Shown here in pieces: positions 1-64,000 of a stretch of 64,000 nucleotides of DNA. Below the pieces are notes generated by a model. The model saw nothing but the letters and a program-made list of their open reading frames with translations, searched no databases and was not told where the DNA came from. Every line of letters starts with the position of its first letter. Positions within the stretch are counted from its first letter, which is position 1. Made by a program: the position numbers and the translations under genes. Source of the stretch: a bacterium (lineage in GTDB: Bacteria > SM23-81 > DAOVCL01); NCBI GenBank assembly GCA_029932675.1, contig JAOZPP010000004.1, positions 12,157 to 76,156 of the forward strand, in the 5' to 3' direction.

Positions 1-92
1 AGGGAATCGGAGATGTTCCTTTCGGTGAGCTTTCCCCTACCGAGTATCTTCTTGAAGGCCCCATTTAGCCTATCCCTAAGCTCCTCAAACAT
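1..92 (-). CDS. ffh: signal recognition particle protein Ffh, first ~30 codons only (gene runs off the left edge)
   Basis: The reverse complement of 1-92 reads [31 protein letters not shown]. This is the canonical Ffh N-terminus (E. coli: MFDNLTDRLSRTLRNISGRGRLTEDNV). It is open-ended, so it is absent from the ORF track. The ATG (92-90) overlaps the upstream gene's stop at 85-87. Confidence 0.6.
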
Positions 93-579
93 ATCTCTTC
101 CTCAGGTGAGCTAATAAACCACCATCCCTTAGTATGCCCATCACAAATTGGGGAAAAGGGGGGAAATCGAAGACAGAGCCCTCTAAGGTTATCCTATGGG
201 CCTTCAAATCGACCTCAATCCTTTCTCCCCCTTGGGTAACCCTCACCAGCTCAGGGAGCACGATGGCGGGGAGCCCTTGGTTTATGGCATTGCGGTAAAA
301 GATGCGGGAGAATGATATGGCAACAACAGCCCCCACCCCTGCGGCGACGAGACAGGTAGCTGCCTGTTCTCTGGAACTGCCACAGCCGAAGTTTCTTCCG
401 GCCACAATCACATCCCCCTTCTTCACCCTTTGAACAAAATTAGGGTCTAAATCCTCCAGCGCATGCTTGGCCATCTCTCGGGGATCCTTCAGCGTATAGG
501 TGTATTTCCCAGGGAAGATGACATCTGTGTTTACATCGTCACCATACTTAAATACCCTACCTCTAATGATTTCCTCCAT
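85..579 (-). CDS. leuD: aconitase-family dehydratase small subunit (3-isopropylmalate dehydratase / homoaconitase LeuD type)
   Basis: ORF 85..642(-) shows [20 protein letters not shown] and GCGSSREQA motifs. The start is moved to ATG 579 (MEEII..), which has GAGGAGGG just upstream. Confidence 0.85.
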
Positions 580-689
580 ATCCCTCCTCAAGGAAAGAAC
601 AAGTGAAATGTGAACCGCTCGAGGGACCACTGCCCGGAGCAAACGAATTTGTCATCACTTTCCAGCAGTTCCATCTCTTCGCTTAGCTA

Positions 690-1949
690 TTATCCGAGAA
701 ACTTCCTTGGATCGGTTATCCTCCCCTCCACTGCAGAGGCGGCGGCAGTGGCTGGACTGGAAAGATAGATCTCCGCCTCCTTACAACCCATCCTCCCTTG
801 AAAGTTGCGGTTGGCAGTGGAGAGACAGACCTCCCCAGGCGCCAATGCCCCTTCATGGGCCCCTAAACAGGGGCCACATCCCGGATTCATAACCAGGGCT
901 CCACTTTCCACCAAGGCCTCAACTATCCCCCCTTTCAGGGCCTCTTTGTAGACCTTCCAAGAGGCAGGGAAGATAAGGAGCCTCGTCCCCTTTTTAACCT
1001 TTCTCCCCTGGAGGATGTGGGCGGCAACCTCAAGATCCTCTATCCTCCCATTAGTGCAGGTACCAATGAGAACTTGATCTAATGGCTTCCCCTCTAATTC
1101 CTCTATAGATCGCACATTATCCACAGTGTGGGGACAGGCTACCTGGGGACTTAAATGGGAGATATCGTAGGTATAGACCTTGGCATAGTGGGCATCTGGA
1201 TCAGCAGAGATGGATTCATATTCCCCTTTAGCCTTTCCCTTGAGCCAATCTTTTAGTTTATCATCTGGTTCAACTACCCCATTCTTTGCTCCCATCTCGG
1301 CTGCCATATTGCAGAGCACCATCCGGTCGGAGATCCCCATCTCTCTCACGGCCTCCCCAGCAAACTCCACTGAATGGTAAAGGGCTCCATCTGCCTTTAG
1401 ATCACCGATTATGTGGAGGATCACATCCTTGGAGTAGACGCCTAAGGGGAGGGTCCCCTCTATATTGATCCGGATGCTCTCTGGGACCCTGAGCCATATC
1501 TCGCCTGAAGCCCAGATGGCTGCCATCTCTGAGCGACCAATGCCCGTAGAGAAGGCCCCAAACGCCCCATAGGTAGTGGTGTGAGAATCTGCTCCCAAGA
1601 TGAGCTGGCCAGGAAAGGCAAAACCCTCTTCAGAGAAGACTTGATGACATATCCCCCAGTGGAGATCAAAGAAGTTGGTAATCCCCTGATCTTTCACGAA
1701 CTCCCTAATTACCTTATGGTTTGTGGCATAGCGATAGTCTGCTGCCGGAACACAGTGGTCTAAAACAATGACGATCTTCTCCCTGTCCCAGACCCTCCCA
1801 GCTCCCAGGGAGGTAAACTTCTGGGAGATGTCCGCAGAATTGTCGTGGGAAAGCACCCTATCCGGGGAAAGGGTCAATATATCTCCAGGAAGGACTTTCT
1901 TTCTCTTCCCCTTCTTGGCAAATATCTTTTGGGCAAATGTCTGGCTCAT
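690..1949 (-). CDS. leuC: aconitase-family dehydratase large subunit (LeuC/HacA type)
   Basis: 419-aa ORF with GADSHT, GTCTNGR and CGPCLG (Fe-S ligand) motifs, directly upstream of the small subunit. Confidence 0.9.
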   Translation of the reverse strand: MSQTFAQKIFAKKGKRKKVLPGDILTLSPDRVLSHDNSADISQKFTSLGAGRVWDREKIVIVLDHCVPAADYRYATNHKVIREFVKDQGITNFFDLHWGICHQVFSEEGFAFPGQLILGADSHTTTYGAFGAFSTGIGRSEMAAIWASGEIWLRVPESIRINIEGTLPLGVYSKDVILHIIGDLKADGALYHSVEFAGEAVREMGISDRMVLCNMAAEMGAKNGVVEPDDKLKDWLKGKAKGEYESISADPDAHYAKVYTYDISHLSPQVACPHTVDNVRSIEELEGKPLDQVLIGTCTNGRIEDLEVAAHILQGRKVKKGTRLLIFPASWKVYKEALKGGIVEALVESGALVMNPGCGPCLGAHEGALAPGEVCLSTANRNFQGRMGCKEAEIYLSSPATAAASAVEGRITDPRKFLG

Positions 1950-3265
1950 CTCCCCACCTCCTTCTGGAGGAGGGGAACTATCCTCTTCGCCTCCTGTTTA
2001 ACCCCATCCTCCTCAATATTGAGAACCCTTCCCCCTTGGTAGAGCACCTCCCCCCCCACTATGACCACTTCCACCTCAGAAGATTGAGTTGCATAGACCA
2101 ATGTAGAGAAGATCTCTTCAGGGGAAAGGAGGTGGTTAGGGTTAAGGACTACCAGATCGGCCATTTTCCCTTCCTCAATCGATCCTATCTCCCTCTCCAA
2201 CCCCAAAGCCTCAGCTCCCCCCAAAGTAGCCATCCGAAAAGCTTCCTCAGCCCCTAATGCTTGAGGACCCTCTATTACCTTCTGCAAAAGGGCGGCCAAC
2301 CGCAGTTCCCAAAAGCCATCCAGGCTATTGTTACAGGCAGCTCCATCTGCACCAATGGAGATAGAGATCCCCTTTGCCTTCATCTGACAGATACGGGCAA
2401 TCCCTGAGCCAAGCTTTAGATTTGAGGATGGACAATGGAGGACCCTGGTCTTCGTGCGGGCCAGAATATCCATCTCCCCCTCATCAAGCCAGATGCAATG
2501 GGCCAAAAGTAACCTCTCTCCAGTAAGGCCAAGCTTATCCAAATATTCTATCTCCCCCATTCCCTTAGCCCTCCCCACTGACTCTATCTCCTCCCTGGTT
2601 TCCGCAGCATGGGTATGGATGAGGATCCCCTTCTCCCTCGATTCCTCCCCCACTTTCTCTAAGAGGTTCTCTGAACAAGAAGGGGCAAACCGGGGAGCAA
2701 AGCAGCCCCTCAGCCTCCCCTCCCCCCTTCCCCTCCACTCCTCCCAAAGCTTAAGGCTCTCCTCCAAGGACTCTTCGGCGGTTTCCCTCAATCCTTCTGG
2801 AAGGTTATCCCCCGCGTCCATCATTGCCTTGCCGATCACCGCCCTAATGCCTGATTCCTCCGCTGCCTTGAAGGTCATCTCAGTGTGCCTTACCGTCTCC
2901 ATAGTTAAGATAGTTGTCGTCCCCCCGCGGATTAACTCTATTAACCCCAACAGTGCGGAGATGTAGACAGAATCGGGGAAGTGGGCCGCTTCCAGTGGCC
3001 ATATCCTCTTCTGCAACCACTGAGAGAGGGGAAGTTCCTCGGCCATCCCGCGGAAGATCGTCTGACAGAGGTGGATGTGGGTCTGCACCAACCCAGGGAT
3101 GACAACCTTGCCCTGGACATCCAAGACCTTCATCTCTGAGGAGGGAGCTATCTCCCCTATACTGGCGATCCTTCCGTCCTTGATAAAGAGATCCCCTTCT
3201 ATTACCCCCCTGGGGCCCATCGTCACCAGAAGGCCCCCTCTAATCAAAATGGGAACAGAGTTCAT
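1946..3265 (-). CDS. metal-dependent amidohydrolase, MtaD/chlorohydrolase-like deaminase
   Basis: 439-aa ORF with amidohydrolase motifs PGLVQTHIHL, HTHAAET and GADGAACNN. It overlaps the leuC-like start by 4 nt. Confidence 0.75.
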   Translation of the reverse strand: MNSVPILIRGGLLVTMGPRGVIEGDLFIKDGRIASIGEIAPSSEMKVLDVQGKVVIPGLVQTHIHLCQTIFRGMAEELPLSQWLQKRIWPLEAAHFPDSVYISALLGLIELIRGGTTTILTMETVRHTEMTFKAAEESGIRAVIGKAMMDAGDNLPEGLRETAEESLEESLKLWEEWRGRGEGRLRGCFAPRFAPSCSENLLEKVGEESREKGILIHTHAAETREEIESVGRAKGMGEIEYLDKLGLTGERLLLAHCIWLDEGEMDILARTKTRVLHCPSSNLKLGSGIARICQMKAKGISISIGADGAACNNSLDGFWELRLAALLQKVIEGPQALGAEEAFRMATLGGAEALGLEREIGSIEEGKMADLVVLNPNHLLSPEEIFSTLVYATQSSEVEVVIVGGEVLYQGGRVLNIEEDGVKQEAKRIVPLLQKEVGR

Positions 3266-3320
3266 CTTTTAACCATCCCTTCCATACCCTCCTCTTTGCC
3301 GGGGGTACAACATCCTCTCA

Positions 3321-3351
3321 CGTTTCGGAGTTTCTCAGAAATTCCGAAACG
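3321..3351. promoter_or_regulatory. 31-bp near-perfect palindrome CGTTTCGGAGTTTCT-C-AGAAATTCCGAAACG (copy A)
   Basis: 15-nt arms with one mismatch, 56 bp upstream of the amidohydrolase start. The same core recurs at 8771..8803. Confidence 0.6.
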
Positions 3352-3482
3352 CATAAATATCAGCATAACAGCAGTAAATTCGATAGCTTCAGCCCAAAAT
3401 ATACCCCCTGTCGGGGAGGAAGTCAAGGCAAAAGGGGATAAACTACCCTCTGCGGTTCCCAAATTGCTTCAGCCAAAGGGGG

Positions 3483-3518
3483 TAGCTCGTTAGGCTCGCT
3501 AAATTCTCCAGAGGGGCC
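3483..3518. repeat. about 35-bp block shared in inverted orientation with 8896..8930
   Basis: The reverse complement, GGCCCCTCTGGAGAATTTAGCGAGCCTAACGAGCTA, aligns with GGCCCTCTGGAGAAGTTAGCAACCGAAGGGAGCTA at 8896..8930. Confidence 0.5.
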
Positions 3519-3582
3519 ATCCCTCCGGCAAACATCCCCTAACCTTTGGAAATTCCTTAAAAATTCCAAAAGTTTAAATAGC

Positions 3583-3611
3583 TTGACATTTGGGTAAAAA
3601 AGGTGTATCTT
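3583..3611 (+). promoter_or_regulatory. sigma-70-like promoter TTGACA-17-TATCTT
   Basis: TTGACA at 3583-3588, a 17-nt spacer, and TATCTT at 3606-3611. The first in-frame ATG (3620) lies only 8 nt past the -10 element. Confidence 0.4.
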
Positions 3612-5104
3612 TAGTGCCTATGAAAATACTTCTTCTCTATCCCAAATATCCTGATACCTTCTGGAGCTTTAAACACGCCCTCCGATTTATCTCCAAGAAG
3701 GCATCCTTCCCCCCTTTGGGGCTCCTCACTGTTGCTGCCCTACTCCCCCAAGGGTGGGAGAAAAGATTGGTAGACATGAACGTAAGTGCTTTAAGCGATA
3801 GCGATCTAAAATGGGCCGATTATGTCTTTATTAGCGCTATGTCTGTACAGAAGGAATCGGTAAAAGGGCTTATCTCCAGGTGTAAAAACTTAGGGGTCAA
3901 AATGGTCGCTGGCGGTCCCCTTTTTACTACTGGATGGGAGGATTTTGCGGCGGAGATAGACCATTTCGTGCTCAATGAAGCGGAAACCACCCTTCCCTTA
4001 TTTTTAAAGGACCTGAAAGATGGCAAATTGAAAAAGGTTTATACTACCCAAGAGTTCCCTGATATAACAAAAACCCCCATCCCCCTTTGGGATCTGATAG
4101 ATATGAAAAAGTATGCCTCGATGAATATCCAATATTCGAGGGGCTGTCCTTTCAACTGTGAGTTCTGTGATATCATCATCCTAAATGGACACAAACCAAG
4201 GGTTAAAGAAAGGGATCAGATCTTGGCTGAGTTGGATGCACTCTATAATCAAGGGTGGAGGGAAGGGGTGTTCTTCGTCGATGACAATTTTATTGGGAAC
4301 AAGAGGAAGCTAAAAGGAGAGATCTTGCCCGCTCTCATCGAATGGATGGATAAACATAAACATCCCTTCTCCTTCAACACGGAGGCCTCTATAGACCTCT
4401 CCGACGATGAGGAGTTGATGAGGCTTATGGTGAGGGCTGGGTTCAACACGGTATTTGTGGGGATAGAGACGCCAGACGAGGAGAGCTTGGCTGAATGCGG
4501 CAAATTTCAGAACAGAAACCGAGATCTGGTAGCCTCAGTGAAGAAGATGCAAAGTTATGGCTTAGAGGTACAAGGGGGATTTATCGTTGGCTTTGATAAC
4601 GATTCCCCCTCCATATTTCAACGCCAGATCAGTTTCATCCAGAAAAGTGGGATAGTTACGGCGATGGTCGGCCTGCTCAACGCCCCGCGGGGGACAAGGC
4701 TCTACCAGAGGTTAAAGAGGGAAAACCGCCTCTTGAAGGACATCTCTGGTGACAATATGGACTATTCGCTCAATTTCATCCCCAGGATGAACCGCGAACT
4801 ACTGATCAATGGATACAAAAGTGTACTGCATACAATCTATTCCCATAAGGGATATTACGAAAGGATTAGAACGTTCCTAACGGAATTTAAACCTTCCCCA
4901 GGAAAGGGGTTCAAGCTCCGTTTTTCCCACCTGAAGGCATTTCTCAGATCTATCTGGGTCTTAGGCTTAGACGGGGAGGAAAGAAAATATTATTGGAAAC
5001 TCCTCACCTGGTGCCTCCTCAAACGTCCGCGACTCTTCCCCTTGGCTATAACCTTCTCCATCTATGGATTTCATTTCCGGAGGGTAATCACAAACACCCT
5101 ATAG
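3590..5104 (+). CDS. B12-binding domain radical SAM protein (DUF4070-type C-terminus)
   Basis: 504-aa ORF with an N-terminal cobalamin-binding-like region and a CPFNCEFCD radical-SAM cysteine triad. The true start is probably ATG 3620 (MKILLLYPKYP) or GTG 3614. Confidence 0.85.
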   Translation: MGKKGVSLVPMKILLLYPKYPDTFWSFKHALRFISKKASFPPLGLLTVAALLPQGWEKRLVDMNVSALSDSDLKWADYVFISAMSVQKESVKGLISRCKNLGVKMVAGGPLFTTGWEDFAAEIDHFVLNEAETTLPLFLKDLKDGKLKKVYTTQEFPDITKTPIPLWDLIDMKKYASMNIQYSRGCPFNCEFCDIIILNGHKPRVKERDQILAELDALYNQGWREGVFFVDDNFIGNKRKLKGEILPALIEWMDKHKHPFSFNTEASIDLSDDEELMRLMVRAGFNTVFVGIETPDEESLAECGKFQNRNRDLVASVKKMQSYGLEVQGGFIVGFDNDSPSIFQRQISFIQKSGIVTAMVGLLNAPRGTRLYQRLKRENRLLKDISGDNMDYSLNFIPRMNRELLINGYKSVLHTIYSHKGYYERIRTFLTEFKPSPGKGFKLRFSHLKAFLRSIWVLGLDGEERKYYWKLLTWCLLKRPRLFPLAITFSIYGFHFRRVITNTL

Positions 5105-5153
5105 GATGGGAGTAAGACCGTAATCCATTGCTCACCTCAGCAAGGGAGGAAAG

Positions 5154-5573
5154 GTGTTCAAGAAGATACTGGTAGCCACCGATGGTTCATCCTATGCCCT
5201 AAAGGGAGCCCGATTAGCTGCTCAATTGGCTAGAGAGTGGAAAGCCCAGGTTCTCCTGGTGACTGTGGCTAACCTTCCAGCGATGTACGAGGTGGACCTC
5301 AAGCCCGACTTCATAAATATCCTTTTGGAGGATAGTAAGAGGGCCCTCCTGGATACAGAGAGGATCTTCTCGGAGAAGGAGGTAAGATGTGAAAAGAGGT
5401 TGATCAGGGATGGGAAGCCCTCAGAGGTAATTTGTAAACTGGCTGAAGATGAGGGCTGCGACCTCATCGTGTTAGGGACCTTAGGGCTACATAGCCCAGA
5501 CCGCTACGCTTTGGGCAGTCAAACTTACCAGATAATCCACGAAGCCCCCTGCTCTGTCTGGGTCATCAAGTAG
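5154..5573 (+). CDS. universal stress protein (UspA family)
   Basis: 139 aa, with MFKKILVATDGS.. at the N-terminus and ..GSQTYQIIHEAPCSVWVIK at the C-terminus. GTG start preceded by AAGGGAGG. Confidence 0.85.
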   Translation: MFKKILVATDGSSYALKGARLAAQLAREWKAQVLLVTVANLPAMYEVDLKPDFINILLEDSKRALLDTERIFSEKEVRCEKRLIRDGKPSEVICKLAEDEGCDLIVLGTLGLHSPDRYALGSQTYQIIHEAPCSVWVIK

Positions 5574-5605
5574 AGATAGCCCCAGTTATGTATTAAATTG
5601 ATGAG

Positions 5606-5752
5606 GAATTTGCTATTCAGGGGTTCTCTTATCACCCGTAGGGACAGACCTTCAGGTCTGTCCGCTCATTTCGGACCCCACTAAAGCGGAATTCCTAAAG
5701 GGGGGTAGCCATATAGCAGTTGAGGATAAATAGCGACAGTTTATGAACAGAT
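5606..5752. repeat. MITE-like dispersed intergenic repeat, copy 1 (contains hairpin GGACAGACC-TTCA-GGTCTGTCC at 5642..5663)
   Basis: It shares GAATTTGYTATTCAGG..TTATCACCCGTA at one end and GTTGAGGATA..AATAGYGACARTTTATGAAYAGAT at the other with 8976..9093. Confidence 0.6.
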
Positions 5753-5822
5753 AAGCGCCGAAAAGCATTAAGAAATAAGCAATCCTAAGAAAATCCTTCA
5801 TAATTTTATATACTTCGGGTTT

Positions 5823-7847
<2,025 letters not shown>

Positions 7848-7878
7848 CTATTTACCCGGTTCAAAAAAGGGGAGGATA

Positions 7879-8106
7879 TCATCCTCCCCTTCTCCCCCTT
7901 GTGCCTCCCAGAAACTTCTGCCTTATCTTCCTTTCCCGGAGATGAGCATCATGCCTCATCCTCTCCTGGCGGTAATCCTTGAACTTCTCTTTCCTCATCG
8001 ACTCTCTCAGCTCCTCCTTCTCCTTGAACCCCAGTCTCCCCTCCTCAGAAGGAACTCGCTCCTTCTCCTTCTTCCCCTCCCTTTCCCCTTTCTCCTCTGC
8101 AGGCAT
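7879..8106 (-). CDS. small, highly charged Lys/Glu/Arg-rich hypothetical protein
   Basis: 75-aa ORF with a strong SD (GCGAGGAGGGTTT-ATG). It lies 43 nt upstream of ligA on the same strand and has no recognisable family. Confidence 0.4.
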   Translation of the reverse strand: MPAEEKGEREGKKEKERVPSEEGRLGFKEKEELRESMRKEKFKDYRQERMRHDAHLRERKIRQKFLGGTRGRRGG

Positions 8107-8147
8107 AAACCCTCCTCGCTCTAAAAGTTAAAAAATAACCCAGGCTC

Positions 8148-8645
8148 TCAAGAGTGGTATCTCCCTAAAAGCTCTCCCAACCGGTAGTATCCACCCTCAT
8201 GGAGAAGCAAGGGACTCTTCCCCTTGTTCACCTTGATCTCCAGAACCTCCCCCACGAAAAGGGTATGATCACCAGTAGTGAAGCTATCGGCTAACTTACA
8301 CTCCATGGTAGCAAAACATCCAGCAATGAGAGGAGCTCTAATCTTTTGGGGAGGTTCAACGGCGAAAATACCCTTAGAGAATTTGTCCTCCTCCCTCCCG
8401 CTCGTGGTCCCCGCATATTGGGAAAGCTCCACTTGCTCGGTGGAGAGTATGTTCAGGCCAAATTCCCTGCTCCTCTCCAAGAACTGGTGGGTGTATCTGA
8501 GGGGGGAGATGGCCACCCCAACCAAAGGAGGATTGGAGGAGAGAGGGATCACCCAAGCTGCAGTCATCAGATTTCTTTCCCTCTCCCATTCCACACTAAT
8601 CAAGACCACCGTCTCCGCAAAATATCGACTAAATCGCTCTGACAT
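8148..8645 (-). CDS. flavin reductase-like FMN-binding domain protein
   Basis: 165 aa with the typical flavin-reductase-domain layout (..NLMTAAWVIPLS.NPPLVGVAI..GDHTLFVGEV..). Confidence 0.8.
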   Translation of the reverse strand: MSERFSRYFAETVVLISVEWERERNLMTAAWVIPLSSNPPLVGVAISPLRYTHQFLERSREFGLNILSTEQVELSQYAGTTSGREEDKFSKGIFAVEPPQKIRAPLIAGCFATMECKLADSFTTGDHTLFVGEVLEIKVNKGKSPLLLHEGGYYRLGELLGRYHS

Positions 8646-8770
8646 ATTGGTATAATATTACCAATTTTATCCCTTTCAGTCAAACATTTTTTCTCACTTT
8701 TTGTCCCCAAAGATCGAATACAAATATAGGAGTTCCCCCTCTCCCTATTTTTTAATCCCCCTTTAACTAA

Positions 8771-8803
8771 ACATTTCGGAATTTCTAAGAAATTTCGAAA
8801 TGT
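8771..8803. promoter_or_regulatory. 33-bp near-perfect palindrome ACATTTCGGAATTTCT-A-AGAAATTTCGAAATGT (copy B)
   Basis: 16-nt arms with one mismatch, 126 bp upstream of the flavin reductase start. The core is the same as at 3321..3351. Confidence 0.6.
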
Positions 8804-8810
8804 GGGGGTT

Positions 8811-8838
8811 GATTGAAGGGGGTATGCCCCCTTCAATC
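8811..8838. repeat. perfect 12-bp-stem hairpin GATTGAAGGGGG-TATG-CCCCCTTCAATC
   Basis: Read directly from the sequence. There is no U-tract on either side, so it is not an obvious terminator. It abuts palindrome copy B. Confidence 0.6.
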
Positions 8839-8895
8839 ATGACAGCGAAGCAATCCGAGCTAGCGGAGGATTGCGGAGCGCCATAGGGCCGGTGA

Positions 8896-8930
8896 GGCCC
8901 TCTGGAGAAGTTAGCAACCGAAGGGAGCTA
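8896..8930. repeat. about 35-bp block shared (inverted) with 3483..3518
   Basis: See the feature at 3483..3518. Confidence 0.5.
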
Positions 8931-8975
8931 AGTTCGGACAAGGTCTTCCTATATCCCGAATTATTCATACACGAC

Positions 8976-9093
8976 GAATTTGTTATTCAGGAGCTTCCTT
9001 ATCACCCGTATGTCCGCCCTTTCTAAAGGGGAGTCCTACAAGAGGGCAGCCACAGTGGTTGAGGATATGAATAGTGACAATTTATGAATAGAT
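8976..9093. repeat. MITE-like dispersed intergenic repeat, copy 2
   Basis: It aligns at both ends with 5606..5752 but lacks the 5' arm of the internal hairpin. Confidence 0.6.
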
Positions 9094-9223
9094 CGGGGAC
9101 ATAGTTTTCTCACCACAGAACGAGAAATGGCTTAACCCGCGAAGCTGGTCGCAAGAGAAAGAACCTATTGAGGGTGGTTACCATGTGGGGCCATCAGCAA
9201 CCTCATAAAAAGTAAAAAAATCC

Positions 9224-9420
9224 TTGACTGAGGGAGGGGAATTCCTATCTTTAAATGGGAGACAAACAGGGTTTACCCCATTTGACCTACGGGAGAGTGT
9301 GGCCGAGGGGAGTTAGGGCCCAGAGCCCGGGGTCTGAAGCAAACAACAATACAAGCTGGAGTCTAATAAGTGCGGATAGCCGGGCTGCAAGTTTGAGGTA
9401 GGCCGGCTTTTGTTTTTTGG
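9224..9420 (+). ncRNA. candidate orphan small transcript (promoter-like TTGACT..TATCTT to a T-rich stop)
   Basis: TTGACT at 9224-9229, a 16-nt spacer, and TATCTT at 9246-9251. The region ends in GGCCGGCTTTTGTTTTTT (9401-9418). It contains no ORF and matches no RNA family I recognise. Confidence 0.2.
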
Positions 9421-9440
9421 ATTTTTAGAGGCCTCAGCAG

Positions 9441-9537
9441 GGACAGGGCTTCAGCCCTGTCCTAAGTTTCCTTGAGCCGTCAGAACCCCGATTCTGACGG
9501 CAAAAAGGAAGGGTGGCGGAAGAGGGCTTCTGCCACC
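9441..9537. repeat. cluster of three REP-like GC-rich hairpins
   Basis: The three hairpins are 9441..9462 (GGACAGGGC-TTCA-GCCCTGTCC), 9477..9500 (CCGTCAGAA-CCCCGA-TTCTGACGG) and 9512..9537 (GGTGGCGGAAG-AGGG-CTTCTGCCACC). Relatives occur at 5642, 13293, 13376 and 59576. Confidence 0.7.
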
Positions 9538-9552
9538 TCAAGGGAGGAAATT

Positions 9553-9630
9553 GTGGCAAAGAAAATAGGAAGTGTCCCTATTTTCCGTGGCAAAGAAAAT
9601 AGGAAGTGTCCCTATTTTCCCCTATTTTCC
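9553..9630. repeat. 34-bp tandem direct repeat x2 plus a 10-bp partial third copy; each unit holds the inverted repeat GAAAATAGG-N7-CCTATTTTC
   Basis: 9553..9586 and 9587..9620 are identical (GTGGCAAAGAAAATAGGAAGTGTCCCTATTTTCC). CCTATTTTCC is repeated again at 9621..9630. Confidence 0.85.
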
Positions 9631-9639
9631 CTATGTGGA

Positions 9640-9661
9640 GTCATCAACCAGTCATCAACCA
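9640..9661. repeat. 11-bp tandem repeat GTCATCAACCA x2
   Basis: Read directly from the sequence. Confidence 0.8.
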
Positions 9662-9669
9662 AAAAGTCC

Positions 9670-9698
9670 TTGACAGCAAATGGTGTTAATGTTATATT
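9670..9698 (+). promoter_or_regulatory. sigma-70-like promoter TTGACA-17-TATATT
   Basis: TTGACA at 9670-9675, a 17-nt spacer, and TATATT at 9693-9698, 48 nt upstream of ATG 9746. Confidence 0.5.
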
Positions 9699-9714
9699 TG
9701 GATATAGATTTGCT
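9699..9714 (+). promoter_or_regulatory. weak sigma-54-like -24/-12 element TGGATATAGATTTGCT
   Basis: GG and GC are separated by 10 nt as in TGGCAC-N5-TTGCW. Only the TGG and TTGCT parts match the consensus. It lies 32 nt upstream of ATG 9746. Confidence 0.3.
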
Positions 9715-9745
9715 GGTAGATATTTGCCCTGTGAGGTGAGGGATA

Positions 9746-10087
9746 ATGAAAAAATTCGGTATTATCTTGTTGATCATAGCCTTTCTTCTTTCTACAAATA
9801 GTTTTCTGCTGATGAAGAGGGTCTCTGCTAACACTGGGGAGGAGAGACCTATGCTTATGGCCGCCTGGCCATGGGATTTTTATTACCATAACCCCAAGGG
9901 GTCCAACCACAATTCTGGCTCTTCGACTATTCAGAATCCAGCCGAAAATCAAAAGACTCCCCAGCAATCCGCAGGGACAACCATCCAATTTCAGGAGAGC
10001 AACAAACCAAAGAACTCTCCTACAGAGAGAAACCTCCGGAGTTGGCTCCTTAAAATTTCCCTCTTTCTGAGAATACTCCTCCACTAA
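9746..10087 (+). CDS. small secreted hypothetical protein (N-terminal signal peptide)
   Basis: 113-aa ORF with a GAGGTGAGGG SD and a hydrophobic leader MKKFGIILLIIAFLLSTNSF. It ends 10 nt before the sigma-54 activator gene. The composition is odd and it has no recognisable family. Confidence 0.4.
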   Translation: MKKFGIILLIIAFLLSTNSFLLMKRVSANTGEERPMLMAAWPWDFYYHNPKGSNHNSGSSTIQNPAENQKTPQQSAGTTIQFQESNKPKNSPTERNLRSWLLKISLFLRILLH

Positions 10088-10096
10088 GGGCCGGAG

Positions 10097-12979
10097 ATGA
10101 CAAAGCAACGGGTAAGAAAAATGGGAGGGTTAAAGGATTCGATTGAGGAGATAGATAAGCTGCTTCTTCCGGGTGGGGACTTGAAATTGGCCGAGGAGAG
10201 GGTTGAGATAGCTCTAAAGGTTCTCTCTCCCTCCCATAGTGAGCTGGAGAGGGCGAGGGTCTATTCTTTGGCTGCGCGGGTCAAGTTGGAGCTGGGGAAA
10301 AATTACGAGGAGGCTGAAGGATATGCCCTCAAAGCTTTTGATCTATTGAAAAATACGGCCCTGCACCAAGAAAGGGGGGAAGTCCAATTCTGTTTGGGGC
10401 GAATATATGTGTCTTTAGGGAGTTTAGAAAAAGCCCGCTGTTTCTTCGAGGACTCCTTGAGTACCTACCGGTTAATCGGGGATGCTGATGGAATGCTTGA
10501 CGCCATCAACGGGTTATCCCATGTCAGTTTTATCCTTTCCGAGAAAGATGAAGCGATCAAACGATTGGAATATGGATTAGCAGAGAGCAAGAAGGTCGAT
10601 GACTCACGCAGGATAGCGCTATTCTCAGGCAATTTAGGCGTGGTGTATTTACTCGCTTCCCGGTGGCAAGAGGCGGAGGAGAAGTTAAATTTTGGATTAA
10701 AAATCTATGAATCTATGGGTGATATTTTACAGATAGCCCGCCGGAGTATCAGCCTTGCCCGCTTGTACCTGATGAAGCATCGATGGTTGGAAGCTTCTCA
10801 GCTTATCCAGAAGGCAAAGGAGACGAGCCTAGAGTATAACTTACCCCGTGAGTTGGCGATGAGCCTGGAGAGTGAAGGCCAGTTATACTTTAAGCGAAAG
10901 GAGTATGCCAAAGCCGAGAAGAGCTATCTAAAAGCCTTAAAAATAGGGGAACGGATATCCCCTGAGGGGGACATCGTCTCAGAGGTTTCTCGCAAGTTAG
11001 CTGATTTGTATGTAGCTATCAAGGAGTTTGATAAGGCTATTGAATATGGCCAAAGGGCTCTGGAGGTCTCCACCAAGCTGGGGGACAGATTTGAGCAAGG
11101 CTGTTGTCATCGGGCCTTAGCTGTGGCGTATCATTTAAAGGGGTTAAGGGATAGATCCCAGGAGGAGTTTGCTAAAGCTATCTCCATTTTACGCTCCATA
11201 GGGGACAGGTTTGAGTTGGCGCATACTCTTTTAGCTCATGGGGAGCTTAGCGGCAAGCTTGAGCTCTTGCAGGAAGCCCAGAGGCTCTTTGCTCAGATCC
11301 AGGGGGCAGAGTTTTATCAGGCTTTGGCCCTGCTCCAGATTGCTAAGTTGGAGCCATCCTACAAGAAAGCGGTTGAAGTCTTAACGGAGGCGGAGAAGCT
11401 GCTGCAGGGCAAGGGAGAGACGGAGAAGCTCAAGGAGGTAGAAACCCTAAAACTTGAACTTAACCAAAGGCTGAAGAGGTTTCCCTCCAGGAAGTATGAG
11501 TTTTTACAAGGATTGCCATCAGGTGATTTGGGGAAGGTTTTTGGCCAGGTGATTGAGGTTTTGGGAGCCGACAGGGGGTTTGTGGCCTACGCTGCAGATG
11601 GAGATAAGAAGATGATGGTAGGGGCAAGCCATAACCTTGGGGAGGGGGAGGTCAAGGGGCTTCTCTCCCTGTTGGCAGACAGGCCTGCCTGTGCAGACAG
11701 GGATGGCTTTGAGGTGGGCAGTCCCTTTATCCTCTATGATAGCTCCCTGGATGAGCGGTTCTTCGCTGTGGGGGCTGGTAGCCTGATGTTGATCCCCTAT
11801 GGGAATGGGGAGAGGATAGAGGGTTACCTCTATGTGGATCGGGGTAAGGGGAAGGAACCTTTCTTGGATAAGGAGCTTGACCTCTTCTATCTTCTCTCCG
11901 AGAGGGTAGCCAAGGCGATAGCCGAGCAGAGGCAGAGGGAGTTGGAGGAAGAGTTGGCCTCCCTGAAGAGACAGCTCAGGCTCTCTGGGGAGATAGTCAC
12001 CCAGGACCCCCAGATGCTCAGGGTATTGGATGAGGTGGAGAGGATCAAAGATACAGACTATCCGATTGTAATTGAGGGGGAGACTGGCACAGGGAAAGAG
12101 GTAATAGCCAAGTTCATCCATTCCATTGGGGCGCGGAAGGAGATGCCCTTTATGGCCATAAATTGTGCCAATATGTCTGACAACCTCTTGGAGTCGGAGC
12201 TTTTTGGCTATGAGAAGGGTGCCTTCACCGATGCCAGGACCCAACACAAGGGGTTGTTTGAGGTAGCCGATGGGGGGACGGTATTTCTGGATGAGATAGG
12301 GGATATGAGCCCTGCTATGCAGTCAAAGCTCCTTCGTTTTCTGGAGACCCAGAGCTTTCGCAGGGTAGGGGGGACAGAGGAGGTCAAGGTGGATGTGCGG
12401 GTGATAGTGGCCACCAACAAGGATCTCCACCGGGCTATGGTGGAGGGTTCTTTTCGGAATGATCTTTACTATCGGATAGAGGGGGTAACTTTGAGGCTTC
12501 CGCCATTGAGGGAGAGGAAGGGTGACATACCGCTTCTCTGTGAGCATTTTATGGAGCTGTTTGGGGAGAAGTATAAAAAGAGGGTGGTGGGTATTACTCC
12601 TGGTGCTTTAGAGGGGTTGATGGAATACGACTGGCCAGGGAATGTCAGGGAGTTGAAGCGGGCCATTGAGGTAGCAGTAAGCCATATAAAGGGCGAGGAA
12701 GGGGAGATCACTGCAGAGCTGCTACGGGTGGGAGTTCTCCCGAAGGAACCCCAGGCTCTTTCAGAGGGAATAGCTTCTCTTCCGGAGAAATTGGCCTTTG
12801 TTGAGAGGGAGGAGTGTTTAAGGGCATTGAGAGAGAGCAATTGGAAGATTGCTAAGGCAGCAAGTATGTTAGGAGTTCCGCGCACTACCTTACACAACAA
12901 GATGAAAAAGCTTAATATCTCACCGACGAAAGTCAGTGAGGATTCCAATCTGGAAAGTCATCCAAATTTGGTCAGATAG
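10097..12979 (+). CDS. sigma-54-dependent transcriptional activator (bEBP) with N-terminal TPR repeats and a GAF domain
   Basis: 960 aa with Walker A GETGTGKE, Walker B VFLDEIGDM, ESELFGYEKGAFTDA (a GAFTGA-loop variant) and RVIVATN..FRNDLYYRI. It also has a C-terminal Fis-type HTH (AKAASMLGVPRTTLHNKMKKL). Confidence 0.92.
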   Translation: MTKQRVRKMGGLKDSIEEIDKLLLPGGDLKLAEERVEIALKVLSPSHSELERARVYSLAARVKLELGKNYEEAEGYALKAFDLLKNTALHQERGEVQFCLGRIYVSLGSLEKARCFFEDSLSTYRLIGDADGMLDAINGLSHVSFILSEKDEAIKRLEYGLAESKKVDDSRRIALFSGNLGVVYLLASRWQEAEEKLNFGLKIYESMGDILQIARRSISLARLYLMKHRWLEASQLIQKAKETSLEYNLPRELAMSLESEGQLYFKRKEYAKAEKSYLKALKIGERISPEGDIVSEVSRKLADLYVAIKEFDKAIEYGQRALEVSTKLGDRFEQGCCHRALAVAYHLKGLRDRSQEEFAKAISILRSIGDRFELAHTLLAHGELSGKLELLQEAQRLFAQIQGAEFYQALALLQIAKLEPSYKKAVEVLTEAEKLLQGKGETEKLKEVETLKLELNQRLKRFPSRKYEFLQGLPSGDLGKVFGQVIEVLGADRGFVAYAADGDKKMMVGASHNLGEGEVKGLLSLLADRPACADRDGFEVGSPFILYDSSLDERFFAVGAGSLMLIPYGNGERIEGYLYVDRGKGKEPFLDKELDLFYLLSERVAKAIAEQRQRELEEELASLKRQLRLSGEIVTQDPQMLRVLDEVERIKDTDYPIVIEGETGTGKEVIAKFIHSIGARKEMPFMAINCANMSDNLLESELFGYEKGAFTDARTQHKGLFEVADGGTVFLDEIGDMSPAMQSKLLRFLETQSFRRVGGTEEVKVDVRVIVATNKDLHRAMVEGSFRNDLYYRIEGVTLRLPPLRERKGDIPLLCEHFMELFGEKYKKRVVGITPGALEGLMEYDWPGNVRELKRAIEVAVSHIKGEEGEITAELLRVGVLPKEPQALSEGIASLPEKLAFVEREECLRALRESNWKIAKAASMLGVPRTTLHNKMKKLNISPTKVSEDSNLESHPNLVR

Positions 12980-13133
12980 CGTCCTTTATTGGTCGCTTTT
13001 AACTTCTTGTTCTATAAACAGATATTCAGTTGGCCCCAAAATATGTGTCCAAAAATGGACGAATAGCCTTTTGTTCTAACAAGGGCTGATGCAATTATTC
13101 TTCTCACAAATTGGATATTTCTTTGTTTTTTTA

Positions 13134-13168
13134 AGCACTTAGTTAACTAAGTGCTCTTTTATTTTTTT
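13134..13168 (+). terminator. intrinsic terminator (perfect 22-bp palindrome AGCACTTAGTTAACTAAGTGCT followed by CTTTTATTTTTTT)
   Basis: Stem of 9-11 bp with a T-run, 155 nt past the activator stop. An A/T run on the other side makes it potentially bidirectional. Confidence 0.65.
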
Positions 13169-13178
13169 CTGCCCATTC

Positions 13179-13194
13179 TGGCATGCTTTTTGCT
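13179..13194 (+). promoter_or_regulatory. sigma-54 (-24/-12) promoter TGGCATGCTTTTTGCT
   Basis: It matches TGGCAC-N5-TTGCW at TGGCA, TTGC and T, with exactly 10 nt between GG and GC. It lies 200 nt downstream of the bEBP gene. Confidence 0.7.
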
Positions 13195-13292
13195 TTATAT
13201 CTGAATGTCTCCACTTGTCCGGGGCTTGGGCGAGCAGGGGAAGCCGGTGCTGCCTTCTTTGGTGGTTGGAGGCAGCATTTGGGAAAGATTGA

Positions 13293-13318
13293 GGTGTCAG
13301 AACGCCTGTTCTGACACC
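13293..13318. repeat. REP-like hairpin GGTGTCAGAAC-GCCT-GTTCTGACACC
   Basis: 11-bp perfect stem, the same family as 9477..9500. Confidence 0.7.
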
Positions 13319-13375
13319 AAAATAGCGGAGATACCCGTAGGCTTCCTCCTGCCTGCCCCTCCGATCATATAATGA

Positions 13376-13401
13376 GGTGGCAGAACCCCGGTTCTGCCAC
13401 C
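13376..13401. repeat. REP-like hairpin GGTGGCAGAAC-CCCG-GTTCTGCCACC
   Basis: 11-bp perfect stem, the same family as 9512..9537 and 59576..59601. Confidence 0.7.
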
Positions 13402-13568
13402 CACCTGCCAGAGGGAGGGGGGATTCGCCAGGTTCTGGCTGGAAGGGCTCTTGCTCTAACAAACCACAAGAGGCAAGCGAGGGCCGGTAGAGTGTGGCCC
13501 GATAATCTCCTTGTGGTCCCCCGGGAGATTAGCTGAATATCGATTCAGCCAACAGAAAAGAGGAGAAA

Positions 13569-13745
13569 ATGGTTGACTTTGAACCAGAAAACCCCTTAGA
13601 TTCTGAGGAAGAAAAAGAATGCGAAACTGGTAATCTAAAAGGGAATTTGCTGATAAAGACAATAAGAAGAATAGGGAGGTTTGTTAAAGCCTTTTTCTCC
13701 GAAGAGGATGAGAAATATTGGAGAAGAGACCTTGACGGATTGTGA
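13569..13745 (+). CDS. 58-aa acidic/basic hypothetical peptide (below the ORF-track cut-off)
   Basis: The ATG is preceded by AGAGGAGAAA. It translates as MVDFEPENPLDSEEEKECETGNLKGNLLIKTIRRIGRFVKAFFSEEDEKYWRRDLDGL and ends at TGA 13743-13745. It lies between the sigma-54 promoter and the T9SS cargo gene. Confidence 0.3.
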   Translation: MVDFEPENPLDSEEEKECETGNLKGNLLIKTIRRIGRFVKAFFSEEDEKYWRRDLDGL

Positions 13746-13760
13746 ACAAGCTCTTAGATT
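13732..13760 (+). promoter_or_regulatory. sigma-70-like promoter TTGACG-17-TAGATT
   Basis: TTGACG at 13732-13737, a 17-nt spacer, and TAGATT at 13755-13760, 55 nt upstream of 13815. Confidence 0.35.
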
Positions 13761-13814
13761 TAATACACGGGTTGTCCCTTATTTATTCTGTCGGTCCATC
13801 AGAGGCTACAATAG

Positions 13815-16301
13815 GTGAAAGGTAAGAGGGTGAAAATCACAATTTTATTTGTCTTCATTTTGCTTATTTGTAATGCGGTAACAACTAAAGGACAGTGGTT
13901 GGAAACTACTATCCTTCTACCGGATAGCACAGGTGGGGTGCTTGAACCAGATTGTTTCGCTTACAACTCCACTGATAACAAAGTCTATGTCGGGGGGAGA
14001 TATGGCGATCGTGTCGCTGTTATTGATGGAGCTACTGATCAAAAAATAGCAAGCATATCCGTGGGAGATGGCCCCAGCACCTTACTTTGGAACGCCAATA
14101 GTAACAAACTTTACTGTGCAAATGCAGGCAGTGGCAGAGTTACCATCATCGATGGAGAAACGGACAAAGTGATAACTTCTGTCTTAGTTGGCGACAATCC
14201 AACTGCCTTGGTTCATAATTCAATTGACAATAAGGTTTACTGTGCAAATTACAATAGTAATGATATAACTATCATCGATGGGGACGCTGATAGTGTTATC
14301 CTCACCATTCAAGTGGGAGACAATCCAACTGCTTTAGCTTATGACTTGACTGACAACAAGATCTATTGCGCTAACCAGGGGGATAACAACGTGACAGCCA
14401 TTGATGGGGAGGCTGATAGCATCATCTCCGTAACCCCTGTGGGAGCCAGCCCTGTTGCCTTGATTTGGCATCCTTCCGATAACAAAATATACTCTGCAAA
14501 TTACGGGAGTAATAGTGTAACGGTCATTTCGGGGGAGAATGACAGTATTATCGCTACAGTTCACGTAGGTAACGGTCCCCGTGCTTTAGTTTGGAGTCAA
14601 ACCAGCAATAAAATCTACTGCGCCAACTTTTATGGTCGGAACATAGCCGTTATCTCTGGGACAACCGATAGCCTCATTACCACCATCCCAACATGGCAAT
14701 TCCCTTGTGCCCTATCATGGAACCAAATCGATGATAAAATCTACTGTGCAAATGCAATGAGCCTTGTAGTTACAATTGTCTGTGGAATATCCGATACCGT
14801 TATTGCCAACGTTTCGGTAGGTGGAGATCCCCATGCCCTAATCTGGAATCCAGTTGATAACAAAGTCTACTCTGCAAATGTGGGCAGTTACGATGTAGCA
14901 ATTATTGACGGCGTGGCCGATAGCGTTATTACTGCTGTCCCCGTTGCCTACACTCCCAAAGCTCTAATCTGGAATCAAATCGACAACAAGGTCTATTCTG
15001 CAAATTACTGGAGCGACAACTTAACAATTATTAACGGAGCAACAAACAGAATCATCGCTACCCTCCCCGTGGGGGACGGCCCTCGCACATTGACCTGGAA
15101 CCCAATCGATGACAAAGTGTATTGTGCAAATTATTGGAGTAATGATATAACGGTAATTTCTGGTGAATCCAATGAGGTTATTACCACCATTTCGGTTGGG
15201 GACAAACCTATCGCCCTTGTTTACGATTCAATTGACAACGAAATATACTGTGCAAACGAAAGAAGCGGGGATGTAACTGTAATAGACGGGGCCGCCGACA
15301 GCGTTATTGCCACCGTCCTTGTAGGAACCGGCCCCTCCGCTTTGCTCTGGGCATCAACCACCAATAAGATATACTGTGCAAACTGGGGAGTTGGTGAACC
15401 CAGTGAGGTAACCGTAATCAACGGGGGGAATAATAGTGTCATTGCAAATGTCCCCGTTGGAGTCTTTCCCATCGCTCTGGCATGGAACAAAACTGAAAAC
15501 AAAATCTACTGCGCAGATTACTGGGGCGGAGTGGATGTTATAGATGGGAAGGGGGATAGCGTCATCACCGTTATATCAGCCATGACTCTGGAATATCCCA
15601 CTGCCTTAGTCTGGAATCAAACCGACGATAAGGTTTATTGTACATCCACTTTAGGAGATAAAGAACACCATGGCGATGAAAATATAGATGGGGAATGGGT
15701 AGTAGTCATTGATGGAGAGAGTGACAGCGTCATCACTACGGTTACCGTTGGAACATTTCCTTCCGCTCTGTTTTGGAACTCGATCAATAATAAGGTCTAC
15801 TGCGTGAATTCGGGCAGTGGTGAATTCGGCGATGTAACAGTCATTGATGGGAAGGTAGATAGCGTCATCACTACAATCAAGGTGGGGAAGGGTGCCTCAG
15901 ATTTGGCCTGGAACTCTCTCCAGAACAGAGCTTACGTCGCTAACTTTCTCGGAAGCAGCATTTCGGTAATTAGAGACCGCAAAAACGGCATTCCCGAGGA
16001 GCCATCGAAGAACCATTTGCCGGTTGCGTTCTCTCTCTTTCAGAACTATCCGAATCCATTTAACTCCACTACAGCTATCGGGTATCAGTTATCAAGATAC
16101 TCTTTTATTACTCTAAAGATTTACAACATCCTAGGTCAGGAGGTAAAGACGCTAGTTGATGCTGAAAAGAACCCCGGTAGCTATCATGTTTGCTGGGATG
16201 GCACCGATGACTGTGGCAGGCCAGCGGCGAGTGGGGTATACCTTTATCAAATTAGGGTAGGAACTAACAGCAAAACCAAGAAGTTGGTTCTCCTCAGATA
16301 A
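13815..16301 (+). CDS. YVTN-family beta-propeller repeat protein with a T9SS type-A C-terminal sorting domain
   Basis: 828 aa with a signal peptide. More than 14 copies of an about 42-aa unit (DNKVYCAN..SN.VTVIDG..DSVI.T..VG..P.AL.WN) are present. The tail FQNYPNPFNSTT..ASGVYLYQI..TKKLVLLR is a T9SS CTD. The alternative GTG start at 13830 has an AAGAGG SD. Confidence 0.85.
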   Translation: MKGKRVKITILFVFILLICNAVTTKGQWLETTILLPDSTGGVLEPDCFAYNSTDNKVYVGGRYGDRVAVIDGATDQKIASISVGDGPSTLLWNANSNKLYCANAGSGRVTIIDGETDKVITSVLVGDNPTALVHNSIDNKVYCANYNSNDITIIDGDADSVILTIQVGDNPTALAYDLTDNKIYCANQGDNNVTAIDGEADSIISVTPVGASPVALIWHPSDNKIYSANYGSNSVTVISGENDSIIATVHVGNGPRALVWSQTSNKIYCANFYGRNIAVISGTTDSLITTIPTWQFPCALSWNQIDDKIYCANAMSLVVTIVCGISDTVIANVSVGGDPHALIWNPVDNKVYSANVGSYDVAIIDGVADSVITAVPVAYTPKALIWNQIDNKVYSANYWSDNLTIINGATNRIIATLPVGDGPRTLTWNPIDDKVYCANYWSNDITVISGESNEVITTISVGDKPIALVYDSIDNEIYCANERSGDVTVIDGAADSVIATVLVGTGPSALLWASTTNKIYCANWGVGEPSEVTVINGGNNSVIANVPVGVFPIALAWNKTENKIYCADYWGGVDVIDGKGDSVITVISAMTLEYPTALVWNQTDDKVYCTSTLGDKEHHGDENIDGEWVVVIDGESDSVITTVTVGTFPSALFWNSINNKVYCVNSGSGEFGDVTVIDGKVDSVITTIKVGKGASDLAWNSLQNRAYVANFLGSSISVIRDRKNGIPEEPSKNHLPVAFSLFQNYPNPFNSTTAIGYQLSRYSFITLKIYNILGQEVKTLVDAEKNPGSYHVCWDGTDDCGRPAASGVYLYQIRVGTNSKTKKLVLLR

Positions 16302-16452
16302 TTAAACCCAAACTGAGAGCGAAGGTAAGGCTATACAGAACATTAGGAAGAAGTGAACGGTATTAAACATGAACAGGAGGCTGCCTATGGCTTACAAGTT
16401 CAGACGGAAGGGGAATAGACCATTGGCTTTCTAATCGAGGGAGGCGATTGAA

Positions 16453-18054
16453 ATGAGGAAAGTCATATTCATCCTAGCTTTTCTTTTGCTCTGGGGGAGT
16501 ATAGCCTATACACAGGTTGAAGAGGACTGTGTCCCGGGACAGGTTATTGTGAAGTTCCGTCATAACATCATCTCTCTTCCAGAGGGTAAAATTAAGGCTC
16601 CAATAGATAGCGTTGAGATTAACTCTACAGTGGTGCAGGCTCTTTGTGACAGCATCGATGTCCAGAGCTTCGAGAAAGTGTTCCCAGATGCAGTGCCCGA
16701 GGAAACTCCAGACCTTACTCAGATATTTCTCATCACATTTGGTCAGGGTGACCTCTTCATCAGTGTATATGAAGCTGTAGAAGCATTTGAAGCTTTATCT
16801 GATGTCATATATGCAGATCCTAATATTATAGGTGAGGAGGATGTAGTCAAGGGTCTTGAGCCCAATGACCCGCATTATGCTAATGGTGACCAATGGGCGC
16901 TGTATGACACACCCCAGGGCATTAATGCACCTGAAGGATGGGAGAAAGCAAATGATGAGGGCACTTTGGGTGAAGGTATTGTCATCGCTATCATCGAACA
17001 AGGAGTAGATGTCAGTCATGAGGACTTATCAGCTCATGCTACAGGCGGAGAGAGTGGATACATAGGTTCACACGGGACAATAGTTGCCGGTGTGGCGGCA
17101 GCGGTGACAAACAACTCTAAGGGAATAGCCGGAATGGGATGGAAGGCCAAATTCATGCCTTTTAAAAATGATTTGACCCTTGGGGGAATTGTGAAAGACA
17201 TCAAAGCAGCCGCGGACGCAAATGCTGATGTGATAAATATGAGTTTCTCCTGCTATTCCAGCACAGGTGATACCCTTGAAACCCTTTGTGAAGCCTGTAA
17301 ATACGCTTACGGCAAGAATTCGATACTGGTCACGAGTGCAGGGAATAACCAGCACCCAATCCCTTACAATGCTTATCCTCAAGCCTACGGCGGAAAATTG
17401 GTGATCAGCGTGGGGGCAACGACCAACAGCAATCCGCCTAAACGAGCGGGGTGGTCAAATTACGGACCATGGTTAGATGTTATGGCTTCCGGAGAAAACA
17501 TTTTCTCAACAGTCCCTGGAAATAAGTATGGGAGTTACAGCGGCACCTCACTTTCCTGTCCTCTGACCGCAGGAGTTATTGCTTTAATGCGTTGCAAAAA
17601 TATAGGTTATACGCTCCCACCAAATGAAGCCTGGGATGTGATCACCGGGACTGCCAGGGACATGGCTGTAGCAGGGCGGGATGACTCAACAGGATATGGA
17701 TTGATCGATGCCAAGGCCGCCTTTGAGCACACCTGGGTCGGTGTTGAGGAGGAAGCTGAGAACGACACAAAACCTGTTCACTTTCACCTGTTCCAGAACA
17801 GTCCAAACCCATTCAATCCAACAACTACGATTGATTATGACTTGCCTGAGGCCAGCCATATCAACCTTGTCATCTGCAATGTTATCGGGCAAAAGGTCAA
17901 AACGCTGGTGAATTCGTATCAAAAGGGAGGTCACCATTCTGCCCAATGGAATGGAAGAGACATGTCTGGCAACCTGGTTGGCAGTGGCATTTATTTCTAC
18001 AGGATCAAAGCCGGAAACTTCAGTGAGACTAAGAGAATGTTACTGCTAAGGTAG
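16453..18054 (+). CDS. S8 (subtilisin-family) peptidase with a T9SS type-A C-terminal sorting domain
   Basis: 533 aa with a signal peptide, GSHGTIVAG (His), SAGNN (oxyanion Asn) and GTSLSCP (Ser). The expected Asp-box reads IAIIEQGVDVSHEDL. The CTD is FQNSPNPFNPTT..SGIYFYRI..KRMLLLR. Confidence 0.85.
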   Translation: MRKVIFILAFLLLWGSIAYTQVEEDCVPGQVIVKFRHNIISLPEGKIKAPIDSVEINSTVVQALCDSIDVQSFEKVFPDAVPEETPDLTQIFLITFGQGDLFISVYEAVEAFEALSDVIYADPNIIGEEDVVKGLEPNDPHYANGDQWALYDTPQGINAPEGWEKANDEGTLGEGIVIAIIEQGVDVSHEDLSAHATGGESGYIGSHGTIVAGVAAAVTNNSKGIAGMGWKAKFMPFKNDLTLGGIVKDIKAAADANADVINMSFSCYSSTGDTLETLCEACKYAYGKNSILVTSAGNNQHPIPYNAYPQAYGGKLVISVGATTNSNPPKRAGWSNYGPWLDVMASGENIFSTVPGNKYGSYSGTSLSCPLTAGVIALMRCKNIGYTLPPNEAWDVITGTARDMAVAGRDDSTGYGLIDAKAAFEHTWVGVEEEAENDTKPVHFHLFQNSPNPFNPTTTIDYDLPEASHINLVICNVIGQKVKTLVNSYQKGGHHSAQWNGRDMSGNLVGSGIYFYRIKAGNFSETKRMLLLR

Positions 18055-18078
18055 GGATTGTAGGATGTTGTAAAATTG

Positions 18079-18113
18079 GAGGGTAGAGCAAAGCGACTCT
18101 ACCCTCTTTGTTT
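18079..18113 (+). terminator. intrinsic terminator GAGGGTAGAG-loop-CTCTACCCTC followed by TTTGTTT
   Basis: 10-bp perfect stem with an 8-nt loop and a T-rich tail, 25 nt after the S8 peptidase stop. Confidence 0.7.
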
Positions 18114-18211
18114 AATAACCCCTCCTGTGTAAGCAAAAATTGCCTGAAAGATTGAGGTGGCCGAACCATCGTTGGGGTTGGAATGAATAATCGAGGCTAT
18201 AAAGATTTTTG

Positions 18212-18240
18212 TTGCTTTCTTTCCTGAGAATTGTTATTAT
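18212..18240 (+). promoter_or_regulatory. sigma-70-like promoter TTGCTT-17-TATTAT
   Basis: The spacing was counted directly. It lies 27 nt upstream of the rpmA ATG, which has a GGAGGTG SD. Confidence 0.45.
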
Positions 18241-18266
18241 ATAGGGCATTGAAACGGAGGTGAAAG

Positions 18267-18521
18267 ATGGCCCATAAAAAGGGAGTGGGAAGCTCCAGAA
18301 ATGGAAGGGATAGCAACCCAAAGATGTTGGGGGTGAAGAGGTACGGGGGACAATGGGTAACTGCCGGTTCCATCCTGGTCAGACAGCGGGGAAGCAAGAT
18401 TCACCCAGGGACGAATGTGGGAATGGGGAGGGATGATACCCTCTTCGCTAAGATAGATGGAACGGTGAAATTCGAGAGAATGGGTAGAAATAGAAAAAGG
18501 GTCAGCATCTACGCTCAATAG
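18267..18521 (+). CDS. rpmA: 50S ribosomal protein L27
   Basis: The protein starts [28 protein letters not shown]..., an unmistakable L27 N-terminus. Confidence 0.97.
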
Positions 18522-18532
18522 GAGATGGAAAG

Positions 18533-19213
18533 ATGAAAGTTGCTCTCCTCCTCAGCGGCTGTGGGGTTTATGATGGTTCGGAGATCCATGAAGCCACCTT
18601 GGCCCTTTATTTCTTGGTACGAGCGGGAGCTCAACCCCTCCCCATAGCCCCAAACATTCCTCAAGCGGAGACTATTAACCACCTCAACGGAGGGAAAGTA
18701 GAGGAAAAGAGAAATGTTTTAGTTGAATCGGCAAGGATCTCCAGAGGAGAGATCATGGATATTAGTGAAATCACGGGAGCAGATATCGATGGTCTGATAA
18801 TTCCCGGTGGCTTTGGGGCAGCAAGAAACCTTTCCAACTTCGCTGAAGAGGGAGAAAACTGCACCATAAATGAGGAAGTAAAGAGGCTAATCAGGGATAT
18901 GGTGCGCAGGAGAAAACCAGTGGGGGCGATATGCATAGCCCCAGTTTTAGTGGCCAAGGCCTTGCAGGGCATGGAAGGGGTAACCCCCACCTTGACCATC
19001 GGCAACGATCCAGCCACGGCCAGAAAGTTGGAAAGGTTAGGGGCTATTCATATCCCTGCCCGCGTGGATGAGGCAATAATCGATGACGAAAACAACATAA
19101 TTACTACCCCCGCCTATATGATCGGCCCCGGCATTACCGATGTTGCCAAGGGCATCGAGAACTTGGTTAAAGGGGTAATAGAGTTGATTGAAAAGAGGGA
19201 GGAAAGGATTTAA
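18533..19213 (+). CDS. elbB: DJ-1/PfpI-family glyoxalase ElbB
   Basis: MKVALLLSGCGVYDGSEIHEA.. and ..PVGAICIAP.. (nucleophile elbow Cys) are typical of ElbB. Confidence 0.85.
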   Translation: MKVALLLSGCGVYDGSEIHEATLALYFLVRAGAQPLPIAPNIPQAETINHLNGGKVEEKRNVLVESARISRGEIMDISEITGADIDGLIIPGGFGAARNLSNFAEEGENCTINEEVKRLIRDMVRRRKPVGAICIAPVLVAKALQGMEGVTPTLTIGNDPATARKLERLGAIHIPARVDEAIIDDENNIITTPAYMIGPGITDVAKGIENLVKGVIELIEKREERI

Positions 19214-19474
19214 TCAAAATTACTCCCATCTATCATCGGTTCAGGCCTGATGAGGACCAGCTCAAATTAAATGAAAAGGCTTCTCCCCTTTATAGCCATC
19301 TCACTTGGCGGTAAAGGGTATAAATCCCTCCTAAATTAACCTTTTCCTAACTTATCTCCATAATTTTCAAAGAAATTGGTAGTTTAAAAACAGGACCAGT
19401 ACACCTCTTCTTGGTTAATTCCAGAGAAAATCCCTTGGGAATGGGGATTTTTTGATTTTTTCGCAAAAAAATTG

Positions 19475-19503
19475 TTGACAAAGACTGTTAGGTGGGTTAT
19501 AGT
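19475..19503 (+). promoter_or_regulatory. sigma-70 promoter TTGACA-17-TATAGT
   Basis: Consensus -35 box, a 17-nt spacer and a near-consensus -10 box, with an A-tract upstream. It lies 42 nt before the hup ATG. Confidence 0.6.
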
Positions 19504-19544
19504 AGCGGTGAATTTCTTAACCCTTATATCAAGGAGGTGTTTTC

Positions 19545-19829
19545 ATGAATAAGGGAGAGCTGATCGCCGAGTTAGCCAGAAGAGCCGATTTTACCCAAAA
19601 GCAGGCTCGTACGGCTATTGATGCCATCTTCAACCCTGATGGAATAATCGCCTCTGAACTGAAGAGGGGAGGAAGGGTGCAAATTACTGGCTTCGGCACC
19701 TTTGAAACAAGGAAGAGGGGGGCCAGAATGGGAAGGAACCCACAGACTGGCGCTCAACTAAAGATACCTGCGGCCACCTATCCGGCTTTTAAGGCTGGGA
19801 AAGGGTTGAAGTCGAAGATAAGGAAGTAG
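19545..19829 (+). CDS. hup: HU-family nucleoid DNA-binding protein
   Basis: MNKGELIAELA...GFGTFETRKRGARMGRNPQTGAQLKIPA is the HU/IHF fold signature. Confidence 0.93.
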   Translation: MNKGELIAELARRADFTQKQARTAIDAIFNPDGIIASELKRGGRVQITGFGTFETRKRGARMGRNPQTGAQLKIPAATYPAFKAGKGLKSKIRK

Positions 19830-19852
19830 ACCCCTCGAAAGGCTAAACCTTA

Positions 19853-19890
19853 AAGGGCAAAGTTTATTGGCTTTGCCCTTATTCTTTATT
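19853..19890 (+). terminator. intrinsic terminator AAGGGCAAAG-loop-CTTTGCCCTT followed by ATTCTTTATT
   Basis: 10-bp perfect stem with an 8-nt loop and a T-rich tail, 24 nt after the hup stop. Confidence 0.7.
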
Positions 19891-20014
19891 ATCCCAAATT
19901 ATATCCACAGCCCAGGGTAACTCAAGCATAAAGGTCTATGGAATTCAAACCTCCCCATATTTTAACCACAGTTCGGGAAACTCAGAAATGTCTCGTCGAA
20001 GAGGAAATTTTTCC

Positions 20015-20043
20015 TTGATTGATGGAGTTAGTGGGCTTATATT
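20015..20043 (+). promoter_or_regulatory. sigma-70-like promoter TTGATT-17-TATATT
   Basis: The spacing was counted directly. It is followed by a GAGGAGG SD and the thrS TTG start. Confidence 0.45.
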
Positions 20044-20064
20044 AAGGGAAATTGAGGAGGATAT

Positions 20065-21969
20065 TTGAAGGTTAAGATTTCAGCTAAAGAGATAAGGGAT
20101 TATCCTCCTGGGATAAAGGTGGAAGAGGTAGCCAAGGATCTTGGCCTCAGGGCAGTCGCTGCCCAGGTTGACTCTCAGATTGTGGATTTGGCGTATAGGT
20201 TAAAGGGTGGTGAGGAGGTAAAGATATTGACCTTTGACGATCCGGAAGGGAAGAAGATCTTCTGGCATTCTACCTCGCACATAATGGCCCAGGCCGTTAA
20301 GGAACTTTTCCCTGAGGTTAAGCTTGGTATAGGTCCGCCAATTGACCAGGGGTTCTATTACGATTTTGGGGGGAGGACTCCCTTCTCACCTGAGGAGTTG
20401 GAGCAGATAGAGAAGAGGATGTTAGAGATAGTGCAGGCGGACCTTCCTTTCCAGAGGGAAGAGGTGAGCAAAGGGGAAGCATTGAAGATCCTTCAGGGGG
20501 AGGATTTTAAGGCCCAACTCCTCAGCGAGATCGATGGGGATAGAGTCACCCTCTATCGACAGGGTGGATTTGTCGACCTCTGCCGCGGGCCCCATCTTCC
20601 CTCCACTGGGATGGTAAAGGCCTTCAAGCTCCTCTCAGTTGCCGGTGCTTACTGGAAGGGGGATGAAAAAAATGCTGTAATGCAGAGGATATATGGTATT
20701 TCATTTCCCACAGAGGAGCAACTTTCCCATTATCTGCAGAACTTAGAGGAGGCTAAGAGAAGGGATCATCGGCGGCTTGGCCGGGAGCTCGACCTCTTCA
20801 GCATCCATGAGGAAGTAGGAGCAGGGCTTGTCTACTGGCATCCAAAGGGGGCGGTGATCAAAAACATCATTGAGGACTTCTGGAAGGCCGAACACATAAA
20901 GCGAGGCTATCAGCTTGTCTACATCCCCCACATCGCCAAGGCCCACCTCTGGCGCACCTCTGGCCATTATGAGTTCTATCGGGAAAACATGTATTTCCTC
21001 CAGGTAGAGGGCGAGGAGTATGTGCTCAAACCGATGAACTGTCCAGGTCACATCCTCATCTACAAGTCGAAGAAGAGGAGCTATCGGGATCTGCCCATCA
21101 GGTATGCCGAGTTGGGCACCGTATACCGGGCGGAGAGATCGGGTGTGCTACGCGGGATGCTCAGGGTGAGGGGTTTTACCCAGGATGATGCCCACATCTT
21201 CTGCCGGCCTGATCAGTTGGAGGAGGAGATCTTAGGGGTAATCGACCTCGCCCAATCTATGCTCCAGACCTTCGGTTACCGGGACTATCAGATCGATCTA
21301 AGCGTAAGGGACCCCCAACACAAGGAGAAGTATGCAGGAAGTGATCAGGATTGGGAGAGGGCAGAGGAGTCCTTAGTCTCTGCCCTGCAGAGGAGAGGAC
21401 TTGACTACCGGCGAGCTGAGGGAGAGGCGGTTTTCTACGGCCCCAAGATAGATATAAAGCTCGTTGACGCCTTGGGGAGGACCTGGCAAGGCTCTACAAT
21501 CCAATTCGACTTCAACCTCCCGGGGAGGTTTAATGTCACCTATACAGACCGGGATAACAGCGAAAAAGAGGTGGTGATGATCCATCGCGCCCTTTTGGGG
21601 TCTATGGAGAGGTTCATCGGTGGGTTGATAGAGCTCTACGGGGGCGCATTTCCCCTCTGGTTGGCCCCTGTTCAGGTAGTGGTTATGCCCATCACCGACT
21701 CTGAGAAGGGCTATGCGGAGCAGGTCTTCAATCGGCTCCACGAGGAGGGGATAAGGGCTGAACTCGATGATCGAAATGAGAAGATAGGCCATAAGATCAG
21801 GGAGGCCGAGCTACAGAAGATCCCCTATATGCTCATCTTAGGCAAGAGAGAGGCTCAGGGGGAGACGGTGGCCGTAAGGCAGAGGAGGGGAGGGGATCTG
21901 GGTCAGTTTGACCTCGATTCCTTCATAGGGAGGGTAAGAGAGGAGATAGAGGAAAGGAAAATTTGGTAA
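20065..21969 (+). CDS. thrS: threonine--tRNA ligase
   Basis: 634 aa with TGS, second-additional, class-II core and anticodon-binding domains (..HSTSHIMAQA.., ..MNCPGHILIY.., ..FTQDDAHIFC..). TTG start after GAGGAGG. Confidence 0.96.
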   Translation: MKVKISAKEIRDYPPGIKVEEVAKDLGLRAVAAQVDSQIVDLAYRLKGGEEVKILTFDDPEGKKIFWHSTSHIMAQAVKELFPEVKLGIGPPIDQGFYYDFGGRTPFSPEELEQIEKRMLEIVQADLPFQREEVSKGEALKILQGEDFKAQLLSEIDGDRVTLYRQGGFVDLCRGPHLPSTGMVKAFKLLSVAGAYWKGDEKNAVMQRIYGISFPTEEQLSHYLQNLEEAKRRDHRRLGRELDLFSIHEEVGAGLVYWHPKGAVIKNIIEDFWKAEHIKRGYQLVYIPHIAKAHLWRTSGHYEFYRENMYFLQVEGEEYVLKPMNCPGHILIYKSKKRSYRDLPIRYAELGTVYRAERSGVLRGMLRVRGFTQDDAHIFCRPDQLEEEILGVIDLAQSMLQTFGYRDYQIDLSVRDPQHKEKYAGSDQDWERAEESLVSALQRRGLDYRRAEGEAVFYGPKIDIKLVDALGRTWQGSTIQFDFNLPGRFNVTYTDRDNSEKEVVMIHRALLGSMERFIGGLIELYGGAFPLWLAPVQVVVMPITDSEKGYAEQVFNRLHEEGIRAELDDRNEKIGHKIREAELQKIPYMLILGKREAQGETVAVRQRRGGDLGQFDLDSFIGRVREEIEERKIW

Positions 21970-21985
21970 CCAAGGAGGTGGCGAG

Positions 21986-22561
21986 ATAAAGTTATCGAAG
22001 GAACTGAGGGTAAACTCCCAAATAAAGGCTCCACGGGTAAGGGTAGTGGGGGAAAACGGGGAACAGATAGGGATTATGCCCTCACAGGAGGCCATAGAGA
22101 TGGCCCAGGAAAGGGGGTACGACCTGGTAGAGGTCGCCCCTCAGTTAGAACCGCCGGTCTGCAAGTTAATGGACTATGGCAAGTATAGGTATGAAAAGAG
22201 CAAAAAGGAGAGAATTAGCAGGAAGAAACAGATAAGCGTTCAACTCAAGGAGATAAGACTAAGACCGAAGACAGATGAACACGCCTTTGGTTTTAAGCTT
22301 AAACATATCAAGGAGTTCCTCAATCAAGGGAAAAAGGTCAAGGTCTATGTCCATTTTCGCGGCCGGGAGATGGTTCACCAGGAATTTGGTGAAAAGCTCC
22401 TGGAGCAAATCAAAACCGAGGTGGAGGGCCTTGGAGGGGTTGCCCAGGAGCCAAAGTTAGAGGGTAGGAACCTAATTATGATCTTGAATCCAGTGGCTCA
22501 AAAGAAAGGGGAGAAGAGTGCCAAAGTTGAAAAGCAAGAAGGGGGCAAAGAAGAGGTTTGA
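21986..22561 (+). CDS. infC: translation initiation factor IF-3, probable non-canonical AUA start
   Basis: The track ORF starts at GTG 22046, but the frame is open upstream. It encodes (I)[28 protein letters not shown], which aligns with IF-3 N-termini (MSKDFIINEQIRAREVRLIDQNGDQLG). The only start-like codon there is ATA 21986, placed 5 nt after AAGGAGGTG. Confidence 0.75.
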
Positions 22562-22712
22562 ACTGACCGGCACGGGGAAGATAAAGAGGCGAAAGGCCTT
22601 TTTTTCTCATATCCTCACCAAGAAATCCTCTAAGCGCAAGAGGAATCTCAAAAAGTGGGAGATAGTAACCCGGGAAGATCAGGGGAGGATAAAGAGGCTC
22701 ATTAGCTCATAA
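22518..22712 (+). CDS. rpmI: 50S ribosomal protein L35
   Basis: [28 protein letters not shown].. matches L35. The GTG start overlaps the infC 3' end. Confidence 0.93.
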
Positions 22713-22721
22713 GGAGGAGTT

Positions 22722-23093
22722 ATGCCCAGAGTTACATATAAGGTTCCCTCTCGCCGACGGAGAAAGAAAGTTCTCAAGGCCACCAGGGGTTATCGGGGGG
22801 CAAGAAGCAAGCTCTATCGCACCGCAGTGGAATCCCTACACAGGGCCTTGGCTTATGCTTACCGAGATCGAAAGAGGAGGAAAAGGGACTTCCGCCGGCT
22901 TTGGATAATGAGGATAAATGCCGCCGCAAGGCTTAGCGGCCTCTCCTATAGCCGATTGCTTAGGGGATTAAAAAAATCTGGAGTGAAGTTAAACAGAAAA
23001 CTCCTGGCTGAACTGGCAGTTAATGATCCACCGGCCTTTGAAAGGCTAACTAAGCTGGCTAAGGAGGCTCTTGGGGTTGAAAGCGGAGCTTGA
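22722..23093 (+). CDS. rplT: 50S ribosomal protein L20
   Basis: [33 protein letters not shown].. matches L20. Confidence 0.96.
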
Positions 23094-24084
23094 AGAAATA
23101 ACCAAGGGGGCCTTAAAGAGGATAGAAAACGCACAATCCCCTGAGGAGATCGAGAGGATTAAACTCGACCTCCTGGGTAGGAAGGGTAGACTCACTCAGC
23201 TCCTTCGTCAATTAAAGGACTTGCCTCCGGAGATAAGGCCAGAGGTGGGCAGAGTTGCCAACCAGGCCAAGGCCAAGTTGGAGGCGGCACTAAAGGAAAG
23301 GAGGAACTCCCTCACCCCCCTCCATCAGAAGAGGGAGGTTTTGGATGTCACCCTCCCTGGAAAAAGGCCTTGGGAGGGAAGCATTCATCCCCTAACCATC
23401 ACCCTCCAGCGAATTGTGGAAATCTTCTATGGAATGGGGTTTGAAGTGGCCGAGGGTCCAGAGGTGGAGACGGACTATTACAACTTCGAGGCCCTTAATA
23501 TGCCTCCTGATCATCCGGCAAGGGATATGCAGGACACCTATTATCTGAGCAAAGACCTCCTTCTCCGCACCCATACCTCCCCAGTGCAGATCAGGGTAAT
23601 GGAAAGATCCCAGCCTCCGATAAGGATCGTTGTCCCGGGAAGGGTCTACCGACATGAGGCCATAAATGCACGCAGTTTTACTGTCTTCTATCAACTGGAA
23701 GGGCTCTATGTAGATGAAGGGGTGACCTTCGGCCAACTAAAGGGGGTTTTAACCGCCTTTATCAACGAGTTCTTCGCCGCGGAACTCCCCCTCCGTTTCC
23801 GGCCCAGCTTCTTCCCCTTTACCGAACCCAGCGCGGAGGTGGATATCAGATGTGTGATCTGCCGGGGGAAGGGCTGTTCTGTCTGCAAGGGAAGAGGATG
23901 GTTAGAAATTTTAGGGGCGGGGATGGTAGATCCAGCGGTCTTCCAAAGGGTTGGTTATGATCCGGAGAGGTTCAGTGGATATGCCTTTGGCCTGGGCATA
24001 GATCGCTTAGCAATGCTTAAATATGGCATCGATGATATCAGGCTCTTCTACGAGAACGACATCAGGTTTCTCAGCCAGTTTTGA
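23071..24084 (+). CDS. pheS: phenylalanine--tRNA ligase alpha subunit
   Basis: 337 aa with class-II motifs (..[11 protein letters not shown].., ..[16 protein letters not shown].., ..[10 protein letters not shown]..). TTG 23077 is spaced better from AAGGAGG (23061-23067) than TTG 23071. Confidence 0.93.
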
Positions 24085-24283
24085 CCCAATCGGGTGATGG
24101 GGTTTATTACTCGATCTCCCTCTTCCGTGCGTAGCGGGATTTTAAACCTGAGTGGCTGCTTATATCTACTTTTAACCCACTTTAATGGAACCAGAGTTTG
24201 CACCTTTCAACCTTAATATTCTAAGCTCCTCATTCTAAATATCTTGTGATAATCCCCTTGGTTTCCTAAGTCTATTAGAGAAA

Positions 24284-26626
24284 ATGCGGATAAGCTATAA
24301 TTGGTTAAAGGAATTTGTAAAACTTGATCTTTCTCCGGATGAATTAGCTGAAAGGCTTACTCTCACCGGCACAGAGATAGAAAAGGTAGAGCATATCTTT
24401 CCCCAGTTTAAGGGGGTAGTTACTGCCAGGATAACCTCCATAGAGAAGAGAAACAAGCTAACAATTTGCCAGGTGGATGGAGGTGGAGCTTCAGTAACTG
24501 TCGTCTGTGGGGCCCCCAATGTGCAGTCCGGCCAGATCGTTCCCCTGGCCCTCCCGGGGGCACTACTCCCGGGAGGAAGGAAGATCGGAATTAAGACCTT
24601 TGATGAAGTTGAATCCCAAGGAATGATCTGTTCAGAAAAGGAGTTAGGACTCTCTGACTATGGGGAAGGGATTATGGTCCTGGAGGAAGAGCATCCTCTG
24701 GGTATCCCCTTGGAGGAAGCTCTCTGTCTAAACGATTATATCTTGGATGCCGACCTTACCCCTAATCGCCCAGACTGTATGTCCCTTTTAGGTGTGGCCA
24801 GGGAAGTTGCCGCTATCCTCCACCTCCCCCTTAATCTTCCCCCATTACCATCACCCCCTCAAACCAAGGGGGAAATACCCAGGGTGGAGGTGGAGGATGG
24901 GAAAGGGTGCCCCAGATATACGGCGCGCATCATTGGGGGGGTCAAGATCTCCCCTTCTCCCTTCTGGCTGCGGAGGAAGTTGGAGTCAGCAGGGCTAAGG
25001 GCGGTCAACAATGTAGTTGATATAACGAACTTTGTAATGATAGAGAGGGGACAGCCCCTCCACAGCTTTGACTGGGATAAAATCAGGGATCAGCGGATAA
25101 TAGTGAGGAGATCCCTCCCTGGCGAGAGCCTAGTCACCTTAGATAACCAGGAAAGGCGATTAGAGGAGGGCACCCTCCTCATCTGTGACGGCAAGGGCCC
25201 AGTGGCCATAGCTGGGATAATGGGGGGAATGGATACAGAGGTGGGGGAGGGAACAAAAAACCTCCTCTTGGAAAGCGCCTATTTTGATCCTCACCTTGTG
25301 AGAAGGGGAGCCAAGAGCCTGGGATTAGCCTCTGAGTCCTCACAGAGGTTTGAGAGAGGGGTGGATCCATTTGGCCTCCTCCCCGCCCAGGAGAGGGCAA
25401 CAGAGCTCTTCTGCCGCTTAGCTGGGGCCAAGGCGGTGGGACCGATAGCCGATATCTCCCCCTCCCCTCCCTCCTCTCCCCGGATTAGGCTGAGGGAGAA
25501 GAAAGTAAGTCAGGTTTTAGGGGTAACCCTAAACCAAAAGAGGCTAACAGATCTCCTCTCCCCTTTGGGGTTTGCACCCAAGGGCAAGGGTATCTTTGCT
25601 GTTCCCGGATATAGGCCAGATGTAACCCGGGAAATCGATCTCATTGAGGAGGTGGCCAGGATTTATGGTTACGACAAAATCCCCTCCGATAACCAGGCCA
25701 GGGGGGCTCTTCCGGCAAGGATTACGGAGAGGGAAAGAAGGCTAAGAAAGGTAAGAGAAATCCTCTCCGGTTTGGGATTGAGGGAGGTAATTACCAACTC
25801 CCTGGTAGACCCCCGTTGGATAGAGGCCATCGGATACAAGGGGGAATTAGTCCGGCTCTTAAACCCCTTGAGCCAGGAACTATCCTGTCTCCGACCTACT
25901 CTCCTCCCCTCCCTTCTCTGGGTAGCTGGACTGAACTTAAGGAGGGGGATAAGGGAGGTGAGGATCTACGAAGTGGGAAAGGTCTTCTCCCCCGAGGAGG
26001 GAACAAGATTAAGCGGCCTTATCTTAGGGGATCAATCTCCTCCCTACTGGGGGGAAAGGGAGAAGGGGATAAATTTCTACTCCCTCAAGGGGATAGTGGA
26101 AACATTTCTCGGCTTGCTCAGGTTGGGAAGGGGGAGGTTCATTCCCCAGAATGATCCTCCCTATGAAGAGGGGAGGACGGCCCTCCTAATGCTTGGGAAG
26201 AAGGAGATAGGGATCCTTGGCAAACTTTCTTCTCAGGTGAGCTCAAGGTTCGATCTGGAGGAAGAGGTATTCTGTTTTGAGCTGGATATGGACTCGGTCT
26301 TAGAGCTTGTCCCTACAGGATTTAAGTTTGTCCCCCCTTCCCGTTTCCCACCGGCAAAGAGGGATTTGGCAATTTTGGTCGATCAGGAGATCCCTGCAGG
26401 GGAGATCAGCGAAGCCATCCTCAAGTTAGGCTCTCCACTGGTCAAGGATGTATCCCTCTTTGACCTCTACCAGGGGAAACAGATACCTCCCGGGGAGAAA
26501 AGTTTAGCCTTCTCCCTATGGTTTAGCTCACCCCACTCCACTCTCACTGACCAGGAGGTGGAAAGGGTTCAGGAGAGAATCCTTCAGGGGTTGCAGGATA
26601 AGTTCGGAGCAAGGATAAGATGTTAA
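24284..26626 (+). CDS. pheT: phenylalanine--tRNA ligase beta subunit
   Basis: 780 aa starting [12 protein letters not shown].., with tRNA-binding, B3/4, B5 and FDX-ACB domains in order. Confidence 0.95.
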
Positions 26627-26823
26627 TGGAATCATTGGAGAAATTGGAAGGGACGGTGGAGAAACTTCTCCGCGAAATGGAAAATTTAAGGGAGGAGAAC
26701 CAAAAACTAAAGCAAGAATTGAAGAGAATGAATGGGGCTGGTCCCTTGCAAAACGAGGAGGCCCTCAACAGACTCAAAAGTGTAATTAAAAAGTTAGAAT
26801 CGTTATCCATCACGAAATCATAA
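26620..26823 (+). CDS. ZapB-like coiled-coil cell-division protein
   Basis: 67-aa heptad-rich ORF ([30 protein letters not shown]) immediately upstream of zapA. Confidence 0.55.
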
Positions 26824-26826
26824 AAT

Positions 26827-27114
26827 ATGGCGGAAATCATCAGAGTTGAGATCTTTGGTACGGAATACCCAATTAAAGGGGATGTTGATTCCGATTACAT
26901 AGAGAAGGTGGCCAGGTATGTGGATAAAAAGATGAGAGAGGTGGCCAAGGAACTTTCCTTGGTCTCTCCCTCCAAAGTAGCTATCCTGGCAGCTATGGAC
27001 ATTACTGACGAGCTCTTTAAGGCAAGGGAGGAGGGGAAGAAGTATACCATCCAGTTTGAGTCCCGGGTGGAGGAGCTAAATCGTAAGTTAAAGAGGAAAT
27101 TAAGGGGAGAATAG
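26827..27114 (+). CDS. zapA: cell division protein ZapA
   Basis: 95 aa with the ZapA pattern VEIFGTEYPIKGDVDSDYIEKVARYVDKKMREV..AILAAMDITDEL. Confidence 0.85.
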   Translation: MAEIIRVEIFGTEYPIKGDVDSDYIEKVARYVDKKMREVAKELSLVSPSKVAILAAMDITDELFKAREEGKKYTIQFESRVEELNRKLKRKLRGE

Positions 27115-27138
27115 CCCCCTTTTCCCCCTTAGGTCAAT

Positions 27139-27205
27139 CCCGCTGTTTTCGTGATGGTTTCCCGGCGTCTGCGACGCCGGGGGTTACGGATCAGTGGGTT
27201 TTTTT
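27139..27205 (+). terminator. compound hairpin followed by a T7 run (zapA terminator)
   Basis: The outer stem pairs CCCGCTG (27139-45) with CAGTGGG (27192-98). The middle stem pairs CGTGA with TTACG. The inner stem is CCCGGCGTC-TGC-GACGCCGGG (27161-81). TTTTTTT follows at 27199-27205. Confidence 0.5.
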
Positions 27206-27406
27206 GTAAAATGACAAATGCAGAAAAAGAGGTTGCGGTAACAGTCCACCAAGTTGAGGGGAAGTAGATTACCCTGCGGGTTTCTTTGCTTAGTTTTTGC
27301 GCCAAAAGGCAACCCTTACTTGGGCTTAGAGCCCCCCAAAAATATCTGGGTAACCCGATCCGTGGTAGCTGTTACATCCTCTTAAAAACCATGAAGGAGG
27401 CCATAG

Positions 27407-28963
27407 ATGGTTCTTGAGCTGATAATAGCTGCGGTGATAGCAATTGTATTTCTGGCCTTGGGTTGGTTCTTGAGAAAAGGTATTGGGGAGGGAAAGGTGA
27501 GGAGGGCAGAGGAGCTTGCTGCCAAGATTATCTCCGATGCCCAGAAGGAGGCCGAAATAAAAAAGAAGGAAGCCCTGCTTGAGGCAAGGGATGAATGGTA
27601 TCGGGCAAAATCAAAGTTTGAAAGGGAAACCAGGGCGAAGAGGGCAGAGCTAGGAAAGTTGGAGAAACAACTCTCGGAGAGAGAATCAAGTCTTGATCGC
27701 AAGGTGGATATACTTTCTCGCAAGGAGAGGGAAATTCAAAGCCGCGAGAGGGCCCTCTCTGCTAAGGAGAGGGGGGTGAGAAACAAAGAATCGGAGCTCT
27801 CCCGCCTGATTGAGGAGGAAAACAAGAGGTTGGAGAGGATCGCGGGGATGAGCTCTGAGGAAGCAAAGAAACAGCTAATTCAAAACTTAGAATCACAAGC
27901 AAAGCATGAGGCAGCCCAGTTAGTGAAGCAGATTAAAGCGGAGGCCCAAGAGAGAGCGGAGAGGGAGGCACGGGAGATAATCGTCTCCGCGGTGCAGAGA
28001 TGTGCCGCTGGTCATACGGTGGAAAGCACTGTTTCTGTCGTCTCCCTTCCCAACGATGAGATGAAGGGAAGAATAATCGGTCGGGAGGGAAGGAACATCC
28101 GCTCCTTTGAGACAGCCACAGGAATAGATGTGATAGTAGATGACACCCCTGAGGCAGTAATCCTCTCCGGCTATGATCCAGTAAGGAGGGAGATAGCCAG
28201 AATTGCCTTAGAGAAGCTCATCCTCGATGGGAGGATCCATCCAGGAAGGATAGAGGAGATGGTGGCCAAGGCATCTCAGGAGATGGAGGAGCTAATCAAG
28301 CAAGCAGGGGAGGAGGTCTGCTTAGAGACTGGGGTGAGTGGTATCCACCCCAAGCTAATGAGATACTTGGGTAAGCTCAAATATAGAACCAGCTATGGAC
28401 AGAATGTGCTCCAGCACTCCAAGGAGGTTTCCCTCCTTGCTGGACTAATGGCCGCCGAGCTTGACCTCGACCCCACTATGGCCAAAAGGGCCGGTCTCCT
28501 CCATGACATAGGCAAAGCCATAGATAGGGAGATGGAAGGTCCCCACACCCAGGTGGGCTGGGAATTGGCCAAGAGGTTCAATGAACCACCGGAGGTCCTC
28601 AATGCCATCTTAGGGCACCATGAGGATGTGGAGCCAACATCCTTGATCACCGTCTTAGTGGAGGCCGCCGATGCCATCTCTGGGTCCCGCCCAGGCGCCA
28701 GACGGGAGACCTTAGAGGGGTATATTAAAAGGTTGGAGAAATTAGAGGAGATCGCTGACTCCTTTCCCGGTGTCTCCAAGGCCTATGCTATCCAAGCGGG
28801 AAGGGAGATAAGGGTAATCGTTGAGCCACAGAAAATAGATGATCAGAAGGCTAGTGAACTGGTCGATGAAATTGCGGAGAAGATACAATCGGAGATGGAA
28901 TACCCTGGGCAGATAAAGGTCACTGTAATCAGGGAAACGCGGGCGGTTGGTTATGCCAAATAA
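27407..28963 (+). CDS. rny: ribonuclease Y
   Basis: 518 aa with an N-terminal TM helix, a long coiled coil, a KH domain ([15 protein letters not shown]) and an HD domain ([11 protein letters not shown]). Confidence 0.95.
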
Positions 28964-29756
28964 AGAAATGAGGATACTCTTTGTCTCCGATGTGGTGGGC
29001 AAGGCCGGTCGACGAGTCCTCTCCCAGGTTCTTCCTTCCCTCCGGAAGGAGAGGAGGGTAGACCTTTGTATAGCCAATGGGGAAAATGCGGCTGGAGGGT
29101 TTGGAATTACGGCCAATATAGTAGGGAAGCTCTACTCCTATGGGGTGGATGTGATCACCTCGGGGAACCACATCTGGGACAGGAAGGAGATTCTGGACTA
29201 CATCGGCGATGATGAGAGGTTGCTGCGTCCGGCCAACTATCCCCCCCAGGCTCCGGGGAGGGGTTGGGGGCTCTATCAGCCCCAGGGGGGGGTGAAGGTA
29301 GGGGTCCTCAACCTCCAGGGAAGGGTTTATCTGCCTTCCTTGGACTGCCCGTTTAGAACAGCCGAACGGGAACTAAAGATCCTCAGCCAGGAGACTAAGG
29401 TGATCATAGTGGATATGCATGCTGAGGCCACTTCCGAGAAGCAGGCTATGGGCTGGTGGCTGGATGGGAAGGTGACTGCCGTGATCGGCACCCACACCCA
29501 TGTTCCTACAGCCGATGAGACCATCCTCCCCAAGGGCACCGCCTATATCACCGATGTGGGGATGTGTGGGGCCTATGACTCAGTTATTGGAATGGATAAA
29601 TCAATTGTCCTCAAACGATTTACTACTCAGGTCTCCCATCGGTTTGTCCCGGCAAAAGATGACTTAAGGTTTGCTGGGCTTCTCTTAGATGTTGACCAGG
29701 AGACAGGGAAGGCGAAAAGTATAGAGAGGATTAGAATCGACCTGGAGGAAGGATGA
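28947..29756 (+). CDS. YmdB-like (TIGR00282-type) metallophosphoesterase
   Basis: The protein shows [44 protein letters not shown]. The biological start is probably ATG 28968 (MRILF..), just after the rny stop. Confidence 0.88.
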
Positions 29757-30640
29757 GCGCGCGGATAATAGATGGAAAGGGGATAGCCAGCCAGATAATT
29801 GCCGAGCTCACCGCTGAGGTCGCTGACCTGGCCAAGCAGGGGATAACCCCCGGATTGGCGGTCATCTTGGTGGGGGAGGATCCCGCCTCCCAGGTGTATG
29901 TGCGCAACAAATCGGCTGCCTGTGAGCGGGTTGGTATCTATTCGGAGACAAAGAGGCTTCCTCAAAAGACAACCACTGAAGAGCTGGTCTCCCTCATCGG
30001 GGAACTCAACCAAAGGAGGGACATTCATGGCATCCTCGTCCAACTTCCCCTTCCCCCCCAGATGGACACCAGGTTAATCCTCACCTCCCTTTCCCCGATG
30101 AAGGATGTCGATGGTTTTTCCCCAGCCAGCCTGGGGATGATGCTCTGGGGCAGCCCCACATTCATCCCCTGCACCCCGGCGGGGATCTTGGAGCTTCTCC
30201 AGAGATCCGGGATAGATCCCCAAGGGAAGAGGGCGGTGATCATCGGCCGTAGCAGGTTAGTCGGCCTTCCCTTAGCCAACCTCCTGGCCTTAAAGCGCAA
30301 AGGAGGAAATGCCACCGTCACCCTTTGCCATAGCTTCACCCCTCAACTGGCCTCCATCACCAAGAGTGCCGACATACTGGTTGCAGCTATGGGCAAGCCG
30401 GGCTTCATCAAGGGAGAGATGATCAAAAGGGGAGCAGTGGTAATAGATGTGGGGATAAATAGGGTGGAGGATGCAACGAGGAAGAGGGGATATAGGCTGG
30501 TGGGGGATGTCGATTTTGAGCAAGCAAAGATGGTTGCTTCAGCCATCACCCCTGTTCCCGGTGGGGTGGGGCCAATGACTGTGGCTATGCTTTTGAAGAA
30601 CACGGTTCAGGCGGCAAAGTGGAGTTCTCTGCAGAAGTAG
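29753..30640 (+). CDS. folD: bifunctional methylenetetrahydrofolate dehydrogenase/cyclohydrolase
   Basis: The protein shows IIDGKGIA..LAVILVGEDPASQVYVRNK..GILVQLPLP..GRS.LVG.PLA..PGGVGPMTVAML. Confidence 0.95.
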   Translation: MSARIIDGKGIASQIIAELTAEVADLAKQGITPGLAVILVGEDPASQVYVRNKSAACERVGIYSETKRLPQKTTTEELVSLIGELNQRRDIHGILVQLPLPPQMDTRLILTSLSPMKDVDGFSPASLGMMLWGSPTFIPCTPAGILELLQRSGIDPQGKRAVIIGRSRLVGLPLANLLALKRKGGNATVTLCHSFTPQLASITKSADILVAAMGKPGFIKGEMIKRGAVVIDVGINRVEDATRKRGYRLVGDVDFEQAKMVASAITPVPGGVGPMTVAMLLKNTVQAAKWSSLQK

Positions 30641-31860
30641 AAAATCAACCCATCTACTCGGTTAGCCAGCTCAACCGCGAGATAAGGTTCATCTTGGAAG
30701 ATAGCCTGCCCCCCCTCTGGGTGGAGGGGGAGGTCTCCAACTGGCATTCCCATCCTTCGGGCCACTGTTACTTCTCCCTGAAGGACGCCAGTTCCCAACT
30801 GAGATGTGTTCTCTGGAGGGATCAGGCCCGCGGTCTCAGCTTCACCCCCCAGGATGGAATGAAGGTCTTGGCCTATGGGCAGATCACCGTTTATGAGAGA
30901 GGTGGACAATACCAGCTCACCATCCTCAGGCTCAAGCCCTCCGGGATTGGCGAATTGGGGTTGGCCTTTGAGAAGTTGAAGAGGAGGTTAGAGAAGGAGG
31001 GGCTCTTCGATCCCGCACACAAGCTCCCCCTCCCCCCTTTCCCCCAGCGAATCGGAGTTGTCACCTCCCCCTCCGGTGCGGCCATCAGGGACATAATCAA
31101 GGTGGTAGGCAAGCGCTCCCCCTGGGTCGAGATCATCCTTGCCCCCGTGCGGGTACAGGGCCCGGGGGCAGCGGAAGAGATAGCCCAAGCGATCAAGGAG
31201 ATCAACCTCTTCGGGGGGGTAGACCTAATTATCGTAGGAAGGGGAGGGGGATCGGTTGAGGATCTCTGGGCCTTCAATGAGGAGGTAGTGGCCAGGGCCA
31301 TCTATTCCTCCCGACTGCCCATCATCTCGGCGGTGGGCCATGAGATCGACTTCACCATCTCCGATTTTGTTGCCGATGCCCGTGCCCCCACCCCATCGGC
31401 AGCAGCGGAGCTGGCCACCCAAGACAGGGAGGAACTGCGGCGAAGGGTGGAGGGGATGGGCCAGAGGATGGAAAGGGTACTGAGCAACAAACTTACGGGT
31501 CTCCAGAGGAGGCTCGACCATATCGGTCAGAGCTATGCTTTCCGCCGTCCTGGTGACCTGGTAGCCCAATTGGTCCAGCGGAATGATGAACTGGAGAGGA
31601 GGTTGAGACAAACCGTCGGTCACCTCCTCGACCTTCGGGGGGCAGAGCTCTCCAGCCTAAAGGGAAGGCTTTTCTCCTTGGGTCCTCAAGCCATCCTCCG
31701 CAGGGGATATAGCATCTGTAGGAGGCTTCCGGGAAGGGAGGTGGTGCGGAGGGCCTCCCAACTTGGGATTGGGGAAGGAATAGAGGTGACCTTCTCGGTA
31801 GGCAGGATAGCTGGAAGGGTGGAAACCGTGGAGGAGAACTATGGAGAAGAAGGGATTTGA
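30619..31860 (+). CDS. xseA: exodeoxyribonuclease VII large subunit
   Basis: 413 aa with an OB-fold N-terminus (YSVSQLNREIRFILE..WVEGEVSN) and the motif VVTSPSGAAIRDI..RGGGS.EDLW.FN.E. Confidence 0.93.
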   Translation: MEFSAEVENQPIYSVSQLNREIRFILEDSLPPLWVEGEVSNWHSHPSGHCYFSLKDASSQLRCVLWRDQARGLSFTPQDGMKVLAYGQITVYERGGQYQLTILRLKPSGIGELGLAFEKLKRRLEKEGLFDPAHKLPLPPFPQRIGVVTSPSGAAIRDIIKVVGKRSPWVEIILAPVRVQGPGAAEEIAQAIKEINLFGGVDLIIVGRGGGSVEDLWAFNEEVVARAIYSSRLPIISAVGHEIDFTISDFVADARAPTPSAAAELATQDREELRRRVEGMGQRMERVLSNKLTGLQRRLDHIGQSYAFRRPGDLVAQLVQRNDELERRLRQTVGHLLDLRGAELSSLKGRLFSLGPQAILRRGYSICRRLPGREVVRRASQLGIGEGIEVTFSVGRIAGRVETVEENYGEEGI

Positions 31861-32074
31861 GGAACTCATGGGGAGGTTGGAGGAGATCGTGGAGAAGTTG
31901 GAGTCTGGGGACCTTCCCCTGGAGGAATCGATGGACCTCTTCGAGGAAGGGATAAAGATATTCAAGCTTTGTAACAAGAAGTTGGAGGGGGCACAGGCGC
32001 GGGTGCAGAGGTTAGTAAAGGACCTAAAAGGGGATTTCCACCTCGTTCCCCTGGAGGAGGAAGATGGACCCTAA
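31841..32074 (+). CDS. xseB: exodeoxyribonuclease VII small subunit
   Basis: 77 aa with the typical XseB pattern FEELMGRLEEIVEKLESGDLPLEESMDLFEEG. Confidence 0.9.
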   Translation: MEKKGFEELMGRLEEIVEKLESGDLPLEESMDLFEEGIKIFKLCNKKLEGAQARVQRLVKDLKGDFHLVPLEEEDGP

Positions 32075-32927
32075 GGCATATTTAGAGGAGAAGAGAAAGA
32101 TCGTCAACCAAGCCTTGGAACAGTATCTTCCCTCCCCGCGGAAGAGGCCGCGCCGACTCCATCAGGCGATGAGGTATAGTTGTTTTGCTGGTGGAAAGAG
32201 GTTGAGACCGATCTTGGCCATAAATTCTTTCGAGCTTGTCGGAGGAAAGGGAAGGGAGATACTCCCAGCCGCCTGTAGCTTGGAGCTCATTCACACTTAC
32301 TCCCTCATCCATGATGATCTACCCTGTATGGACGACGATGACCTCCGGCGGGGTAAGCCCACCCTCCATCGGGCCTTTGACGAAGGTCTAGCCCTCTTGG
32401 CTGGAGATGCTCTCCACGCCCTGGCCTTCGAACTTCTGGCCTCCACCGGCAACCTAAGGGTTGTTCAGGAGGTCTCCCAGGCCATTGGGAGCCAGGGGAT
32501 AATCGGGGGCCAGGTCGCTGACCTGGAAGCGGAGAACATAGATGTATCCCCCAGGGAGGTGAGGTACATCCACCTCCATAAGACCGCTGCCCTCTTCCGG
32601 GTCTCCCTGCGCATCGGGGCCATCTTAGGGGGTGGTTCCTCCGAGGAGCTTATCCAACTCTCCAGGTATGGGGAGAGGTTGGGCCTCCTCTTTCAGATCG
32701 TCGACGACATCCTCGATGTGGAGGGGGAGAGCGGGGAGTTAGGGAAACCTGTGGGCTCTGACCAGAGGCAGGGAAAGGCTACCTATCCATCGGTCTGGGG
32801 GATGGAGAGGTCGAAGAGGGAGGCAGAAAGGCTGGCTGGGTTAGCCAAAAAGGGGGTAGAGAAATTTGGAGCTCGAGCTGAGTTTCTCTATTGGCTTCCC
32901 GACTTCATTCTCACCAGAAGGGGCTAA
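32064..32927 (+). CDS. ispA: (2E,6E)-farnesyl/geranylgeranyl diphosphate synthase (polyprenyl synthetase family)
   Basis: It carries both Asp-rich motifs, LIHDDLPCMDDDDLRRG and FQIVDDILD. The order xseB-ispA-dxs matches E. coli. Confidence 0.9.
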   Translation: MDPKAYLEEKRKIVNQALEQYLPSPRKRPRRLHQAMRYSCFAGGKRLRPILAINSFELVGGKGREILPAACSLELIHTYSLIHDDLPCMDDDDLRRGKPTLHRAFDEGLALLAGDALHALAFELLASTGNLRVVQEVSQAIGSQGIIGGQVADLEAENIDVSPREVRYIHLHKTAALFRVSLRIGAILGGGSSEELIQLSRYGERLGLLFQIVDDILDVEGESGELGKPVGSDQRQGKATYPSVWGMERSKREAERLAGLAKKGVEKFGARAEFLYWLPDFILTRRG

Positions 32928-32929
32928 AG

Positions 32930-34822
32930 ATGGAAGGAATCCTAAATCGGATCGACTCTCCCCAGGATCTGAAGGCCCTCTCCTCCGAGGAGTTGGGGGC
33001 CCTGGCAGCAGAGATCAGGGAGGAAATAATCTCGGTGGTCTCCCAAAACGGAGGGCATCTGGCCCCCAACCTCGGGGTGGTGGAACTCAGCTTGGCCCTT
33101 CATTACGTATTTAATCCTCCCCGAGATAAGATCATCTGGGATGTGGGCCATCAGGCATATACCCATAAGCTGATCACCGGAAGACGGAGGAGGTTTCATA
33201 CCCTGAGGAGATACCGGGGGATAAGCGGTTTCCCGAAGAGGGAAGAGAGCCCCTATGACTGCTTTGGCACAGGCCACGCCTCCACTGCCATATCTGCCGC
33301 CTTGGGGATGGCTAAGGCCAGGAACCTGAAGGGAGAGGATTACAAGATTGTTGCGGTTGTGGGGGATGGTTCTCTTACCGCCGGACTGGCCTTTGAGGGA
33401 CTGAACAATGTAGGGGCTTCAGATACGGACATAATCGTGGTCCTAAATGACAACAAGATGTCCATCTCTCCCAGCGTAGGGGCCTTCTCCAAGTATCTGA
33501 CCAATGTGCTTACCGTTCCCTCCTACAACCGGCTGCGAGCGGAGATCTGGGACTTCATCGGCAGGCTTCCTGAGTTTGGAGGTAAGCTCCAAGCGGCGGT
33601 GCGCCGGCTGGACGAGAGCCTCAAGGGTCTGGTCCTGCCCGGGATATTCTTTGAGGAGTTGGGGTTCAGGTATATCGGCCCCCTCGATGGCCATGACCTT
33701 CCCCTCTTAGTGAAGACCTTAGAGGCCATAAAGGGCCTCAAGGAGCCCATCCTCTTCCATGCCCTCACCGAGAAAGGAAAGGGCTACAAACTTGCTCAAG
33801 AAAACCTCCCCAAGTTCCATGGCTTGGGGGCATTCGACAAGGTCACTGGGGAGGTGAAGAAATCGAAGAACCCTTCCTACTCCCAGGTCTTTGGGAAAAC
33901 CATTGAGGATTTGGCTGAGAGGGAAGAAAGGATTGTGGCCATTACCGCGGCGATGTCCCTGGGAACGGGGTTAGAAGGGTTCTCTAAAAGGTTCCCTCAG
34001 AGGTTTTATGACGTAGGGATAGCCGAGCAGCATGCGGTGACCTTTGCCGCCGGGCTGGCCACCCAGGGGCTAAGGCCGGTGGTGGCCATCTACTCCACAT
34101 TTCTCCAGCGGGCTTATGACCAGATCATCCATGATGTCGCCCTTCAGAAACTACCCGTTGTCTTTGCTATCGACCGGGGAGGACTGGTAGGGGAGGATGG
34201 CCCTACCCATCATGGTAGCTTCGATCTCAGCTACCTAAGGGCAATACCCAACCTTATCCTAATGGCCCCCAAGGACGAAGTTGAGCTGAGGCAGATGCTC
34301 TACACCGCCATACGGTACGAGAAGGGGCCAGTGGCGGTGAGGTACCCCCGGGGGGCCGGGTTTGGCCTCCCCTGGGAAGGCAGATGGAGGAGACTGAAGA
34401 TAGGAAGTTGGGAGGTGCTCAAGGAGGGGGAAGACCTGGTGATCTTGGCCGTAGGCTCGATGGTCTATCCGGCGCTCAAGGCTGCAGAGAGCCTCTCCAA
34501 ATGGAGGGTAGGGGTGGTAAACTGCCGGTTTATTAAACCTATGGATACCGCGATCCTGCAGAAGATAGCCGAAAAGGGAATCCCTATCCTCACCGTGGAG
34601 GAAAACTCCTCTCTGGGAGGCTTCGGCAGCGGTGTCTTAGAGACCTGGGCTGAGTTGGGGCTCCCCCCCACAAGGATCGAACTTATGGGCATCCCGGATA
34701 AGTTCATCGAGCATGGGGGAAGGGATAGGCTCCTCTCCAACCTGGGTTTGGACGAGAAGGGGATAGCCAAAAGGGCAAAGCAGATCTTGGAGGGTTCAGA
34801 AGGGAAGGACAAAGTGCCTTGA
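32930..34822 (+). CDS. dxs: 1-deoxy-D-xylulose-5-phosphate synthase
   Basis: The protein shows MEGILNRIDSPQDLK.., GGHLAPNLGVVEL, DVGHQAY.HK, the TPP motif GDGSLTAG..NDN, and DRGGLVGEDGPTHHG. The start is set at ATG 32930 rather than the track's 32891. Confidence 0.95.
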   Translation: MEGILNRIDSPQDLKALSSEELGALAAEIREEIISVVSQNGGHLAPNLGVVELSLALHYVFNPPRDKIIWDVGHQAYTHKLITGRRRRFHTLRRYRGISGFPKREESPYDCFGTGHASTAISAALGMAKARNLKGEDYKIVAVVGDGSLTAGLAFEGLNNVGASDTDIIVVLNDNKMSISPSVGAFSKYLTNVLTVPSYNRLRAEIWDFIGRLPEFGGKLQAAVRRLDESLKGLVLPGIFFEELGFRYIGPLDGHDLPLLVKTLEAIKGLKEPILFHALTEKGKGYKLAQENLPKFHGLGAFDKVTGEVKKSKNPSYSQVFGKTIEDLAEREERIVAITAAMSLGTGLEGFSKRFPQRFYDVGIAEQHAVTFAAGLATQGLRPVVAIYSTFLQRAYDQIIHDVALQKLPVVFAIDRGGLVGEDGPTHHGSFDLSYLRAIPNLILMAPKDEVELRQMLYTAIRYEKGPVAVRYPRGAGFGLPWEGRWRRLKIGSWEVLKEGEDLVILAVGSMVYPALKAAESLSKWRVGVVNCRFIKPMDTAILQKIAEKGIPILTVEENSSLGGFGSGVLETWAELGLPPTRIELMGIPDKFIEHGGRDRLLSNLGLDEKGIAKRAKQILEGSEGKDKVP

Positions 34823-34961
34823 TCTCGTTCTCTCCCCCCTGGCCAAAGGAGCCATCCTTAAACAATGCATTATAGTGGTGAAAGAAGACCCTTTAGTAAC
34901 TAAGAACTATTGACTACCTGACTGCCGTTAGAGGTGAATTGATAGCTGCCCTTGGAGGTGA

Positions 34962-36359
34962 TTGAAATTGCCGCAATTCAACAAGATAACAGATGAGGTT
35001 TTGAGGGAGATCTCGGATATATGTGAGGTGACCACAGATACTGGGGTGACGGAAGCCTATGGGCGGGATGAGACATCTGACCTCTTCTCCCTCCCCGAGG
35101 CTGTGGTCAGGCCGACAAAGGCCGAACAGATCTCCCAACTCCTGAAGCTTGCCTCGCAGAGGCTCTTTCCAGTAACCCCTCGAGGATTGGGGACAGGCGT
35201 CTCCGGAGGGGCTATTCCGGTGGAAGGTGGACTGGTCATCTCCTTAGAGAAGATGAATCGGTTAAAGGATATCGACAAAGAGAATATGATGGCTGTGGTC
35301 GAACCAGGGTTGATCACTGGAGAGCTCCAAGGCAAGGTGGAGGAGTTGGGGCTCTTCTATCCCCCTGATCCGGCAAGCTTGGATTCCTGCAGCTTAGGGG
35401 GTAATGTGGCCGAGGGAGCAGGAGGCCCCCGCGCCTTTAAGTATGGCACCACCAAGGATTATGTCACTGGCCTGGAGTTGGCCTTAGCCTCTGGGGAACT
35501 AATTAGCTTAGGGGGAAAGATCATCAAGGATGTCTCCGGCTATAATCTCATTGGCACAATAATTGGCTCCGAGGGAACCTTAGGAATAATTACTTCTATC
35601 ACCCTAAGGCTCATCCCCCTCCCCCCCCACAAGGTTGACCTCCTTGTCCCCTTCCCTTCCCTGGAAAAGGCAGGGGAGACCGTCTCCCTCTTAGTGGAGA
35701 AGGGGATCGTCCCGGCCACCATCGAGTTTATGGAAAGGGAAGCCCTCTTAGCCTCAGAGCAGAAGATCAAGAGGGAGGTCCCCTTCAGGGAGAAAGCGGC
35801 CCAACTGCTCATTGAGATAGACGGATATAAAAAGGAGGAGCTGGAGGGGCTCTATGAAACTGTGGGAGAGATATGCCTGGACCAGGGGGCAGAGGATGTC
35901 TTAGTGGCCGACAACCGGCCAGACCAGGAGAGGATGTGGGAGGCCCGCCGGGAGATCCCCGAGGGCTTAGCCCTCCTCAGTCCGGTGATTGACAAGGAGG
36001 ATGTGGTCGTCCCCCGCAACCAGATAGCCACCTTCCTCAGGGCAAAAGGGGAGATAGCCAAAAAGTATGGGGTAAAGATCGTCTGCTTTGGCCATGCCGG
36101 TGATGGCAACATTCACACCAATGTCCTCAAAGAGGAGATGGCTGATGAGCAGTGGAAAAAGGTAAGAAAGGAGATAGACTATGAGCTTATCCGCACCGTC
36201 CTCTCCTTGGGAGGAACAATCACCGGGGAACATGGGATAGGGGTAGTGAAGAGGGAATATCTGAAGAAGTTCACCAATCCCACCACCCTCTCCCTGATGC
36301 GGGGGATAAAACAGGCCTTCGACCCCCAAGGCATAATGAACCCCGGGAAGGTCTTGTGA
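34962..36359 (+). CDS. FAD-binding oxidase, GlcD / D-lactate dehydrogenase-like
   Basis: 465 aa with an FAD_binding_4-type N-terminus (..VTPRGLGTGVSGGAIP..) and the C-terminal motif GTITGEHGIGVVKR. Confidence 0.85.
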   Translation: MKLPQFNKITDEVLREISDICEVTTDTGVTEAYGRDETSDLFSLPEAVVRPTKAEQISQLLKLASQRLFPVTPRGLGTGVSGGAIPVEGGLVISLEKMNRLKDIDKENMMAVVEPGLITGELQGKVEELGLFYPPDPASLDSCSLGGNVAEGAGGPRAFKYGTTKDYVTGLELALASGELISLGGKIIKDVSGYNLIGTIIGSEGTLGIITSITLRLIPLPPHKVDLLVPFPSLEKAGETVSLLVEKGIVPATIEFMEREALLASEQKIKREVPFREKAAQLLIEIDGYKKEELEGLYETVGEICLDQGAEDVLVADNRPDQERMWEARREIPEGLALLSPVIDKEDVVVPRNQIATFLRAKGEIAKKYGVKIVCFGHAGDGNIHTNVLKEEMADEQWKKVRKEIDYELIRTVLSLGGTITGEHGIGVVKREYLKKFTNPTTLSLMRGIKQAFDPQGIMNPGKVL

Positions 36360-36745
36360 TGGGGAAGAAAGAGGTTAAAAGTGCCTTTACTGAAGAAGGA
36401 AGGCAAGTTGAGTGGCGCCACCCCGGGGGTAAATTACGGGATTGGGGCCCCAAGTCATTAACAAATCAGGAACTTCTAGCGATCCTTATTTCTACAGGAA
36501 TACCAGGTAAAACTGCGGAAGATATTGCTAAGGAAATACTAGATAAATTTGGCTCCTTTAAAGGAATGGCAAACCAGCCGCTAGAAAAATTTCTCCAATT
36601 TAAAGGAATGGGAGACGTTAAAATTATTCGCATTGCAGCGGCTTTTGAGATAGCAAGAAGAATAACAGGGGAGGTTTTAGAAAAATATGAAGAGCAAAAA
36701 ACCCAAAATTCCGGGAAAAGCCACACGAATATCAAACCCCTTTGA
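36356..36745 (+). pseudogene. radC: RadC-family N-terminal helix-hairpin-helix fragment; the JAB/MPN domain is missing
   Basis: LTNQELLAILISTGIPGKTAEDIAKEILDKFGSFKGMANQPLEKFLQFKGMGDVKIIRIAAAFEIARRI matches the RadC N-domain. The ORF then runs into unrelated sequence and stops at 36745. No HNHPSG-type JAB motif occurs anywhere downstream. Confidence 0.5.
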
Positions 36746-39700
36746 CATCACTACTCATAGAACGGAGTGGACTTGTGCTGCCAAGCTTGCTGAGTGGATG
36801 AACTCCTACATTAAGGACAAGAATTTACCTTTGGGCACTGCAGAGGTAGAAACCATCCAGGAAGGTGACCGAAAACGAGTCGATATTATTCTATTTGATA
36901 GTCCAGCAAATCAAAAAGTGCTCTGCGTCATTGAAACCAAACAACCTTATTTTGATGTCTTTAATGAGAGCGAGCTCAAAGAACCTGCACGTAAAAAAGC
37001 CGTTAAGAGAAAAGCTCCGTACTTTGCTACCTGTAATTTCCAGTGGTTCATTTGGTTCAATACGGAGAGAGTGAACAAGATGGATCCAGAGGAAAGACAA
37101 ATTCTCGAAAAATATCACCTCTCGGAAATTGAGGATTTAGACTACATAGAGGAACCAAGGTTCAAGAATCCCATCATAACTGGGCTCAGTAAGTTCTTAC
37201 AGGAGCTAGTTGAGGTATCCAAGGGCAAAAAGCCTGAGCCATTACTTCCGATTGATGAGTTTCTGATATTTCGTCTCCATGAGAAAGTCAACAGACTTGC
37301 TCGCTATTACAGAGTCATAATAAGAGATGCTACTCATAAAGACACGAAGTTTCAAAGTAAACTCCAGAAATGGTTTATAGATCAACAATGGCAGTTTACC
37401 TGGAAAGATTCTGATTACGATAAGGTGGCGAGACAGACTGCTTACCTTCTAATCAACAAAATCCTCTTCTATTACCTACTTAAAGCAAAAAAGACTTACC
37501 TTGCTTCTCTAGAGATTCCTGAAGACTTGACAAAAGGTGGGCAACTTCAGGCACAATTGCAAGCTTATTTTAGCTATGTTTTGAAAAAGATCGACTATGA
37601 GACTATCTACAGCACCGATTTTATTGACCAGACGGCCTTCCCTGACAACAAAGAGGTTGTCTGTGAAATCAAAGACCTTGTTAATATCTTAAAAAGATAT
37701 GACTTTTCTGAAATAGGGTATGAAATCATAGGAAATATCTTCCAACGTCTCATCCCTCAGAAAGAACAGCACAAGTTAGGTCAATACTTCACAAATCCTG
37801 ACATCGTGGATCTCATTTTAAGATTTTGTTTGAAACATGAGAAGGATAAAATATTGGACCCGTCCTGTGGTGCCGGAACTTTCCTTATGAGGGCATATAA
37901 ACACAAAAAGATAATGAATAATAGACTCTCGCATAGGGATATTCTTGAAACTCTTTGGGGAGTAGATATTGCAAAGTTTCCATCTCACCTTGCTACAATA
38001 AATCTCGCACTACAAGATTTAGGAGAAGATAAGAATTACCCAAATATAGCTCAGGAAGACTTTTTTAATCTGCTTACTAGTCCTGAAGGATTAGAACTCC
38101 CTGAAAAATGGAGAAAAATTAGAGCAAAAACCCTCGGGGTGAAGGAAAGAGAGATCACTTATCCCAGATGGTTTGACTGTATTGTGGGGAACCCCCCATA
38201 CACAAGACAAGAAGAGATTCCAGATATTACAGGTAAGTTAAGTTATAAAAAGAAATTGATTAAAAGTGCTCTTTACAATGTAAATCACAAAAAGATTGCC
38301 ACTATTTCCAAAAGGGCGGGCATATATGTCTATTTCTTCATTCATGGAATGAAATTCTTACGGAATGGGGGAAGATTTGGTTTCATTGTTTCAAATTCTT
38401 GGCTTGATGTTGACTATGGGAGGGGACTGCAGGAATTCTTTTTGAAAAATTATAAAATCGTCGCCATCATTGAATCAAAGGTTGAACGATGGTTTGAAAC
38501 AGCGGATATAAACACTTGTATAGTAATACTTGAAAAATGTAAAGATACAAAACAACGGAATGAGAATTTCGTGAAGTTTGTTTACTTATTCAAACCGCTC
38601 CGTCATTTTGTCCCTCCGGCACAAAAGAGATGGGAAGAACAAATTAAACGAGTTGATACTATTGATAGTTTAATCAAAACAATCCTTGCCCATAAAGAGT
38701 TCTACCAAAATGAAGAAATAAGAATCTATCCTAAATTACAAAAAGAACTCTGGATGGAGGGCTATGATAAAAGGAATAAAAAATATGCTGGTTCAAAATG
38801 GGGTAAATATATTAGAGCACCAGAACCAATTATAAAAAAGATCTTGATGAATAGAAGATTATCTCTCCTGGGTTCTTTCGTCAAGGCTATTATGGAAGGC
38901 GAACCCACAGGTGCAAATGAATTCTTTTTTGTCACAAGAGAAATCATAAAGAAATTCAAAATAGAAAATACTTATTTGCATCCTGCGTTTAATAGTCCAA
39001 AGGATTCTAAATCAATACTTATTACACAAACAAACAGCTATAGTTGGAAACTTCTTACGAACGCTTCAAAAGAGGAGTTGAAGGGAACAAATATTTTGAA
39101 ATACATCAAATGGGGAGAAAGAAAAGGATTCAGGAAACACTATTTTAAGGAAGATATCTGGTATTCAAGAAGCGATAGAAAGGCAGATTTATTGATTCCG
39201 AGAGGGATATACCAGAGGTTTATTTGCTTCTACAATGTTGATGGTCTTATTGCAAGTGATAGGTTTGTTGAAATTTTCATGCGATCAAAAGAGCTGAGAG
39301 AAATTACCGGAGCTTTCCTTAACTCCACTCTGTATTTTCTTTTGCTTGAACTTTACTGTCGGACAAATTTGGGTCAAGGGGCTTTGGATATTCAACCAAC
39401 TGATATTAGAAAAATACCAATTCCAGATTTGACGGAACTTGATAAAAAGCTTGTTCAGCATATTCAAGAAGTCTTTGAGCAAGTTAGCAAAAGAGAGGTG
39501 AATGTTATATTTGAAGAACTCGGTGTCAATTCTCCAGGAGAAGTTTCCCTTGACAAGGTCAAACCTGACCGCAGGGAACTGGATAAGATCGTTATGGGGG
39601 ATATTTTAGGTTTGACGGAAGAGGAACAACTTGAAGTCTATCGTGCCGTCGTTGACCTGGTAAGTTCCCGGATTAAGAAGGCAAAGAGTGTAGAGCGGAA

Positions 39701-40169
39701 AAAGAAAATTAAGGGGGGCATAGATATTGATGCCTTTGTGAAGACAGTAATAGAGGGAATTGGAAAAAAGACTTTGGCAGAATTTTATCAAGAGAAAATA
39801 CTAACACAAAAACCACTTTACACGAAGAAACTCCCTAAACCCACGAATGAGGTGGGGTTTGAAGCGGAGTTGGGTTTGAAATTTGAGAAGGAAATCCACA
39901 AATATCGACTAAATTCAGGTAAAAAACATATTTTCTGCAAATCTGAGCCCGAAGCCCGCTATCTAAAAGTTTGGATAGAAGCGGGATTGGAAAGTGTCAA
40001 AGTTCCCAAAGATGAAGATCGTTTAGTTAAGATAGTCCCTCAATTGGAAAGATTGATGGAGAAAACCAAAAAGATAATAGAGTCCTATACTGACTCTATC
40101 CTCCAACCTAAGCTCCGCCAGAAAATCTTCCACCAAATCTGGCAGAAATTAACTGAAGGAATTGAATAA
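36687..40169 (+). CDS. Type IIG-like fused restriction endonuclease / N6-adenine DNA methyltransferase (Eco57I/MmeI-like architecture)
   Basis: 1160 aa. The N-terminal candidate PD-(D/E)xK motif is RVDIILFD..VIETKQP. MTase motif I is ILDPSCGAGTFLM and motif IV is VGNPPYTRQEE. An Eco57I-like segment (GRFGFIVSNSWLDVDYG) follows, then a long presumed TRD and about 170 extra residues after the family's usual ..KAKSV end. Confidence 0.65.
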   Translation: MKSKKPKIPGKATRISNPFDITTHRTEWTCAAKLAEWMNSYIKDKNLPLGTAEVETIQEGDRKRVDIILFDSPANQKVLCVIETKQPYFDVFNESELKEPARKKAVKRKAPYFATCNFQWFIWFNTERVNKMDPEERQILEKYHLSEIEDLDYIEEPRFKNPIITGLSKFLQELVEVSKGKKPEPLLPIDEFLIFRLHEKVNRLARYYRVIIRDATHKDTKFQSKLQKWFIDQQWQFTWKDSDYDKVARQTAYLLINKILFYYLLKAKKTYLASLEIPEDLTKGGQLQAQLQAYFSYVLKKIDYETIYSTDFIDQTAFPDNKEVVCEIKDLVNILKRYDFSEIGYEIIGNIFQRLIPQKEQHKLGQYFTNPDIVDLILRFCLKHEKDKILDPSCGAGTFLMRAYKHKKIMNNRLSHRDILETLWGVDIAKFPSHLATINLALQDLGEDKNYPNIAQEDFFNLLTSPEGLELPEKWRKIRAKTLGVKEREITYPRWFDCIVGNPPYTRQEEIPDITGKLSYKKKLIKSALYNVNHKKIATISKRAGIYVYFFIHGMKFLRNGGRFGFIVSNSWLDVDYGRGLQEFFLKNYKIVAIIESKVERWFETADINTCIVILEKCKDTKQRNENFVKFVYLFKPLRHFVPPAQKRWEEQIKRVDTIDSLIKTILAHKEFYQNEEIRIYPKLQKELWMEGYDKRNKKYAGSKWGKYIRAPEPIIKKILMNRRLSLLGSFVKAIMEGEPTGANEFFFVTREIIKKFKIENTYLHPAFNSPKDSKSILITQTNSYSWKLLTNASKEELKGTNILKYIKWGERKGFRKHYFKEDIWYSRSDRKADLLIPRGIYQRFICFYNVDGLIASDRFVEIFMRSKELREITGAFLNSTLYFLLLELYCRTNLGQGALDIQPTDIRKIPIPDLTELDKKLVQHIQEVFEQVSKREVNVIFEELGVNSPGEVSLDKVKPDRRELDKIVMGDILGLTEEEQLEVYRAVVDLVSSRIKKAKSVERKKKIKGGIDIDAFVKTVIEGIGKKTLAEFYQEKILTQKPLYTKKLPKPTNEVGFEAELGLKFEKEIHKYRLNSGKKHIFCKSEPEARYLKVWIEAGLESVKVPKDEDRLVKIVPQLERLMEKTKKIIESYTDSILQPKLRQKIFHQIWQKLTEGIE

Positions 40170-40355
40170 GGTGTAAAAGCAGTGGTAAAATTGAAGAAAT
40201 GGCGGGTTGAATGAAAGCGCTTGACCTACTTACGATGGGGGGTGGGAGGCTGATCCAAGATCCAGGTATGGGGCTGGGAAAGTCTGGGACGGAGGGTAGA
40301 GGACATCAAATCGAGAATAGTAGAGGGCTGAAAAATAGGCTAGTGAAAGCGAGAA

Positions 40356-40877
40356 GTGTGTGAGATGAAAGTAACCGCAGACGCATCTATTCTAATCCAC
40401 CTTGCAGCCATTGGAAGATTTTATCTATTGGAGGAGTTATTCGGTGAGGTAATGATCCCAGAAAGTGTCTATAAGGAGGTAGTTGTAGAAGGCTGGGGGC
40501 TTTCCGGTTCTTTAGAAACGGCGGAAGCCCTAAGAACGGGCCTTATAAAAGTAGGTGAAGTAATAGACAAGGAGAAAGTCAGAGAGTTCTCACAAAGATA
40601 TAGAGTCAGCGCAACCAATGCCGAGGTCATTCAATTATCAAAAGAGTTGAACTCTAAAATTGTTTTGGCCGATGAGGAAGAAGTTAGAGATGCTGCACAG
40701 GAAGCTGGCCTTCAAGTGAAAGGTTGTTTGGGCATACTTGTAGATTCAGTGAAAAATAAGATCATCTCTTCTCGACAGGCTGTCCAAGATATCGACAATT
40801 TAGTTGCATCAGGTTATCGCATTAGCAATGATATAATTGATGGATTGAAAAACACTTTAAGGAGATGGGACAGATGA
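40356..40877 (+). CDS. DUF3368-type PIN-like nuclease (toxin), copy 1
   Basis: DASILIHLAAIGRFYLLEELFGEVMIPESVYKEV.. and ..GCLGILVDSVKNKII match the DUF3368/COG2405 pattern. The likely start is ATG 40365. Confidence 0.75.
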   Translation: MCEMKVTADASILIHLAAIGRFYLLEELFGEVMIPESVYKEVVVEGWGLSGSLETAEALRTGLIKVGEVIDKEKVREFSQRYRVSATNAEVIQLSKELNSKIVLADEEEVRDAAQEAGLQVKGCLGILVDSVKNKIISSRQAVQDIDNLVASGYRISNDIIDGLKNTLRRWDR

Positions 40878-41092
40878 AAGCCTCCTTGATGATACCAGAA
40901 AGGATAAGGGAAAAGTTCCTGGGGGAGATACTGGATATGTATGCGCAAGGTGAGTTGGCTGCCAGCAAAGCTGCTCAGATGCTTGGCATACCGAGGGCTA
41001 CTTTCTATAGCCTATTGGCTGAAACAAACACCCCTCTCCCCAAAAAGCTTAATGATAGCATCAGAAAAGAGTTGGAAGAATTATTAAAGTGA
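40865..41092 (+). CDS. UPF0175-family antitoxin-like protein, copy 1
   Basis: 75 aa. ..ILDMYAQGELAASKAAQMLGIPRATFYSLLAE.. matches the UPF0175/COG2886 pattern. It overlaps the PIN ORF by 13 nt. Confidence 0.65.
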   Translation: MGQMKASLMIPERIREKFLGEILDMYAQGELAASKAAQMLGIPRATFYSLLAETNTPLPKKLNDSIRKELEELLK

Positions 41093-41223
41093 CACCTGAC
41101 CGCCGGGAAGTGGATAGAATCGTCTTTGAAGCCCTGAAATTAACTGAAAAGGAACAACTTGAAGTTCACCGGGCAGTGGGGGAGTTGGTGAAGAACAGGC
41201 TCGTTAAGGCAAGGAGTGTGTAG
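41089..41223 (+). pseudogene. orphan 3' tail of an Eco57I-family methyltransferase gene (relic 1)
   Basis: VTPDRREVDRIVFEALKLTEKEQLEVHRAVGELVKNRLVKARSV* parallels KPDRRELDKIVMGDILGLTEEEQLEVYRAVVDLVSSRIKKAKSV in the 1160-aa protein. It starts at a GTGA overlap with the antitoxin stop. Confidence 0.7.
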
Positions 41224-41241
41224 TACGGATACAGTGGATGG

Positions 41242-42363
41242 TTGCAGATGAGCGAATTGATGAAGGCAGATTATAAAGAACTTCTTGCAAAGGTTTCGGG
41301 TCTGCTTGAGCGGGCAAGACACGAAGCTGTAAGAAGGATTAATACGGTTATCGTAGAAACCTATTGGGAAATTGGAAGATTGATTGTAGAAGAGGAACAG
41401 AAGGGCAAAAAACGGGCCGAGTATGGTAAAAGGTTGTTACAGAAATTATCAATTGATTTGACAAAAAGATATGGACGGGGATTCTCAACCGACAATTTAG
41501 AGGCTATGAGAAAGTTTTACTTGATTTATCCTAGTTTTGGCAGGAAGATTTCCGAGACAATGTCTCGGAAATTAGGAAAGACTCAAGCTGATATCCCAGA
41601 GATTGAATTTCTGAAGAATCTTTCATGGTCTCACATTCGTGAAATTATAACACTTGAGGAACCTCTTGCAAGGTCTTTTTATGTGATAGAGACAATTAAA
41701 AATAACTGGTCAGTGAGGGAATTGAAGAGACAAAAAGGCTCCCTACTCTTTGAGAGACTTGCCCTGAGCAAAGAGAAAAAGAAGGTAATGGAGCTGGCAA
41801 AGAGAGGGCAGATTATTGAGAAGCCCGAGGATATAGTCAAAGACCCCTATGTATTGGAGTTCCTGGGTATCCCTGAGAGACATCACTATACTGAATCACA
41901 GTTGGAACAGGCTCTTATTGACCATCTTCAAGAATTTCTTTTAGAACTCGGTAAAGGCTTCACTTTTGTTGCCCGACAAAAGAGGATTACTATTGACAAC
42001 GAACATTTTTACATTGACCTGGTCTTTTACAACCGCATCGTGCGGTGTTTTGTCTTGATTGACCTCAAAGTAGGCAAGTTTACTCCGGCTGATACTGGGC
42101 AAATGAATTTTTATCTCAATTACATCAAGGCCAATGAAGTGATGGAGGATGAAAACCCTCCTGTGGGCATTCTTCTCTGCACTGAGGCTGACAGAAGCAG
42201 AGTCTTTGTAGAGTATGCCCTGGGAGGATTGGATAATAAAATTTTCGTCTCCAAATACAAATTGTATCTCCCGACGAAAAGAGAACTTGAGGCAGAAATC
42301 AAGAAAGAGACGGCTCGTTTACAACTTATTTCACCCAGGGAGATGAAAAGCAGCAAAGATTAG
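41242..42363 (+). CDS. YhcG/DUF1016-family PD-(D/E)xK nuclease-fold protein
   Basis: The N-terminal region reads INTVIVETYWEIGRLIVEEEQ.G..RAEYGK.LL..LS. The C-terminal region reads VKDPYVLEFLG..E..LE.ALIDHLQEFLLELGKGFTFVARQKRI..D...FYIDLVFYNR..RCFVLIDLKVGKF. The likely start is ATG 41248. Confidence 0.85.
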   Translation: MQMSELMKADYKELLAKVSGLLERARHEAVRRINTVIVETYWEIGRLIVEEEQKGKKRAEYGKRLLQKLSIDLTKRYGRGFSTDNLEAMRKFYLIYPSFGRKISETMSRKLGKTQADIPEIEFLKNLSWSHIREIITLEEPLARSFYVIETIKNNWSVRELKRQKGSLLFERLALSKEKKKVMELAKRGQIIEKPEDIVKDPYVLEFLGIPERHHYTESQLEQALIDHLQEFLLELGKGFTFVARQKRITIDNEHFYIDLVFYNRIVRCFVLIDLKVGKFTPADTGQMNFYLNYIKANEVMEDENPPVGILLCTEADRSRVFVEYALGGLDNKIFVSKYKLYLPTKRELEAEIKKETARLQLISPREMKSSKD

Positions 42364-42431
42364 GTTTTCTTAAATATAGGAATGATTCATCTTGAAGCTG
42401 AGGCATTTCCATTTTATAAAACACCTTAGCA

Positions 42432-43292
42432 GTGGCAATTGAGAATCTACTTGATACAGACTGGCGAGAGAAATTGAAATCTCTTGGCCTTGAGGGGTTT
42501 CTTGATCTCTTGGGCACAGAAAGGCTCGCACAGAAGAAGGCCCGGATGGCAAATCTTTTAAGAATTGCCAATCCCGATGAGGCACTTTATCGGGAGATCA
42601 TGGTTGCCCTGGGCTACAAAAACAATAAGGTTCAGTTTCTGGAGCTGGCACTAATACTACCCTATTCAGAGATTCGTGCCTTAAAAGATAGTGAAAGAAT
42701 TGAGAAGGCTTTACTCTATCGGGCAGGATTTCTGCAATCGAAAGATGGGCTTCCGGAGAATTTCGATGGTTCCCTGAAGATGGATCGCTCGGTATGGCAA
42801 CTCCGGGGCACAAGACCGGCAAATTTTCCTGCTACCAGAATAAAGGGTATCGCACCACTGCTCTCTGAGTCCTGCGAAACAGGGCTGTGCAAGCTAATCG
42901 AAGCGAAGATTGCTGACAACTACCTGCCGACCACAAATAGAAGATCCGCTGGTAGCTTCTGCAAAGAGCTCACAAAAATCTTTACTACGGGCGAGAGGAA
43001 AGCAGTGGGTCAAACAAGAGCTTTGGAAATCCTCTTTAACATAATCCTGCCGTTCTTTATGACTTATTTTGAAAGGGAGGGTAAACGAAAATATGCAGAG
43101 TTCCTCCTAAGCATTTACGATCAACACCCTATTCTCTCAGAGAACTCTGTTATCAGGGCGATGAAGGCTCAACTATTCGGTGAAGATAAAAAGAAAGCCA
43201 GGCAAGTGGTCAATTCAGTGAGGCGCTATATGGGGTTAATTCACTTGCACAATGTTGTATTGAAGGGAGAAAAGCTCGATGACTATTCCTGA
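42432..43292 (+). CDS. DUF2851-like protein (C-terminal half only)
   Basis: 286 aa with a GTG start. ALLYRAGFL.. and W.LRGTRPANFPATRIKGIAPLL resemble, from memory, the RP.NFP..RI.QLA block of DUF2851. The end overlaps the next ATG by 14 nt. Confidence 0.5.
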   Translation: MAIENLLDTDWREKLKSLGLEGFLDLLGTERLAQKKARMANLLRIANPDEALYREIMVALGYKNNKVQFLELALILPYSEIRALKDSERIEKALLYRAGFLQSKDGLPENFDGSLKMDRSVWQLRGTRPANFPATRIKGIAPLLSESCETGLCKLIEAKIADNYLPTTNRRSAGSFCKELTKIFTTGERKAVGQTRALEILFNIILPFFMTYFEREGKRKYAEFLLSIYDQHPILSENSVIRAMKAQLFGEDKKKARQVVNSVRRYMGLIHLHNVVLKGEKLDDYS

Positions 43293-46200
43293 CATCATCG
43301 ATAACAGCGCCGAGGGGCGCAGATTGGCCGATGTCTTGAAGGAAATTATTGTCCCCGGCACCAAAGTGTATATCGCTTCAGGCTATTTCAACCTGGAAGG
43401 TTTCAGACTCATTAGTGAGAAATTGAAGGAGACGCAAGGAGTGCGCCTTCTTCTTGGCCGGGCTTTATCCCCCCAGGATGTGCGTTCACCAAAGTTTTTC
43501 CTTGAAGAATTAAGAGAAGAGGCAGAGGCAAAGATGGGGACCCCAGAGGCCGAAGGTCTAATCCGGGAATTCCTCCGCTGGCTTGAGAACCCTGGGGTTG
43601 GGGTGAAGATCTACAACAAGGGATTTTATCACGGAAAATTCTATATCGTTGAAGGAGTTCCGGTTTTGGGAGCAGTGGCTATCTCTGGCTCTTCGAACTT
43701 CACCCAAGCTGGCCTTACCAGAAATACCGAATTCAACACCGTCTTAAAGCAGGGGAGCGCGGTAAAAGAAACAAAGCGGGTTTTTGACCGACTATGGAAT
43801 GAGAGCGAAGACTACAAACAGGACCTGAAATCGCTTTACTCCGATTTCACCGCCGCTTACAGTCCTTATGAAATATATATCAAGGCTCTCTACGCCTATT
43901 TTAGGGATAAGTTTGCTTCGGTTTCTCCAACTGATGAGGTTCCCAGCCCTATCGTTCTCACTGATTTTCAGCGCGACGGCTATTTAGCTGCCCTCGATAC
44001 CCTTGATCGCTATAGCGGTGTTCTGCTCTCCGACTCCGTGGGGTTAGGTAAAACATATCTTGCCCTGAAGCTTCTGGATGACTTTGCCTATAGGTTGAGA
44101 GAAAAGGCTCTGGTCATCTGTCCGGCGCAACTTAAGGGGATTCTTTGGGAACCCAAACTGAGAGAAGCCGGCATCAGAGCAGATATTGTCCACAGGGAGC
44201 GGGTGAGCCGGAAGGACTTCCCAATAGAAGAGTACCAAGATCACGACCTTATCGTCGTGGACGAGTCTCACAACTTTCGCAACTCCCAGACAAACTGTTG
44301 GAAAAACCTCTCCTTATGTGTGATAAGAGGTAAACCAAAGAAAGTAATACTTATCACTGCAACTCCTGTAAATAACTCCGTTTTTGACCTTTACAACCAG
44401 ATTCGCTTGATCACCAAGGACAGGGACAGTTTCTTCGCCGCGGCTGGTATCCCAAGCCTATGGGGCTATTTTCTTAGAGCAGATAAGGAGAAAGAGACTC
44501 TATACGATCTTTTAGAGGAAATAGCTGTTAGGCGCAGCCGGCCTTTTATCAAGAGGAACTATCCGGATGTAGCAATTGATGGTGAGCCGATAAGATTTCC
44601 AGAAAGGGAGCTTCACACAACCCGATACAACCTTGAGCAGACCTATCAGGGGCTTTACAAAGAATGCTCTCAAACCATCGAAAACTTGACCCTGGCAAGC
44701 TACAACATTGAGTCGTATCGGAAGGAGATCAGACAAGAGCAGCTTGAGCTTTTCGAGCATATCAACAAGGCCTTTCTTGCCAAAGGGTGGTCTGAAAAAG
44801 AGAGCAAGGACTTCTTAATGAAATTGGGTAGGAATGAGGCGGTAATTTCGATTTTGAAGGTGCTCTTTTTAAAGCGGCTTGAATCCAGCATTGAGGCCTT
44901 TAGAATCAGCATAGAAAGATTGGTTGATTTTCAGAGGAAATTTCTTCAGGTCTTTAAGGAAGGAAGAATACTGGATAGAGACGCCTATCGCAAGTTCTTC
45001 CTTCAAAGCGGTGAGGATGAATCTACAGAGGAAGGTGAGAGCATCTCCACTGTCCTAGAGAAGTTGCCACAGATAAATTTGGAAGATTTCGATGTAGAGG
45101 CAATCAAACGCTCTGTTCAGAAGGATATCGGTGCTCTTGAGCAAATTTACAAAAAGGTCGAGAGAATAAAATCGGGGAAAGATACGAAGCTGCAGATTCT
45201 CAAAGAGAAATTAAGCGGTGAACTAAAGGGAAAGAAAGTCATCATCTTTACCTATTTTAAGGATACTGCTCGTTACCTTTATCGCTGGCTAGGCGGCAAC
45301 AGGGAGTGGCTGGAAAGTGTGGTCTCGCCTGAGGAGCGAAGGGCGGTGGAAAGTTTCTTGAGCCACGCCTCTCTTTCATCCCCGAACATCTCAATCACGG
45401 ATAGTGGGATAGACCCTGATGAGCGTAAGAACAGAATCATGCGCTTCTCCCCGATAGCCAACGGTCGCCCTGAGCTAAAAGGAACAGAAAGGGAGATTCA
45501 AATCCTCATCTCAACCGATGTCCTCTCGGAAGGCCAGAATCTGCAGGATGCTGATACGGTAATAAATTATGATCTTCCCTGGAATCCTGTTCGCCTCATT
45601 CAGCGAGTGGGAAGGATCGATCGTCTCAAGTCTCCGCACCCTCTGGTGCATCTTTACAACTTCTTCCCTGAAGACGCATTGGAATCCCTCCTAGGCATTC
45701 TGGAGAGGCTTTATCAGAAACTCGATGCCATTAATCGCAGTGTAGGCTTAGATGTAAGCACCTTAGGGGAGACGCCTACGCCGAAGGATTTTGGCTTCAT
45801 TCGTGACCTTTTTGCAGGAAAAGCCGAGGTTTTAGAGGAGTTAGAAGGGATGTCCGAACTGGCCGTCGGTGAGTTCCTTAAACAAGAACTCTTGCAGTTT
45901 TTAGAAAAGGTAGGTGAAGAGAAGATAAGGAGAATACCCAATGGTGTGGGAAGTGGTCTACACAAAGAGGGACAGCATGGACTTTTCGTGGCTTTCAAAG
46001 ACAAGGAGCGCCATTATTGGTGCTATTACGACTTCAAGACTGGTAAGGTCCTTGAGAACAAACTCCAGGTCATTCGACTTATCAGATGCGAAGAGAGTGA
46101 ACCACGGATAGAGCCGGATTTTGATGTCTATGAGGTCATTGAGAAAGCGAAGAGACATATCCTCGCCCGTTTGCGCACTTCTTCCTTAAAGCCGCCCATG

Positions 46201-46473
46201 CTTAAGGCACCTCAAAACCAAATCGTAAACTGGTTACAAGGATTAGCTTCCAAAGCAACTGATCTTCTTGAATATTTTCGCGAACCTTTGCCAGAGTTAT
46301 ATCTGCGGGAGCTTCGTTCCTTATGGATTAACAGGGCCTCATCAGAGGAGGTACTCATCCTTAAGCTAAGGGAGTTCAAAGAGTCCCATCCAATTTCACC
46401 AGCAATGGAAAGAACTCCACCGCCTGAAGAGCCCAAGGTCAAAGTTGTTTGCTATCTTGCAGTTATGAGTTAG
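43279..46473 (+). CDS. fused PLD-family (HKD) nuclease domain and SNF2-family helicase
   Basis: 1064 aa. The HKD motif is YHGKFYIVEG..GSSNFT. Helicase motifs are GLGKT (I), VVDESHNFRN (II), ITATPVNNS (III) and STDVLSEGQNLQDADTVINYDLPWNPVRLIQRVGRIDR (V/VI). Confidence 0.85.
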   Translation: MTIPDIIDNSAEGRRLADVLKEIIVPGTKVYIASGYFNLEGFRLISEKLKETQGVRLLLGRALSPQDVRSPKFFLEELREEAEAKMGTPEAEGLIREFLRWLENPGVGVKIYNKGFYHGKFYIVEGVPVLGAVAISGSSNFTQAGLTRNTEFNTVLKQGSAVKETKRVFDRLWNESEDYKQDLKSLYSDFTAAYSPYEIYIKALYAYFRDKFASVSPTDEVPSPIVLTDFQRDGYLAALDTLDRYSGVLLSDSVGLGKTYLALKLLDDFAYRLREKALVICPAQLKGILWEPKLREAGIRADIVHRERVSRKDFPIEEYQDHDLIVVDESHNFRNSQTNCWKNLSLCVIRGKPKKVILITATPVNNSVFDLYNQIRLITKDRDSFFAAAGIPSLWGYFLRADKEKETLYDLLEEIAVRRSRPFIKRNYPDVAIDGEPIRFPERELHTTRYNLEQTYQGLYKECSQTIENLTLASYNIESYRKEIRQEQLELFEHINKAFLAKGWSEKESKDFLMKLGRNEAVISILKVLFLKRLESSIEAFRISIERLVDFQRKFLQVFKEGRILDRDAYRKFFLQSGEDESTEEGESISTVLEKLPQINLEDFDVEAIKRSVQKDIGALEQIYKKVERIKSGKDTKLQILKEKLSGELKGKKVIIFTYFKDTARYLYRWLGGNREWLESVVSPEERRAVESFLSHASLSSPNISITDSGIDPDERKNRIMRFSPIANGRPELKGTEREIQILISTDVLSEGQNLQDADTVINYDLPWNPVRLIQRVGRIDRLKSPHPLVHLYNFFPEDALESLLGILERLYQKLDAINRSVGLDVSTLGETPTPKDFGFIRDLFAGKAEVLEELEGMSELAVGEFLKQELLQFLEKVGEEKIRRIPNGVGSGLHKEGQHGLFVAFKDKERHYWCYYDFKTGKVLENKLQVIRLIRCEESEPRIEPDFDVYEVIEKAKRHILARLRTSSLKPPMLKAPQNQIVNWLQGLASKATDLLEYFREPLPELYLRELRSLWINRASSEEVLILKLREFKESHPISPAMERTPPPEEPKVKVVCYLAVMS

Positions 46474-46583
46474 AAACTAAATGGGTAAACTTAGAAAGGT
46501 TATGAAAACCTGGGGATATCAGGGTAGAGGACATCAAATCGAGAATAGTAGAGGGCTGAAAAATAGGCTAGTGAAAGCGAGAA

Positions 46584-47105
46584 GTGTGTGAGATGAAAGT
46601 AACCGCAGACGCATCTATTCTAATCCACCTTGCAGCCATTGGAAGATTTTATCTATTGGAGGAGTTATTCGGTGAGGTAATGATCCCAGAAAGTGTCTAT
46701 AAGGAGGTAGTTGTAGAAGGCTGGGGGCTTTCCGGTTCTTTAGAAACGGCGGAAGCCCTAAGAACGGGCCTTATAAAAGTAGGTGAAGTAATAGACAAGG
46801 AGAAAGTCAGAGAGTTCTCACAAAGATATAGAGTCAGCGCAACCAATGCCGAGGTCATTCAATTATCAAAAGAGTTGAACTCTAAAATTGTTTTGGCCGA
46901 TGAGGAAGAAGTTAGAGATGCTGCACAGGAAGCTGGCCTTCAAGTGAAAGGTTGTTTGGGCATACTTGTAGATTCAGTGAAAAATAAGATCATCTCTTCT
47001 CGACAGGCTGTCCAAGATATCGACAATTTAGTTGCATCAGGTTATCGCATTAGCAATGATATAATTGATGGATTGAAAAACACTTTAAGGAGATGGGACA
47101 GATGA
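46584..47105 (+). CDS. DUF3368-type PIN-like nuclease (toxin), copy 2
   Basis: The protein is identical to that of 40356..40877. Confidence 0.75.
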   Translation: MCEMKVTADASILIHLAAIGRFYLLEELFGEVMIPESVYKEVVVEGWGLSGSLETAEALRTGLIKVGEVIDKEKVREFSQRYRVSATNAEVIQLSKELNSKIVLADEEEVRDAAQEAGLQVKGCLGILVDSVKNKIISSRQAVQDIDNLVASGYRISNDIIDGLKNTLRRWDR

Positions 47106-47320
47106 AAGCCTCCTTGATGATACCAGAAAGGATAAGGGAAAAGTTCCTGGGGGAGATACTGGATATGTATGCGCAAGGTGAGTTGGCTGCCAGCAAAGCT
47201 GCTCAGATGCTTGGCATACCGAGGGCTACTTTCTATAGCCTATTGGCTGAAACAAACACCCCTCTCCCCAAAAAGCTTAATGATAGCATCAGAAAAGAGT
47301 TGGAAGAATTATTAAAGTGA
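47093..47320 (+). CDS. UPF0175-family antitoxin-like protein, copy 2
   Basis: The protein is identical to that of 40865..41092. Confidence 0.65.
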   Translation: MGQMKASLMIPERIREKFLGEILDMYAQGELAASKAAQMLGIPRATFYSLLAETNTPLPKKLNDSIRKELEELLK

Positions 47321-47451
47321 CACCTGACCGCAGGGAACTGGATAGAATCATCTTCGAGGCTCTGGGCTTGACTGAGGGGAAGCAACTTGAGGTCTAGCGG
47401 GCGGTGGTGGAGTTGGTGAAGAACAGACTGGTTAAGGCAAGGAGTGTATAA
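47317..47451 (+). pseudogene. orphan methyltransferase 3' tail (relic 2) with an in-frame stop
   Basis: It reads VTPDRRELDRIIFEALGLTEGKQLEV*RAVVELVKNRLVKARSV*, with a TAG at 47395..47397. I count about 25 mismatches in about 120 nt against relic 1. Confidence 0.7.
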
Positions 47452-47469
47452 TTTCACAAAGAGCAAAAC

Positions 47470-49158
47470 ATGACGAGAAAAGAAATACAAAGGCTTATCA
47501 AGCAACCTGAAGGACAATTCTTTGAGAAGAAGAGTTGCCTCGAAAAGAAAGCGGATGGAAGAACAAGAAGCCGTAAGGCGAAAGATGTAGCTAAGGATGT
47601 GGCAGAGACTTTATCAGCTATGGCTAATGCTGATGGAGGTTCGCTAATCCTCGGTGTGGAGGATGATGACACAGTCAGCGGTGTTAACCATCCCAGCGAC
47701 CGTATCCAAGTTATTGAGAAAGCTCCTTTGAATCTTGTTAGACCACCACTGAAAACGACTGTAGCGAGAACATATATTCAAAAGCAAATGTTACTGGTAT
47801 TCAGTGTTGACTGGAGTCCAAAGGTTCACCAGCTCACCGATGGTAGATACCTGCTCAGGGTTGGTGACAGCAACATACCATTTCCTGCAAAGGATATTGA
47901 GGCCATCAAAAGGTCTAAATTACAAGCACTATGGGAAAACCAAATTGTTGAAGGAGCAACTGTTGAAGACCTCGACCATGAGCTTATGAGAGAATTAGCA
48001 AGCAAAGTTGGGATAAACGCCAACATAGAGAAATTCCTGCAACACTATAAGCTTATTGAGTATTATAACCGCACAATAAAACTAAAACGGGCTGCACTGC
48101 TTTTGTTTGGGAAAGACCCACTAAGGTGGCATCCGCGTTGTGGTATAGATTTTGTGAAGTTCGAGGGAACAGAAAGGAAGTATGGAGGGGCGCTTAATAT
48201 TGTGAAAAGAGAAAGAATCGAGACCCCACTTGTTTTACTTATCGAAGAGACCTACAAGGTAATCGCCCCTCATATCAAGGAAAGGCAGATTCTACACGAT
48301 CTATTTTTCGTGGAGCAGCTTGAGTATCCATCCTTTGCCTGGCAGGAGGCAATAGTCAATGCTGTAGCTCATCGAGATTACAGTATATTAGGTCTTTCCA
48401 TTGAAATATGGATGTTCGATGACCGGATCGAAGTGAGAAGCCCTGGGCTGCTCCCTGAGCCTGTAACTATTGAAAGACTTCTTAAAAGGGAGCGTATTCA
48501 TGCAAGCCGCAATCCACTAATTGTCAGAGTCCTGACAGATTTGGGGTATATGCGTGAGATGGGAGAAGGAATCCCAAGAATGTTTGAAGAGATGGAGAAA
48601 AACGGACTCTATTCACCAGAACTAAGGATTGAAGCCGATTCCATATTTACTGTGGTTTTGAAGAATCAACCCGTTTATACTCCGGATGATTTGCGATGGC
48701 TTGAAAGGTATTCAACTATCCCTTTGAGTTCGAATCAGAAAAGGATTTTGCTCTTTGCAAGAGTTCATGGAATGCGCTTTACGAGTCGAGATTACCAGAA
48801 GATTTGTAGTGTAGACATCTATTCAGCATCACGTGATATCAAAGATCTTATGAGAAAGGGCATAGTACGCTTACAAAAGAAGGGTGGAAGAATTTATGAG
48901 ATATTGGAAGGCAAGGAAGATGAGTTTCCTGAATTTCCCGAAGGGTACCTTGAAGTAAGAATGATTGTCGAAAGAAAGGGATATGTAAAAAACGAAGACT
49001 TGAGGGGTGTTTTGAAGCTATCAAGAGTTCAAGCCAAGTGGTTGTTCCAAAAATACTTAAATTTAGGTCTTTTGAAAATGGAGGGTCAGGGGCGGGGGGC
49101 AAGGTATGTTCCGACAGAAAAATTCTGGAAGACGAGAAATGGACAATTCAAAAAATAA
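47470..49158 (+). CDS. AlbA_2 (Schlafen-like) / HATPase_c_4 / winged-HTH protein ('RecG-like' putative regulator family)
   Basis: 562 aa with E.QFFEKKS.., AKDVAETLSAMANADGGSLILGVEDD and AWQEAIVNAVAHRDYS..IEIWMFDDRIEVRSPG, plus two C-terminal wHTH-like segments. Confidence 0.75.
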   Translation: MTRKEIQRLIKQPEGQFFEKKSCLEKKADGRTRSRKAKDVAKDVAETLSAMANADGGSLILGVEDDDTVSGVNHPSDRIQVIEKAPLNLVRPPLKTTVARTYIQKQMLLVFSVDWSPKVHQLTDGRYLLRVGDSNIPFPAKDIEAIKRSKLQALWENQIVEGATVEDLDHELMRELASKVGINANIEKFLQHYKLIEYYNRTIKLKRAALLLFGKDPLRWHPRCGIDFVKFEGTERKYGGALNIVKRERIETPLVLLIEETYKVIAPHIKERQILHDLFFVEQLEYPSFAWQEAIVNAVAHRDYSILGLSIEIWMFDDRIEVRSPGLLPEPVTIERLLKRERIHASRNPLIVRVLTDLGYMREMGEGIPRMFEEMEKNGLYSPELRIEADSIFTVVLKNQPVYTPDDLRWLERYSTIPLSSNQKRILLFARVHGMRFTSRDYQKICSVDIYSASRDIKDLMRKGIVRLQKKGGRIYEILEGKEDEFPEFPEGYLEVRMIVERKGYVKNEDLRGVLKLSRVQAKWLFQKYLNLGLLKMEGQGRGARYVPTEKFWKTRNGQFKK

Positions 49159-49215
49159 AATGGACAGCTCTGCGTTTCTTAAGATCCATTTTTTAAGATG
49201 TCCATTTTAGGCAAG

Positions 49216-49329
49216 ACACCTTAGCAGTGGCAATTGAGAATCTACTTGATACAGATTGGCGAGAGAAATTGAAATCTCTTGGCCTTGAGAGGTTTCTTGA
49301 TTTCTTGGGCACAGAAAGGTTCGCACAGA
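49216..49329 (+). pseudogene. duplicate of the 5' end of the DUF2851-like gene (fragment)
   Basis: 114 nt with 4 mismatches to 42421..42534. The frame ends shortly afterwards. Confidence 0.75.
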
Positions 49330-49330
49330 G

Positions 49331-49494
49331 GATTATCCAGACGACAAACCTCACCCAAGTGCACTCTTCTTAGGTTGGATTAAAAGCAAGCCCTTGCATG
49401 TTTTAGCTGCCTTAGATGAAACCAATGAATGGGCTTACATTATTACCGCATATGAACCAAGCCTTGAATACTTTGAGCCTGATTTGAAAACAAA
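49331..49494 (+). pseudogene. C-terminal fragment of a DUF4258-type toxin
   Basis: It reads DYPDDKPHPSALLLGWIKSKPLHVLAALDETNEWAYIITAYEPSLEYFEPDLKTK, with no start codon or N-terminal part. Confidence 0.5.
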
Positions 49495-49566
49495 GAACAA
49501 CTTGAAGTTTACCGGGCAGTGGGGGAGTTGGTAAAGAACAGGCTCGTTAAGGTGAGGAGTGTGTGA
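49495..49566 (+). pseudogene. orphan methyltransferase 3' tail (relic 3)
   Basis: It reads EQLEVYRAVGELVKNRLVKVRSV* and is near-identical at the DNA level to the end of relic 1. Confidence 0.7.
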
Positions 49567-49593
49567 TATGGATGCAGTAAAAATGATTAACCC

Positions 49594-49791
49594 TTGCTCC
49601 GAGTGATGTTATCATCCCCCAGGTACAGATCCTATGATCGAACGGGGAAGGGAAAAATAACCAGCGGCGAGATACAGAAGATGTTCGATGTTAGTAGGGA
49701 TACAGCAAACAGGTATTTGAAGAAGTTATCAAAGCTGAAGTTGATAGAAAGGCACGGAGAGGGTAGATCCACATATTACGTTCTTAGTTAA
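49594..49791 (+). pseudogene. wHTH C-terminal fragment of an AlbA_2/HATPase_c_4-family gene
   Basis: GKITSGEIQKMFDVSRDTANRYLKKLSKLKLIERHGEGRSTYYVL resembles the tail of that family. It has a TTG 'start' and no upstream domains. Confidence 0.4.
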
Positions 49792-49792
49792 C

Positions 49793-49814
49793 TTGCGTCA
49801 GATTTGCGTCAGAT
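49793..49814. repeat. 11-bp tandem repeat TTGCGTCAGAT x2 at the right edge of the island
   Basis: Read directly from the sequence. Confidence 0.8.
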
Positions 49815-49955
49815 TTTGGCTGGGTTTAAAGGAGTTCCAGCAGAGGGGAATTGGGAGATCTTAATTTCTTAGGTGCAGAAAAACCTAAGAGGTTTCTGCA
49901 CCATCATTTCAAATACACAAAAGCTCATTATTAACCTAAAAAGGAGGTCAACAAA

Positions 49956-51083
49956 ATGGCGACAAAGCAGGCAGATCTGGCTGGACCGGGCATTGGCGAT
50001 TACAATGAATTGGAGAAGATACTCCCCCAGGATTATAGTTCCCTGCTCACCCCTAAGGAGACGCAGAAGGCAATCTTTGCCGTGAAGAACTACATCGAAG
50101 AAAACCTCTGCAAGGAGCTCAATTTGATGATGGCCACCTGCCCTCTCATCGTCGATGTGGAAAGCGGAATGAACGACATGCTCGATCGCGATGGCTCAAG
50201 AACTCCCATAGAGTTCCCTTGTGGATTGGGGCTCGAAAAGCCAATCAGGGCTTCCATAGTTCAGGCGGCAACCAAGTGGAAGAGGTTTGCCTTAAAGGAG
50301 TTCGGCTGTAAGGTTGGGGAAGGCATCTGCACTGATATGCGTGCTGTGCGCAAGGATTATTTCCTTGATCACGACCACAGCGCCTATGTGGACCAATGGG
50401 ACTGGGAGCTGGTAATCACTGAAGAGCAACGGAACCTCAATTTCCTGAAGGAAGTGGTCAGGAAGATCTGGAAGGTTCTCAAGGGCGCAGAGACCTATGT
50501 GCAAGAGCTCTTCCCCCAGTTAAGGACGGACAGATATCCCGACCTTCCCGACGAGCTCACCTTCTTGCACGCAGAAGATATCCTTGACTGGTATCCAGAT
50601 CTACCCCGTAAGGCACGGGAGACGGAGGTCCTGAAGAGGCATCCAGCGATCTTTATCATCGGTGTGGGTTGGCCCCTCAAGGATGGGTATCCCCATGAGA
50701 TGAGGGCGGCAGACTATGATGACTGGATCACGGAAACGGTCTCCGAGGATGGCAGACCGATGCATGGCCTCAACGGGGATATTCTGGTGTGGAATCCAGT
50801 GACAAAGCGCCGTCATGAGCTGACATCGATGGGTATCCGCGTTAACGCCGAAACGCTGAAGAAGCAATTGGAGATGTCCGGTCAGCTTGATTTCCTCAAG
50901 TACCCCTATCACCAGGGGATCATTAACAACGAACTTCCCCTTACCATCGGCGGGGGTATAGGACAGTCCCGCACCTACATGCTTCTACTGAGGAAAGCCC
51001 ACTTGGGAGAGGTAAGCGTCACCGTATGGCCGAGGATACTCAAGGATATGTGTGCCAGAAAGAACATCCATGTGTTGGAGTGA
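49956..51083 (+). CDS. asnA: aspartate--ammonia ligase
   Basis: SAYVDQWDWE, LNGDILVWNP, LTSMGIRV and GGGIGQSR(T/L)..LLL blocks align with E. coli AsnA. Confidence 0.9.
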   Translation: MATKQADLAGPGIGDYNELEKILPQDYSSLLTPKETQKAIFAVKNYIEENLCKELNLMMATCPLIVDVESGMNDMLDRDGSRTPIEFPCGLGLEKPIRASIVQAATKWKRFALKEFGCKVGEGICTDMRAVRKDYFLDHDHSAYVDQWDWELVITEEQRNLNFLKEVVRKIWKVLKGAETYVQELFPQLRTDRYPDLPDELTFLHAEDILDWYPDLPRKARETEVLKRHPAIFIIGVGWPLKDGYPHEMRAADYDDWITETVSEDGRPMHGLNGDILVWNPVTKRRHELTSMGIRVNAETLKKQLEMSGQLDFLKYPYHQGIINNELPLTIGGGIGQSRTYMLLLRKAHLGEVSVTVWPRILKDMCARKNIHVLE

Positions 51084-51110
51084 GGGGAGAGGATTCCTCG
51101 TCAAAAGGGC

Positions 51111-51150
51111 AGAGGGAAGGTGGCAGACCTTTTTCCACCACCTTCCCTCT
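51111..51150. terminator. 13-bp-stem hairpin AGAGGGAAGGTGG-loop-CCACCTTCCCTCT between convergent genes
   Basis: Perfect stem with a 14-nt loop and no clear U-tract. It lies between asnA (+) and the DUF192 gene (-). Confidence 0.4.
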
Positions 51151-51226
51151 GGGAAACTTAAAGTGGGATCAAACTTTAGGAGGATGGAATTCGGTTAGCT
51201 TCCCACCCCTTAAGAGAGGAATTCCA

Positions 51227-51670
51227 TTAAAACCTTATCCGATCCCCCACCTTTATCCCATTTCTCTTAAACCAACCCTTGTTGGCCTCCAAGGCGTAGA
51301 GGATAGGCCCAATAGGCATATGAGGGGTAGTATCCAGGGGATCCATCTCATCGATTTGGATTATCTTCAGCTCCCTACTGATGAAGGCAATGCTTAAGGG
51401 GATGTAAGTGTTCTTCATCCAAAAGGGATGGTAACCCTCCTGGGGAAAGACAAAGAGCATTCCCTCATCCTGGGGAAGGTTCTTCCTAAACATCAGGCCC
51501 CTCTCCCGGGCCTGCGGGGTTTGACAGACAATCACCCTCAAAGGGTGGCCAGCAACCATGACCGTTGTCCTCTCCGGAAGGGTCTTCACACCCTCCTCTT
51601 CCTTGCCGCATCCGGCAATGAGGAGGAGTGCCAAGAGGCTGAGTGCAAGAGGCTTCACGATGGTAGCCAT
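51227..51670 (-). CDS. DUF192-domain lipoprotein
   Basis: It has the lipobox LLLIAGC and the DUF192 pattern ..ARERGLMFRK.L..DEGMLFVF......FWMKNTYIPLSIAF. Confidence 0.75.
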   Translation of the reverse strand: MATIVKPLALSLLALLLIAGCGKEEEGVKTLPERTTVMVAGHPLRVIVCQTPQARERGLMFRKNLPQDEGMLFVFPQEGYHPFWMKNTYIPLSIAFISRELKIIQIDEMDPLDTTPHMPIGPILYALEANKGWFKRNGIKVGDRIRF

Positions 51671-51699
51671 TAACTACGGGGCTCTAAATCACTAAGGTT

Positions 51700-53046
51700 T
51701 TACTCGGTCTTCCCGGAGAAGTTGAAGTCCCTGATCAGGAGGGCGGGGACTACCGCGGCCCCCACCTCCTCCCACCAGGCATTGATGGCCTTTCTTTCCT
51801 TAGATACCACCTCCACATTGGAGAAAGCCTTGAGCATGCTCTCCGTAAACCTTAAATTCTCAATAGGGTACTTAACCTTTCCATCCTCTACAAAAAATGT
51901 CCCATCTCGAGTCATCCCAGTAAAGAGGGCCTCCTTGGTATTTAGAAGGCCGTTGACATAATGGAAACGGGTGACCAGGATTCCTCTGCCCAGCGAGGCA
52001 ATCATCTCTTCCTCTCTCCCGTCGCCTGATTTAACGAACAGATTCAGCGGCATTGGGCCAGACCGCGAACTGGGGGGGAGGGCATGGCCAGTGGAGGGCT
52101 TCCCCTCTCTGTTTCCAGTCACCGAATCATAAACTACCCCCTGAGCAATCCCCTCTTTTACAAAGAAGACCCTCTGCTTGGGGACACCTTCAAAGTCAAA
52201 GGGCATTGCTACCCCTGCCGGATCGTTACCATCATCGTAGATGGTAACCTTTTCAGACATTATCTTCTCCCCCAACCTACCACTGAGAAAGCTTGTCTCC
52301 TCCTGAAAGCTCTTCGCCCCGAAGCCAATCATACTCATCCATTCCATTAGTTCCCCCACCGCCGGGGGTTCCAGGAGGACATCATACCTCCCCTCCTTTA
52401 AGGCCCGCGGATGCCTGCTCTCCAGACACTTCTTTATGGCCACCTCCGCTAAACCATCTATATCCAAAGTCCCTATATCTCGGCAGAGAAAATCAGCATA
52501 ACCTGAACTATCCGCAGAACTAACCACCATCCTCAAGGTTGCCGCGCTGAGGGGCTGATAGGCAGCCAGTCCCAGGCTATTCAGCACCGCAATCTCACCA
52601 CAACCAGTGGATAGGGCGCCAGCAACGGTCAAGCCCTGAGCCTCAACCTTATCAAAGACCTTCCTCACCATCTCAGCCCTCTGCTCCGGGGTGAAATTGG
52701 CCGTCTCCTCAAAGAAGGTGTTCACCTCCTTGTATTCCCCCGGAGAGGGGAGAGAGCTGAAATGGGGGGTTTCCACTTGATGCTTGGCTATCTCCACAGC
52801 TTCCTTAAGGGCTTCCCTCAGCTCCTCCTTATTTAGGGAGTTGGTGGAAGCAACCCCGATCTTCTTTCCCAAAGCAACCCGGAAGGTAACATCCGTATCC
52901 CTTTCCGCCACATTCTGGTGAACGGAGTTGTTGGTAAACCTGGTAAGACCCCTTTGACTGCCGATAAAGATGGCCTCAGTCTGATCGGCCTGAGCGGAGG
53001 CCAGAATCTCCTGCAGGGTCTCAAAAATCCTTTCTTTCCCAATCAT
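51700..53046 (-). CDS. pmbA: TldE/PmbA-family metalloprotease subunit
   Basis: 448 aa of the PmbA_TldD family, overlapping tldD by 4 nt. Confidence 0.85.
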   Translation of the reverse strand: MIGKERIFETLQEILASAQADQTEAIFIGSQRGLTRFTNNSVHQNVAERDTDVTFRVALGKKIGVASTNSLNKEELREALKEAVEIAKHQVETPHFSSLPSPGEYKEVNTFFEETANFTPEQRAEMVRKVFDKVEAQGLTVAGALSTGCGEIAVLNSLGLAAYQPLSAATLRMVVSSADSSGYADFLCRDIGTLDIDGLAEVAIKKCLESRHPRALKEGRYDVLLEPPAVGELMEWMSMIGFGAKSFQEETSFLSGRLGEKIMSEKVTIYDDGNDPAGVAMPFDFEGVPKQRVFFVKEGIAQGVVYDSVTGNREGKPSTGHALPPSSRSGPMPLNLFVKSGDGREEEMIASLGRGILVTRFHYVNGLLNTKEALFTGMTRDGTFFVEDGKVKYPIENLRFTESMLKAFSNVEVVSKERKAINAWWEEVGAAVVPALLIRDFNFSGKTE

Positions 53047-54482
53047 CTCTTCACCCCCACCTTCACTTTTCTAAACCTTGCTGGTGCTGTTCCATGGGCA
53101 ACCCTCATAATCTGGCTGGGCTCCCCCTTTCCACAATTGGGGACACCCCAGATGTGCCATGAATCCCTGTTGCAGATAGCATCACAGCTTCTCCAGAACT
53201 GAGGAGTGATGCCCGTGTACACAGGATTCTTCACCATCCTCACCTTCTTCCCCCTTTTTATCTCCCATCCGATCTCCGTCCCGAATTGGAAGTTCAACCT
53301 TTGGTCATCTATGCTCCAGCTCTTGTTAGTCTCTAAGTAGATCCCCTCTTTTGTATCAGCGATGAGGTCCTCCAGGCTCCACTCACCCGGTTCTAAATTG
53401 ATGTTCGTCATCCTGATAAGAGGAATTCTGTTCCACCCATCAGCCCTCATCGTGCCATTAGACCTCTGGCCAAGGAAAAATCCCGTCTCCCGGGAGGTGA
53501 GATAGCCAACAAAGACACCTCTTCTCACTAAGTAGGTCCTTTGGGCCTTTACCCCCTCATCATCGTAGCCAAACGTCCCTAATCCCCCCTCCAAGGTGGC
53601 ATCTGCGGTGATATCCACCAGATTTGAACCATACTGGAATTTGTTCAACTTGTCTAAGCTCAAAAAACTTCCTCCGGCATAGCTTATCTCAGTGCCCAAA
53701 ACCCGGTCCAACTCGGTGGGGTGGCCGCAGGACTCATGCACCTGCAGGGCCAACTGGGAGCCATCAAGGATTAGATCCACCTCCCCCTGGGGACATTCAG
53801 GGGCAGAGAGGAGGGCAGCAGCTTCATCCCTTATCCTTTCGGCATTCTCTATTAACCCCATCTCCCTGATGAATTCATACCCCTTGCTGGCAAAGTCCCC
53901 TCCGGCCGAGTTTGGATAGCTTCTCCTTTGGGCCTGTTGACCATCAGAGGCAGTGGCAGAAATTCCTCCCCCACTATGGGTGATCGTCTGCTCAATCTCT
54001 GCCCCCTCCGTGTTGAGAAAGAGCTTCCGCTCCCGATGAAAGGTCAAAGAACCCACGGCGACCTTTATCTTATCCCCTCTCATTGCCTCGACAGCCTTCA
54101 TCAGAAGCTCGATCTTTTCCTCTAAAGGGACGGCAAACGGATCTTCCAAGTAGTTAGTCTGGTAACTATCTACCCAAGGCTCCTCCTCACTTAGCTTGGA
54201 TCTCTTTTTGCTTACGGAAGCGCTGGCCGAAGCTATACGCAGGGCCTCAGAGGCCACCCTCTCCACCTCCTCGGGGGAAATCACTGCTGAGGAGGAAAAC
54301 CCCCAGGCTCCATCCTTAAGCACCCTGATGCCAAAACCGGAGTTCTGACTGTAGGATATGCCTTCCACTTCCCCATTTTTTACTCCTATCCTCTGAGAAT
54401 GGCTCTCCACTTTCCTCAAATCAGCGTAGTCAACTCCTTTCCTCTTCAATTTCACCAGACACTCTTTCATCAGGTCTTTCAA
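53043..54482 (-). CDS. tldD: TldD-family metalloprotease
   Basis: 479 aa with the HESCGH metal motif (VHESCGHPTELD) typical of TldD. Confidence 0.88.
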   Translation of the reverse strand: MKDLMKECLVKLKRKGVDYADLRKVESHSQRIGVKNGEVEGISYSQNSGFGIRVLKDGAWGFSSSAVISPEEVERVASEALRIASASASVSKKRSKLSEEEPWVDSYQTNYLEDPFAVPLEEKIELLMKAVEAMRGDKIKVAVGSLTFHRERKLFLNTEGAEIEQTITHSGGGISATASDGQQAQRRSYPNSAGGDFASKGYEFIREMGLIENAERIRDEAAALLSAPECPQGEVDLILDGSQLALQVHESCGHPTELDRVLGTEISYAGGSFLSLDKLNKFQYGSNLVDITADATLEGGLGTFGYDDEGVKAQRTYLVRRGVFVGYLTSRETGFFLGQRSNGTMRADGWNRIPLIRMTNINLEPGEWSLEDLIADTKEGIYLETNKSWSIDDQRLNFQFGTEIGWEIKRGKKVRMVKNPVYTGITPQFWRSCDAICNRDSWHIWGVPNCGKGEPSQIMRVAHGTAPARFRKVKVGVKR

Positions 54483-55417
54483 GAAACACCTCCATCTTTT
54501 TGGTTCTCCCCACCCCTAATCCTCATCTTAGACCTTAGTTGGTCAATAAGCTCCTCCCTTGAGACAAACTGGTTGGCCCTCTCACACGCCCTCTGTGCAT
54601 CCTTAGTGCCCAAATACTCCCAGATGAATCCGCAGGTGAAGAGATCACCGCACCCAGTGGGATCATCAAAGGGGGTGGGGTTGGGCGAAGGGAAGTAGAA
54701 GACCTTATCCCCTTCCAGGAGGATATTCCCTTGGGGCCCGAGGGTAACCAAGAGCAGGGTGGGCCTAAAAGATAAGAACCTCCTCCCCAACTCAAGAAAA
54801 TCCTCATCCCCCCTCAAGGGACCTCCCCAGAGTAGCTCGGCCTCCTGCCTGTTCATCTGGAGGATATCTGCCTGAGCAATCCACTCCTCGGCTTGAGGGA
54901 TTGGCCTCAGGAACCTCCTCCCTTGGGAATCGATGCCTAAGGTTAAACTGTGCAGATCCATATAGATTATCCCTTCGAATTCCCTGCGGATCCTCTTTAA
55001 AGCCTCCAACCCAATATCAAAGCCAGAGATAAAATTGACCAACAACAGATCTACTTGCAAGTAGGACCTTACATCATCATATTTAAGGGGAGGCAATCTC
55101 CCCTCCAGGGCCTCCCTCCTCCTCCCTGAGGACCCATATGTGATCACACAATGGTTGTTTTTGGCCTCCTTCTTCCTTATCCCCTCAGCTTTTATATTCT
55201 CAATTGAGGAGATAATCCCCATAACCTCATCCCAGCAGTCCTCTCCTAAGTTACTGATCGGATATAAGATAATGCCTCCTCGCCCCAAGTAAGAAAGGCC
55301 AAGGAGGTTATAGAGTATTCCCCCGTAACCTTCCCATCTCCCCCCTCGAGAGGAGAAGACCGTATCCCTATTTATGGTGCCCAATACAGCGACCCGAAAC
55401 CTCCCAGACATCCCCAC
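54479..55417 (-). CDS. PfkB-family carbohydrate/nucleoside kinase
   Basis: 312 aa with the C-terminal PfkB signature DPTGCGDLF. It overlaps tldD by 4 nt. Confidence 0.8.
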   Translation of the reverse strand: MGMSGRFRVAVLGTINRDTVFSSRGGRWEGYGGILYNLLGLSYLGRGGIILYPISNLGEDCWDEVMGIISSIENIKAEGIRKKEAKNNHCVITYGSSGRRREALEGRLPPLKYDDVRSYLQVDLLLVNFISGFDIGLEALKRIRREFEGIIYMDLHSLTLGIDSQGRRFLRPIPQAEEWIAQADILQMNRQEAELLWGGPLRGDEDFLELGRRFLSFRPTLLLVTLGPQGNILLEGDKVFYFPSPNPTPFDDPTGCGDLFTCGFIWEYLGTKDAQRACERANQFVSREELIDQLRSKMRIRGGENQKDGGVS

Positions 55418-55523
55418 TATGAACTAAAAAATTTCGATTACTGAAAGCAGCAATGTTACCCTTCCCAAAAAGTATAAGTAACCCCTCCCTAGATGTCAAG
55501 GGATTTGTTTCTGGGGATTTGAC

Positions 55524-55552
55524 TTGACAATGGATAAGGGCCTATCTAAATT
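55524..55552 (+). promoter_or_regulatory. sigma-70 promoter TTGACA-17-TAAATT
   Basis: The track ORF's 'start' at 55524 is the TTG of this -35 box. The real hutU ATG is 55596, after AAGGAGG. Confidence 0.5.
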
Positions 55553-55595
55553 AACCCCTGTAATACTGGAAATTGGCGTTACCAAGGAGGAAAAG

Positions 55596-57248
55596 ATGGT
55601 TTATAAACCAGTAAGGGCGCCGCGGGGCACGGCCCTCTCCTGTAAGAGCTGGCATCAGGAGGCAGCTCTCCGGATGCTGATGAACAACTTAGACCCAGAA
55701 GTAGCCGAAAAGCCTGAGGAGCTAATCATCTATGGGGGATCGGGGAAGGCAGCTCGCAACTGGGAGTGTTACCATGCAATAGTAAAGAGCCTCCAAGAGC
55801 TGGAGAATGACGAAACCCTATTGGTTCAGTCGGGAAAACCGGTGGGGATATTTCGTACCCATGAATATGCCCCCCGGGTCCTCATCGCCAACTCCCTCAT
55901 CGTTCCCCACTGGGCTAACTGGGATAAGTTTAGGGAATTGGAGAGGCTTGGCCTGACAATGTATGGCCAGATGACTGCCGGAAGTTGGATCTACATCGGC
56001 ACCCAGGGGATACTCCAAGGAACCTATGAAACCTTTGCCGCAGCGGCGAAGAAACACTTCGGAGGGGACTTACGTGGCCGGTTGCTCCTCACTGGCGGCT
56101 TAGGGGGAATGGGCGGGGCACAACCCCTGGCCGCGACAATGAATGGGGCCGCCTTCTTGGGGATTGAAGTCGACCGCAGGAGAATAGAGAGAAGGGTAGA
56201 AACTGGTTACTGTGACCGAATCTCCGAGGACTTAGATGAGGCATTGGAGCTCTGCTTGCAGGCCAAAAAGAACCGTGAGCCTTTATCAGTTGGTCTAGTG
56301 GGAAACTGCGCGGAGGTGTTACCGGAGATCTATAGCCGTGGGGTAGTTCCGGACCTGCTTACCGATCAGACCAGTGCCCATGACGAGTTAAATGGCTATG
56401 TTCCGGCAGGAATTCCATATGAGGACGCCCTTAAGCTGAGGGAGGAGAACCCTGAAGAGTATGTTAAACGAGCTATGGACTCAATTGCCGTTCATGTGCG
56501 TACAATGCTCGACTTTATGCATAAAGGGGCAATTGTCTTCGACTATGGGAACAACATCAGAGGTCAAGCATACAAGGCAGGAATAGCCGATGCTTTTGAC
56601 TTCCCGGGCTTCGTTCCCGCCTACATCCGTCCCCTCTTGGCCCAGGGGAAGGGTCCATTTCGCTGGGCCGCCCTCTCCGGGGATCCAGAGGACATCTACA
56701 AGACAGATGAAGTGGTGAAAAGAGAGTTCCCAGAGGATGAGGCACTAGTTAACTGGATTGAGAAGGCTCAGAAAGAGGTGAAATTTCAGGGCCTACCCTC
56801 GCGCATCTGTTGGCTGGGCTATGGGGAAAGGGCACACTTCGGCCAGATAATCAACCATATGGTGGCTAAGGGAGAGCTAAAAGCCCCCATAGTGATCGGT
56901 AGGGACCACTTGGATGGAGGATCAGTGGCCTCGCCAAATCGGGAGACCGAAGGGATGAAGGATGGTTCAGATGTAATCGCTGATTGGCCCATACTCAATG
57001 GATTGCTCAATGCCGTCTCGGGAGCCTCCTGGGTCTCGGTACATCACGGTGGGGGTGTAGGAATTGGTTACTCCCTCCACGCGGGGATGGTTGTAGTTGC
57101 CGATGGAAGCAAGGAGATGGAGACCAGGTTAAATCGAGTGCTCACCAATGATCCGGGAACAGGGATAATGAGACACGCCGATGCCGGCTATGCGGAAGCT
57201 ATCAAAACTGCAAAAGAGAAAGGGATAAAAATACCGATGCTGGAGTAG
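55596..57248 (+). CDS. hutU: urocanate hydratase
   Basis: The protein shows [50 protein letters not shown].. and [13 protein letters not shown]. Confidence 0.95.
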
Positions 57249-57309
57249 TCTCCCCTCAACCTCAAGGAAGGAGCGCACCGCCAACCAGCCCCAAAACCGG
57301 TGAACAGGC

Positions 57310-57657
57310 CTAAACCAAATCCAGATCGACTGGAGCCCCCAGGGCCTCTTCTAACTTCAAGATAAAGACTCTTCCGACCCCAGGAGCTTGGAGGTCAACA
57401 TCAACATCTTTCAACAGCTTCACGATCTCAGAGCCAATTTCCTTTCTATCTACCTGAGCGATGATAGTTTTGGAATAGGACTTACTACCCCTCATCTGGA
57501 AGCTGAGTCCAGCAAAGATAGGCACTTCATAGGCCAGGGCCTTTCCCATAGCTTGTGAGTCGATAATGGCCGCATCAGTTATTCCCAATTCCACCAGCAC
57601 TGAAAGGAGGTCATCCAAAAACTTTTCCTGATTGAGTACGATAATAAGGAGATACAT
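57310..57657 (-). CDS. P-II-like (ferredoxin-fold) small hypothetical protein
   Basis: 115 aa with a beta-alpha-beta / loop / beta-alpha-beta pattern and a ..GVGRVFILKLEEALG end reminiscent of PII/DarA-like proteins. The family call is weak. Confidence 0.35.
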   Translation of the reverse strand: MYLLIIVLNQEKFLDDLLSVLVELGITDAAIIDSQAMGKALAYEVPIFAGLSFQMRGSKSYSKTIIAQVDRKEIGSEIVKLLKDVDVDLQAPGVGRVFILKLEEALGAPVDLDLV

Positions 57658-57670
57658 CGCTATCTTCCTT

Positions 57671-58180
57671 TCAAGACTTGTGGATTACCCTGCCCTCCTT
57701 GGTCCTCACTTCTACCTCAGCGGGGTAACGGGAATCGAACTCCTGCAGCACCTCCAACACATCCCCTACAGATCGGGACTTAAGAAGCTTTTCCTTAAGA
57801 TCCTTGATCTTAAGCAATCTGACGATCCTGGCCACCGTCTGTAAATACTCCTTCTTTACATCAAGGGGAGCAGCTATCATAAAGATAAGGTGAACAGGTT
57901 TACCATCCAAGGAGGCAAATTCCACTCCTTCCTTTGAACCCCCGAAGGCCACGGCCAACCTCTTCACTGTCTCGGACCTCCCATGAGGTATGGCCACGCC
58001 TTGCCCAATGGCTGTGCTTTCAATCCCCTCCCTGGACCTGATGGCCTCCTCAAACTTCTCCACCTCCTCGACCACCCCAGCCCGGCTAAAGAGGGCACAA
58101 AGCTCTTTGATTACACCTTCTTTCTCCCTCCTGGCTAGTTGGGGAATAATCAAATCCTCAGTAATCAGCTCTCTCAACAT
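57671..58180 (-). CDS. PTS EIIA(Ntr/Fru)-type domain protein
   Basis: 169 aa with EGIESTAIGQGVAIPHGR (phospho-His motif) and LIFMIAAP. Confidence 0.8.
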   Translation of the reverse strand: MLRELITEDLIIPQLARREKEGVIKELCALFSRAGVVEEVEKFEEAIRSREGIESTAIGQGVAIPHGRSETVKRLAVAFGGSKEGVEFASLDGKPVHLIFMIAAPLDVKKEYLQTVARIVRLLKIKDLKEKLLKSRSVGDVLEVLQEFDSRYPAEVEVRTKEGRVIHKS

Positions 58181-58265
58181 CTTCTCCTCCTTTTCTCCCA
58201 GCCAATCTATAAACCTTTGCCCTGAAAATATAAGAAACTAAGGGCCACTTTTTGCTAGTCAGGGT

Positions 58266-59459
58266 CTACGGCTTTCTTACCATCTTCCCCACCTCTCCTG
58301 CTTTAGTAATGGCATACTTAGTAGAGAAAGGGCCAATTATCTCCGTTACTATGGTTGTCCCCAGGGCTATAGCCACTATGACATCTCCTGCTTGGGGAAA
58401 TTCCTTCGCCGCCACTAAACATAGCCCAATGGCAATTCCTGCCTGGGAAAAGAGCCCCATTCCCGTGTATTTCCTCACCTGCTTGGGGGCATGGGAGAGA
58501 ATCCCTCCCAAGCTCGCCCCCAGGATCTTCCCAGAGAACCTGCCCAAAAGATAGACCACCGCTACCCACCCCAAATGAAAGAGCAACTTCACCTTTAGCC
58601 TGGCCCCGGCCAAGACGAAGTAGATGGTATAAAAGGGGTAGCCAAAATCTCCCAGCGGGGCAAATGCCTCCCTCCGCTTAGGGGAGTAGTTAGTGAGATA
58701 AAATCCAGCAGCCATCGCCCCCAAAAGAGGGGAAAACCTCAACCCCCACATCCCCTCCTGCAATAGCCCCCCAGCTAAGGTAATCCCTCCCACGATCATA
58801 ATAAGCACCTCTGCTGGATACTTCACCCTTCTCAAGAGGAAATCAAGGATCACCCCGGCGATCATCCCTCCAAGGACGGATAAAGCAATCTCTGCAAGCA
58901 CGATCCCCCCTAACCTTAGAGGGAAGATGTGGGTGCCGGAGAAGAGGGAATGGGCTAAGGAAGCAGAAACCGAATAGAGGGCCAGTCCATAGGCATCGTC
59001 TATCCCTACACACGCTAAAAGGGTTTGGGTAAGGGGACCTTGTGCCCTATATTCATTGAGAACCAACACGGTCACTGCCGGTGCAGTAGCTGCTCCGATG
59101 GAGGCAATAATAAGGGAGAGGGCTAAGGATTGTCCGACGAGGAGCATACCGACCAGGAGAAGGGAATAGGTAACCAGGGTCTCCAAGCTAACGATAAGGA
59201 CGATTGCTTTCCCCATCTTCCGTAGCTTGCTCAGCCTTAACTCCCCGCCAATGTGGAAGGCAATAAGAAGAAGGGCAAAGTCTATCAACCAGCTCAGTTT
59301 CAAGTTCCATTCCCAGGGGATAAGCTTCAAGGAGGAGACTCCAAAGGCCAACCCCACCAGAATATAACCGGTAACTGCGGGAACCTTTATCTTCGCGATG
59401 AGCTTTCCCCCCAGATATCCTCCGAAGAGGAGGATCCCGATCAACAGTATCTCATTCAC
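58266..59459 (-). CDS. cation:proton antiporter (CPA2/Kef-type membrane domain)
   Basis: 397 aa with more than 10 predicted TM helices. Its N-terminus, ILLIGILLFGGYLGGKLIAKIKVPAVTGYILVG, is typical of Na+/H+-exchanger-family proteins. Confidence 0.8.
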   Translation of the reverse strand: MNEILLIGILLFGGYLGGKLIAKIKVPAVTGYILVGLAFGVSSLKLIPWEWNLKLSWLIDFALLLIAFHIGGELRLSKLRKMGKAIVLIVSLETLVTYSLLLVGMLLVGQSLALSLIIASIGAATAPAVTVLVLNEYRAQGPLTQTLLACVGIDDAYGLALYSVSASLAHSLFSGTHIFPLRLGGIVLAEIALSVLGGMIAGVILDFLLRRVKYPAEVLIMIVGGITLAGGLLQEGMWGLRFSPLLGAMAAGFYLTNYSPKRREAFAPLGDFGYPFYTIYFVLAGARLKVKLLFHLGWVAVVYLLGRFSGKILGASLGGILSHAPKQVRKYTGMGLFSQAGIAIGLCLVAAKEFPQAGDVIVAIALGTTIVTEIIGPFSTKYAITKAGEVGKMVRKP

Positions 59460-59575
59460 TTAAACCCCTCTTGAAAAAAGGAAGAGCCCTGATTCTCATG
59501 GGAATGCAGGAACCGCTGCTGCAGTTTCAGAAAAGGACAAGGCCGTAAGGAAAAAACCCTTCCGCAGAAGAAGGA

Positions 59576-59601
59576 AGGTGGCAGAAGCATGGATCTGCCA
59601 C
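59576..59601. repeat. REP-like hairpin GGTGGCAGA-loop-TCTGCCACC
   Basis: Same family as 9512..9537 and 13376..13401. Confidence 0.65.
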
Positions 59602-59639
59602 CTCAATCCATTACTCACCCCTTTATCCGGCAGCCAAAA

Positions 59640-60041
59640 TCAGGAACTCGTCTCCCTTAGGTAGTCCTCTAAGATCTTCCTGTGGTCAAAGGCCATCTTC
59701 GCAGGTAGGCCATCTTTGGGGAAGACAGCCACCCCTTTGGCGTCATCCGCGGCCTTTGGCTTCCCCTTTGCTTGGCCTATATAGACAGTAGTTATCGTAT
59801 GGAGGCGGGGGTCGCGCCGGGGATCCGAGTAGGTGTGAAACTGGCGGATGAGCTTAACCTCCAACCCCGTCTCCTCCTTTGCCTCCCTAAGCGCTGCTTG
59901 CTCTAAACTCTCCCCATAGTTGACGAAACCACCGGGAAGGGCCCAACCAAACGGAGGGTTCTTCCTCTCCACCAAAACTATCCCCCTCCCCTCCAACTCT
60001 ATGATCACATCCACTGTAGGAACAGGATTCCTTCGGTTCAT
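59640..60041 (-). CDS. NUDIX hydrolase
   Basis: It carries the Nudix box [24 protein letters not shown]. Its start overlaps the ssb stop (TAATG). Confidence 0.88.
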
Positions 60042-60448
60042 TAAAAGGGAAGATCCTCCTCTTCCACCTCTTCCATTTCAGGTGGCTCACCCTTTATCTC
60101 CTCCTCATAGGTCTCCCCCTTCCTTCCCAGAAGTTGCATCCTATAAGCGACAATTTCAGTTACATACCTCTTGTTTCCATCCTTGTCATCCCAAGAACGG
60201 GTTTGAATCCTCCCCTCTATGTAGACTGGACTCCCCTTCTTCAAGTATTCTCCACTGATCTCTGCTTGTCTACCCCAGACAACCACCCTATGCCACTCCG
60301 TTCTCTCTTGCAGATTCCCCTCCTTGTCCTTCCATCGGGAGGTGGTAGCCAAGGGGAAACTGGCCACAGGTTGCCCAGAAGGGGTATACCTTAGTTCTGG
60401 ATCCCTCCCCAAATTGCCGATTAATATCGCCTTGTTTACACTGGCCAT
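60041..60448 (-). CDS. ssb: single-stranded DNA-binding protein
   Basis: The protein starts [25 protein letters not shown]..., has an OB fold and ends in the acidic tail ..EEEDLPF. Confidence 0.95.
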
Positions 60449-60566
60449 AGCCCTCTCCTCCTTCCAGCTCTCTTCCCTTAACGCAATTCGCGCTCTCGGC
60501 CTTTCTCCACCTCACTTTAAAAGACCTGAGCGGCTATCCACCGATTAATACCCCACCCGGAAGTTC

Positions 60567-60956
60567 CTACTTGATAACAAAATAAGCAGAAGCCAAGGTA
60601 TCGCCTTCCTCGGAAAGGACATCCACCCTCCACCATCCAGTCCATTGGGGAATGATCCTCTTTGAGCTCCAGGTCCTCCAGTGGGAGGATCTCACCGGGA
60701 GGGTCACCTTGGCCATCTCCTTCTCCCCATGGTACCAGATATGGGTGACCGCAGTTGAGTCCTCCGCTCCCTCCACCAAGGTATGGCAATAGAGCTTGCC
60801 CACCTGAGCGGTAAAACTCTCCCCCTTGTCCACCGGCTCCCTCTCCTCAATCCCCTCACATATCGAGGCGGTGACCTTTAATCCCTTCTGGGGGGCGGCC
60901 AGAGCCGAGGCGGCCAAAACGCCCAGAAGGGTGAAACCACAGATTATCCCCCTCAT
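60567..60956 (-). CDS. secreted DUF2914-like protein
   Basis: 129 aa with a signal peptide (LLGVLAASALAAP) and the motif ..HIWYHGEKE...V.S..WRTWSSK......G.W.V.V. The family call is from memory and is tentative. Confidence 0.4.
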   Translation of the reverse strand: MRGIICGFTLLGVLAASALAAPQKGLKVTASICEGIEEREPVDKGESFTAQVGKLYCHTLVEGAEDSTAVTHIWYHGEKEMAKVTLPVRSSHWRTWSSKRIIPQWTGWWRVDVLSEEGDTLASAYFVIK

Positions 60957-63226
60957 CTCTCCTCCTTGGTTGCCTGTTTGATCCCCGATAGGGCCTGCTG
61001 AGCGGCACTGCGCAGTTTCGCATCCCTTGTTTGGGAGATAAAATCCTCCAACTTTGCAGTGGCTCGCCTATCCCCAATCTTCCCAAGAGCCTTAAAGATG
61101 GCCGGAAGGGTCTCCTCTCCCCCCTCACCCAAAATCTTCTTCCAACGCGGTCTTCTCCTCTCCATTAGGTTGAGGAGAAAGTCCATGGCCTGAGGATCCC
61201 CTATATTCCCTAAAGCAGAAATTATCAAAAGCCTCTCCTCCTTCCCCCGCTCCGGATAGATATCAATGAGTGGACTGATCGCAGCTTTATCCCCTATGGC
61301 CCCCAAAGCAACAATAGCAGCTCTCCTCACCTCACCCTGGGGGTCAGCAATCATCCGGACGAGGAAGGGGACTGCCCGGGAGCTACCTATCTTTTCCATG
61401 GCCTTAACCCCCTCCACCTTCACCCGGTAATCGGCATCCTCTAAGCAGTCTTTGAGAAGGGGAAGGGAGATCTCCTCACCTATCTCCCCTAAAAGGTAAA
61501 TGCTGTTTCTCACTATCCACCAACTTTCATCCTCAAGGGTCCCCTCTGGCCCGCGAGCAAATCTCCCCTGAAGTAGCTTTGATAAAGGGCCCAAGGAGTT
61601 CTCCCCAATTTGAGTAAGGATACGCAATGCTATCTGCCTTACTCCTCTATCAGGGTGGGTGAAAACCTTTAACAGTTCCTCAGCTACATCCTTAGTGCCC
61701 AAATCGGTGAGGATGTTAGCTATCTCCTTTCTGCTCTCCCCCTCCACGATCTTCTCCACTAAGTGGGGGACGACCTCCGAAGTCCCTATACCTCGAAGCA
61801 CCCGCGCCGCAATTAGCCTATGTTCTAAGGGAAGGCCGGTTTGGGGATCGGCAAGTTGACCTAAAAGATGAATAATAGTTGAGGCAGAGCCATATTTTCC
61901 CTTTTCTATCAGATCTAAGGCCAGCCTTTGCAATAGCGTTGAGAAGACCTTAAAAACCCCTTCATCCGGTTCTTTCCCTCCCCTTTCGGCTAAGGCTTCC
62001 AGGTTTTGATCTAAAAGTTCAACTTGGTCGGCTTCTAAAAGGATAGTAAGCAGCCTACTGAAATTTTCCAGAAATTTTATCCTTTCCTCCGGGGAACCTT
62101 CCCCAAATGCTCCAGCAAACCTACTTAACATCTCCTCTACTCTCCCCTCCTCACCCACGGTAAGAAGGCCCCGGAGGACTCCGGAAACTTCCTCTGGGTC
62201 ATCTATGAGGGACTTCATGTCTTCCATTATCTCCTTGGCCCTCTTCAGGATCGACTCCCGACTTCTCTGTTCCTTCCCCACCACCCAGGACCAATTCTCT
62301 TCAGAAATTCCCGCCTGGAGGAGCTTTTCCTTCAGAAGGGGGAACATCCTCTCCCTCTCCCCCTCCTGGATGAGCCTTCCCACCAGATTCCTCACCCTGT
62401 TTAGGGAGGCGCCATCTTGGGTAAGTCCCTTGCTAATCAAGTAAAGCCTCGCTTCATCGAGGACCTTTCTCACCAACTCCCCTGTCCTGTCCTCAGTCTC
62501 GGCCTCCCCCTCCCCCTCCTTTTGGAGCCAATCTTTGAGCTGGGAATTAAGGGTGAGGATGAGCTGAGCCATATACCTCTTCGCCCTGCGTGGATCAGGG
62601 TAAGCCTCTAAGAATGCGGAAGCTATACGAAGGAGGTAATCATCGATTAATTGCCTCTTAAGTGGGAGTGGTTTATCCTCCACAAGCTTCCCTATCCTTT
62701 CCCCGAGCAGAGAAGGGTGGGATTCAAAAAGGCTAAGAAGTTCCCCTATCTCCCCCCCCAACGGCTCAGAGGACTCTCCTCTTCCCCCTCTGCCCACCTC
62801 ATTAATCCTTATATGCTCTATCCCCTTCTCCTCTAAGTAGGAAGTAATCCCACCCTTAGTGTGGAGCAGATCCGGCTTCAGGCTCAGGGCCTCAAGGAGC
62901 CCCCGCAACTCCTCCCTCCTCAGACCCGACAGAAAGGTTATCCCCTCTATCTTCCTGTCCTCCATATCCTGGAGGAGCTTGTCATAGGCAGGAACCCCCC
63001 TTTCCAAAGGAAAATCTCCAATCAATACCCTTTCTCCCCTTATGGTCAGGGCCAGTTCCCCCCTTTGGGCTAAGAGCTTGGCGAGAACCTCCCAAGGGCC
63101 ATCAATCGCCTTATCCACCGTGGGATGCCCTGGGGGATATATCTCTAACCTCTTTATCGCCCCACCCAACAGCCTCGCCAGGTCCCTTGCCTGTTGAGGA
63201 AAGTTATTAGCTCCAGATTGATACAT
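60953..63226 (-). CDS. large HEAT/PBS-lyase-repeat protein
   Basis: The C-terminal half has repeated ..VR..A..ALG.IGD..A...L.. units. The start is set at ATG 63226 (MYQSGANN..) because the track start at 63373 would run across the divergent promoter and start of the next gene. The stop overlaps the DUF2914-like start (ATGA). Confidence 0.7.
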   Translation of the reverse strand: MYQSGANNFPQQARDLARLLGGAIKRLEIYPPGHPTVDKAIDGPWEVLAKLLAQRGELALTIRGERVLIGDFPLERGVPAYDKLLQDMEDRKIEGITFLSGLRREELRGLLEALSLKPDLLHTKGGITSYLEEKGIEHIRINEVGRGGRGESSEPLGGEIGELLSLFESHPSLLGERIGKLVEDKPLPLKRQLIDDYLLRIASAFLEAYPDPRRAKRYMAQLILTLNSQLKDWLQKEGEGEAETEDRTGELVRKVLDEARLYLISKGLTQDGASLNRVRNLVGRLIQEGERERMFPLLKEKLLQAGISEENWSWVVGKEQRSRESILKRAKEIMEDMKSLIDDPEEVSGVLRGLLTVGEEGRVEEMLSRFAGAFGEGSPEERIKFLENFSRLLTILLEADQVELLDQNLEALAERGGKEPDEGVFKVFSTLLQRLALDLIEKGKYGSASTIIHLLGQLADPQTGLPLEHRLIAARVLRGIGTSEVVPHLVEKIVEGESRKEIANILTDLGTKDVAEELLKVFTHPDRGVRQIALRILTQIGENSLGPLSKLLQGRFARGPEGTLEDESWWIVRNSIYLLGEIGEEISLPLLKDCLEDADYRVKVEGVKAMEKIGSSRAVPFLVRMIADPQGEVRRAAIVALGAIGDKAAISPLIDIYPERGKEERLLIISALGNIGDPQAMDFLLNLMERRRPRWKKILGEGGEETLPAIFKALGKIGDRRATAKLEDFISQTRDAKLRSAAQQALSGIKQATKEER

Positions 63227-63346
63227 CGCTTTGCCCCTAAGAATAAACCTCCCCCACCCCAAAGTCAACCAAAAAATTGAAGACCTCAATTCCCCTTGCC
63301 ATACCACACTTTTTTTGTTATAATTACCTTTCAACCGGAGGATAAT

Positions 63347-64000
63347 ATGAAGATAAAAGTGGGATTGGCCCAATTGAAACCATCCTTGGGGGATCTAAAG
63401 AAGAACCTGGAACTTCATCTCTCCTTGATTGAGAAGGCAAAAGCAGAACAGATCGATCTAATCGCCTTCCCGGAGCTCTCCCTCACCGGTTGTTTCCTGA
63501 AGGATATGGTCCCCGTAGTCTCCATCGACCTCCGGGCTCAGATTATGGAGAAGATGAAAGAAGAAAGCAAGGGGATTTCCATCATCTTCGGGTTTGTGGA
63601 GGAATCATCGGATCACGAATTCTATAACTCCGCAGTCTATATCGAGGATGGCCGGATAAAGAAGGTGCACCGCAAGGTCTATCTCCCCACCTATGGTATG
63701 TTTGACGAGCAGAGATACTTCGGCAGCGGAGAGACAGTGAGAGCATTTGATACAAAATTCGGCAGGATGGGCCTACTCATTTGCGAGGATGCCTGGCATC
63801 CCTCCACTTCCTACATATTGGCCAACGATGGAGCAAAGCTCATCTTCTTCCTCTCCAACAGTCCCTCCAGGGGGATAAAAGAGGGGGAGGGGTTGGGCTC
63901 AGCCCAGATCTGGGAGAGGGTAAATAGGATAACTGCCTTTTTCTACTCCCTCTATATAGTGAACGTTAACCGGGTTGGCTATGAGGATGGGGTAAATTTT
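63347..64000 (+). CDS. carbon-nitrogen hydrolase (nitrilase-superfamily) domain protein, 3'-truncated by the window edge
   Basis: This open-ended ORF is not in the track. The ATG at 63347 follows GGAGG. The protein starts MKIKVGLAQLKPSLGDLKKN.. and carries the E-K-C triad contexts AFPELSLTGC, HRKVYLP and GLLICEDAWH. Confidence 0.8.
   Translation, partial: MKIKVGLAQLKPSLGDLKKNLELHLSLIEKAKAEQIDLIAFPELSLTGCFLKDMVPVVSIDLRAQIMEKMKEESKGISIIFGFVEESSDHEFYNSAVYIEDGRIKKVHRKVYLPTYGMFDEQRYFGSGETVRAFDTKFGRMGLLICEDAWHPSTSYILANDGAKLIFFLSNSPSRGIKEGEGLGSAQIWERVNRITAFFYSLYIVNVNRVGYEDGVNF

Follow-up and report, generated by a model that had tools for sequence, protein, structure and literature searches.

The core defence hotspots cDHS1 and cDHS2 of P. 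aeruginosa carry defence genes without mobile-element genes, and no mobility gene is detectable at 29-47% of cDHS sites (Johnson et al. [quoted passage not shown] 2023, PMC10121019). Among single-chain restriction-methylases, those of type IIG/IIL comprise the MmeI and Eco57I families (PMC2582602, PMC2731913, PMC4833311). The locus described here lies in a window of 64,000 nucleotides (the whole stretch of DNA analysed) and resembles the core defence hotspots in having an apparently fixed chromosomal site beside a core gene, low GC, no detectable mobility gene and several defence systems together, with a content that varies between relatives. It differs from them in that it is conserved on its left flank only (three species), in that a resident restriction module, and not a pair of core genes, anchors the site, and in that its recombination junctions can be read directly, in the conserved ends of defence genes.

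Compositionally foreign and mosaic, the region is a genuine anti-phage defence locus without a recombinase. It probably consists of two restriction-like systems that were joined and then rearranged time and again through host recombination at the conserved ends of genes. The comparison was made with the same-genus relatives G001 and G002, which together with the window's genome make up the three genomes of the genus. To the left, the backbone is represented by a glcD-like FAD oxidase (34962..36359, GC 0.543), 87-90% identical at the amino acid level to its counterparts in G002 and G001 and syntenic with dxs and the upstream genes; this dxs-glcD flank is kept in all three species. To the right, asnA (49956..51083, GC 0.527) is the probable backbone flank, which is not found in G001 or G002 and occurs in the same-phylum genomes G004 and G006 at 74-77% identity. 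Because the right flank in the two congeners is non-syntenic, differing or sitting on other contigs, an empty site is undefinable, and none was found in these close relatives: in both, glcD is followed by a radC-like gene of 117-118 aa and then by a homologous methylase of 1155-1180 aa. The overlap of the radC-like start with the glcD stop is common to all three genomes, as is the drop in GC. For the left part of the region the synteny comparison thus went against the sequence-only reading, which had the island begin exactly where a radC gene is truncated, since the relatives have an equally short gene and the same GC drop. Downstream of the methylase the defence-enriched content varies between the three congeners, consisting of toxin-antitoxin (TA), YhcG, DUF2851, SNF2, TA and AlbA_2 genes with remnants in the window, of a methylase tail, a 135-aa ORF and a DUF2851 fragment in G002, and of a tail and another ORF in G001.

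Across 36356-49955 the GC content computed on the window is 0.424 versus 0.531 to the left and 0.517 to the right, and it is patchy, being 0.372 at 36440-39554 and 0.45 at 41243-46473. In comparison with the composition of the genome, the methylase part ranks at the 99th percentile by tetranucleotide distance and at the 0.8th by GC, and the SNF2 part only at the 84-88th percentile. The low and patchy GC noticed earlier by hand is borne out, all five counts being exact and the GC and tetranucleotide analysis finding a composition break, but the drop begins with the start of the radC-like ORF and not at its end. As had also been claimed, all island genes lie on one strand, the + strand, on which all features given here are located. 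Pfam and PADLOC recover the proposed cargo of RM, TA, helicase-nuclease and Schlafen-like genes and fragments as a UPF0758_N-only ORF, an Eco57I-family type IIG enzyme, two PIN(DUF3368)/UPF0175 pairs, YhcG, DUF2851, HKD-SNF2, AlbA_2/HATPase_c_4 and a wHTH fragment.

The radCN-methylase pair (36356-40169), here System 1, is resident at the site throughout the genus. Its first gene, radCN (36356..36745, 129 aa), encodes a stand-alone RadC N-terminal domain (HhH, UPF0758_N) with PF20582 as its only Pfam match (3e-17, 62.9 bits versus a cut-off of 27.1) and without the JAB/MPN domain (PF04002). The AF2 model (pLDDT 84) has a helical HhH fold and a long C-terminal helix, with weak fold matches to HhH domains. 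The protein is thus homologous to the N-terminal HhH domain of RadC/UPF0758 (YicR), from which it differs by lacking JAB/MPN, by belonging to a separate and much more conserved clade and by its context, which is a restriction enzyme and not the usual RadC neighbourhood. The 59-nt overlap of its 3' end with the methylase start (36687-36745), pointed out from the sequence, is real. The second gene encodes a predicted class A type IIG restriction-methylase of 1160 aa (36687..40169; Eco57I, N6_Mtase and MmeI_Mtase domains), laid out as an N-terminal PD-ExK motif, a gamma N6A methyltransferase (MTase), a hypervariable target recognition domain (TRD), and a conserved C-terminal block with an extension. 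The gamma-class N6-adenine MTase motifs (DPxCGxG, NPPY) are present by motif search, with Pfam matches to Eco57I (4e-24) and N6_Mtase (2e-20), and the PD-(D/E)xK motif RVDIILFD...VLCVIETK is kept in the same chain across class A homologues; since the PADLOC REase_MTase_IIG match (1e-41) covers only residues 211-946, the nuclease domain is predicted from the motif alone. The enzyme is like those of the MmeI and Eco57I families in its N-terminal PD-ExK-type motif, its gamma-class N6A motifs and its C-terminal variable TRD, which is swapped between close relatives, here between G001 and G002. It is unlike them in having a small HhH protein encoded upstream and overlapping its start. System 1 may be described as a putative two-gene operon, in which translation of the single-chain type IIG enzyme would be coupled to that of the JAB-less radCN.

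Within this module, a tract of 3.1 kb (36440..39554, GC 0.372), which takes in the core of radCN and the methylase's nuclease, MTase and TRD domains, departs from the congeners. Identity to G001 and G002 is 0.80-0.87 up to ~36438, falls to 0.37-0.75 (mostly 0.4-0.65) from there to ~39554 and is 0.81-0.87 from 39555; the two sides of the tract range over 0.75-0.87, mostly at ~0.8 or more. One breakpoint falls just past the codons for WRHPGGKLR in radCN, the other at those for KVKPDRRELD in the methylase, where the conservation profile passes from the hypervariable TRD to a block conserved across the family (aa 955-1005); beyond this point, the methylase 3' arm (39555..40185) is orthologous within the genus at 82.6-84.7% nucleotide identity. 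We read the tract as an allele replacement with crossovers inside the module: in the window's lineage, a diverged allele would have replaced the central part of System 1 by exchange in its two most conserved stretches, in radCN and in the block just past the TRD. No donor allele was found for the replaced tract. The radCN core is nearer to Nitrospirota copies than to those of the congeners, and in the radCN tree the window copy stands apart from them; with a median of only 69% nucleotide identity between radCN genes of different phyla, and no exact match to the window copy longer than 20 nt, homologous recombination across phyla would be inefficient. Kobayashi and co-workers have reportedly described mobile RM units without mobility genes, as well as hsd allelic replacement in the immigration control region of E. 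coli. The present locus is similar in having restriction genes between housekeeping genes without a recombinase and alleles swapped by homologous recombination, but both crossovers would here fall within the module, in radCN and the methylase 3' block, and not in flanking core genes.

The second system (40293-46473) begins with an 811-bp repeat, of which the two copies (40293..41103 and 46521..47331) are 100% identical. Copy 1 contains a PIN/DUF3368 toxin gene (40356-40877), a UPF0175 antitoxin gene (40865-41092) overlapping it by 13 nt and the first 18 nt of a methylase remnant; copy 2 has the same toxin (46584-47105) and antitoxin (47093-47320) genes. The pair matches PADLOC PDC-S70 (5e-28), with UPF0175 at 31.7 bits (cut-off 27.9) and DUF3368 at 24.9 bits, just below the Pfam cut-off of 27.3, and such adjacent small genes fit the definition of a type II toxin-antitoxin. 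The remnant, tail A (41086..41222), comprises the final 45 codons of a nuclease-less (class C) methylase and the stop, and shares 78% identity with the genuine C-terminus of the methylase at locus L112, where the stop is in the same place. It is followed by a slot cassette, YhcG (DUF1016 plus PDDEXK; 41242..42363; YhcG_C and DUF1016_N; PADLOC PDC-S02, 4e-144), by a DUF2851 protein (PF11013; 42432..43292) which at 286 aa is full length for this system, and by an HKD(PLD)-SNF2 helicase-nuclease of 1064 aa (43279..46473; PLDc_2, SNF2-rel_dom, Helicase_C), which matches PADLOC C3a139 'HKD+Snf2' (1.5e-88) and has full-length homologues at 79-87% identity. Orthologues of DUF2851 (261-286 aa) precede HKD-SNF2 at L110, L111, L112 and L114, and the system of methylase, variable slot, DUF2851 and HKD-SNF2 occurs intact in other phyla. 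Like class 1 DISARM (the SNF2 helicase DrmD, the N6A methylase DrmMI and the PLD nuclease DrmC), it pairs a nuclease-less Eco57I-type methylase with SNF2 and PLD/HKD functions, and PADLOC gives partial matches to DrmD and DrmMI only; the DISARM core proteins DrmA (helicase) and DrmB (DUF1998) have no matches among the island proteins. It differs in that a single fusion protein carries both SNF2 and PLD, in that DUF2851 is a conserved third component, and in that the methylase is in this window down to its 45-codon tail, to which it was probably reduced by deletion.

Downstream, the same gene ends recur in what are probably two further decayed copies. The first has tail B (47314..47450), the 3' end of a class C methylase, which contains an in-frame TAG and shows 84% identity to the L112 C-terminus and 84.7% nucleotide identity to the tail of G002, followed by a displaced slot cassette, an AlbA_2/Schlafen plus HATPase_c_4 protein of 562 aa (Pfam; 47470..49158), and by a DUF2851 5' fragment (49198..49332), 92.6% identical to 42405-42537 and forming the right arm of the displaced slot. 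At L111 an AlbA_2 C-terminus, 93% identical, lies directly before DUF2851-SNF2. The second comprises a C-terminal fragment of a DUF4258 toxin (49331..49495; PF14076, 2.4e-9, profile positions 31-71 of 71), the shorter class C remnant tail C (49492..49578; 90% to tail A over 87 nt) and a wHTH fragment (49594..49791), which represents a Fic-family C-terminus (45% identity to the Fic protein of L046 across its final 47 residues, E 6e-12) and has no similarity to the window's AlbA_2. The counterpart of the tails is the genuine C-terminus of the class C methylases found ahead of DUF2851/HKD-SNF2 at other loci; extra tail remnants stand before slot genes at L110 and L112, and likewise in G001 and G002. 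Each unit is a slot cassette between a methylase 3' end and a DUF2851 5' end and, since these arms flank the units, recombination between both arms and between the 811-bp TA repeats is the most likely way in which cassettes were exchanged and accumulated.

A different origin, by integration of the whole 13.6 kb as one mobile element (ICE, IME or prophage remnant) whose recombinase was lost or lies outside, would account for the low GC, the defence cargo, the TA cassettes, the gene fragments near the right border and the tandem repeat of 11 bp at 49794-49815. We nevertheless regard it as quite improbable. The lack of a recombinase, tRNA or att duplication remarked on in the sequence-only reading holds in domain, tRNA, Rfam and repeat searches: Pfam and PADLOC scans found no tyrosine or serine recombinase and no transposase in island ORFs of at least 65 aa, there are no tRNA genes within 28-58 kb and no Rfam matches within 34-52 kb of the window, and no att-type direct repeat pair brackets the island. 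Moreover, the first 3.8 kb are orthologous within the genus, identity at either end of the module being as high as in the backbone, and in other phyla the modules of the second system, like annotated radCN-methylase examples, lie among housekeeping genes, without recombinases. An assembly artefact, either a contig chimeric at the island edges or a misplaced segment between the repeats, appears still less probable, even though the genome is metagenome-assembled (116 contigs), the 811-bp repeat collapses to one Logan unitig and the order of the 6.2-kb segment between its copies comes from the assembly alone. One Logan contig (run X1) spans 34500-40322 and another 49260-52500+, with depth at 23-28 throughout, which rules out the chimera at 36.7 or 49.8 kb that had been raised earlier; the left junction recurs in two other species, and the ~1.7x depth of the repeat unitig is as expected for two copies.

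To the proposal that a foreign island was inserted into a resident full-length radC, removing its JAB half, we give hardly any credence. The ORF is indeed HhH-only and reads into the methylase start, and the contig is without a JAB remnant, as had been noted, a genome-wide search finding only two JAB domains (on C63 and C21); however, besides standing before the methylase in both congeners, the same short gene recurs in other phyla, at more than 60 loci and behind unrelated genes, and the genome's own RadC is intact on C63, sharing only ~29% identity with radCN in its N-domain. Stand-alone homologues of 97-137 aa form more than 2,372 clusters, all close homologues falling in that range, and in a 400-genome sample scores are bimodal, at 127-193 bits for radCN homologues versus 58-88 bits for canonical RadC. 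The gene is low in GC (0.415) and under strong purifying selection (pS 0.85 versus pN 0.14), and, small and intact, it belongs to the low-GC module and not to the backbone. It is unlikely, though less so than the foregoing readings, that radCN is a housekeeping marker of a preferred landing site with no functional link to the methylase. In favour, four loci of one lineage (L039, L046, L053, L088) and one Gemmatimonadota genome have radCN without any methylase, and the radCN tree is grouped by host phylum, with both methylase classes behind, so that radCN does not co-diverge with methylase class. Against this, radCN is present in only ~3% of the 400 sampled genomes, its upstream neighbours differ in every lineage, its GC is island-like, overlaps of 4-65 nt with the methylase start recur across phyla and two methylase classes, and an N-terminal leader right after radCN is common to both classes. 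A type IIG/IIL restriction-methylase lies directly 3' of radCN in ~85-90% of loci in many phyla, usually overlapping it: 33 of 42 loci have one by strict motif (30 of the 33 overlapping or abutting), tblastn adds further loci, and in the independent 400-genome sample a methylase is downstream of at least 11 of 13 radCN copies and radCN upstream of six of seven class A methylases, G280 having the one class A-like methylase without it.

This pairing appears to be undescribed, no account of a small HhH partner upstream of type IIG/IIL enzymes having been found in the literature searched. radCN itself probably serves the restriction-methylase as a DNA-binding accessory or regulator, and the whole locus may provide layered anti-phage defence. 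We tentatively entertain, as possible but rather less than probable, the joint proposition that radCN is a dedicated partner of nuclease-bearing IIG/IIL enzymes in many phyla and that defence genes possess, in their conserved ends, portable homology arms. If so, radCN would be a DNA-binding subunit or an establishment regulator, giving a two-component form of a supposedly one-protein system; the arms would be, in one pair, radCN and the C-terminal block of the methylase and, in the other, the methylase tail and the 5' end of DUF2851; and RecA-type recombination through these arms would exchange specificities as well as slot cassettes, thereby giving rise to defence islands without recombinases.

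The sequence-only reading of this region proposed a compositionally mosaic island without a recombinase, beginning exactly where a resident radC gene is truncated. The mosaic defence locus is real and carries no recombinase, but radC is untruncated and the left part is no fresh insertion, and we consider this revised reading probable. G+C content falls from 0.53 to 0.42 over 36356-49955 and returns to 0.52 at asnA, the right flanking gene, and the five hand counts of G+C that had first suggested the drop proved exact on recount. In 3-kb windows over the whole 3.03-Mb genome, the methylase part stands at the 99th percentile of tetranucleotide distance and the 0.8th percentile of G+C, whereas the SNF2 part is only mildly atypical (84-88th percentile), so that the patchiness of the island is likewise borne out. 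Every gene from 29753 to 51083 lies on the + strand. Pfam and PADLOC also agreed with the proposed gene list (restriction-modification, toxin-antitoxin, helicase-nuclease, Schlafen-like gene and fragments), assigning a UPF0758_N-only ORF, an Eco57I-family type IIG enzyme, two PIN(DUF3368)/UPF0175 pairs, YhcG, DUF2851, HKD-SNF2, AlbA_2/HATPase_c_4 and a wHTH fragment. Pfam, PADLOC, tRNA, Rfam and repeat searches of the island found no recombinase, tRNA, Rfam match or bracketing repeat, which accords with the reported lack of an integrase, transposase, tRNA or att duplication. The source sample is a hydrothermal-vent metagenome, and a contig chimeric at the edges had been allowed for; in run X1, a single Logan contig spans 34500-40322 and a second spans 49260 to beyond 52500, at a depth of 23-28 over the island and both flanks, and since these contigs cross both edges an assembly artefact is rejected.

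The gene at the left edge, radCN (36356-36745, 129 aa), is a stand-alone RadC N-domain HhH protein (PF20582, UPF0758_N) without the JAB domain. In the two other species of the genus, G001 and G002, the order is dxs, glcD, a radC-like gene of 117-118 aa and a homologous methylase of 1155-1180 aa, the start of the radC-like gene overlapping the glcD stop, as in the window, and the gene also overlapping the methylase start. G+C content in G002 falls at the start of the short gene, as it does here, and the same genome carries a second radCN-methylase pair at another site. Proteins of 97-137 aa with PF20582 as sole domain make up more than 2,372 clusters in the protein database. Scores in an independent sample of 400 genomes were bimodal, with the radCN clade at 127-193 bits against 58-88 bits for canonical RadC N-domains; the frames of the clade measured 100-127 aa in every genome outside this genus and 159-186 aa stop-to-stop within it, and those of the canonical domains 210-340 aa in nearly all cases. 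Across the 81-codon core of radCN synonymous differences are saturated (pS 0.85) while pN is 0.14, and radCN is therefore a protein under purifying selection and no relic. The congeners, the large family of short proteins and the purifying selection all speak against truncation. A genome-wide search for the supposedly missing JAB half returned two JAB domains only, both off this contig, one in an intact RadC of 233 aa on contig C63, to which radCN is ~29% identical, and the other on contig C21; neither complements radCN, and a severed half is thus rejected.

Several observations surround this gene. The C21 copy (709-1334, L002), near its contig end, is a second RadC-like gene with the JAB domain intact and two TAG stops in the N-terminal HhH part. 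In three genomes of a sister family (G003:C258, G005:C96 and G006:C94) a glcD-like gene, 39% identical to the glcD of the window, is preceded at a distance of ~1 kb by a full-length radC (frame of 239-251 aa), an order reversed relative to glcD-radCN and probably a coincidence. A fold search with the radCN model gave weak matches (E >0.2) to HhH domains of XPF/ERCC1, MutY and LigA, which are consistent with the Pfam assignment, although not decisive. By sequence radCN has no solved-structure relative, and the methylase gave generic MTase matches only; neither the plasmid nor the phage collection contained a match to radCN.

The association of radCN with a methylase extends far beyond the genus. 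A scan of one genome per species yielded 67 loci in more than 15 phyla, in which the radCN homologue (58-82% identity) is short without exception and in most cases has a large methylase behind it on the same strand. Among loci with at least 2.5 kb downstream, strict motif criteria place a methylase in 33 of 42, overlapping or abutting radCN in 30 of these 33 (gaps of -65 to +1 nt); tblastn added split or divergent methylases beside radCN, leaving four clear exceptions. Likewise, in the 400-genome sample a methylase of 1064-1160 aa lies directly downstream of at least 11 of 13 evaluable radCN copies, and radCN precedes six of seven full-length class A methylases. The upstream neighbours are unrelated housekeeping genes that differ by lineage, and in clean cases, for example Dissulfurispira thermophila and a 701-kb JGI contig, radCN and methylase stand alone between such genes. 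Class A enzymes have a conserved D...ExK motif and class B enzymes an MmeI-like motif, and their N-terminal domains are unrelated apart from a Lys-rich leader, MKK(S/T)KLx(E/G)K..(S/T)R(I/M)P, common to both just after the radCN stop (36687-36760 in the window, and aligned homologues). Because radCN groups by host phylum and precedes both classes, it looks like a general-purpose front module for exchangeable methylases.

Individual loci show further variation. In Dissulfurispira thermophila (L092, AP022873, 10297-16226) the radCN-linked methylase is split by an IS21 element (rve and IstB) close to where the target-recognition domain (TRD) meets the C-terminal block, and its last ~220 aa are found in an ORF of their own, of 180 aa. 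In G002 the orthologous methylase (L015, C24, 10292-13825) is divided by one in-frame TAG into ORFs of 568 and 606 aa, and that system is probably decaying unless the TAG is a sequencing error. In four Desulfobacterota-type MAGs (L039, L046, L053 and L074) a fused PALP-CysRS gene is followed by radCN without a methylase; the 3' side varies (amidase, Fic, PALP or small ORFs of TA-like size), with a conserved 323-aa ORF following on the opposite strand in L046, L053 and L074, and these may represent a radCN-marked variable site.

Since radCN and the methylase are present in both congeners, the left part (system 1, 36356-40169) is no fresh insertion. Identity to G001 and G002 stands at 0.75-0.87 across glcD and into radCN as far as nt 80. 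Between ~36440 and ~39554 it is only 0.37-0.75 (mostly 0.4-0.65), and over 39636-40085 it is back at 0.81-0.87. The left breakpoint lies just past the WRHPGGKLR codons, where conservation of radCN is highest, and the right one at the KVKPDRRELD codons of the methylase; in the class A family aa 810-950, the TRD, are hypervariable and aa 955-1005 form a conserved block. Between themselves, G001 and G002 diverge solely over 38968-39485, which is the same TRD. The window radCN core is 74.5% identical in nucleotides and 79% in amino acids to Nitrospirota copies, against 60% in nucleotides to the congeners, and does not group with the latter in the radCN tree. The breakpoints themselves are observed; as to mechanism and donor, we infer a 3.1-kb homeologous allele replacement with both crossovers within the module, and no donor allele for the tract was found. 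As a general site of DNA-level recombination across phyla radCN is not supported, given saturated synonymous sites and exact matches of 20 nt or less, and recombination between closer donors is possible.

Behind system 1, three pieces resembling the methylase C-terminal block, each with a stop, lie at 41086-41222 (tail A), 47314-47450 (tail B) and 49492-49578 (tail C). They match neither the end of the resident class A enzyme nor class B enzymes, so that derivation from an MmeI-like methylase is rejected. Their source is explained by close homologues of the HKD-SNF2 gene, which follow nuclease-less Eco57I/MmeI-type (class C) methylases of 1146-1243 aa: in four loci (L110, L112, L114 and L115), among housekeeping genes and without a recombinase, the order is class C methylase, zero to four variable genes, DUF2851 (261-286 aa; missing from L115) and HKD-SNF2. 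The L112 methylase ends in the tail A/B sequence (78-84% over 45 aa, identical stop position), extra tail remnants precede slot genes in L110 and L112, and G001 and G002 each have one remnant behind their own methylase. Given the 84.7% identity between tail B and the tail in G002, deletion of the methylase would predate the split of the three species. The window DUF2851, at 286 aa, is full length by the standard of this system, and N-terminal truncation is rejected; PADLOC 2.0 has no model for this component. In L111 an AlbA_2 C-terminus stands directly before DUF2851-SNF2; it shares 93% identity with that of the window, and the SNF2 of this locus is 87% identical. In other phyla two defence-type pairs, DarT-Macro (L114, 12373-14042) and Polbeta-HepT (L112, 12682-13507), lie directly behind HKD-SNF2, so that the downstream side of this system also gathers cassettes.

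Downstream of system 1 the island resolves, on our reading, into three units, each built on the plan (TA cassette)-(methylase tail)-(slot gene)-(DUF2851 5' end). Unit 1, comprising PIN/AT, tail A, YhcG, DUF2851 and HKD-SNF2, is intact except for the methylase; unit 2 holds PIN/AT, tail B, AlbA_2 and a DUF2851 5' fragment; and unit 3 holds a DUF4258 fragment, tail C and a Fic C-terminal fragment, the last being the wHTH fragment, for which a second AlbA_2 copy was considered and rejected. Toxin-antitoxin cassettes directly precede such methylases in other phyla as well, or separate radCN from its methylase there. The segments 40293-41103 and 46521-47331 are identical (811 bp), with identity covering the first 18 nt of the tails, whose remainder is only ~72% alike, and the repeat forms a separate Logan unitig with a depth of 40.7, as two copies predict; the order of the 6.2 kb between them goes beyond what Logan contigs alone confirm. 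The repeat could have arisen by recent unequal crossover or, alternatively, by a single crossover that inserted a 6.2-kb circle (tail A, YhcG, DUF2851, SNF2 and PIN/AT) into a resident PIN/AT copy, and the repeat would make this piece deletable by host recombination. At the right edge synteny defines no empty site, as neither congener has asnA, and in both the DUF192-pmbA flank is found on different contigs with different neighbours. The asnA gene (49956-51083) is patchily distributed, with 74-79% identity in two same-phylum and two unrelated genomes, and the 11-bp unit TTGCGTCAGAT occurs twice in tandem at 49794-49815, just past the Fic-fragment stop.

System 1 would act as a type IIG restriction-methylase with radCN as an HhH partner that would bind DNA or time expression, and translational coupling of the two genes would fit fixed stoichiometry or ordered synthesis. 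System 2 (40293-46473) would resemble a minimal DISARM-like or type I-like arrangement with HKD-SNF2 as nuclease-motor, and the intact DUF2851 and SNF2 frames hint that it is still in use despite the lost methylase. That radCN has a dedicated function, and that recombination through homology arms applies generally, are put forward tentatively, as rather doubtful propositions. Both defence hotspots without a recombinase (PMC10250203, PMC10121019) and type IIG enzymes whose TRDs can be swapped are already known, and how islands lacking mobility genes are assembled was stated as an open question by Johnson et al. 2023 (PMC10250203). Open-access texts yielded nothing relevant on a link between the RadC N-domain and restriction or on DUF2851 in defence. 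What appears to be new is a conserved radCN partner of restriction-methylases, the position of recombination junctions within the defence genes, at their conserved ends, and the methylase-slot-DUF2851-HKD-SNF2 arrangement with tail-flanked cassettes.

The locus thus offers readable junctions for island assembly: an allele swap whose two limits fall in conserved stretches of a restriction module, and slot cassettes between a methylase tail and the DUF2851 5' end, with the same tail remnants in unrelated phyla. The triad of methylase, DUF2851 and HKD-SNF2 is widespread and possibly a new system, and if radCN, a small and highly conserved HhH protein, is needed for the function or control of type IIG/IIL enzymes, the annotation and cloning of these supposedly single-protein enzymes would change.

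Follow-up and report, generated by a model that had tools for sequence, protein, structure and literature searches.

Arrays of displaced gene modules that build up in one direction behind a large conserved gene are known from the Rhs/CDI orphan cassettes and from the orphan immunity arrays of the Vibrio cholerae T6SS (PMC5361080). The displaced modules retain a fragment of the conserved gene, their cargo is of the toxin-immunity or toxin–antitoxin (TA)-like type, and a dedicated recombinase is not known; as the route of formation, homologous recombination has been proposed, or else homology-facilitated illegitimate recombination that is anchored on one side and displaces the C-terminal part (PMC5361080). 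A second precedent was described by the Kobayashi laboratory for restriction-modification (RM) genes, which can be inserted with long target duplication (PMC2853133); the defence genes arrive without a mobility gene and are flanked by direct repeats of variable length (>30 bp), and in some cases the repeat overlaps the 3′ terminus of the adjacent gene. Furthermore, accessory or backup effectors sit within BREX, BREX-related, DISARM and type I RM loci, according to the available part of a published account (PMC12839542). Integron attC arrays, finally, consist of cassettes in one orientation that have no evident promoters of their own and are divided by a repeated separator, with TA genes as common cargo.

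These traits recur at the loci described here, where partial copies of the 3′ end of a methylase gene (“tails”) lie between accessory genes. The arrays behind these methylases, which are termed type A, are a variant of the known orphan-array and long-target-duplication phenomena. In Rhs/CDI/T6SS loci, the host is a polymorphic toxin system, and the conserved anchor precedes, on the 5′ side, a variable toxin tip, which is the part exchanged. In the type A arrays, whose host system is RM- or BREX-like, the very 3′ end of a methylase, which is invariant, serves as the anchor; the methylase itself undergoes no diversification, and it is complete accessory genes that pile up behind it. In long target duplication, it is the RM system that enters unrelated target loci (PMC2853133); here, in contrast, the RM-like gene end is the recurrent target, TA and nuclease genes are the inserts, and the events stack into arrays. 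The type A arrays differ from integrons in that they have no IntI gene and that their repeat is coding sequence, conserved at the protein level only, without a hairpin and without fixed boundaries; an assignment as an integron/attC array was rejected for lack of IntI, of a hairpin and of DNA-level conservation.

The Low-GC Island of the Window

A region of 35–47% GC, bordered by flanks of ~49–59% GC, extends from 36.4 to 49.9 kb of the window, i.e., of the whole 64,000-nucleotide stretch of DNA that was analysed. As parts of one joint explanation, held with moderate confidence, we interpret this region as a defence island that was acquired horizontally and that comprises an intact RadC-N plus type B methylase module together with what is left of another system, of type A. 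All features given below lie on the plus strand. A promoter and terminator scan returned counts near shuffle expectation.

The island begins with a small gene encoding only the RadC N-terminal domain (UPF0758_N in Pfam; 36356–36745), followed by the resident type B enzyme, a type-IIG-like Eco57I/N6_Mtase protein of 1160 aa (36687–40169). Because such RadC-N-only genes immediately precede type B methylases in ~35 loci, and are thus a conserved partner, the idea that the island had split radC was rejected. Behind a first PIN/UPF0175 pair and a tail follow a YhcG/DUF1016 PD-(D/E)xK nuclease (41242–42363; Pfam, and PDC-S02 in PADLOC), a DUF2851-like gene (42432–43292; Pfam and synteny) and an HKD(PLD)-SNF2 helicase-nuclease gene (43279–46473), of which the first is cargo and the other two are core partners of type A methylases. 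Truncation of the DUF2851-like gene by cargo was rejected, since L004, L005, L013 and L083 natively carry the same short form. The helicase gene is intact; this module has been kept in the window and the type A methylase body has been lost. A second PIN/UPF0175 pair and tail precede an AlbA_2 (Schlafen-like)/HATPase_c_4 cargo gene (47470–49158). Pfam thus agrees with the first-pass annotation, which had named the YhcG and AlbA_2/HATPase_c_4 genes as downstream partners of the tails; the tail–YhcG adjacency is also seen in L002, and the tail–AlbA_2 adjacency recurs in L002 and L025.

The distal part of the island consists of fragments. Positions 49198–49351 duplicate an intergenic region together with the 5′ start of the DUF2851-like gene (90–93% identical to 42405–42556). 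They are followed by a possible C-terminal piece of a DUF4258 toxin (49379–49480), for which, as earlier proposed, there is some similarity, although it is weak (E 3e-4) and a Pfam match was not obtained. The island ends in a gene fragment at 49594–49791 which had been ascribed to the AlbA_2 family and is instead a generic winged-HTH, without detectable similarity (E = 17) to the AlbA_2 gene of the window.

Orphan Tails and the Duplicated PIN/UPF0175 Cassette

The first-pass annotation had drawn attention to three decaying methyltransferase 3′ tails behind TA genes. All three are real, as judged by DNA repeats and by tblastn with tail 1 as query. Tail 1 (41086–41223) comprises 45 codons plus stop in an intact frame; tail 2 (47314–47451) shares 84% aa identity with it (E 1.5e-18) and does carry the reported in-frame TAG at 47395–47397; tail 3 (49492–49566) covers the last 24 codons plus stop (E 5e-9) and is 90% identical to tail 1 at the DNA level, with the similarity extending 12 nt beyond the stop codon. 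The overlap of the tail start with the UPF0175 stop in a GTGA motif was found as claimed. All three tails also match an internal segment of the resident type B enzyme (39555–39692; 63% aa, E 2e-12); the resident gene continues for 158 codons after ..KAKSV, where ~170 had been estimated.

Two further pieces, overlooked in the earlier annotation, are 33-nt remnants of the tail end (..KNRLVKARSV*), one directly upstream of PIN copy 1 (40331–40363) and one directly upstream of PIN copy 2 (46559–46591). Therefore, tail sequence flanks each TA cassette on both sides (33 nt to its left, 138 nt to its right), which places the cassette inside a tail duplication behind a methylase and not in the stead of a gene body.

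An exact 811-bp repeat embraces both cassettes. Its first copy (40293–41103) contains the remnant, the PIN/DUF3368 toxin gene (40362–40877; Pfam, and PDC-S70 in PADLOC), the UPF0175 antitoxin gene (40865–41092; Pfam) and the first 18 nt of tail homology (41086–41103); the second (46521–47331) contains the other remnant, PIN copy 2 (46590–47105) and UPF0175 copy 2 (47093–47320). Since the repeat is exact, the two TA–tail junctions, which had been counted as separate events, are one junction duplicated at 100% identity. Outside the repeat, tails 1 and 2 are only ~80% identical and hence of different age or origin. A homologue in L050 (11399–11473) matches positions 40238–40312 of the window and thereby crosses the left edge of the repeat at 40293, so that copy 1 is the one in its original context. 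The search for the junction in other genomes that had been suggested was successful: the UPF0175–tail and tail–PIN junctions recur in the metagenomes L082, L002 and L084, from which it follows that the junction was inherited, and L084 holds a longer version of the junction between remnant 1 and PIN. The metagenome scan with the PIN protein yielded three loci only, which were informative, and an exact look-up of the UPF0175 protein gave no recorded match.

The Type A Methylases as Donors

Sequence comparison shows that the tails stem from a sister family, type A, and not from the resident type B enzyme. Type A methylases are proteins of ~990–1380 aa with the exact end ..KNRLVKARSV*. Twelve full-length representatives (987–1377 aa) are 61–91% identical to the relics; tail 2 and the methylase tail of L002 share 91% aa identity. 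The gene end lies 0–8 codons from the tail match in all 12 and 0–5 codons from it in 11, and in eight it coincides exactly with the last aligned residue; the supposition that the relics derive from other alleles is thus confirmed. Downstream orphans correspond to the terminal segment only and never to other parts of a type A gene. Such donors escape a protein word-index search that takes the 44-aa tail as query; this is too insensitive and returned, apart from the ORF of the window itself, a single further orphan (P0002 in L001).

The characteristic gene order is a methylase ending in ..EEQLEVYRAVVELVKNRLVKARSV*, an optional cargo slot, a DUF2851-like gene and an HKD-SNF2 helicase-nuclease gene. 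What the window holds as cargo is what this slot, between methylase and HKD-SNF2 partner, usually contains. In L004, L005 and L013, the DUF2851-like and HKD-SNF2 genes beside the methylase are 68–73% identical to those of the window; HKD-SNF2 partners of 28–50% identity also occur in L023, L030, L031, L011, L019 and archaeal loci, and type A methylases are spread over both bacteria and archaea.

The system has PglX-like methylase similarity and an HKD-SNF2 protein, which in the available part of the account on BREX-type loci (PMC12839542) is likewise an effector; Schlafen/AlbA_2-HATPase-wHTH proteins, PIN proteins, PD-(D/E)xK nucleases and TA-like pairs between methylase and helicase-nuclease are further shared traits. 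As the type A system is devoid of DUF499, DUF3780 and PglZ, it is none of the subtypes described in that part of the account. Membership in the Type-2 BREX-related (BR) group (PMC12839542) was rejected because DUF499 and DUF3780 are absent among the island ORFs (Pfam); judged by their ORF maps, L004, L005, L013 and L023 offer no room for either gene. Class 1 DISARM was rejected because DrmA and DrmB (DUF1998) are absent; DrmD and DrmMI similarity is partial and below curated cut-offs.

No block of the type A methylases is conserved as strongly as the tail (0.84, versus 0.39 overall and 0.68 in the NPPY block). This conservation is at the protein level only: synonymous codon identity amounts to 0.40 within the tail and to 0.37 outside it, i.e., the same as in the rest of the gene, for which reason a DNA-level constraint was rejected. 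A sequence search of solved structures returned methyltransferase-domain matches only, none of which covered the tail. A diversity-generating retroelement was rejected, given that no RT domain was found in the island ORFs (Pfam) and that the tail is invariant and not hypervariable; adenine specificity of the repeat differences was inspected by eye, in L017 only.

Multi-Tail Arrays in Other Genomes

Multi-tail arrays with varied cargo are present in at least nine other species-level genomes, which bears out the earlier notion of the gene end as a recombination or insertion hotspot; all comparison genomes are metagenome-assembled (MAGs), where mis-binning and chimeras are possible. Their orientation is uniform: of the matches to the tail-end pattern, 98 lie on the strand of the methylase and 1 lies on the other strand. 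In L002, five tails occur together with DUF3800, ImmA/DUF4411, YhcG′-UPF0175 and AlbA_2 cargo, and L025 has three tails with AlbA_2; in both loci, as in the window, the array is in one orientation and a methylase fragment precedes each module, as in displacement arrays. The main gene is an Eco57I/N6_Mtase methylase whose tail is its most conserved and not its variable part, which is at odds with a polymorphic toxin system. As in long target duplication, inserts carry no mobility genes and are flanked by direct repeats of ~175 nt (~96% identical, bracketing ImmA plus DUF4411) in L017, 87 nt in L025, ~60 nt around PIN cargo in L033, and 33/138 nt in the window. Other cargo comprises DUF4058 (L072), DUF6883/DUF4926 (L032), and a 172-aa ORF followed by HicA (L008). 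The ORFs behind the orphan tails of L050 and L058 are Y1_Tnp-like by eye and have no Pfam match.

In L017, L025 and L072, the orphans match the resident tail of the same genome in lineage-specific residues and GC content, which speaks for their having arisen locally. About 22 of 30 type A loci with enough downstream sequence have cargo or an empty slot without a second tail; therefore, duplication is not obligatory.

Origin of the Tails

Jointly with the island structure given above, and at the same moderate confidence, we favour the reading that the orphan tails have no function and are scars left by recombination for which the methylase 3′ end served as anchor. The original proposal, in which TA cassettes repeatedly overwrote genes, does not agree with the tail remnants upstream of the cassettes, with the single inherited junction or with a cargo that is usual for the slot. 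Small modules (PIN/UPF0175, DUF4258/DUF2283, HicAB, ImmA/DUF4411, DUF3800, YhcG, AlbA_2) would enter the slot right behind the methylase stop codon by recombination, with the 3′-terminal coding segment providing the homology, either from a circular intermediate by a single crossover or by homology-facilitated illegitimate recombination that pushes the old end downstream. Each entry would leave a partial direct copy of the tail, in the same orientation, separating successive cargo modules. For the window, we infer that a tail–PIN/UPF0175–tail unit was inherited, that the type A methylase body was then deleted, and that the TA unit was copied or homogenised to give the exact 811-bp repeat, while the distal end may have gained the DUF2851 start, the DUF4258 piece, tail 3 and the wHTH piece.

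A near-isogenic pair of empty and filled sites was not found among the comparison genomes, the nearest relatives aligning in tail and gene body only and single-tail type A loci (e.g., L023, L004) having no near-isogenic counterparts among the arrays; therefore, target duplication, Campbell-type insertion and displacement are not distinguishable. Tail DNA identity across phyla (~70–80%) is too low for ordinary homologous recombination, so that the events would have to take place among close relatives.

It is unlikely that each orphan tail is, instead, the remainder of a separate complete type A methylase that was deleted or overwritten from its 5′ side, which is the model of the first-pass annotation, with numerous systems stacked and every one worn away to its 3′ end. 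Orphan left ends do vary, from 33 nt to >350 nt, with 65–120 codons retained in L072 and L050; some type A genes are truncated or split (L006, L016, L019 and L024); and the differing age or origin of tails 1 and 2 fits as well. However, L002 would require up to five 3.7-kb genes, each trimmed precisely to its last 12–37 codons with no other fragment of a methylase body remaining. Moreover, the ~96% repeat of L017 directly adjoins the stop codon of just one cassette with two genes, orphans carry the lineage-specific features of the resident tail, and tail sequence is also found 5′ of the TA cassette in the window.

We regard as improbable that the second TA copy and the part downstream of it are an assembly artefact in which strain variants were joined via the repeat. 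An exact 811-bp repeat within one metagenomic contig, divergent on both sides, could partly reflect assembly; yet the independent assembly L002 shares the order YhcG′, PIN 3′ end, UPF0175, tail, AlbA_2, contig building requires reads that link the helicase end to TA copy 2, and multi-tail arrays occur in many independent assemblies.

Very doubtful is a view of the tail as an attC- or dif-like site of an integron-like platform whose recombinase is encoded elsewhere. The ordered arrays of tightly packed, uniformly oriented cassettes, none of which has an evident promoter of its own, would suit it, as would the typical TA and defence cargo, cargo start codons that adjoin or overlap the tail stop codon, and Y1_Tnp-like ORFs adjoining tails in L022 and L030. 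Against it, the tail shows no surplus synonymous conservation, and orphans share neither a left boundary nor a core. No stable single-strand structure is predicted, since DNA folding z-scores of −0.2 to +2.0 on both strands reveal no fold beyond shuffled controls, by which an attC-like hairpin was rejected. The island has no Rfam match and no tRNA that could denote a structured RNA or an integration target; no integrase or recombinase gene was found in it or within ~7 kb on either side (Pfam, all island ORFs plus ten flanking ORFs), and none was seen at most array loci. A tail scan of viral contigs gave no relatives.

That the tails are functional short ORFs, acting as translational-coupling leaders or as mimics of the methylase C-terminal helix, is highly improbable: tail 1 has an intact frame with a GTG start overlapping the UPF0175 stop and is called as a 44-aa protein (P0001) by gene callers, and cargo starts 0–37 nt beyond the tail stop codons at several loci, but the frame is disrupted in tail 2 (TAG) and in the orphans of L050 (a stop and a frameshift) and L022 (a stop), and many orphans are arbitrarily truncated, with variable left ends and without a start codon, unlike a small-ORF family.

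Implications

For the window, the practical outcome is one of annotation: on the favoured reading the tails are pseudogene scars, and the HKD-SNF2 module is an orphan without its methylase. Beyond the window, an uncharacterised RM-like system of two or three genes (type A methylase, DUF2851-like gene, HKD-SNF2) is defined, along with a C-terminal motif of 45 residues whose conservation far exceeds that of the catalytic site.

More tentatively, as a possibility to which we assign a low probability, the methylase 3′ end may act as a recombinase-independent cassette-capture platform in bacteria and archaea. Circular or linear DNA with a ~60–175-nt copy of the tail could then integrate behind the methylase and be excised through tail–tail recombination, and TA and accessory defence genes might move between RM-like loci as tail-tagged cassettes. 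If true, this would amount to an integron-like logic that runs on host homologous recombination, and it could account for the way in which accessory effectors come to lie inside BREX- and RM-type operons. The available part of the account on such operons (PMC12839542) describes this embedding without a structural footprint, whereas a footprint is present here, namely partial direct copies of the methylase's last 10–60 codons between cargo genes, seen across phyla. Lying at one defined position, it offers a testable entry route and a marker by which successive acquisitions may be ordered.

Recurrent Methylase Tails in the Window

The first-pass annotation had described recurring methylase 3' ends in the window, and these are real. 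Two repeat families are recovered there by the repeat finder, one at 39621-39707, 41149-41235, 47377-47463 and 49492-49578, and a second one at 39555-39592, 41086-41123 and 47314-47351; at the protein level, the 45 residues of tail 1 match tail 2 (84% identity, E 1.5e-18), tail 3 (92% over 24 residues, E 5e-9) and the resident 1160-aa enzyme (63%, E 2e-12). Both the GTGA overlap with the UPF0175 stop, at which tails 1 and 2 begin, and the in-frame TAG within tail 2 (47395-47397) were seen, and Pfam bears out the domain calls Eco57I/N6_Mtase, DUF3368 (PIN), UPF0175, YhcG and AlbA_2/HATPase_c_4. The resident gene does extend beyond the tail segment, by 158 codons instead of about 170. The DUF4258 fragment placed before tail 3 is a tentative call at best, and the segment at 49594-49791, formerly taken for a fragment of the AlbA_2 family, gives a generic wHTH match only and does not resemble the AlbA_2 gene of the window.

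An additional tail end (..KNRLVKARSV*; tail') lies directly 5' of both PIN genes, at 40331-40363 and 46559-46591. These remnants are contained in a longer duplication, in which the 811 bp of 40293-41103 recur at 46521-47331 with 100% identity, followed by ~80% identity over the remainder of the tail, while the start of the DUF2851-like gene together with its upstream spacer (42405-42556) is repeated at 49198-49351 with 90-93% identity. The resulting local order is the type B methylase, followed by tail', the PIN-UPF0175 pair and tail 1; then YhcG, DUF2851 and HKD-SNF2; again tail', PIN-UPF0175 and tail 2; then AlbA_2, a DUF2851' fragment and a possible DUF4258 fragment; and, at the distal end, tail 3 and the wHTH fragment. 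GC content of the block at 36.4-49.9 kb is 35-47%, that of the flanking housekeeping genes ~49-59%.

Donor Family of the Tails

A tail-alignment scan of GTDB, with one genome per species, yielded 80 loci, spread over many phyla of bacteria and archaea, and extension of the reading frames around every tail match separated two enzyme classes. Type A enzymes comprise 987-1377 aa (L002, L004, L007, L009, L010, L011, L014, L021, L023, L028, L030, L072), and their stop codon lies 0-8 codons from ..FEALGLTEEEQLEVYRAVVELVKNRLVKARSV, in eight enzymes exactly at the last aligned residue. Their tails are 61-91% identical to the window relics. The resident enzyme belongs to type B, in which ..IMGEILGLTDEEQLEVYRAVVDLVKSRIEKAKSV is internal and followed by either 26-29 or 141-159 more residues. 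Judged from these sequences, type A is the donor family of the window's tails; since its members end at the tail, the earlier view that the relics stem from other alleles and not from the resident gene holds. The 45-residue motif is thus C-terminal in type A (e.g., L002 8007-8141) and is shared by type B, there in an internal position.

Type A is partnered by an HKD(PLD)-SNF2 protein, and in many cases a DUF2851-like gene lies between the two; both partners in L004, L005 and L013 are 68-73% identical to those of the window, and the HKD-SNF2 partner is also found in L023, L030, L031, L011, L019 and archaeal loci. No pieces of a type A methylase beyond the tails are present in the window. Given that tail 1, DUF2851 and HKD-SNF2 are kept, the window represents a type A system minus its methylase body. 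The HKD(PLD)-SNF2 and DUF2851-like genes (42432-46473) are intact although the cognate methylase is gone, and this orphan restriction-like effector adjoins a different, type B methylase.

Type B genes have a partner of their own. Directly 5' of them, a small RadC-N gene is almost always found (~35 loci), and it is therefore regarded as a type B partner, which rules out a broken radC. In the window, the RadC-N-only protein (129 aa; UPF0758_N, without JAB domain) forms a module with the methylase at 36356-40169. Given its occurrence directly 5' of type B Eco57I-like methylases in ~35 species-level genomes from many phyla (L035-L081), the pair appears to be a conserved module of two genes, so far undescribed.

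Within the L006 type A methylase gene (4295-10138), an AlbA_2/HATPase_c_4 gene is located, resulting in ORFs of 980 aa and 366 aa, and in L016 and L024 the open frame leading up to the tail measures only about 325-370 codons. These three loci hint at a second recombination or domain boundary ~330-370 residues from the type A end.

Orphan Tails and Cargo in Other Genomes

In L002, a complete type A gene is followed downstream by four more tails, between which DUF3800, ImmA/IrrE with DUF4411, a YhcG fragment with UPF0175, and an AlbA_2 gene start are placed. L017 has the order methylase-tail, ImmA with DUF4411, and tail, its direct repeat of ~175 nt (~96% identity) spanning from 18 codons 5' of the 45-residue segment to ~12 nt beyond the stop. 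Further, three tails surround AlbA_2 and a 225-aa gene in L025; tails bracket a PIN gene in L033, a DUF4058 gene in L072 and a 172-aa ORF in L008, where HicA follows the second tail; DUF6883/DUF4926 serve as cargo in L032; and two tails are spaced by 41 nt in L022. L050 and L058, which have the left flank in common with the window (FAD oxidase, RadC-N, type B methylase), carry a decayed type A tail directly 3' of the type B gene. By our own count, at least two tails occur in ~8 of the ~30 type A loci whose downstream sequence was usable, in a sample picked for best tail matches. As 98 tail-end pattern matches share the strand of the methylase and 1 is on the opposite strand, the additional copies are direct repeats.

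At loci with no duplicated tail, too, the type A stop is followed by varied cargo in the same orientation (DUF4258/DUF2283, HicAB, DUF3800, Y1_Tnp), the slot being empty in L023, and cargo start codons often adjoin or overlap the tail stop. The ORF right after the type A tail in L022 (2219-2773) has a Pfam Y1_Tnp match (IS200-like Y1 transposase), and that in L030 (10374-10943) resembles it, with an N-terminus nearly identical by eye; ORFs after the orphan tails of L050 (10828-11235) and L058 (11017-11343) appear Y1-like by eye, with no Pfam match. On an independent metagenome contig (L001 374-824), a 48-aa orphan tail (P0002) and the stop of an unrelated gene overlap, and a DUF3800 fragment lies 3' of the tail.

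Descent of the Tail-Flanked Toxin-Antitoxin Unit

A metagenome scan with the PIN protein retrieved three loci. L084 carries a longer tail (23-26 codons) followed by PIN and UPF0175, its tail stop being joined to ATGAAAGTAA exactly as in the window; in L082, UPF0175 is followed by the first ~45 nt of a tail over an identical junction; L083 contains PIN', UPF0175, DUF2851 and HKD-SNF2 without a tail. The UPF0175-to-tail junction of L002, whose tail has an internal deletion, is likewise the same as in the window. The junctions shared by L084, L082 and L002 argue for the spread of one ancestral tail/TA/tail unit, in disagreement with the repeated TA-cassette events initially proposed: the TA junctions are inherited, and the window holds an exact double copy of a single unit. 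Because L050 11399-11473 is homologous to 40238-40312, across the left edge of copy 1, this copy resides in its original context and copy 2 is derived or converted. For the window, the order in which these events took place is inferred.

A common derived insertion, ..ARPVKLCL, is found in orphan tails of L002 (10899-10960; Desulfobacterales MAG) and L058 (10955-11016; Zixibacteria MAG), implying either that a decayed orphan and its flank moved between distant lineages or that one contig is mis-binned. [quoted passage not shown] All loci used for comparison lie on MAG contigs, and assembly could have affected the exact 811-bp repeat; the gene order of the window is independently supported by L002.

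Tail Conservation and Mechanism

No other part of type A enzymes comes close to the tail in conservation: its mean pairwise identity is 0.84, compared with 0.39 overall and 0.68 in the NPPY catalytic block. At positions with the same amino acid, codon identity is 40% in the tail versus 37% elsewhere, indicating constraint on the protein and not on the DNA. Single-strand folding of the tails was no better than that of shuffled controls on both strands; searches with tail and island gave no Rfam match, no tRNA and no viral-contig match, and no recombinase genes were detected in or near the island. When 1.84 billion representative proteins were searched by phmmer with the 45-residue tail, 325 matches were obtained (E <= 1e-3), nearly always at the extreme C-terminus, including full-length proteins of 1100-1320 aa and several 42-62 aa ORFs, which may equally be contig-edge truncations. 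No solved structure covering the motif was found.

The observations agree best with recombination for which the 3' coding segment of the methylase serves as anchor, the other end being non-homologous. This may have proceeded by a single crossover of a circular cargo-plus-tail intermediate; by homology-facilitated illegitimate recombination that shifts the former gene end downstream, a route proposed for the orphan arrays of T6SS, Rhs and CDI (PMC5361080); or by the "insertion with long target duplication" that is known from RM genes and still unexplained (PMC2853133). The direct repeats observed share one orientation, vary in length and have their right edge fixed at the gene end, as all three forms would produce; a near-isogenic empty site, which would separate the three, was not found among the nearest relatives compared. 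The earlier idea of 5'-side overwriting overlaps with the displacement form, except that the overwriter would be an incoming methylase-plus-cargo segment and not a TA cassette. Loss of the type A methylase in the window would be a separate step.

Relation to Known Systems

PADLOC and NCBIfam characterise the type A system as PglX- or type-IIG-like, with scores below all curated cut-offs; as it lacks DUF499, DUF3780, PglZ and DrmA/B, it falls outside the named subtypes. Embedded accessory effectors (Schlafen/AlbA_2-HATPase-wHTH, PIN, PD-(D/E)xK) are documented for BREX and BREX-related loci (PMC12839542). In a limited literature search, no earlier account was found of tail duplications that mark the end of a specific methylase gene and are stacked into arrays across phyla; this footprint stands nearest to the known orphan-array and long-target-duplication phenomena.
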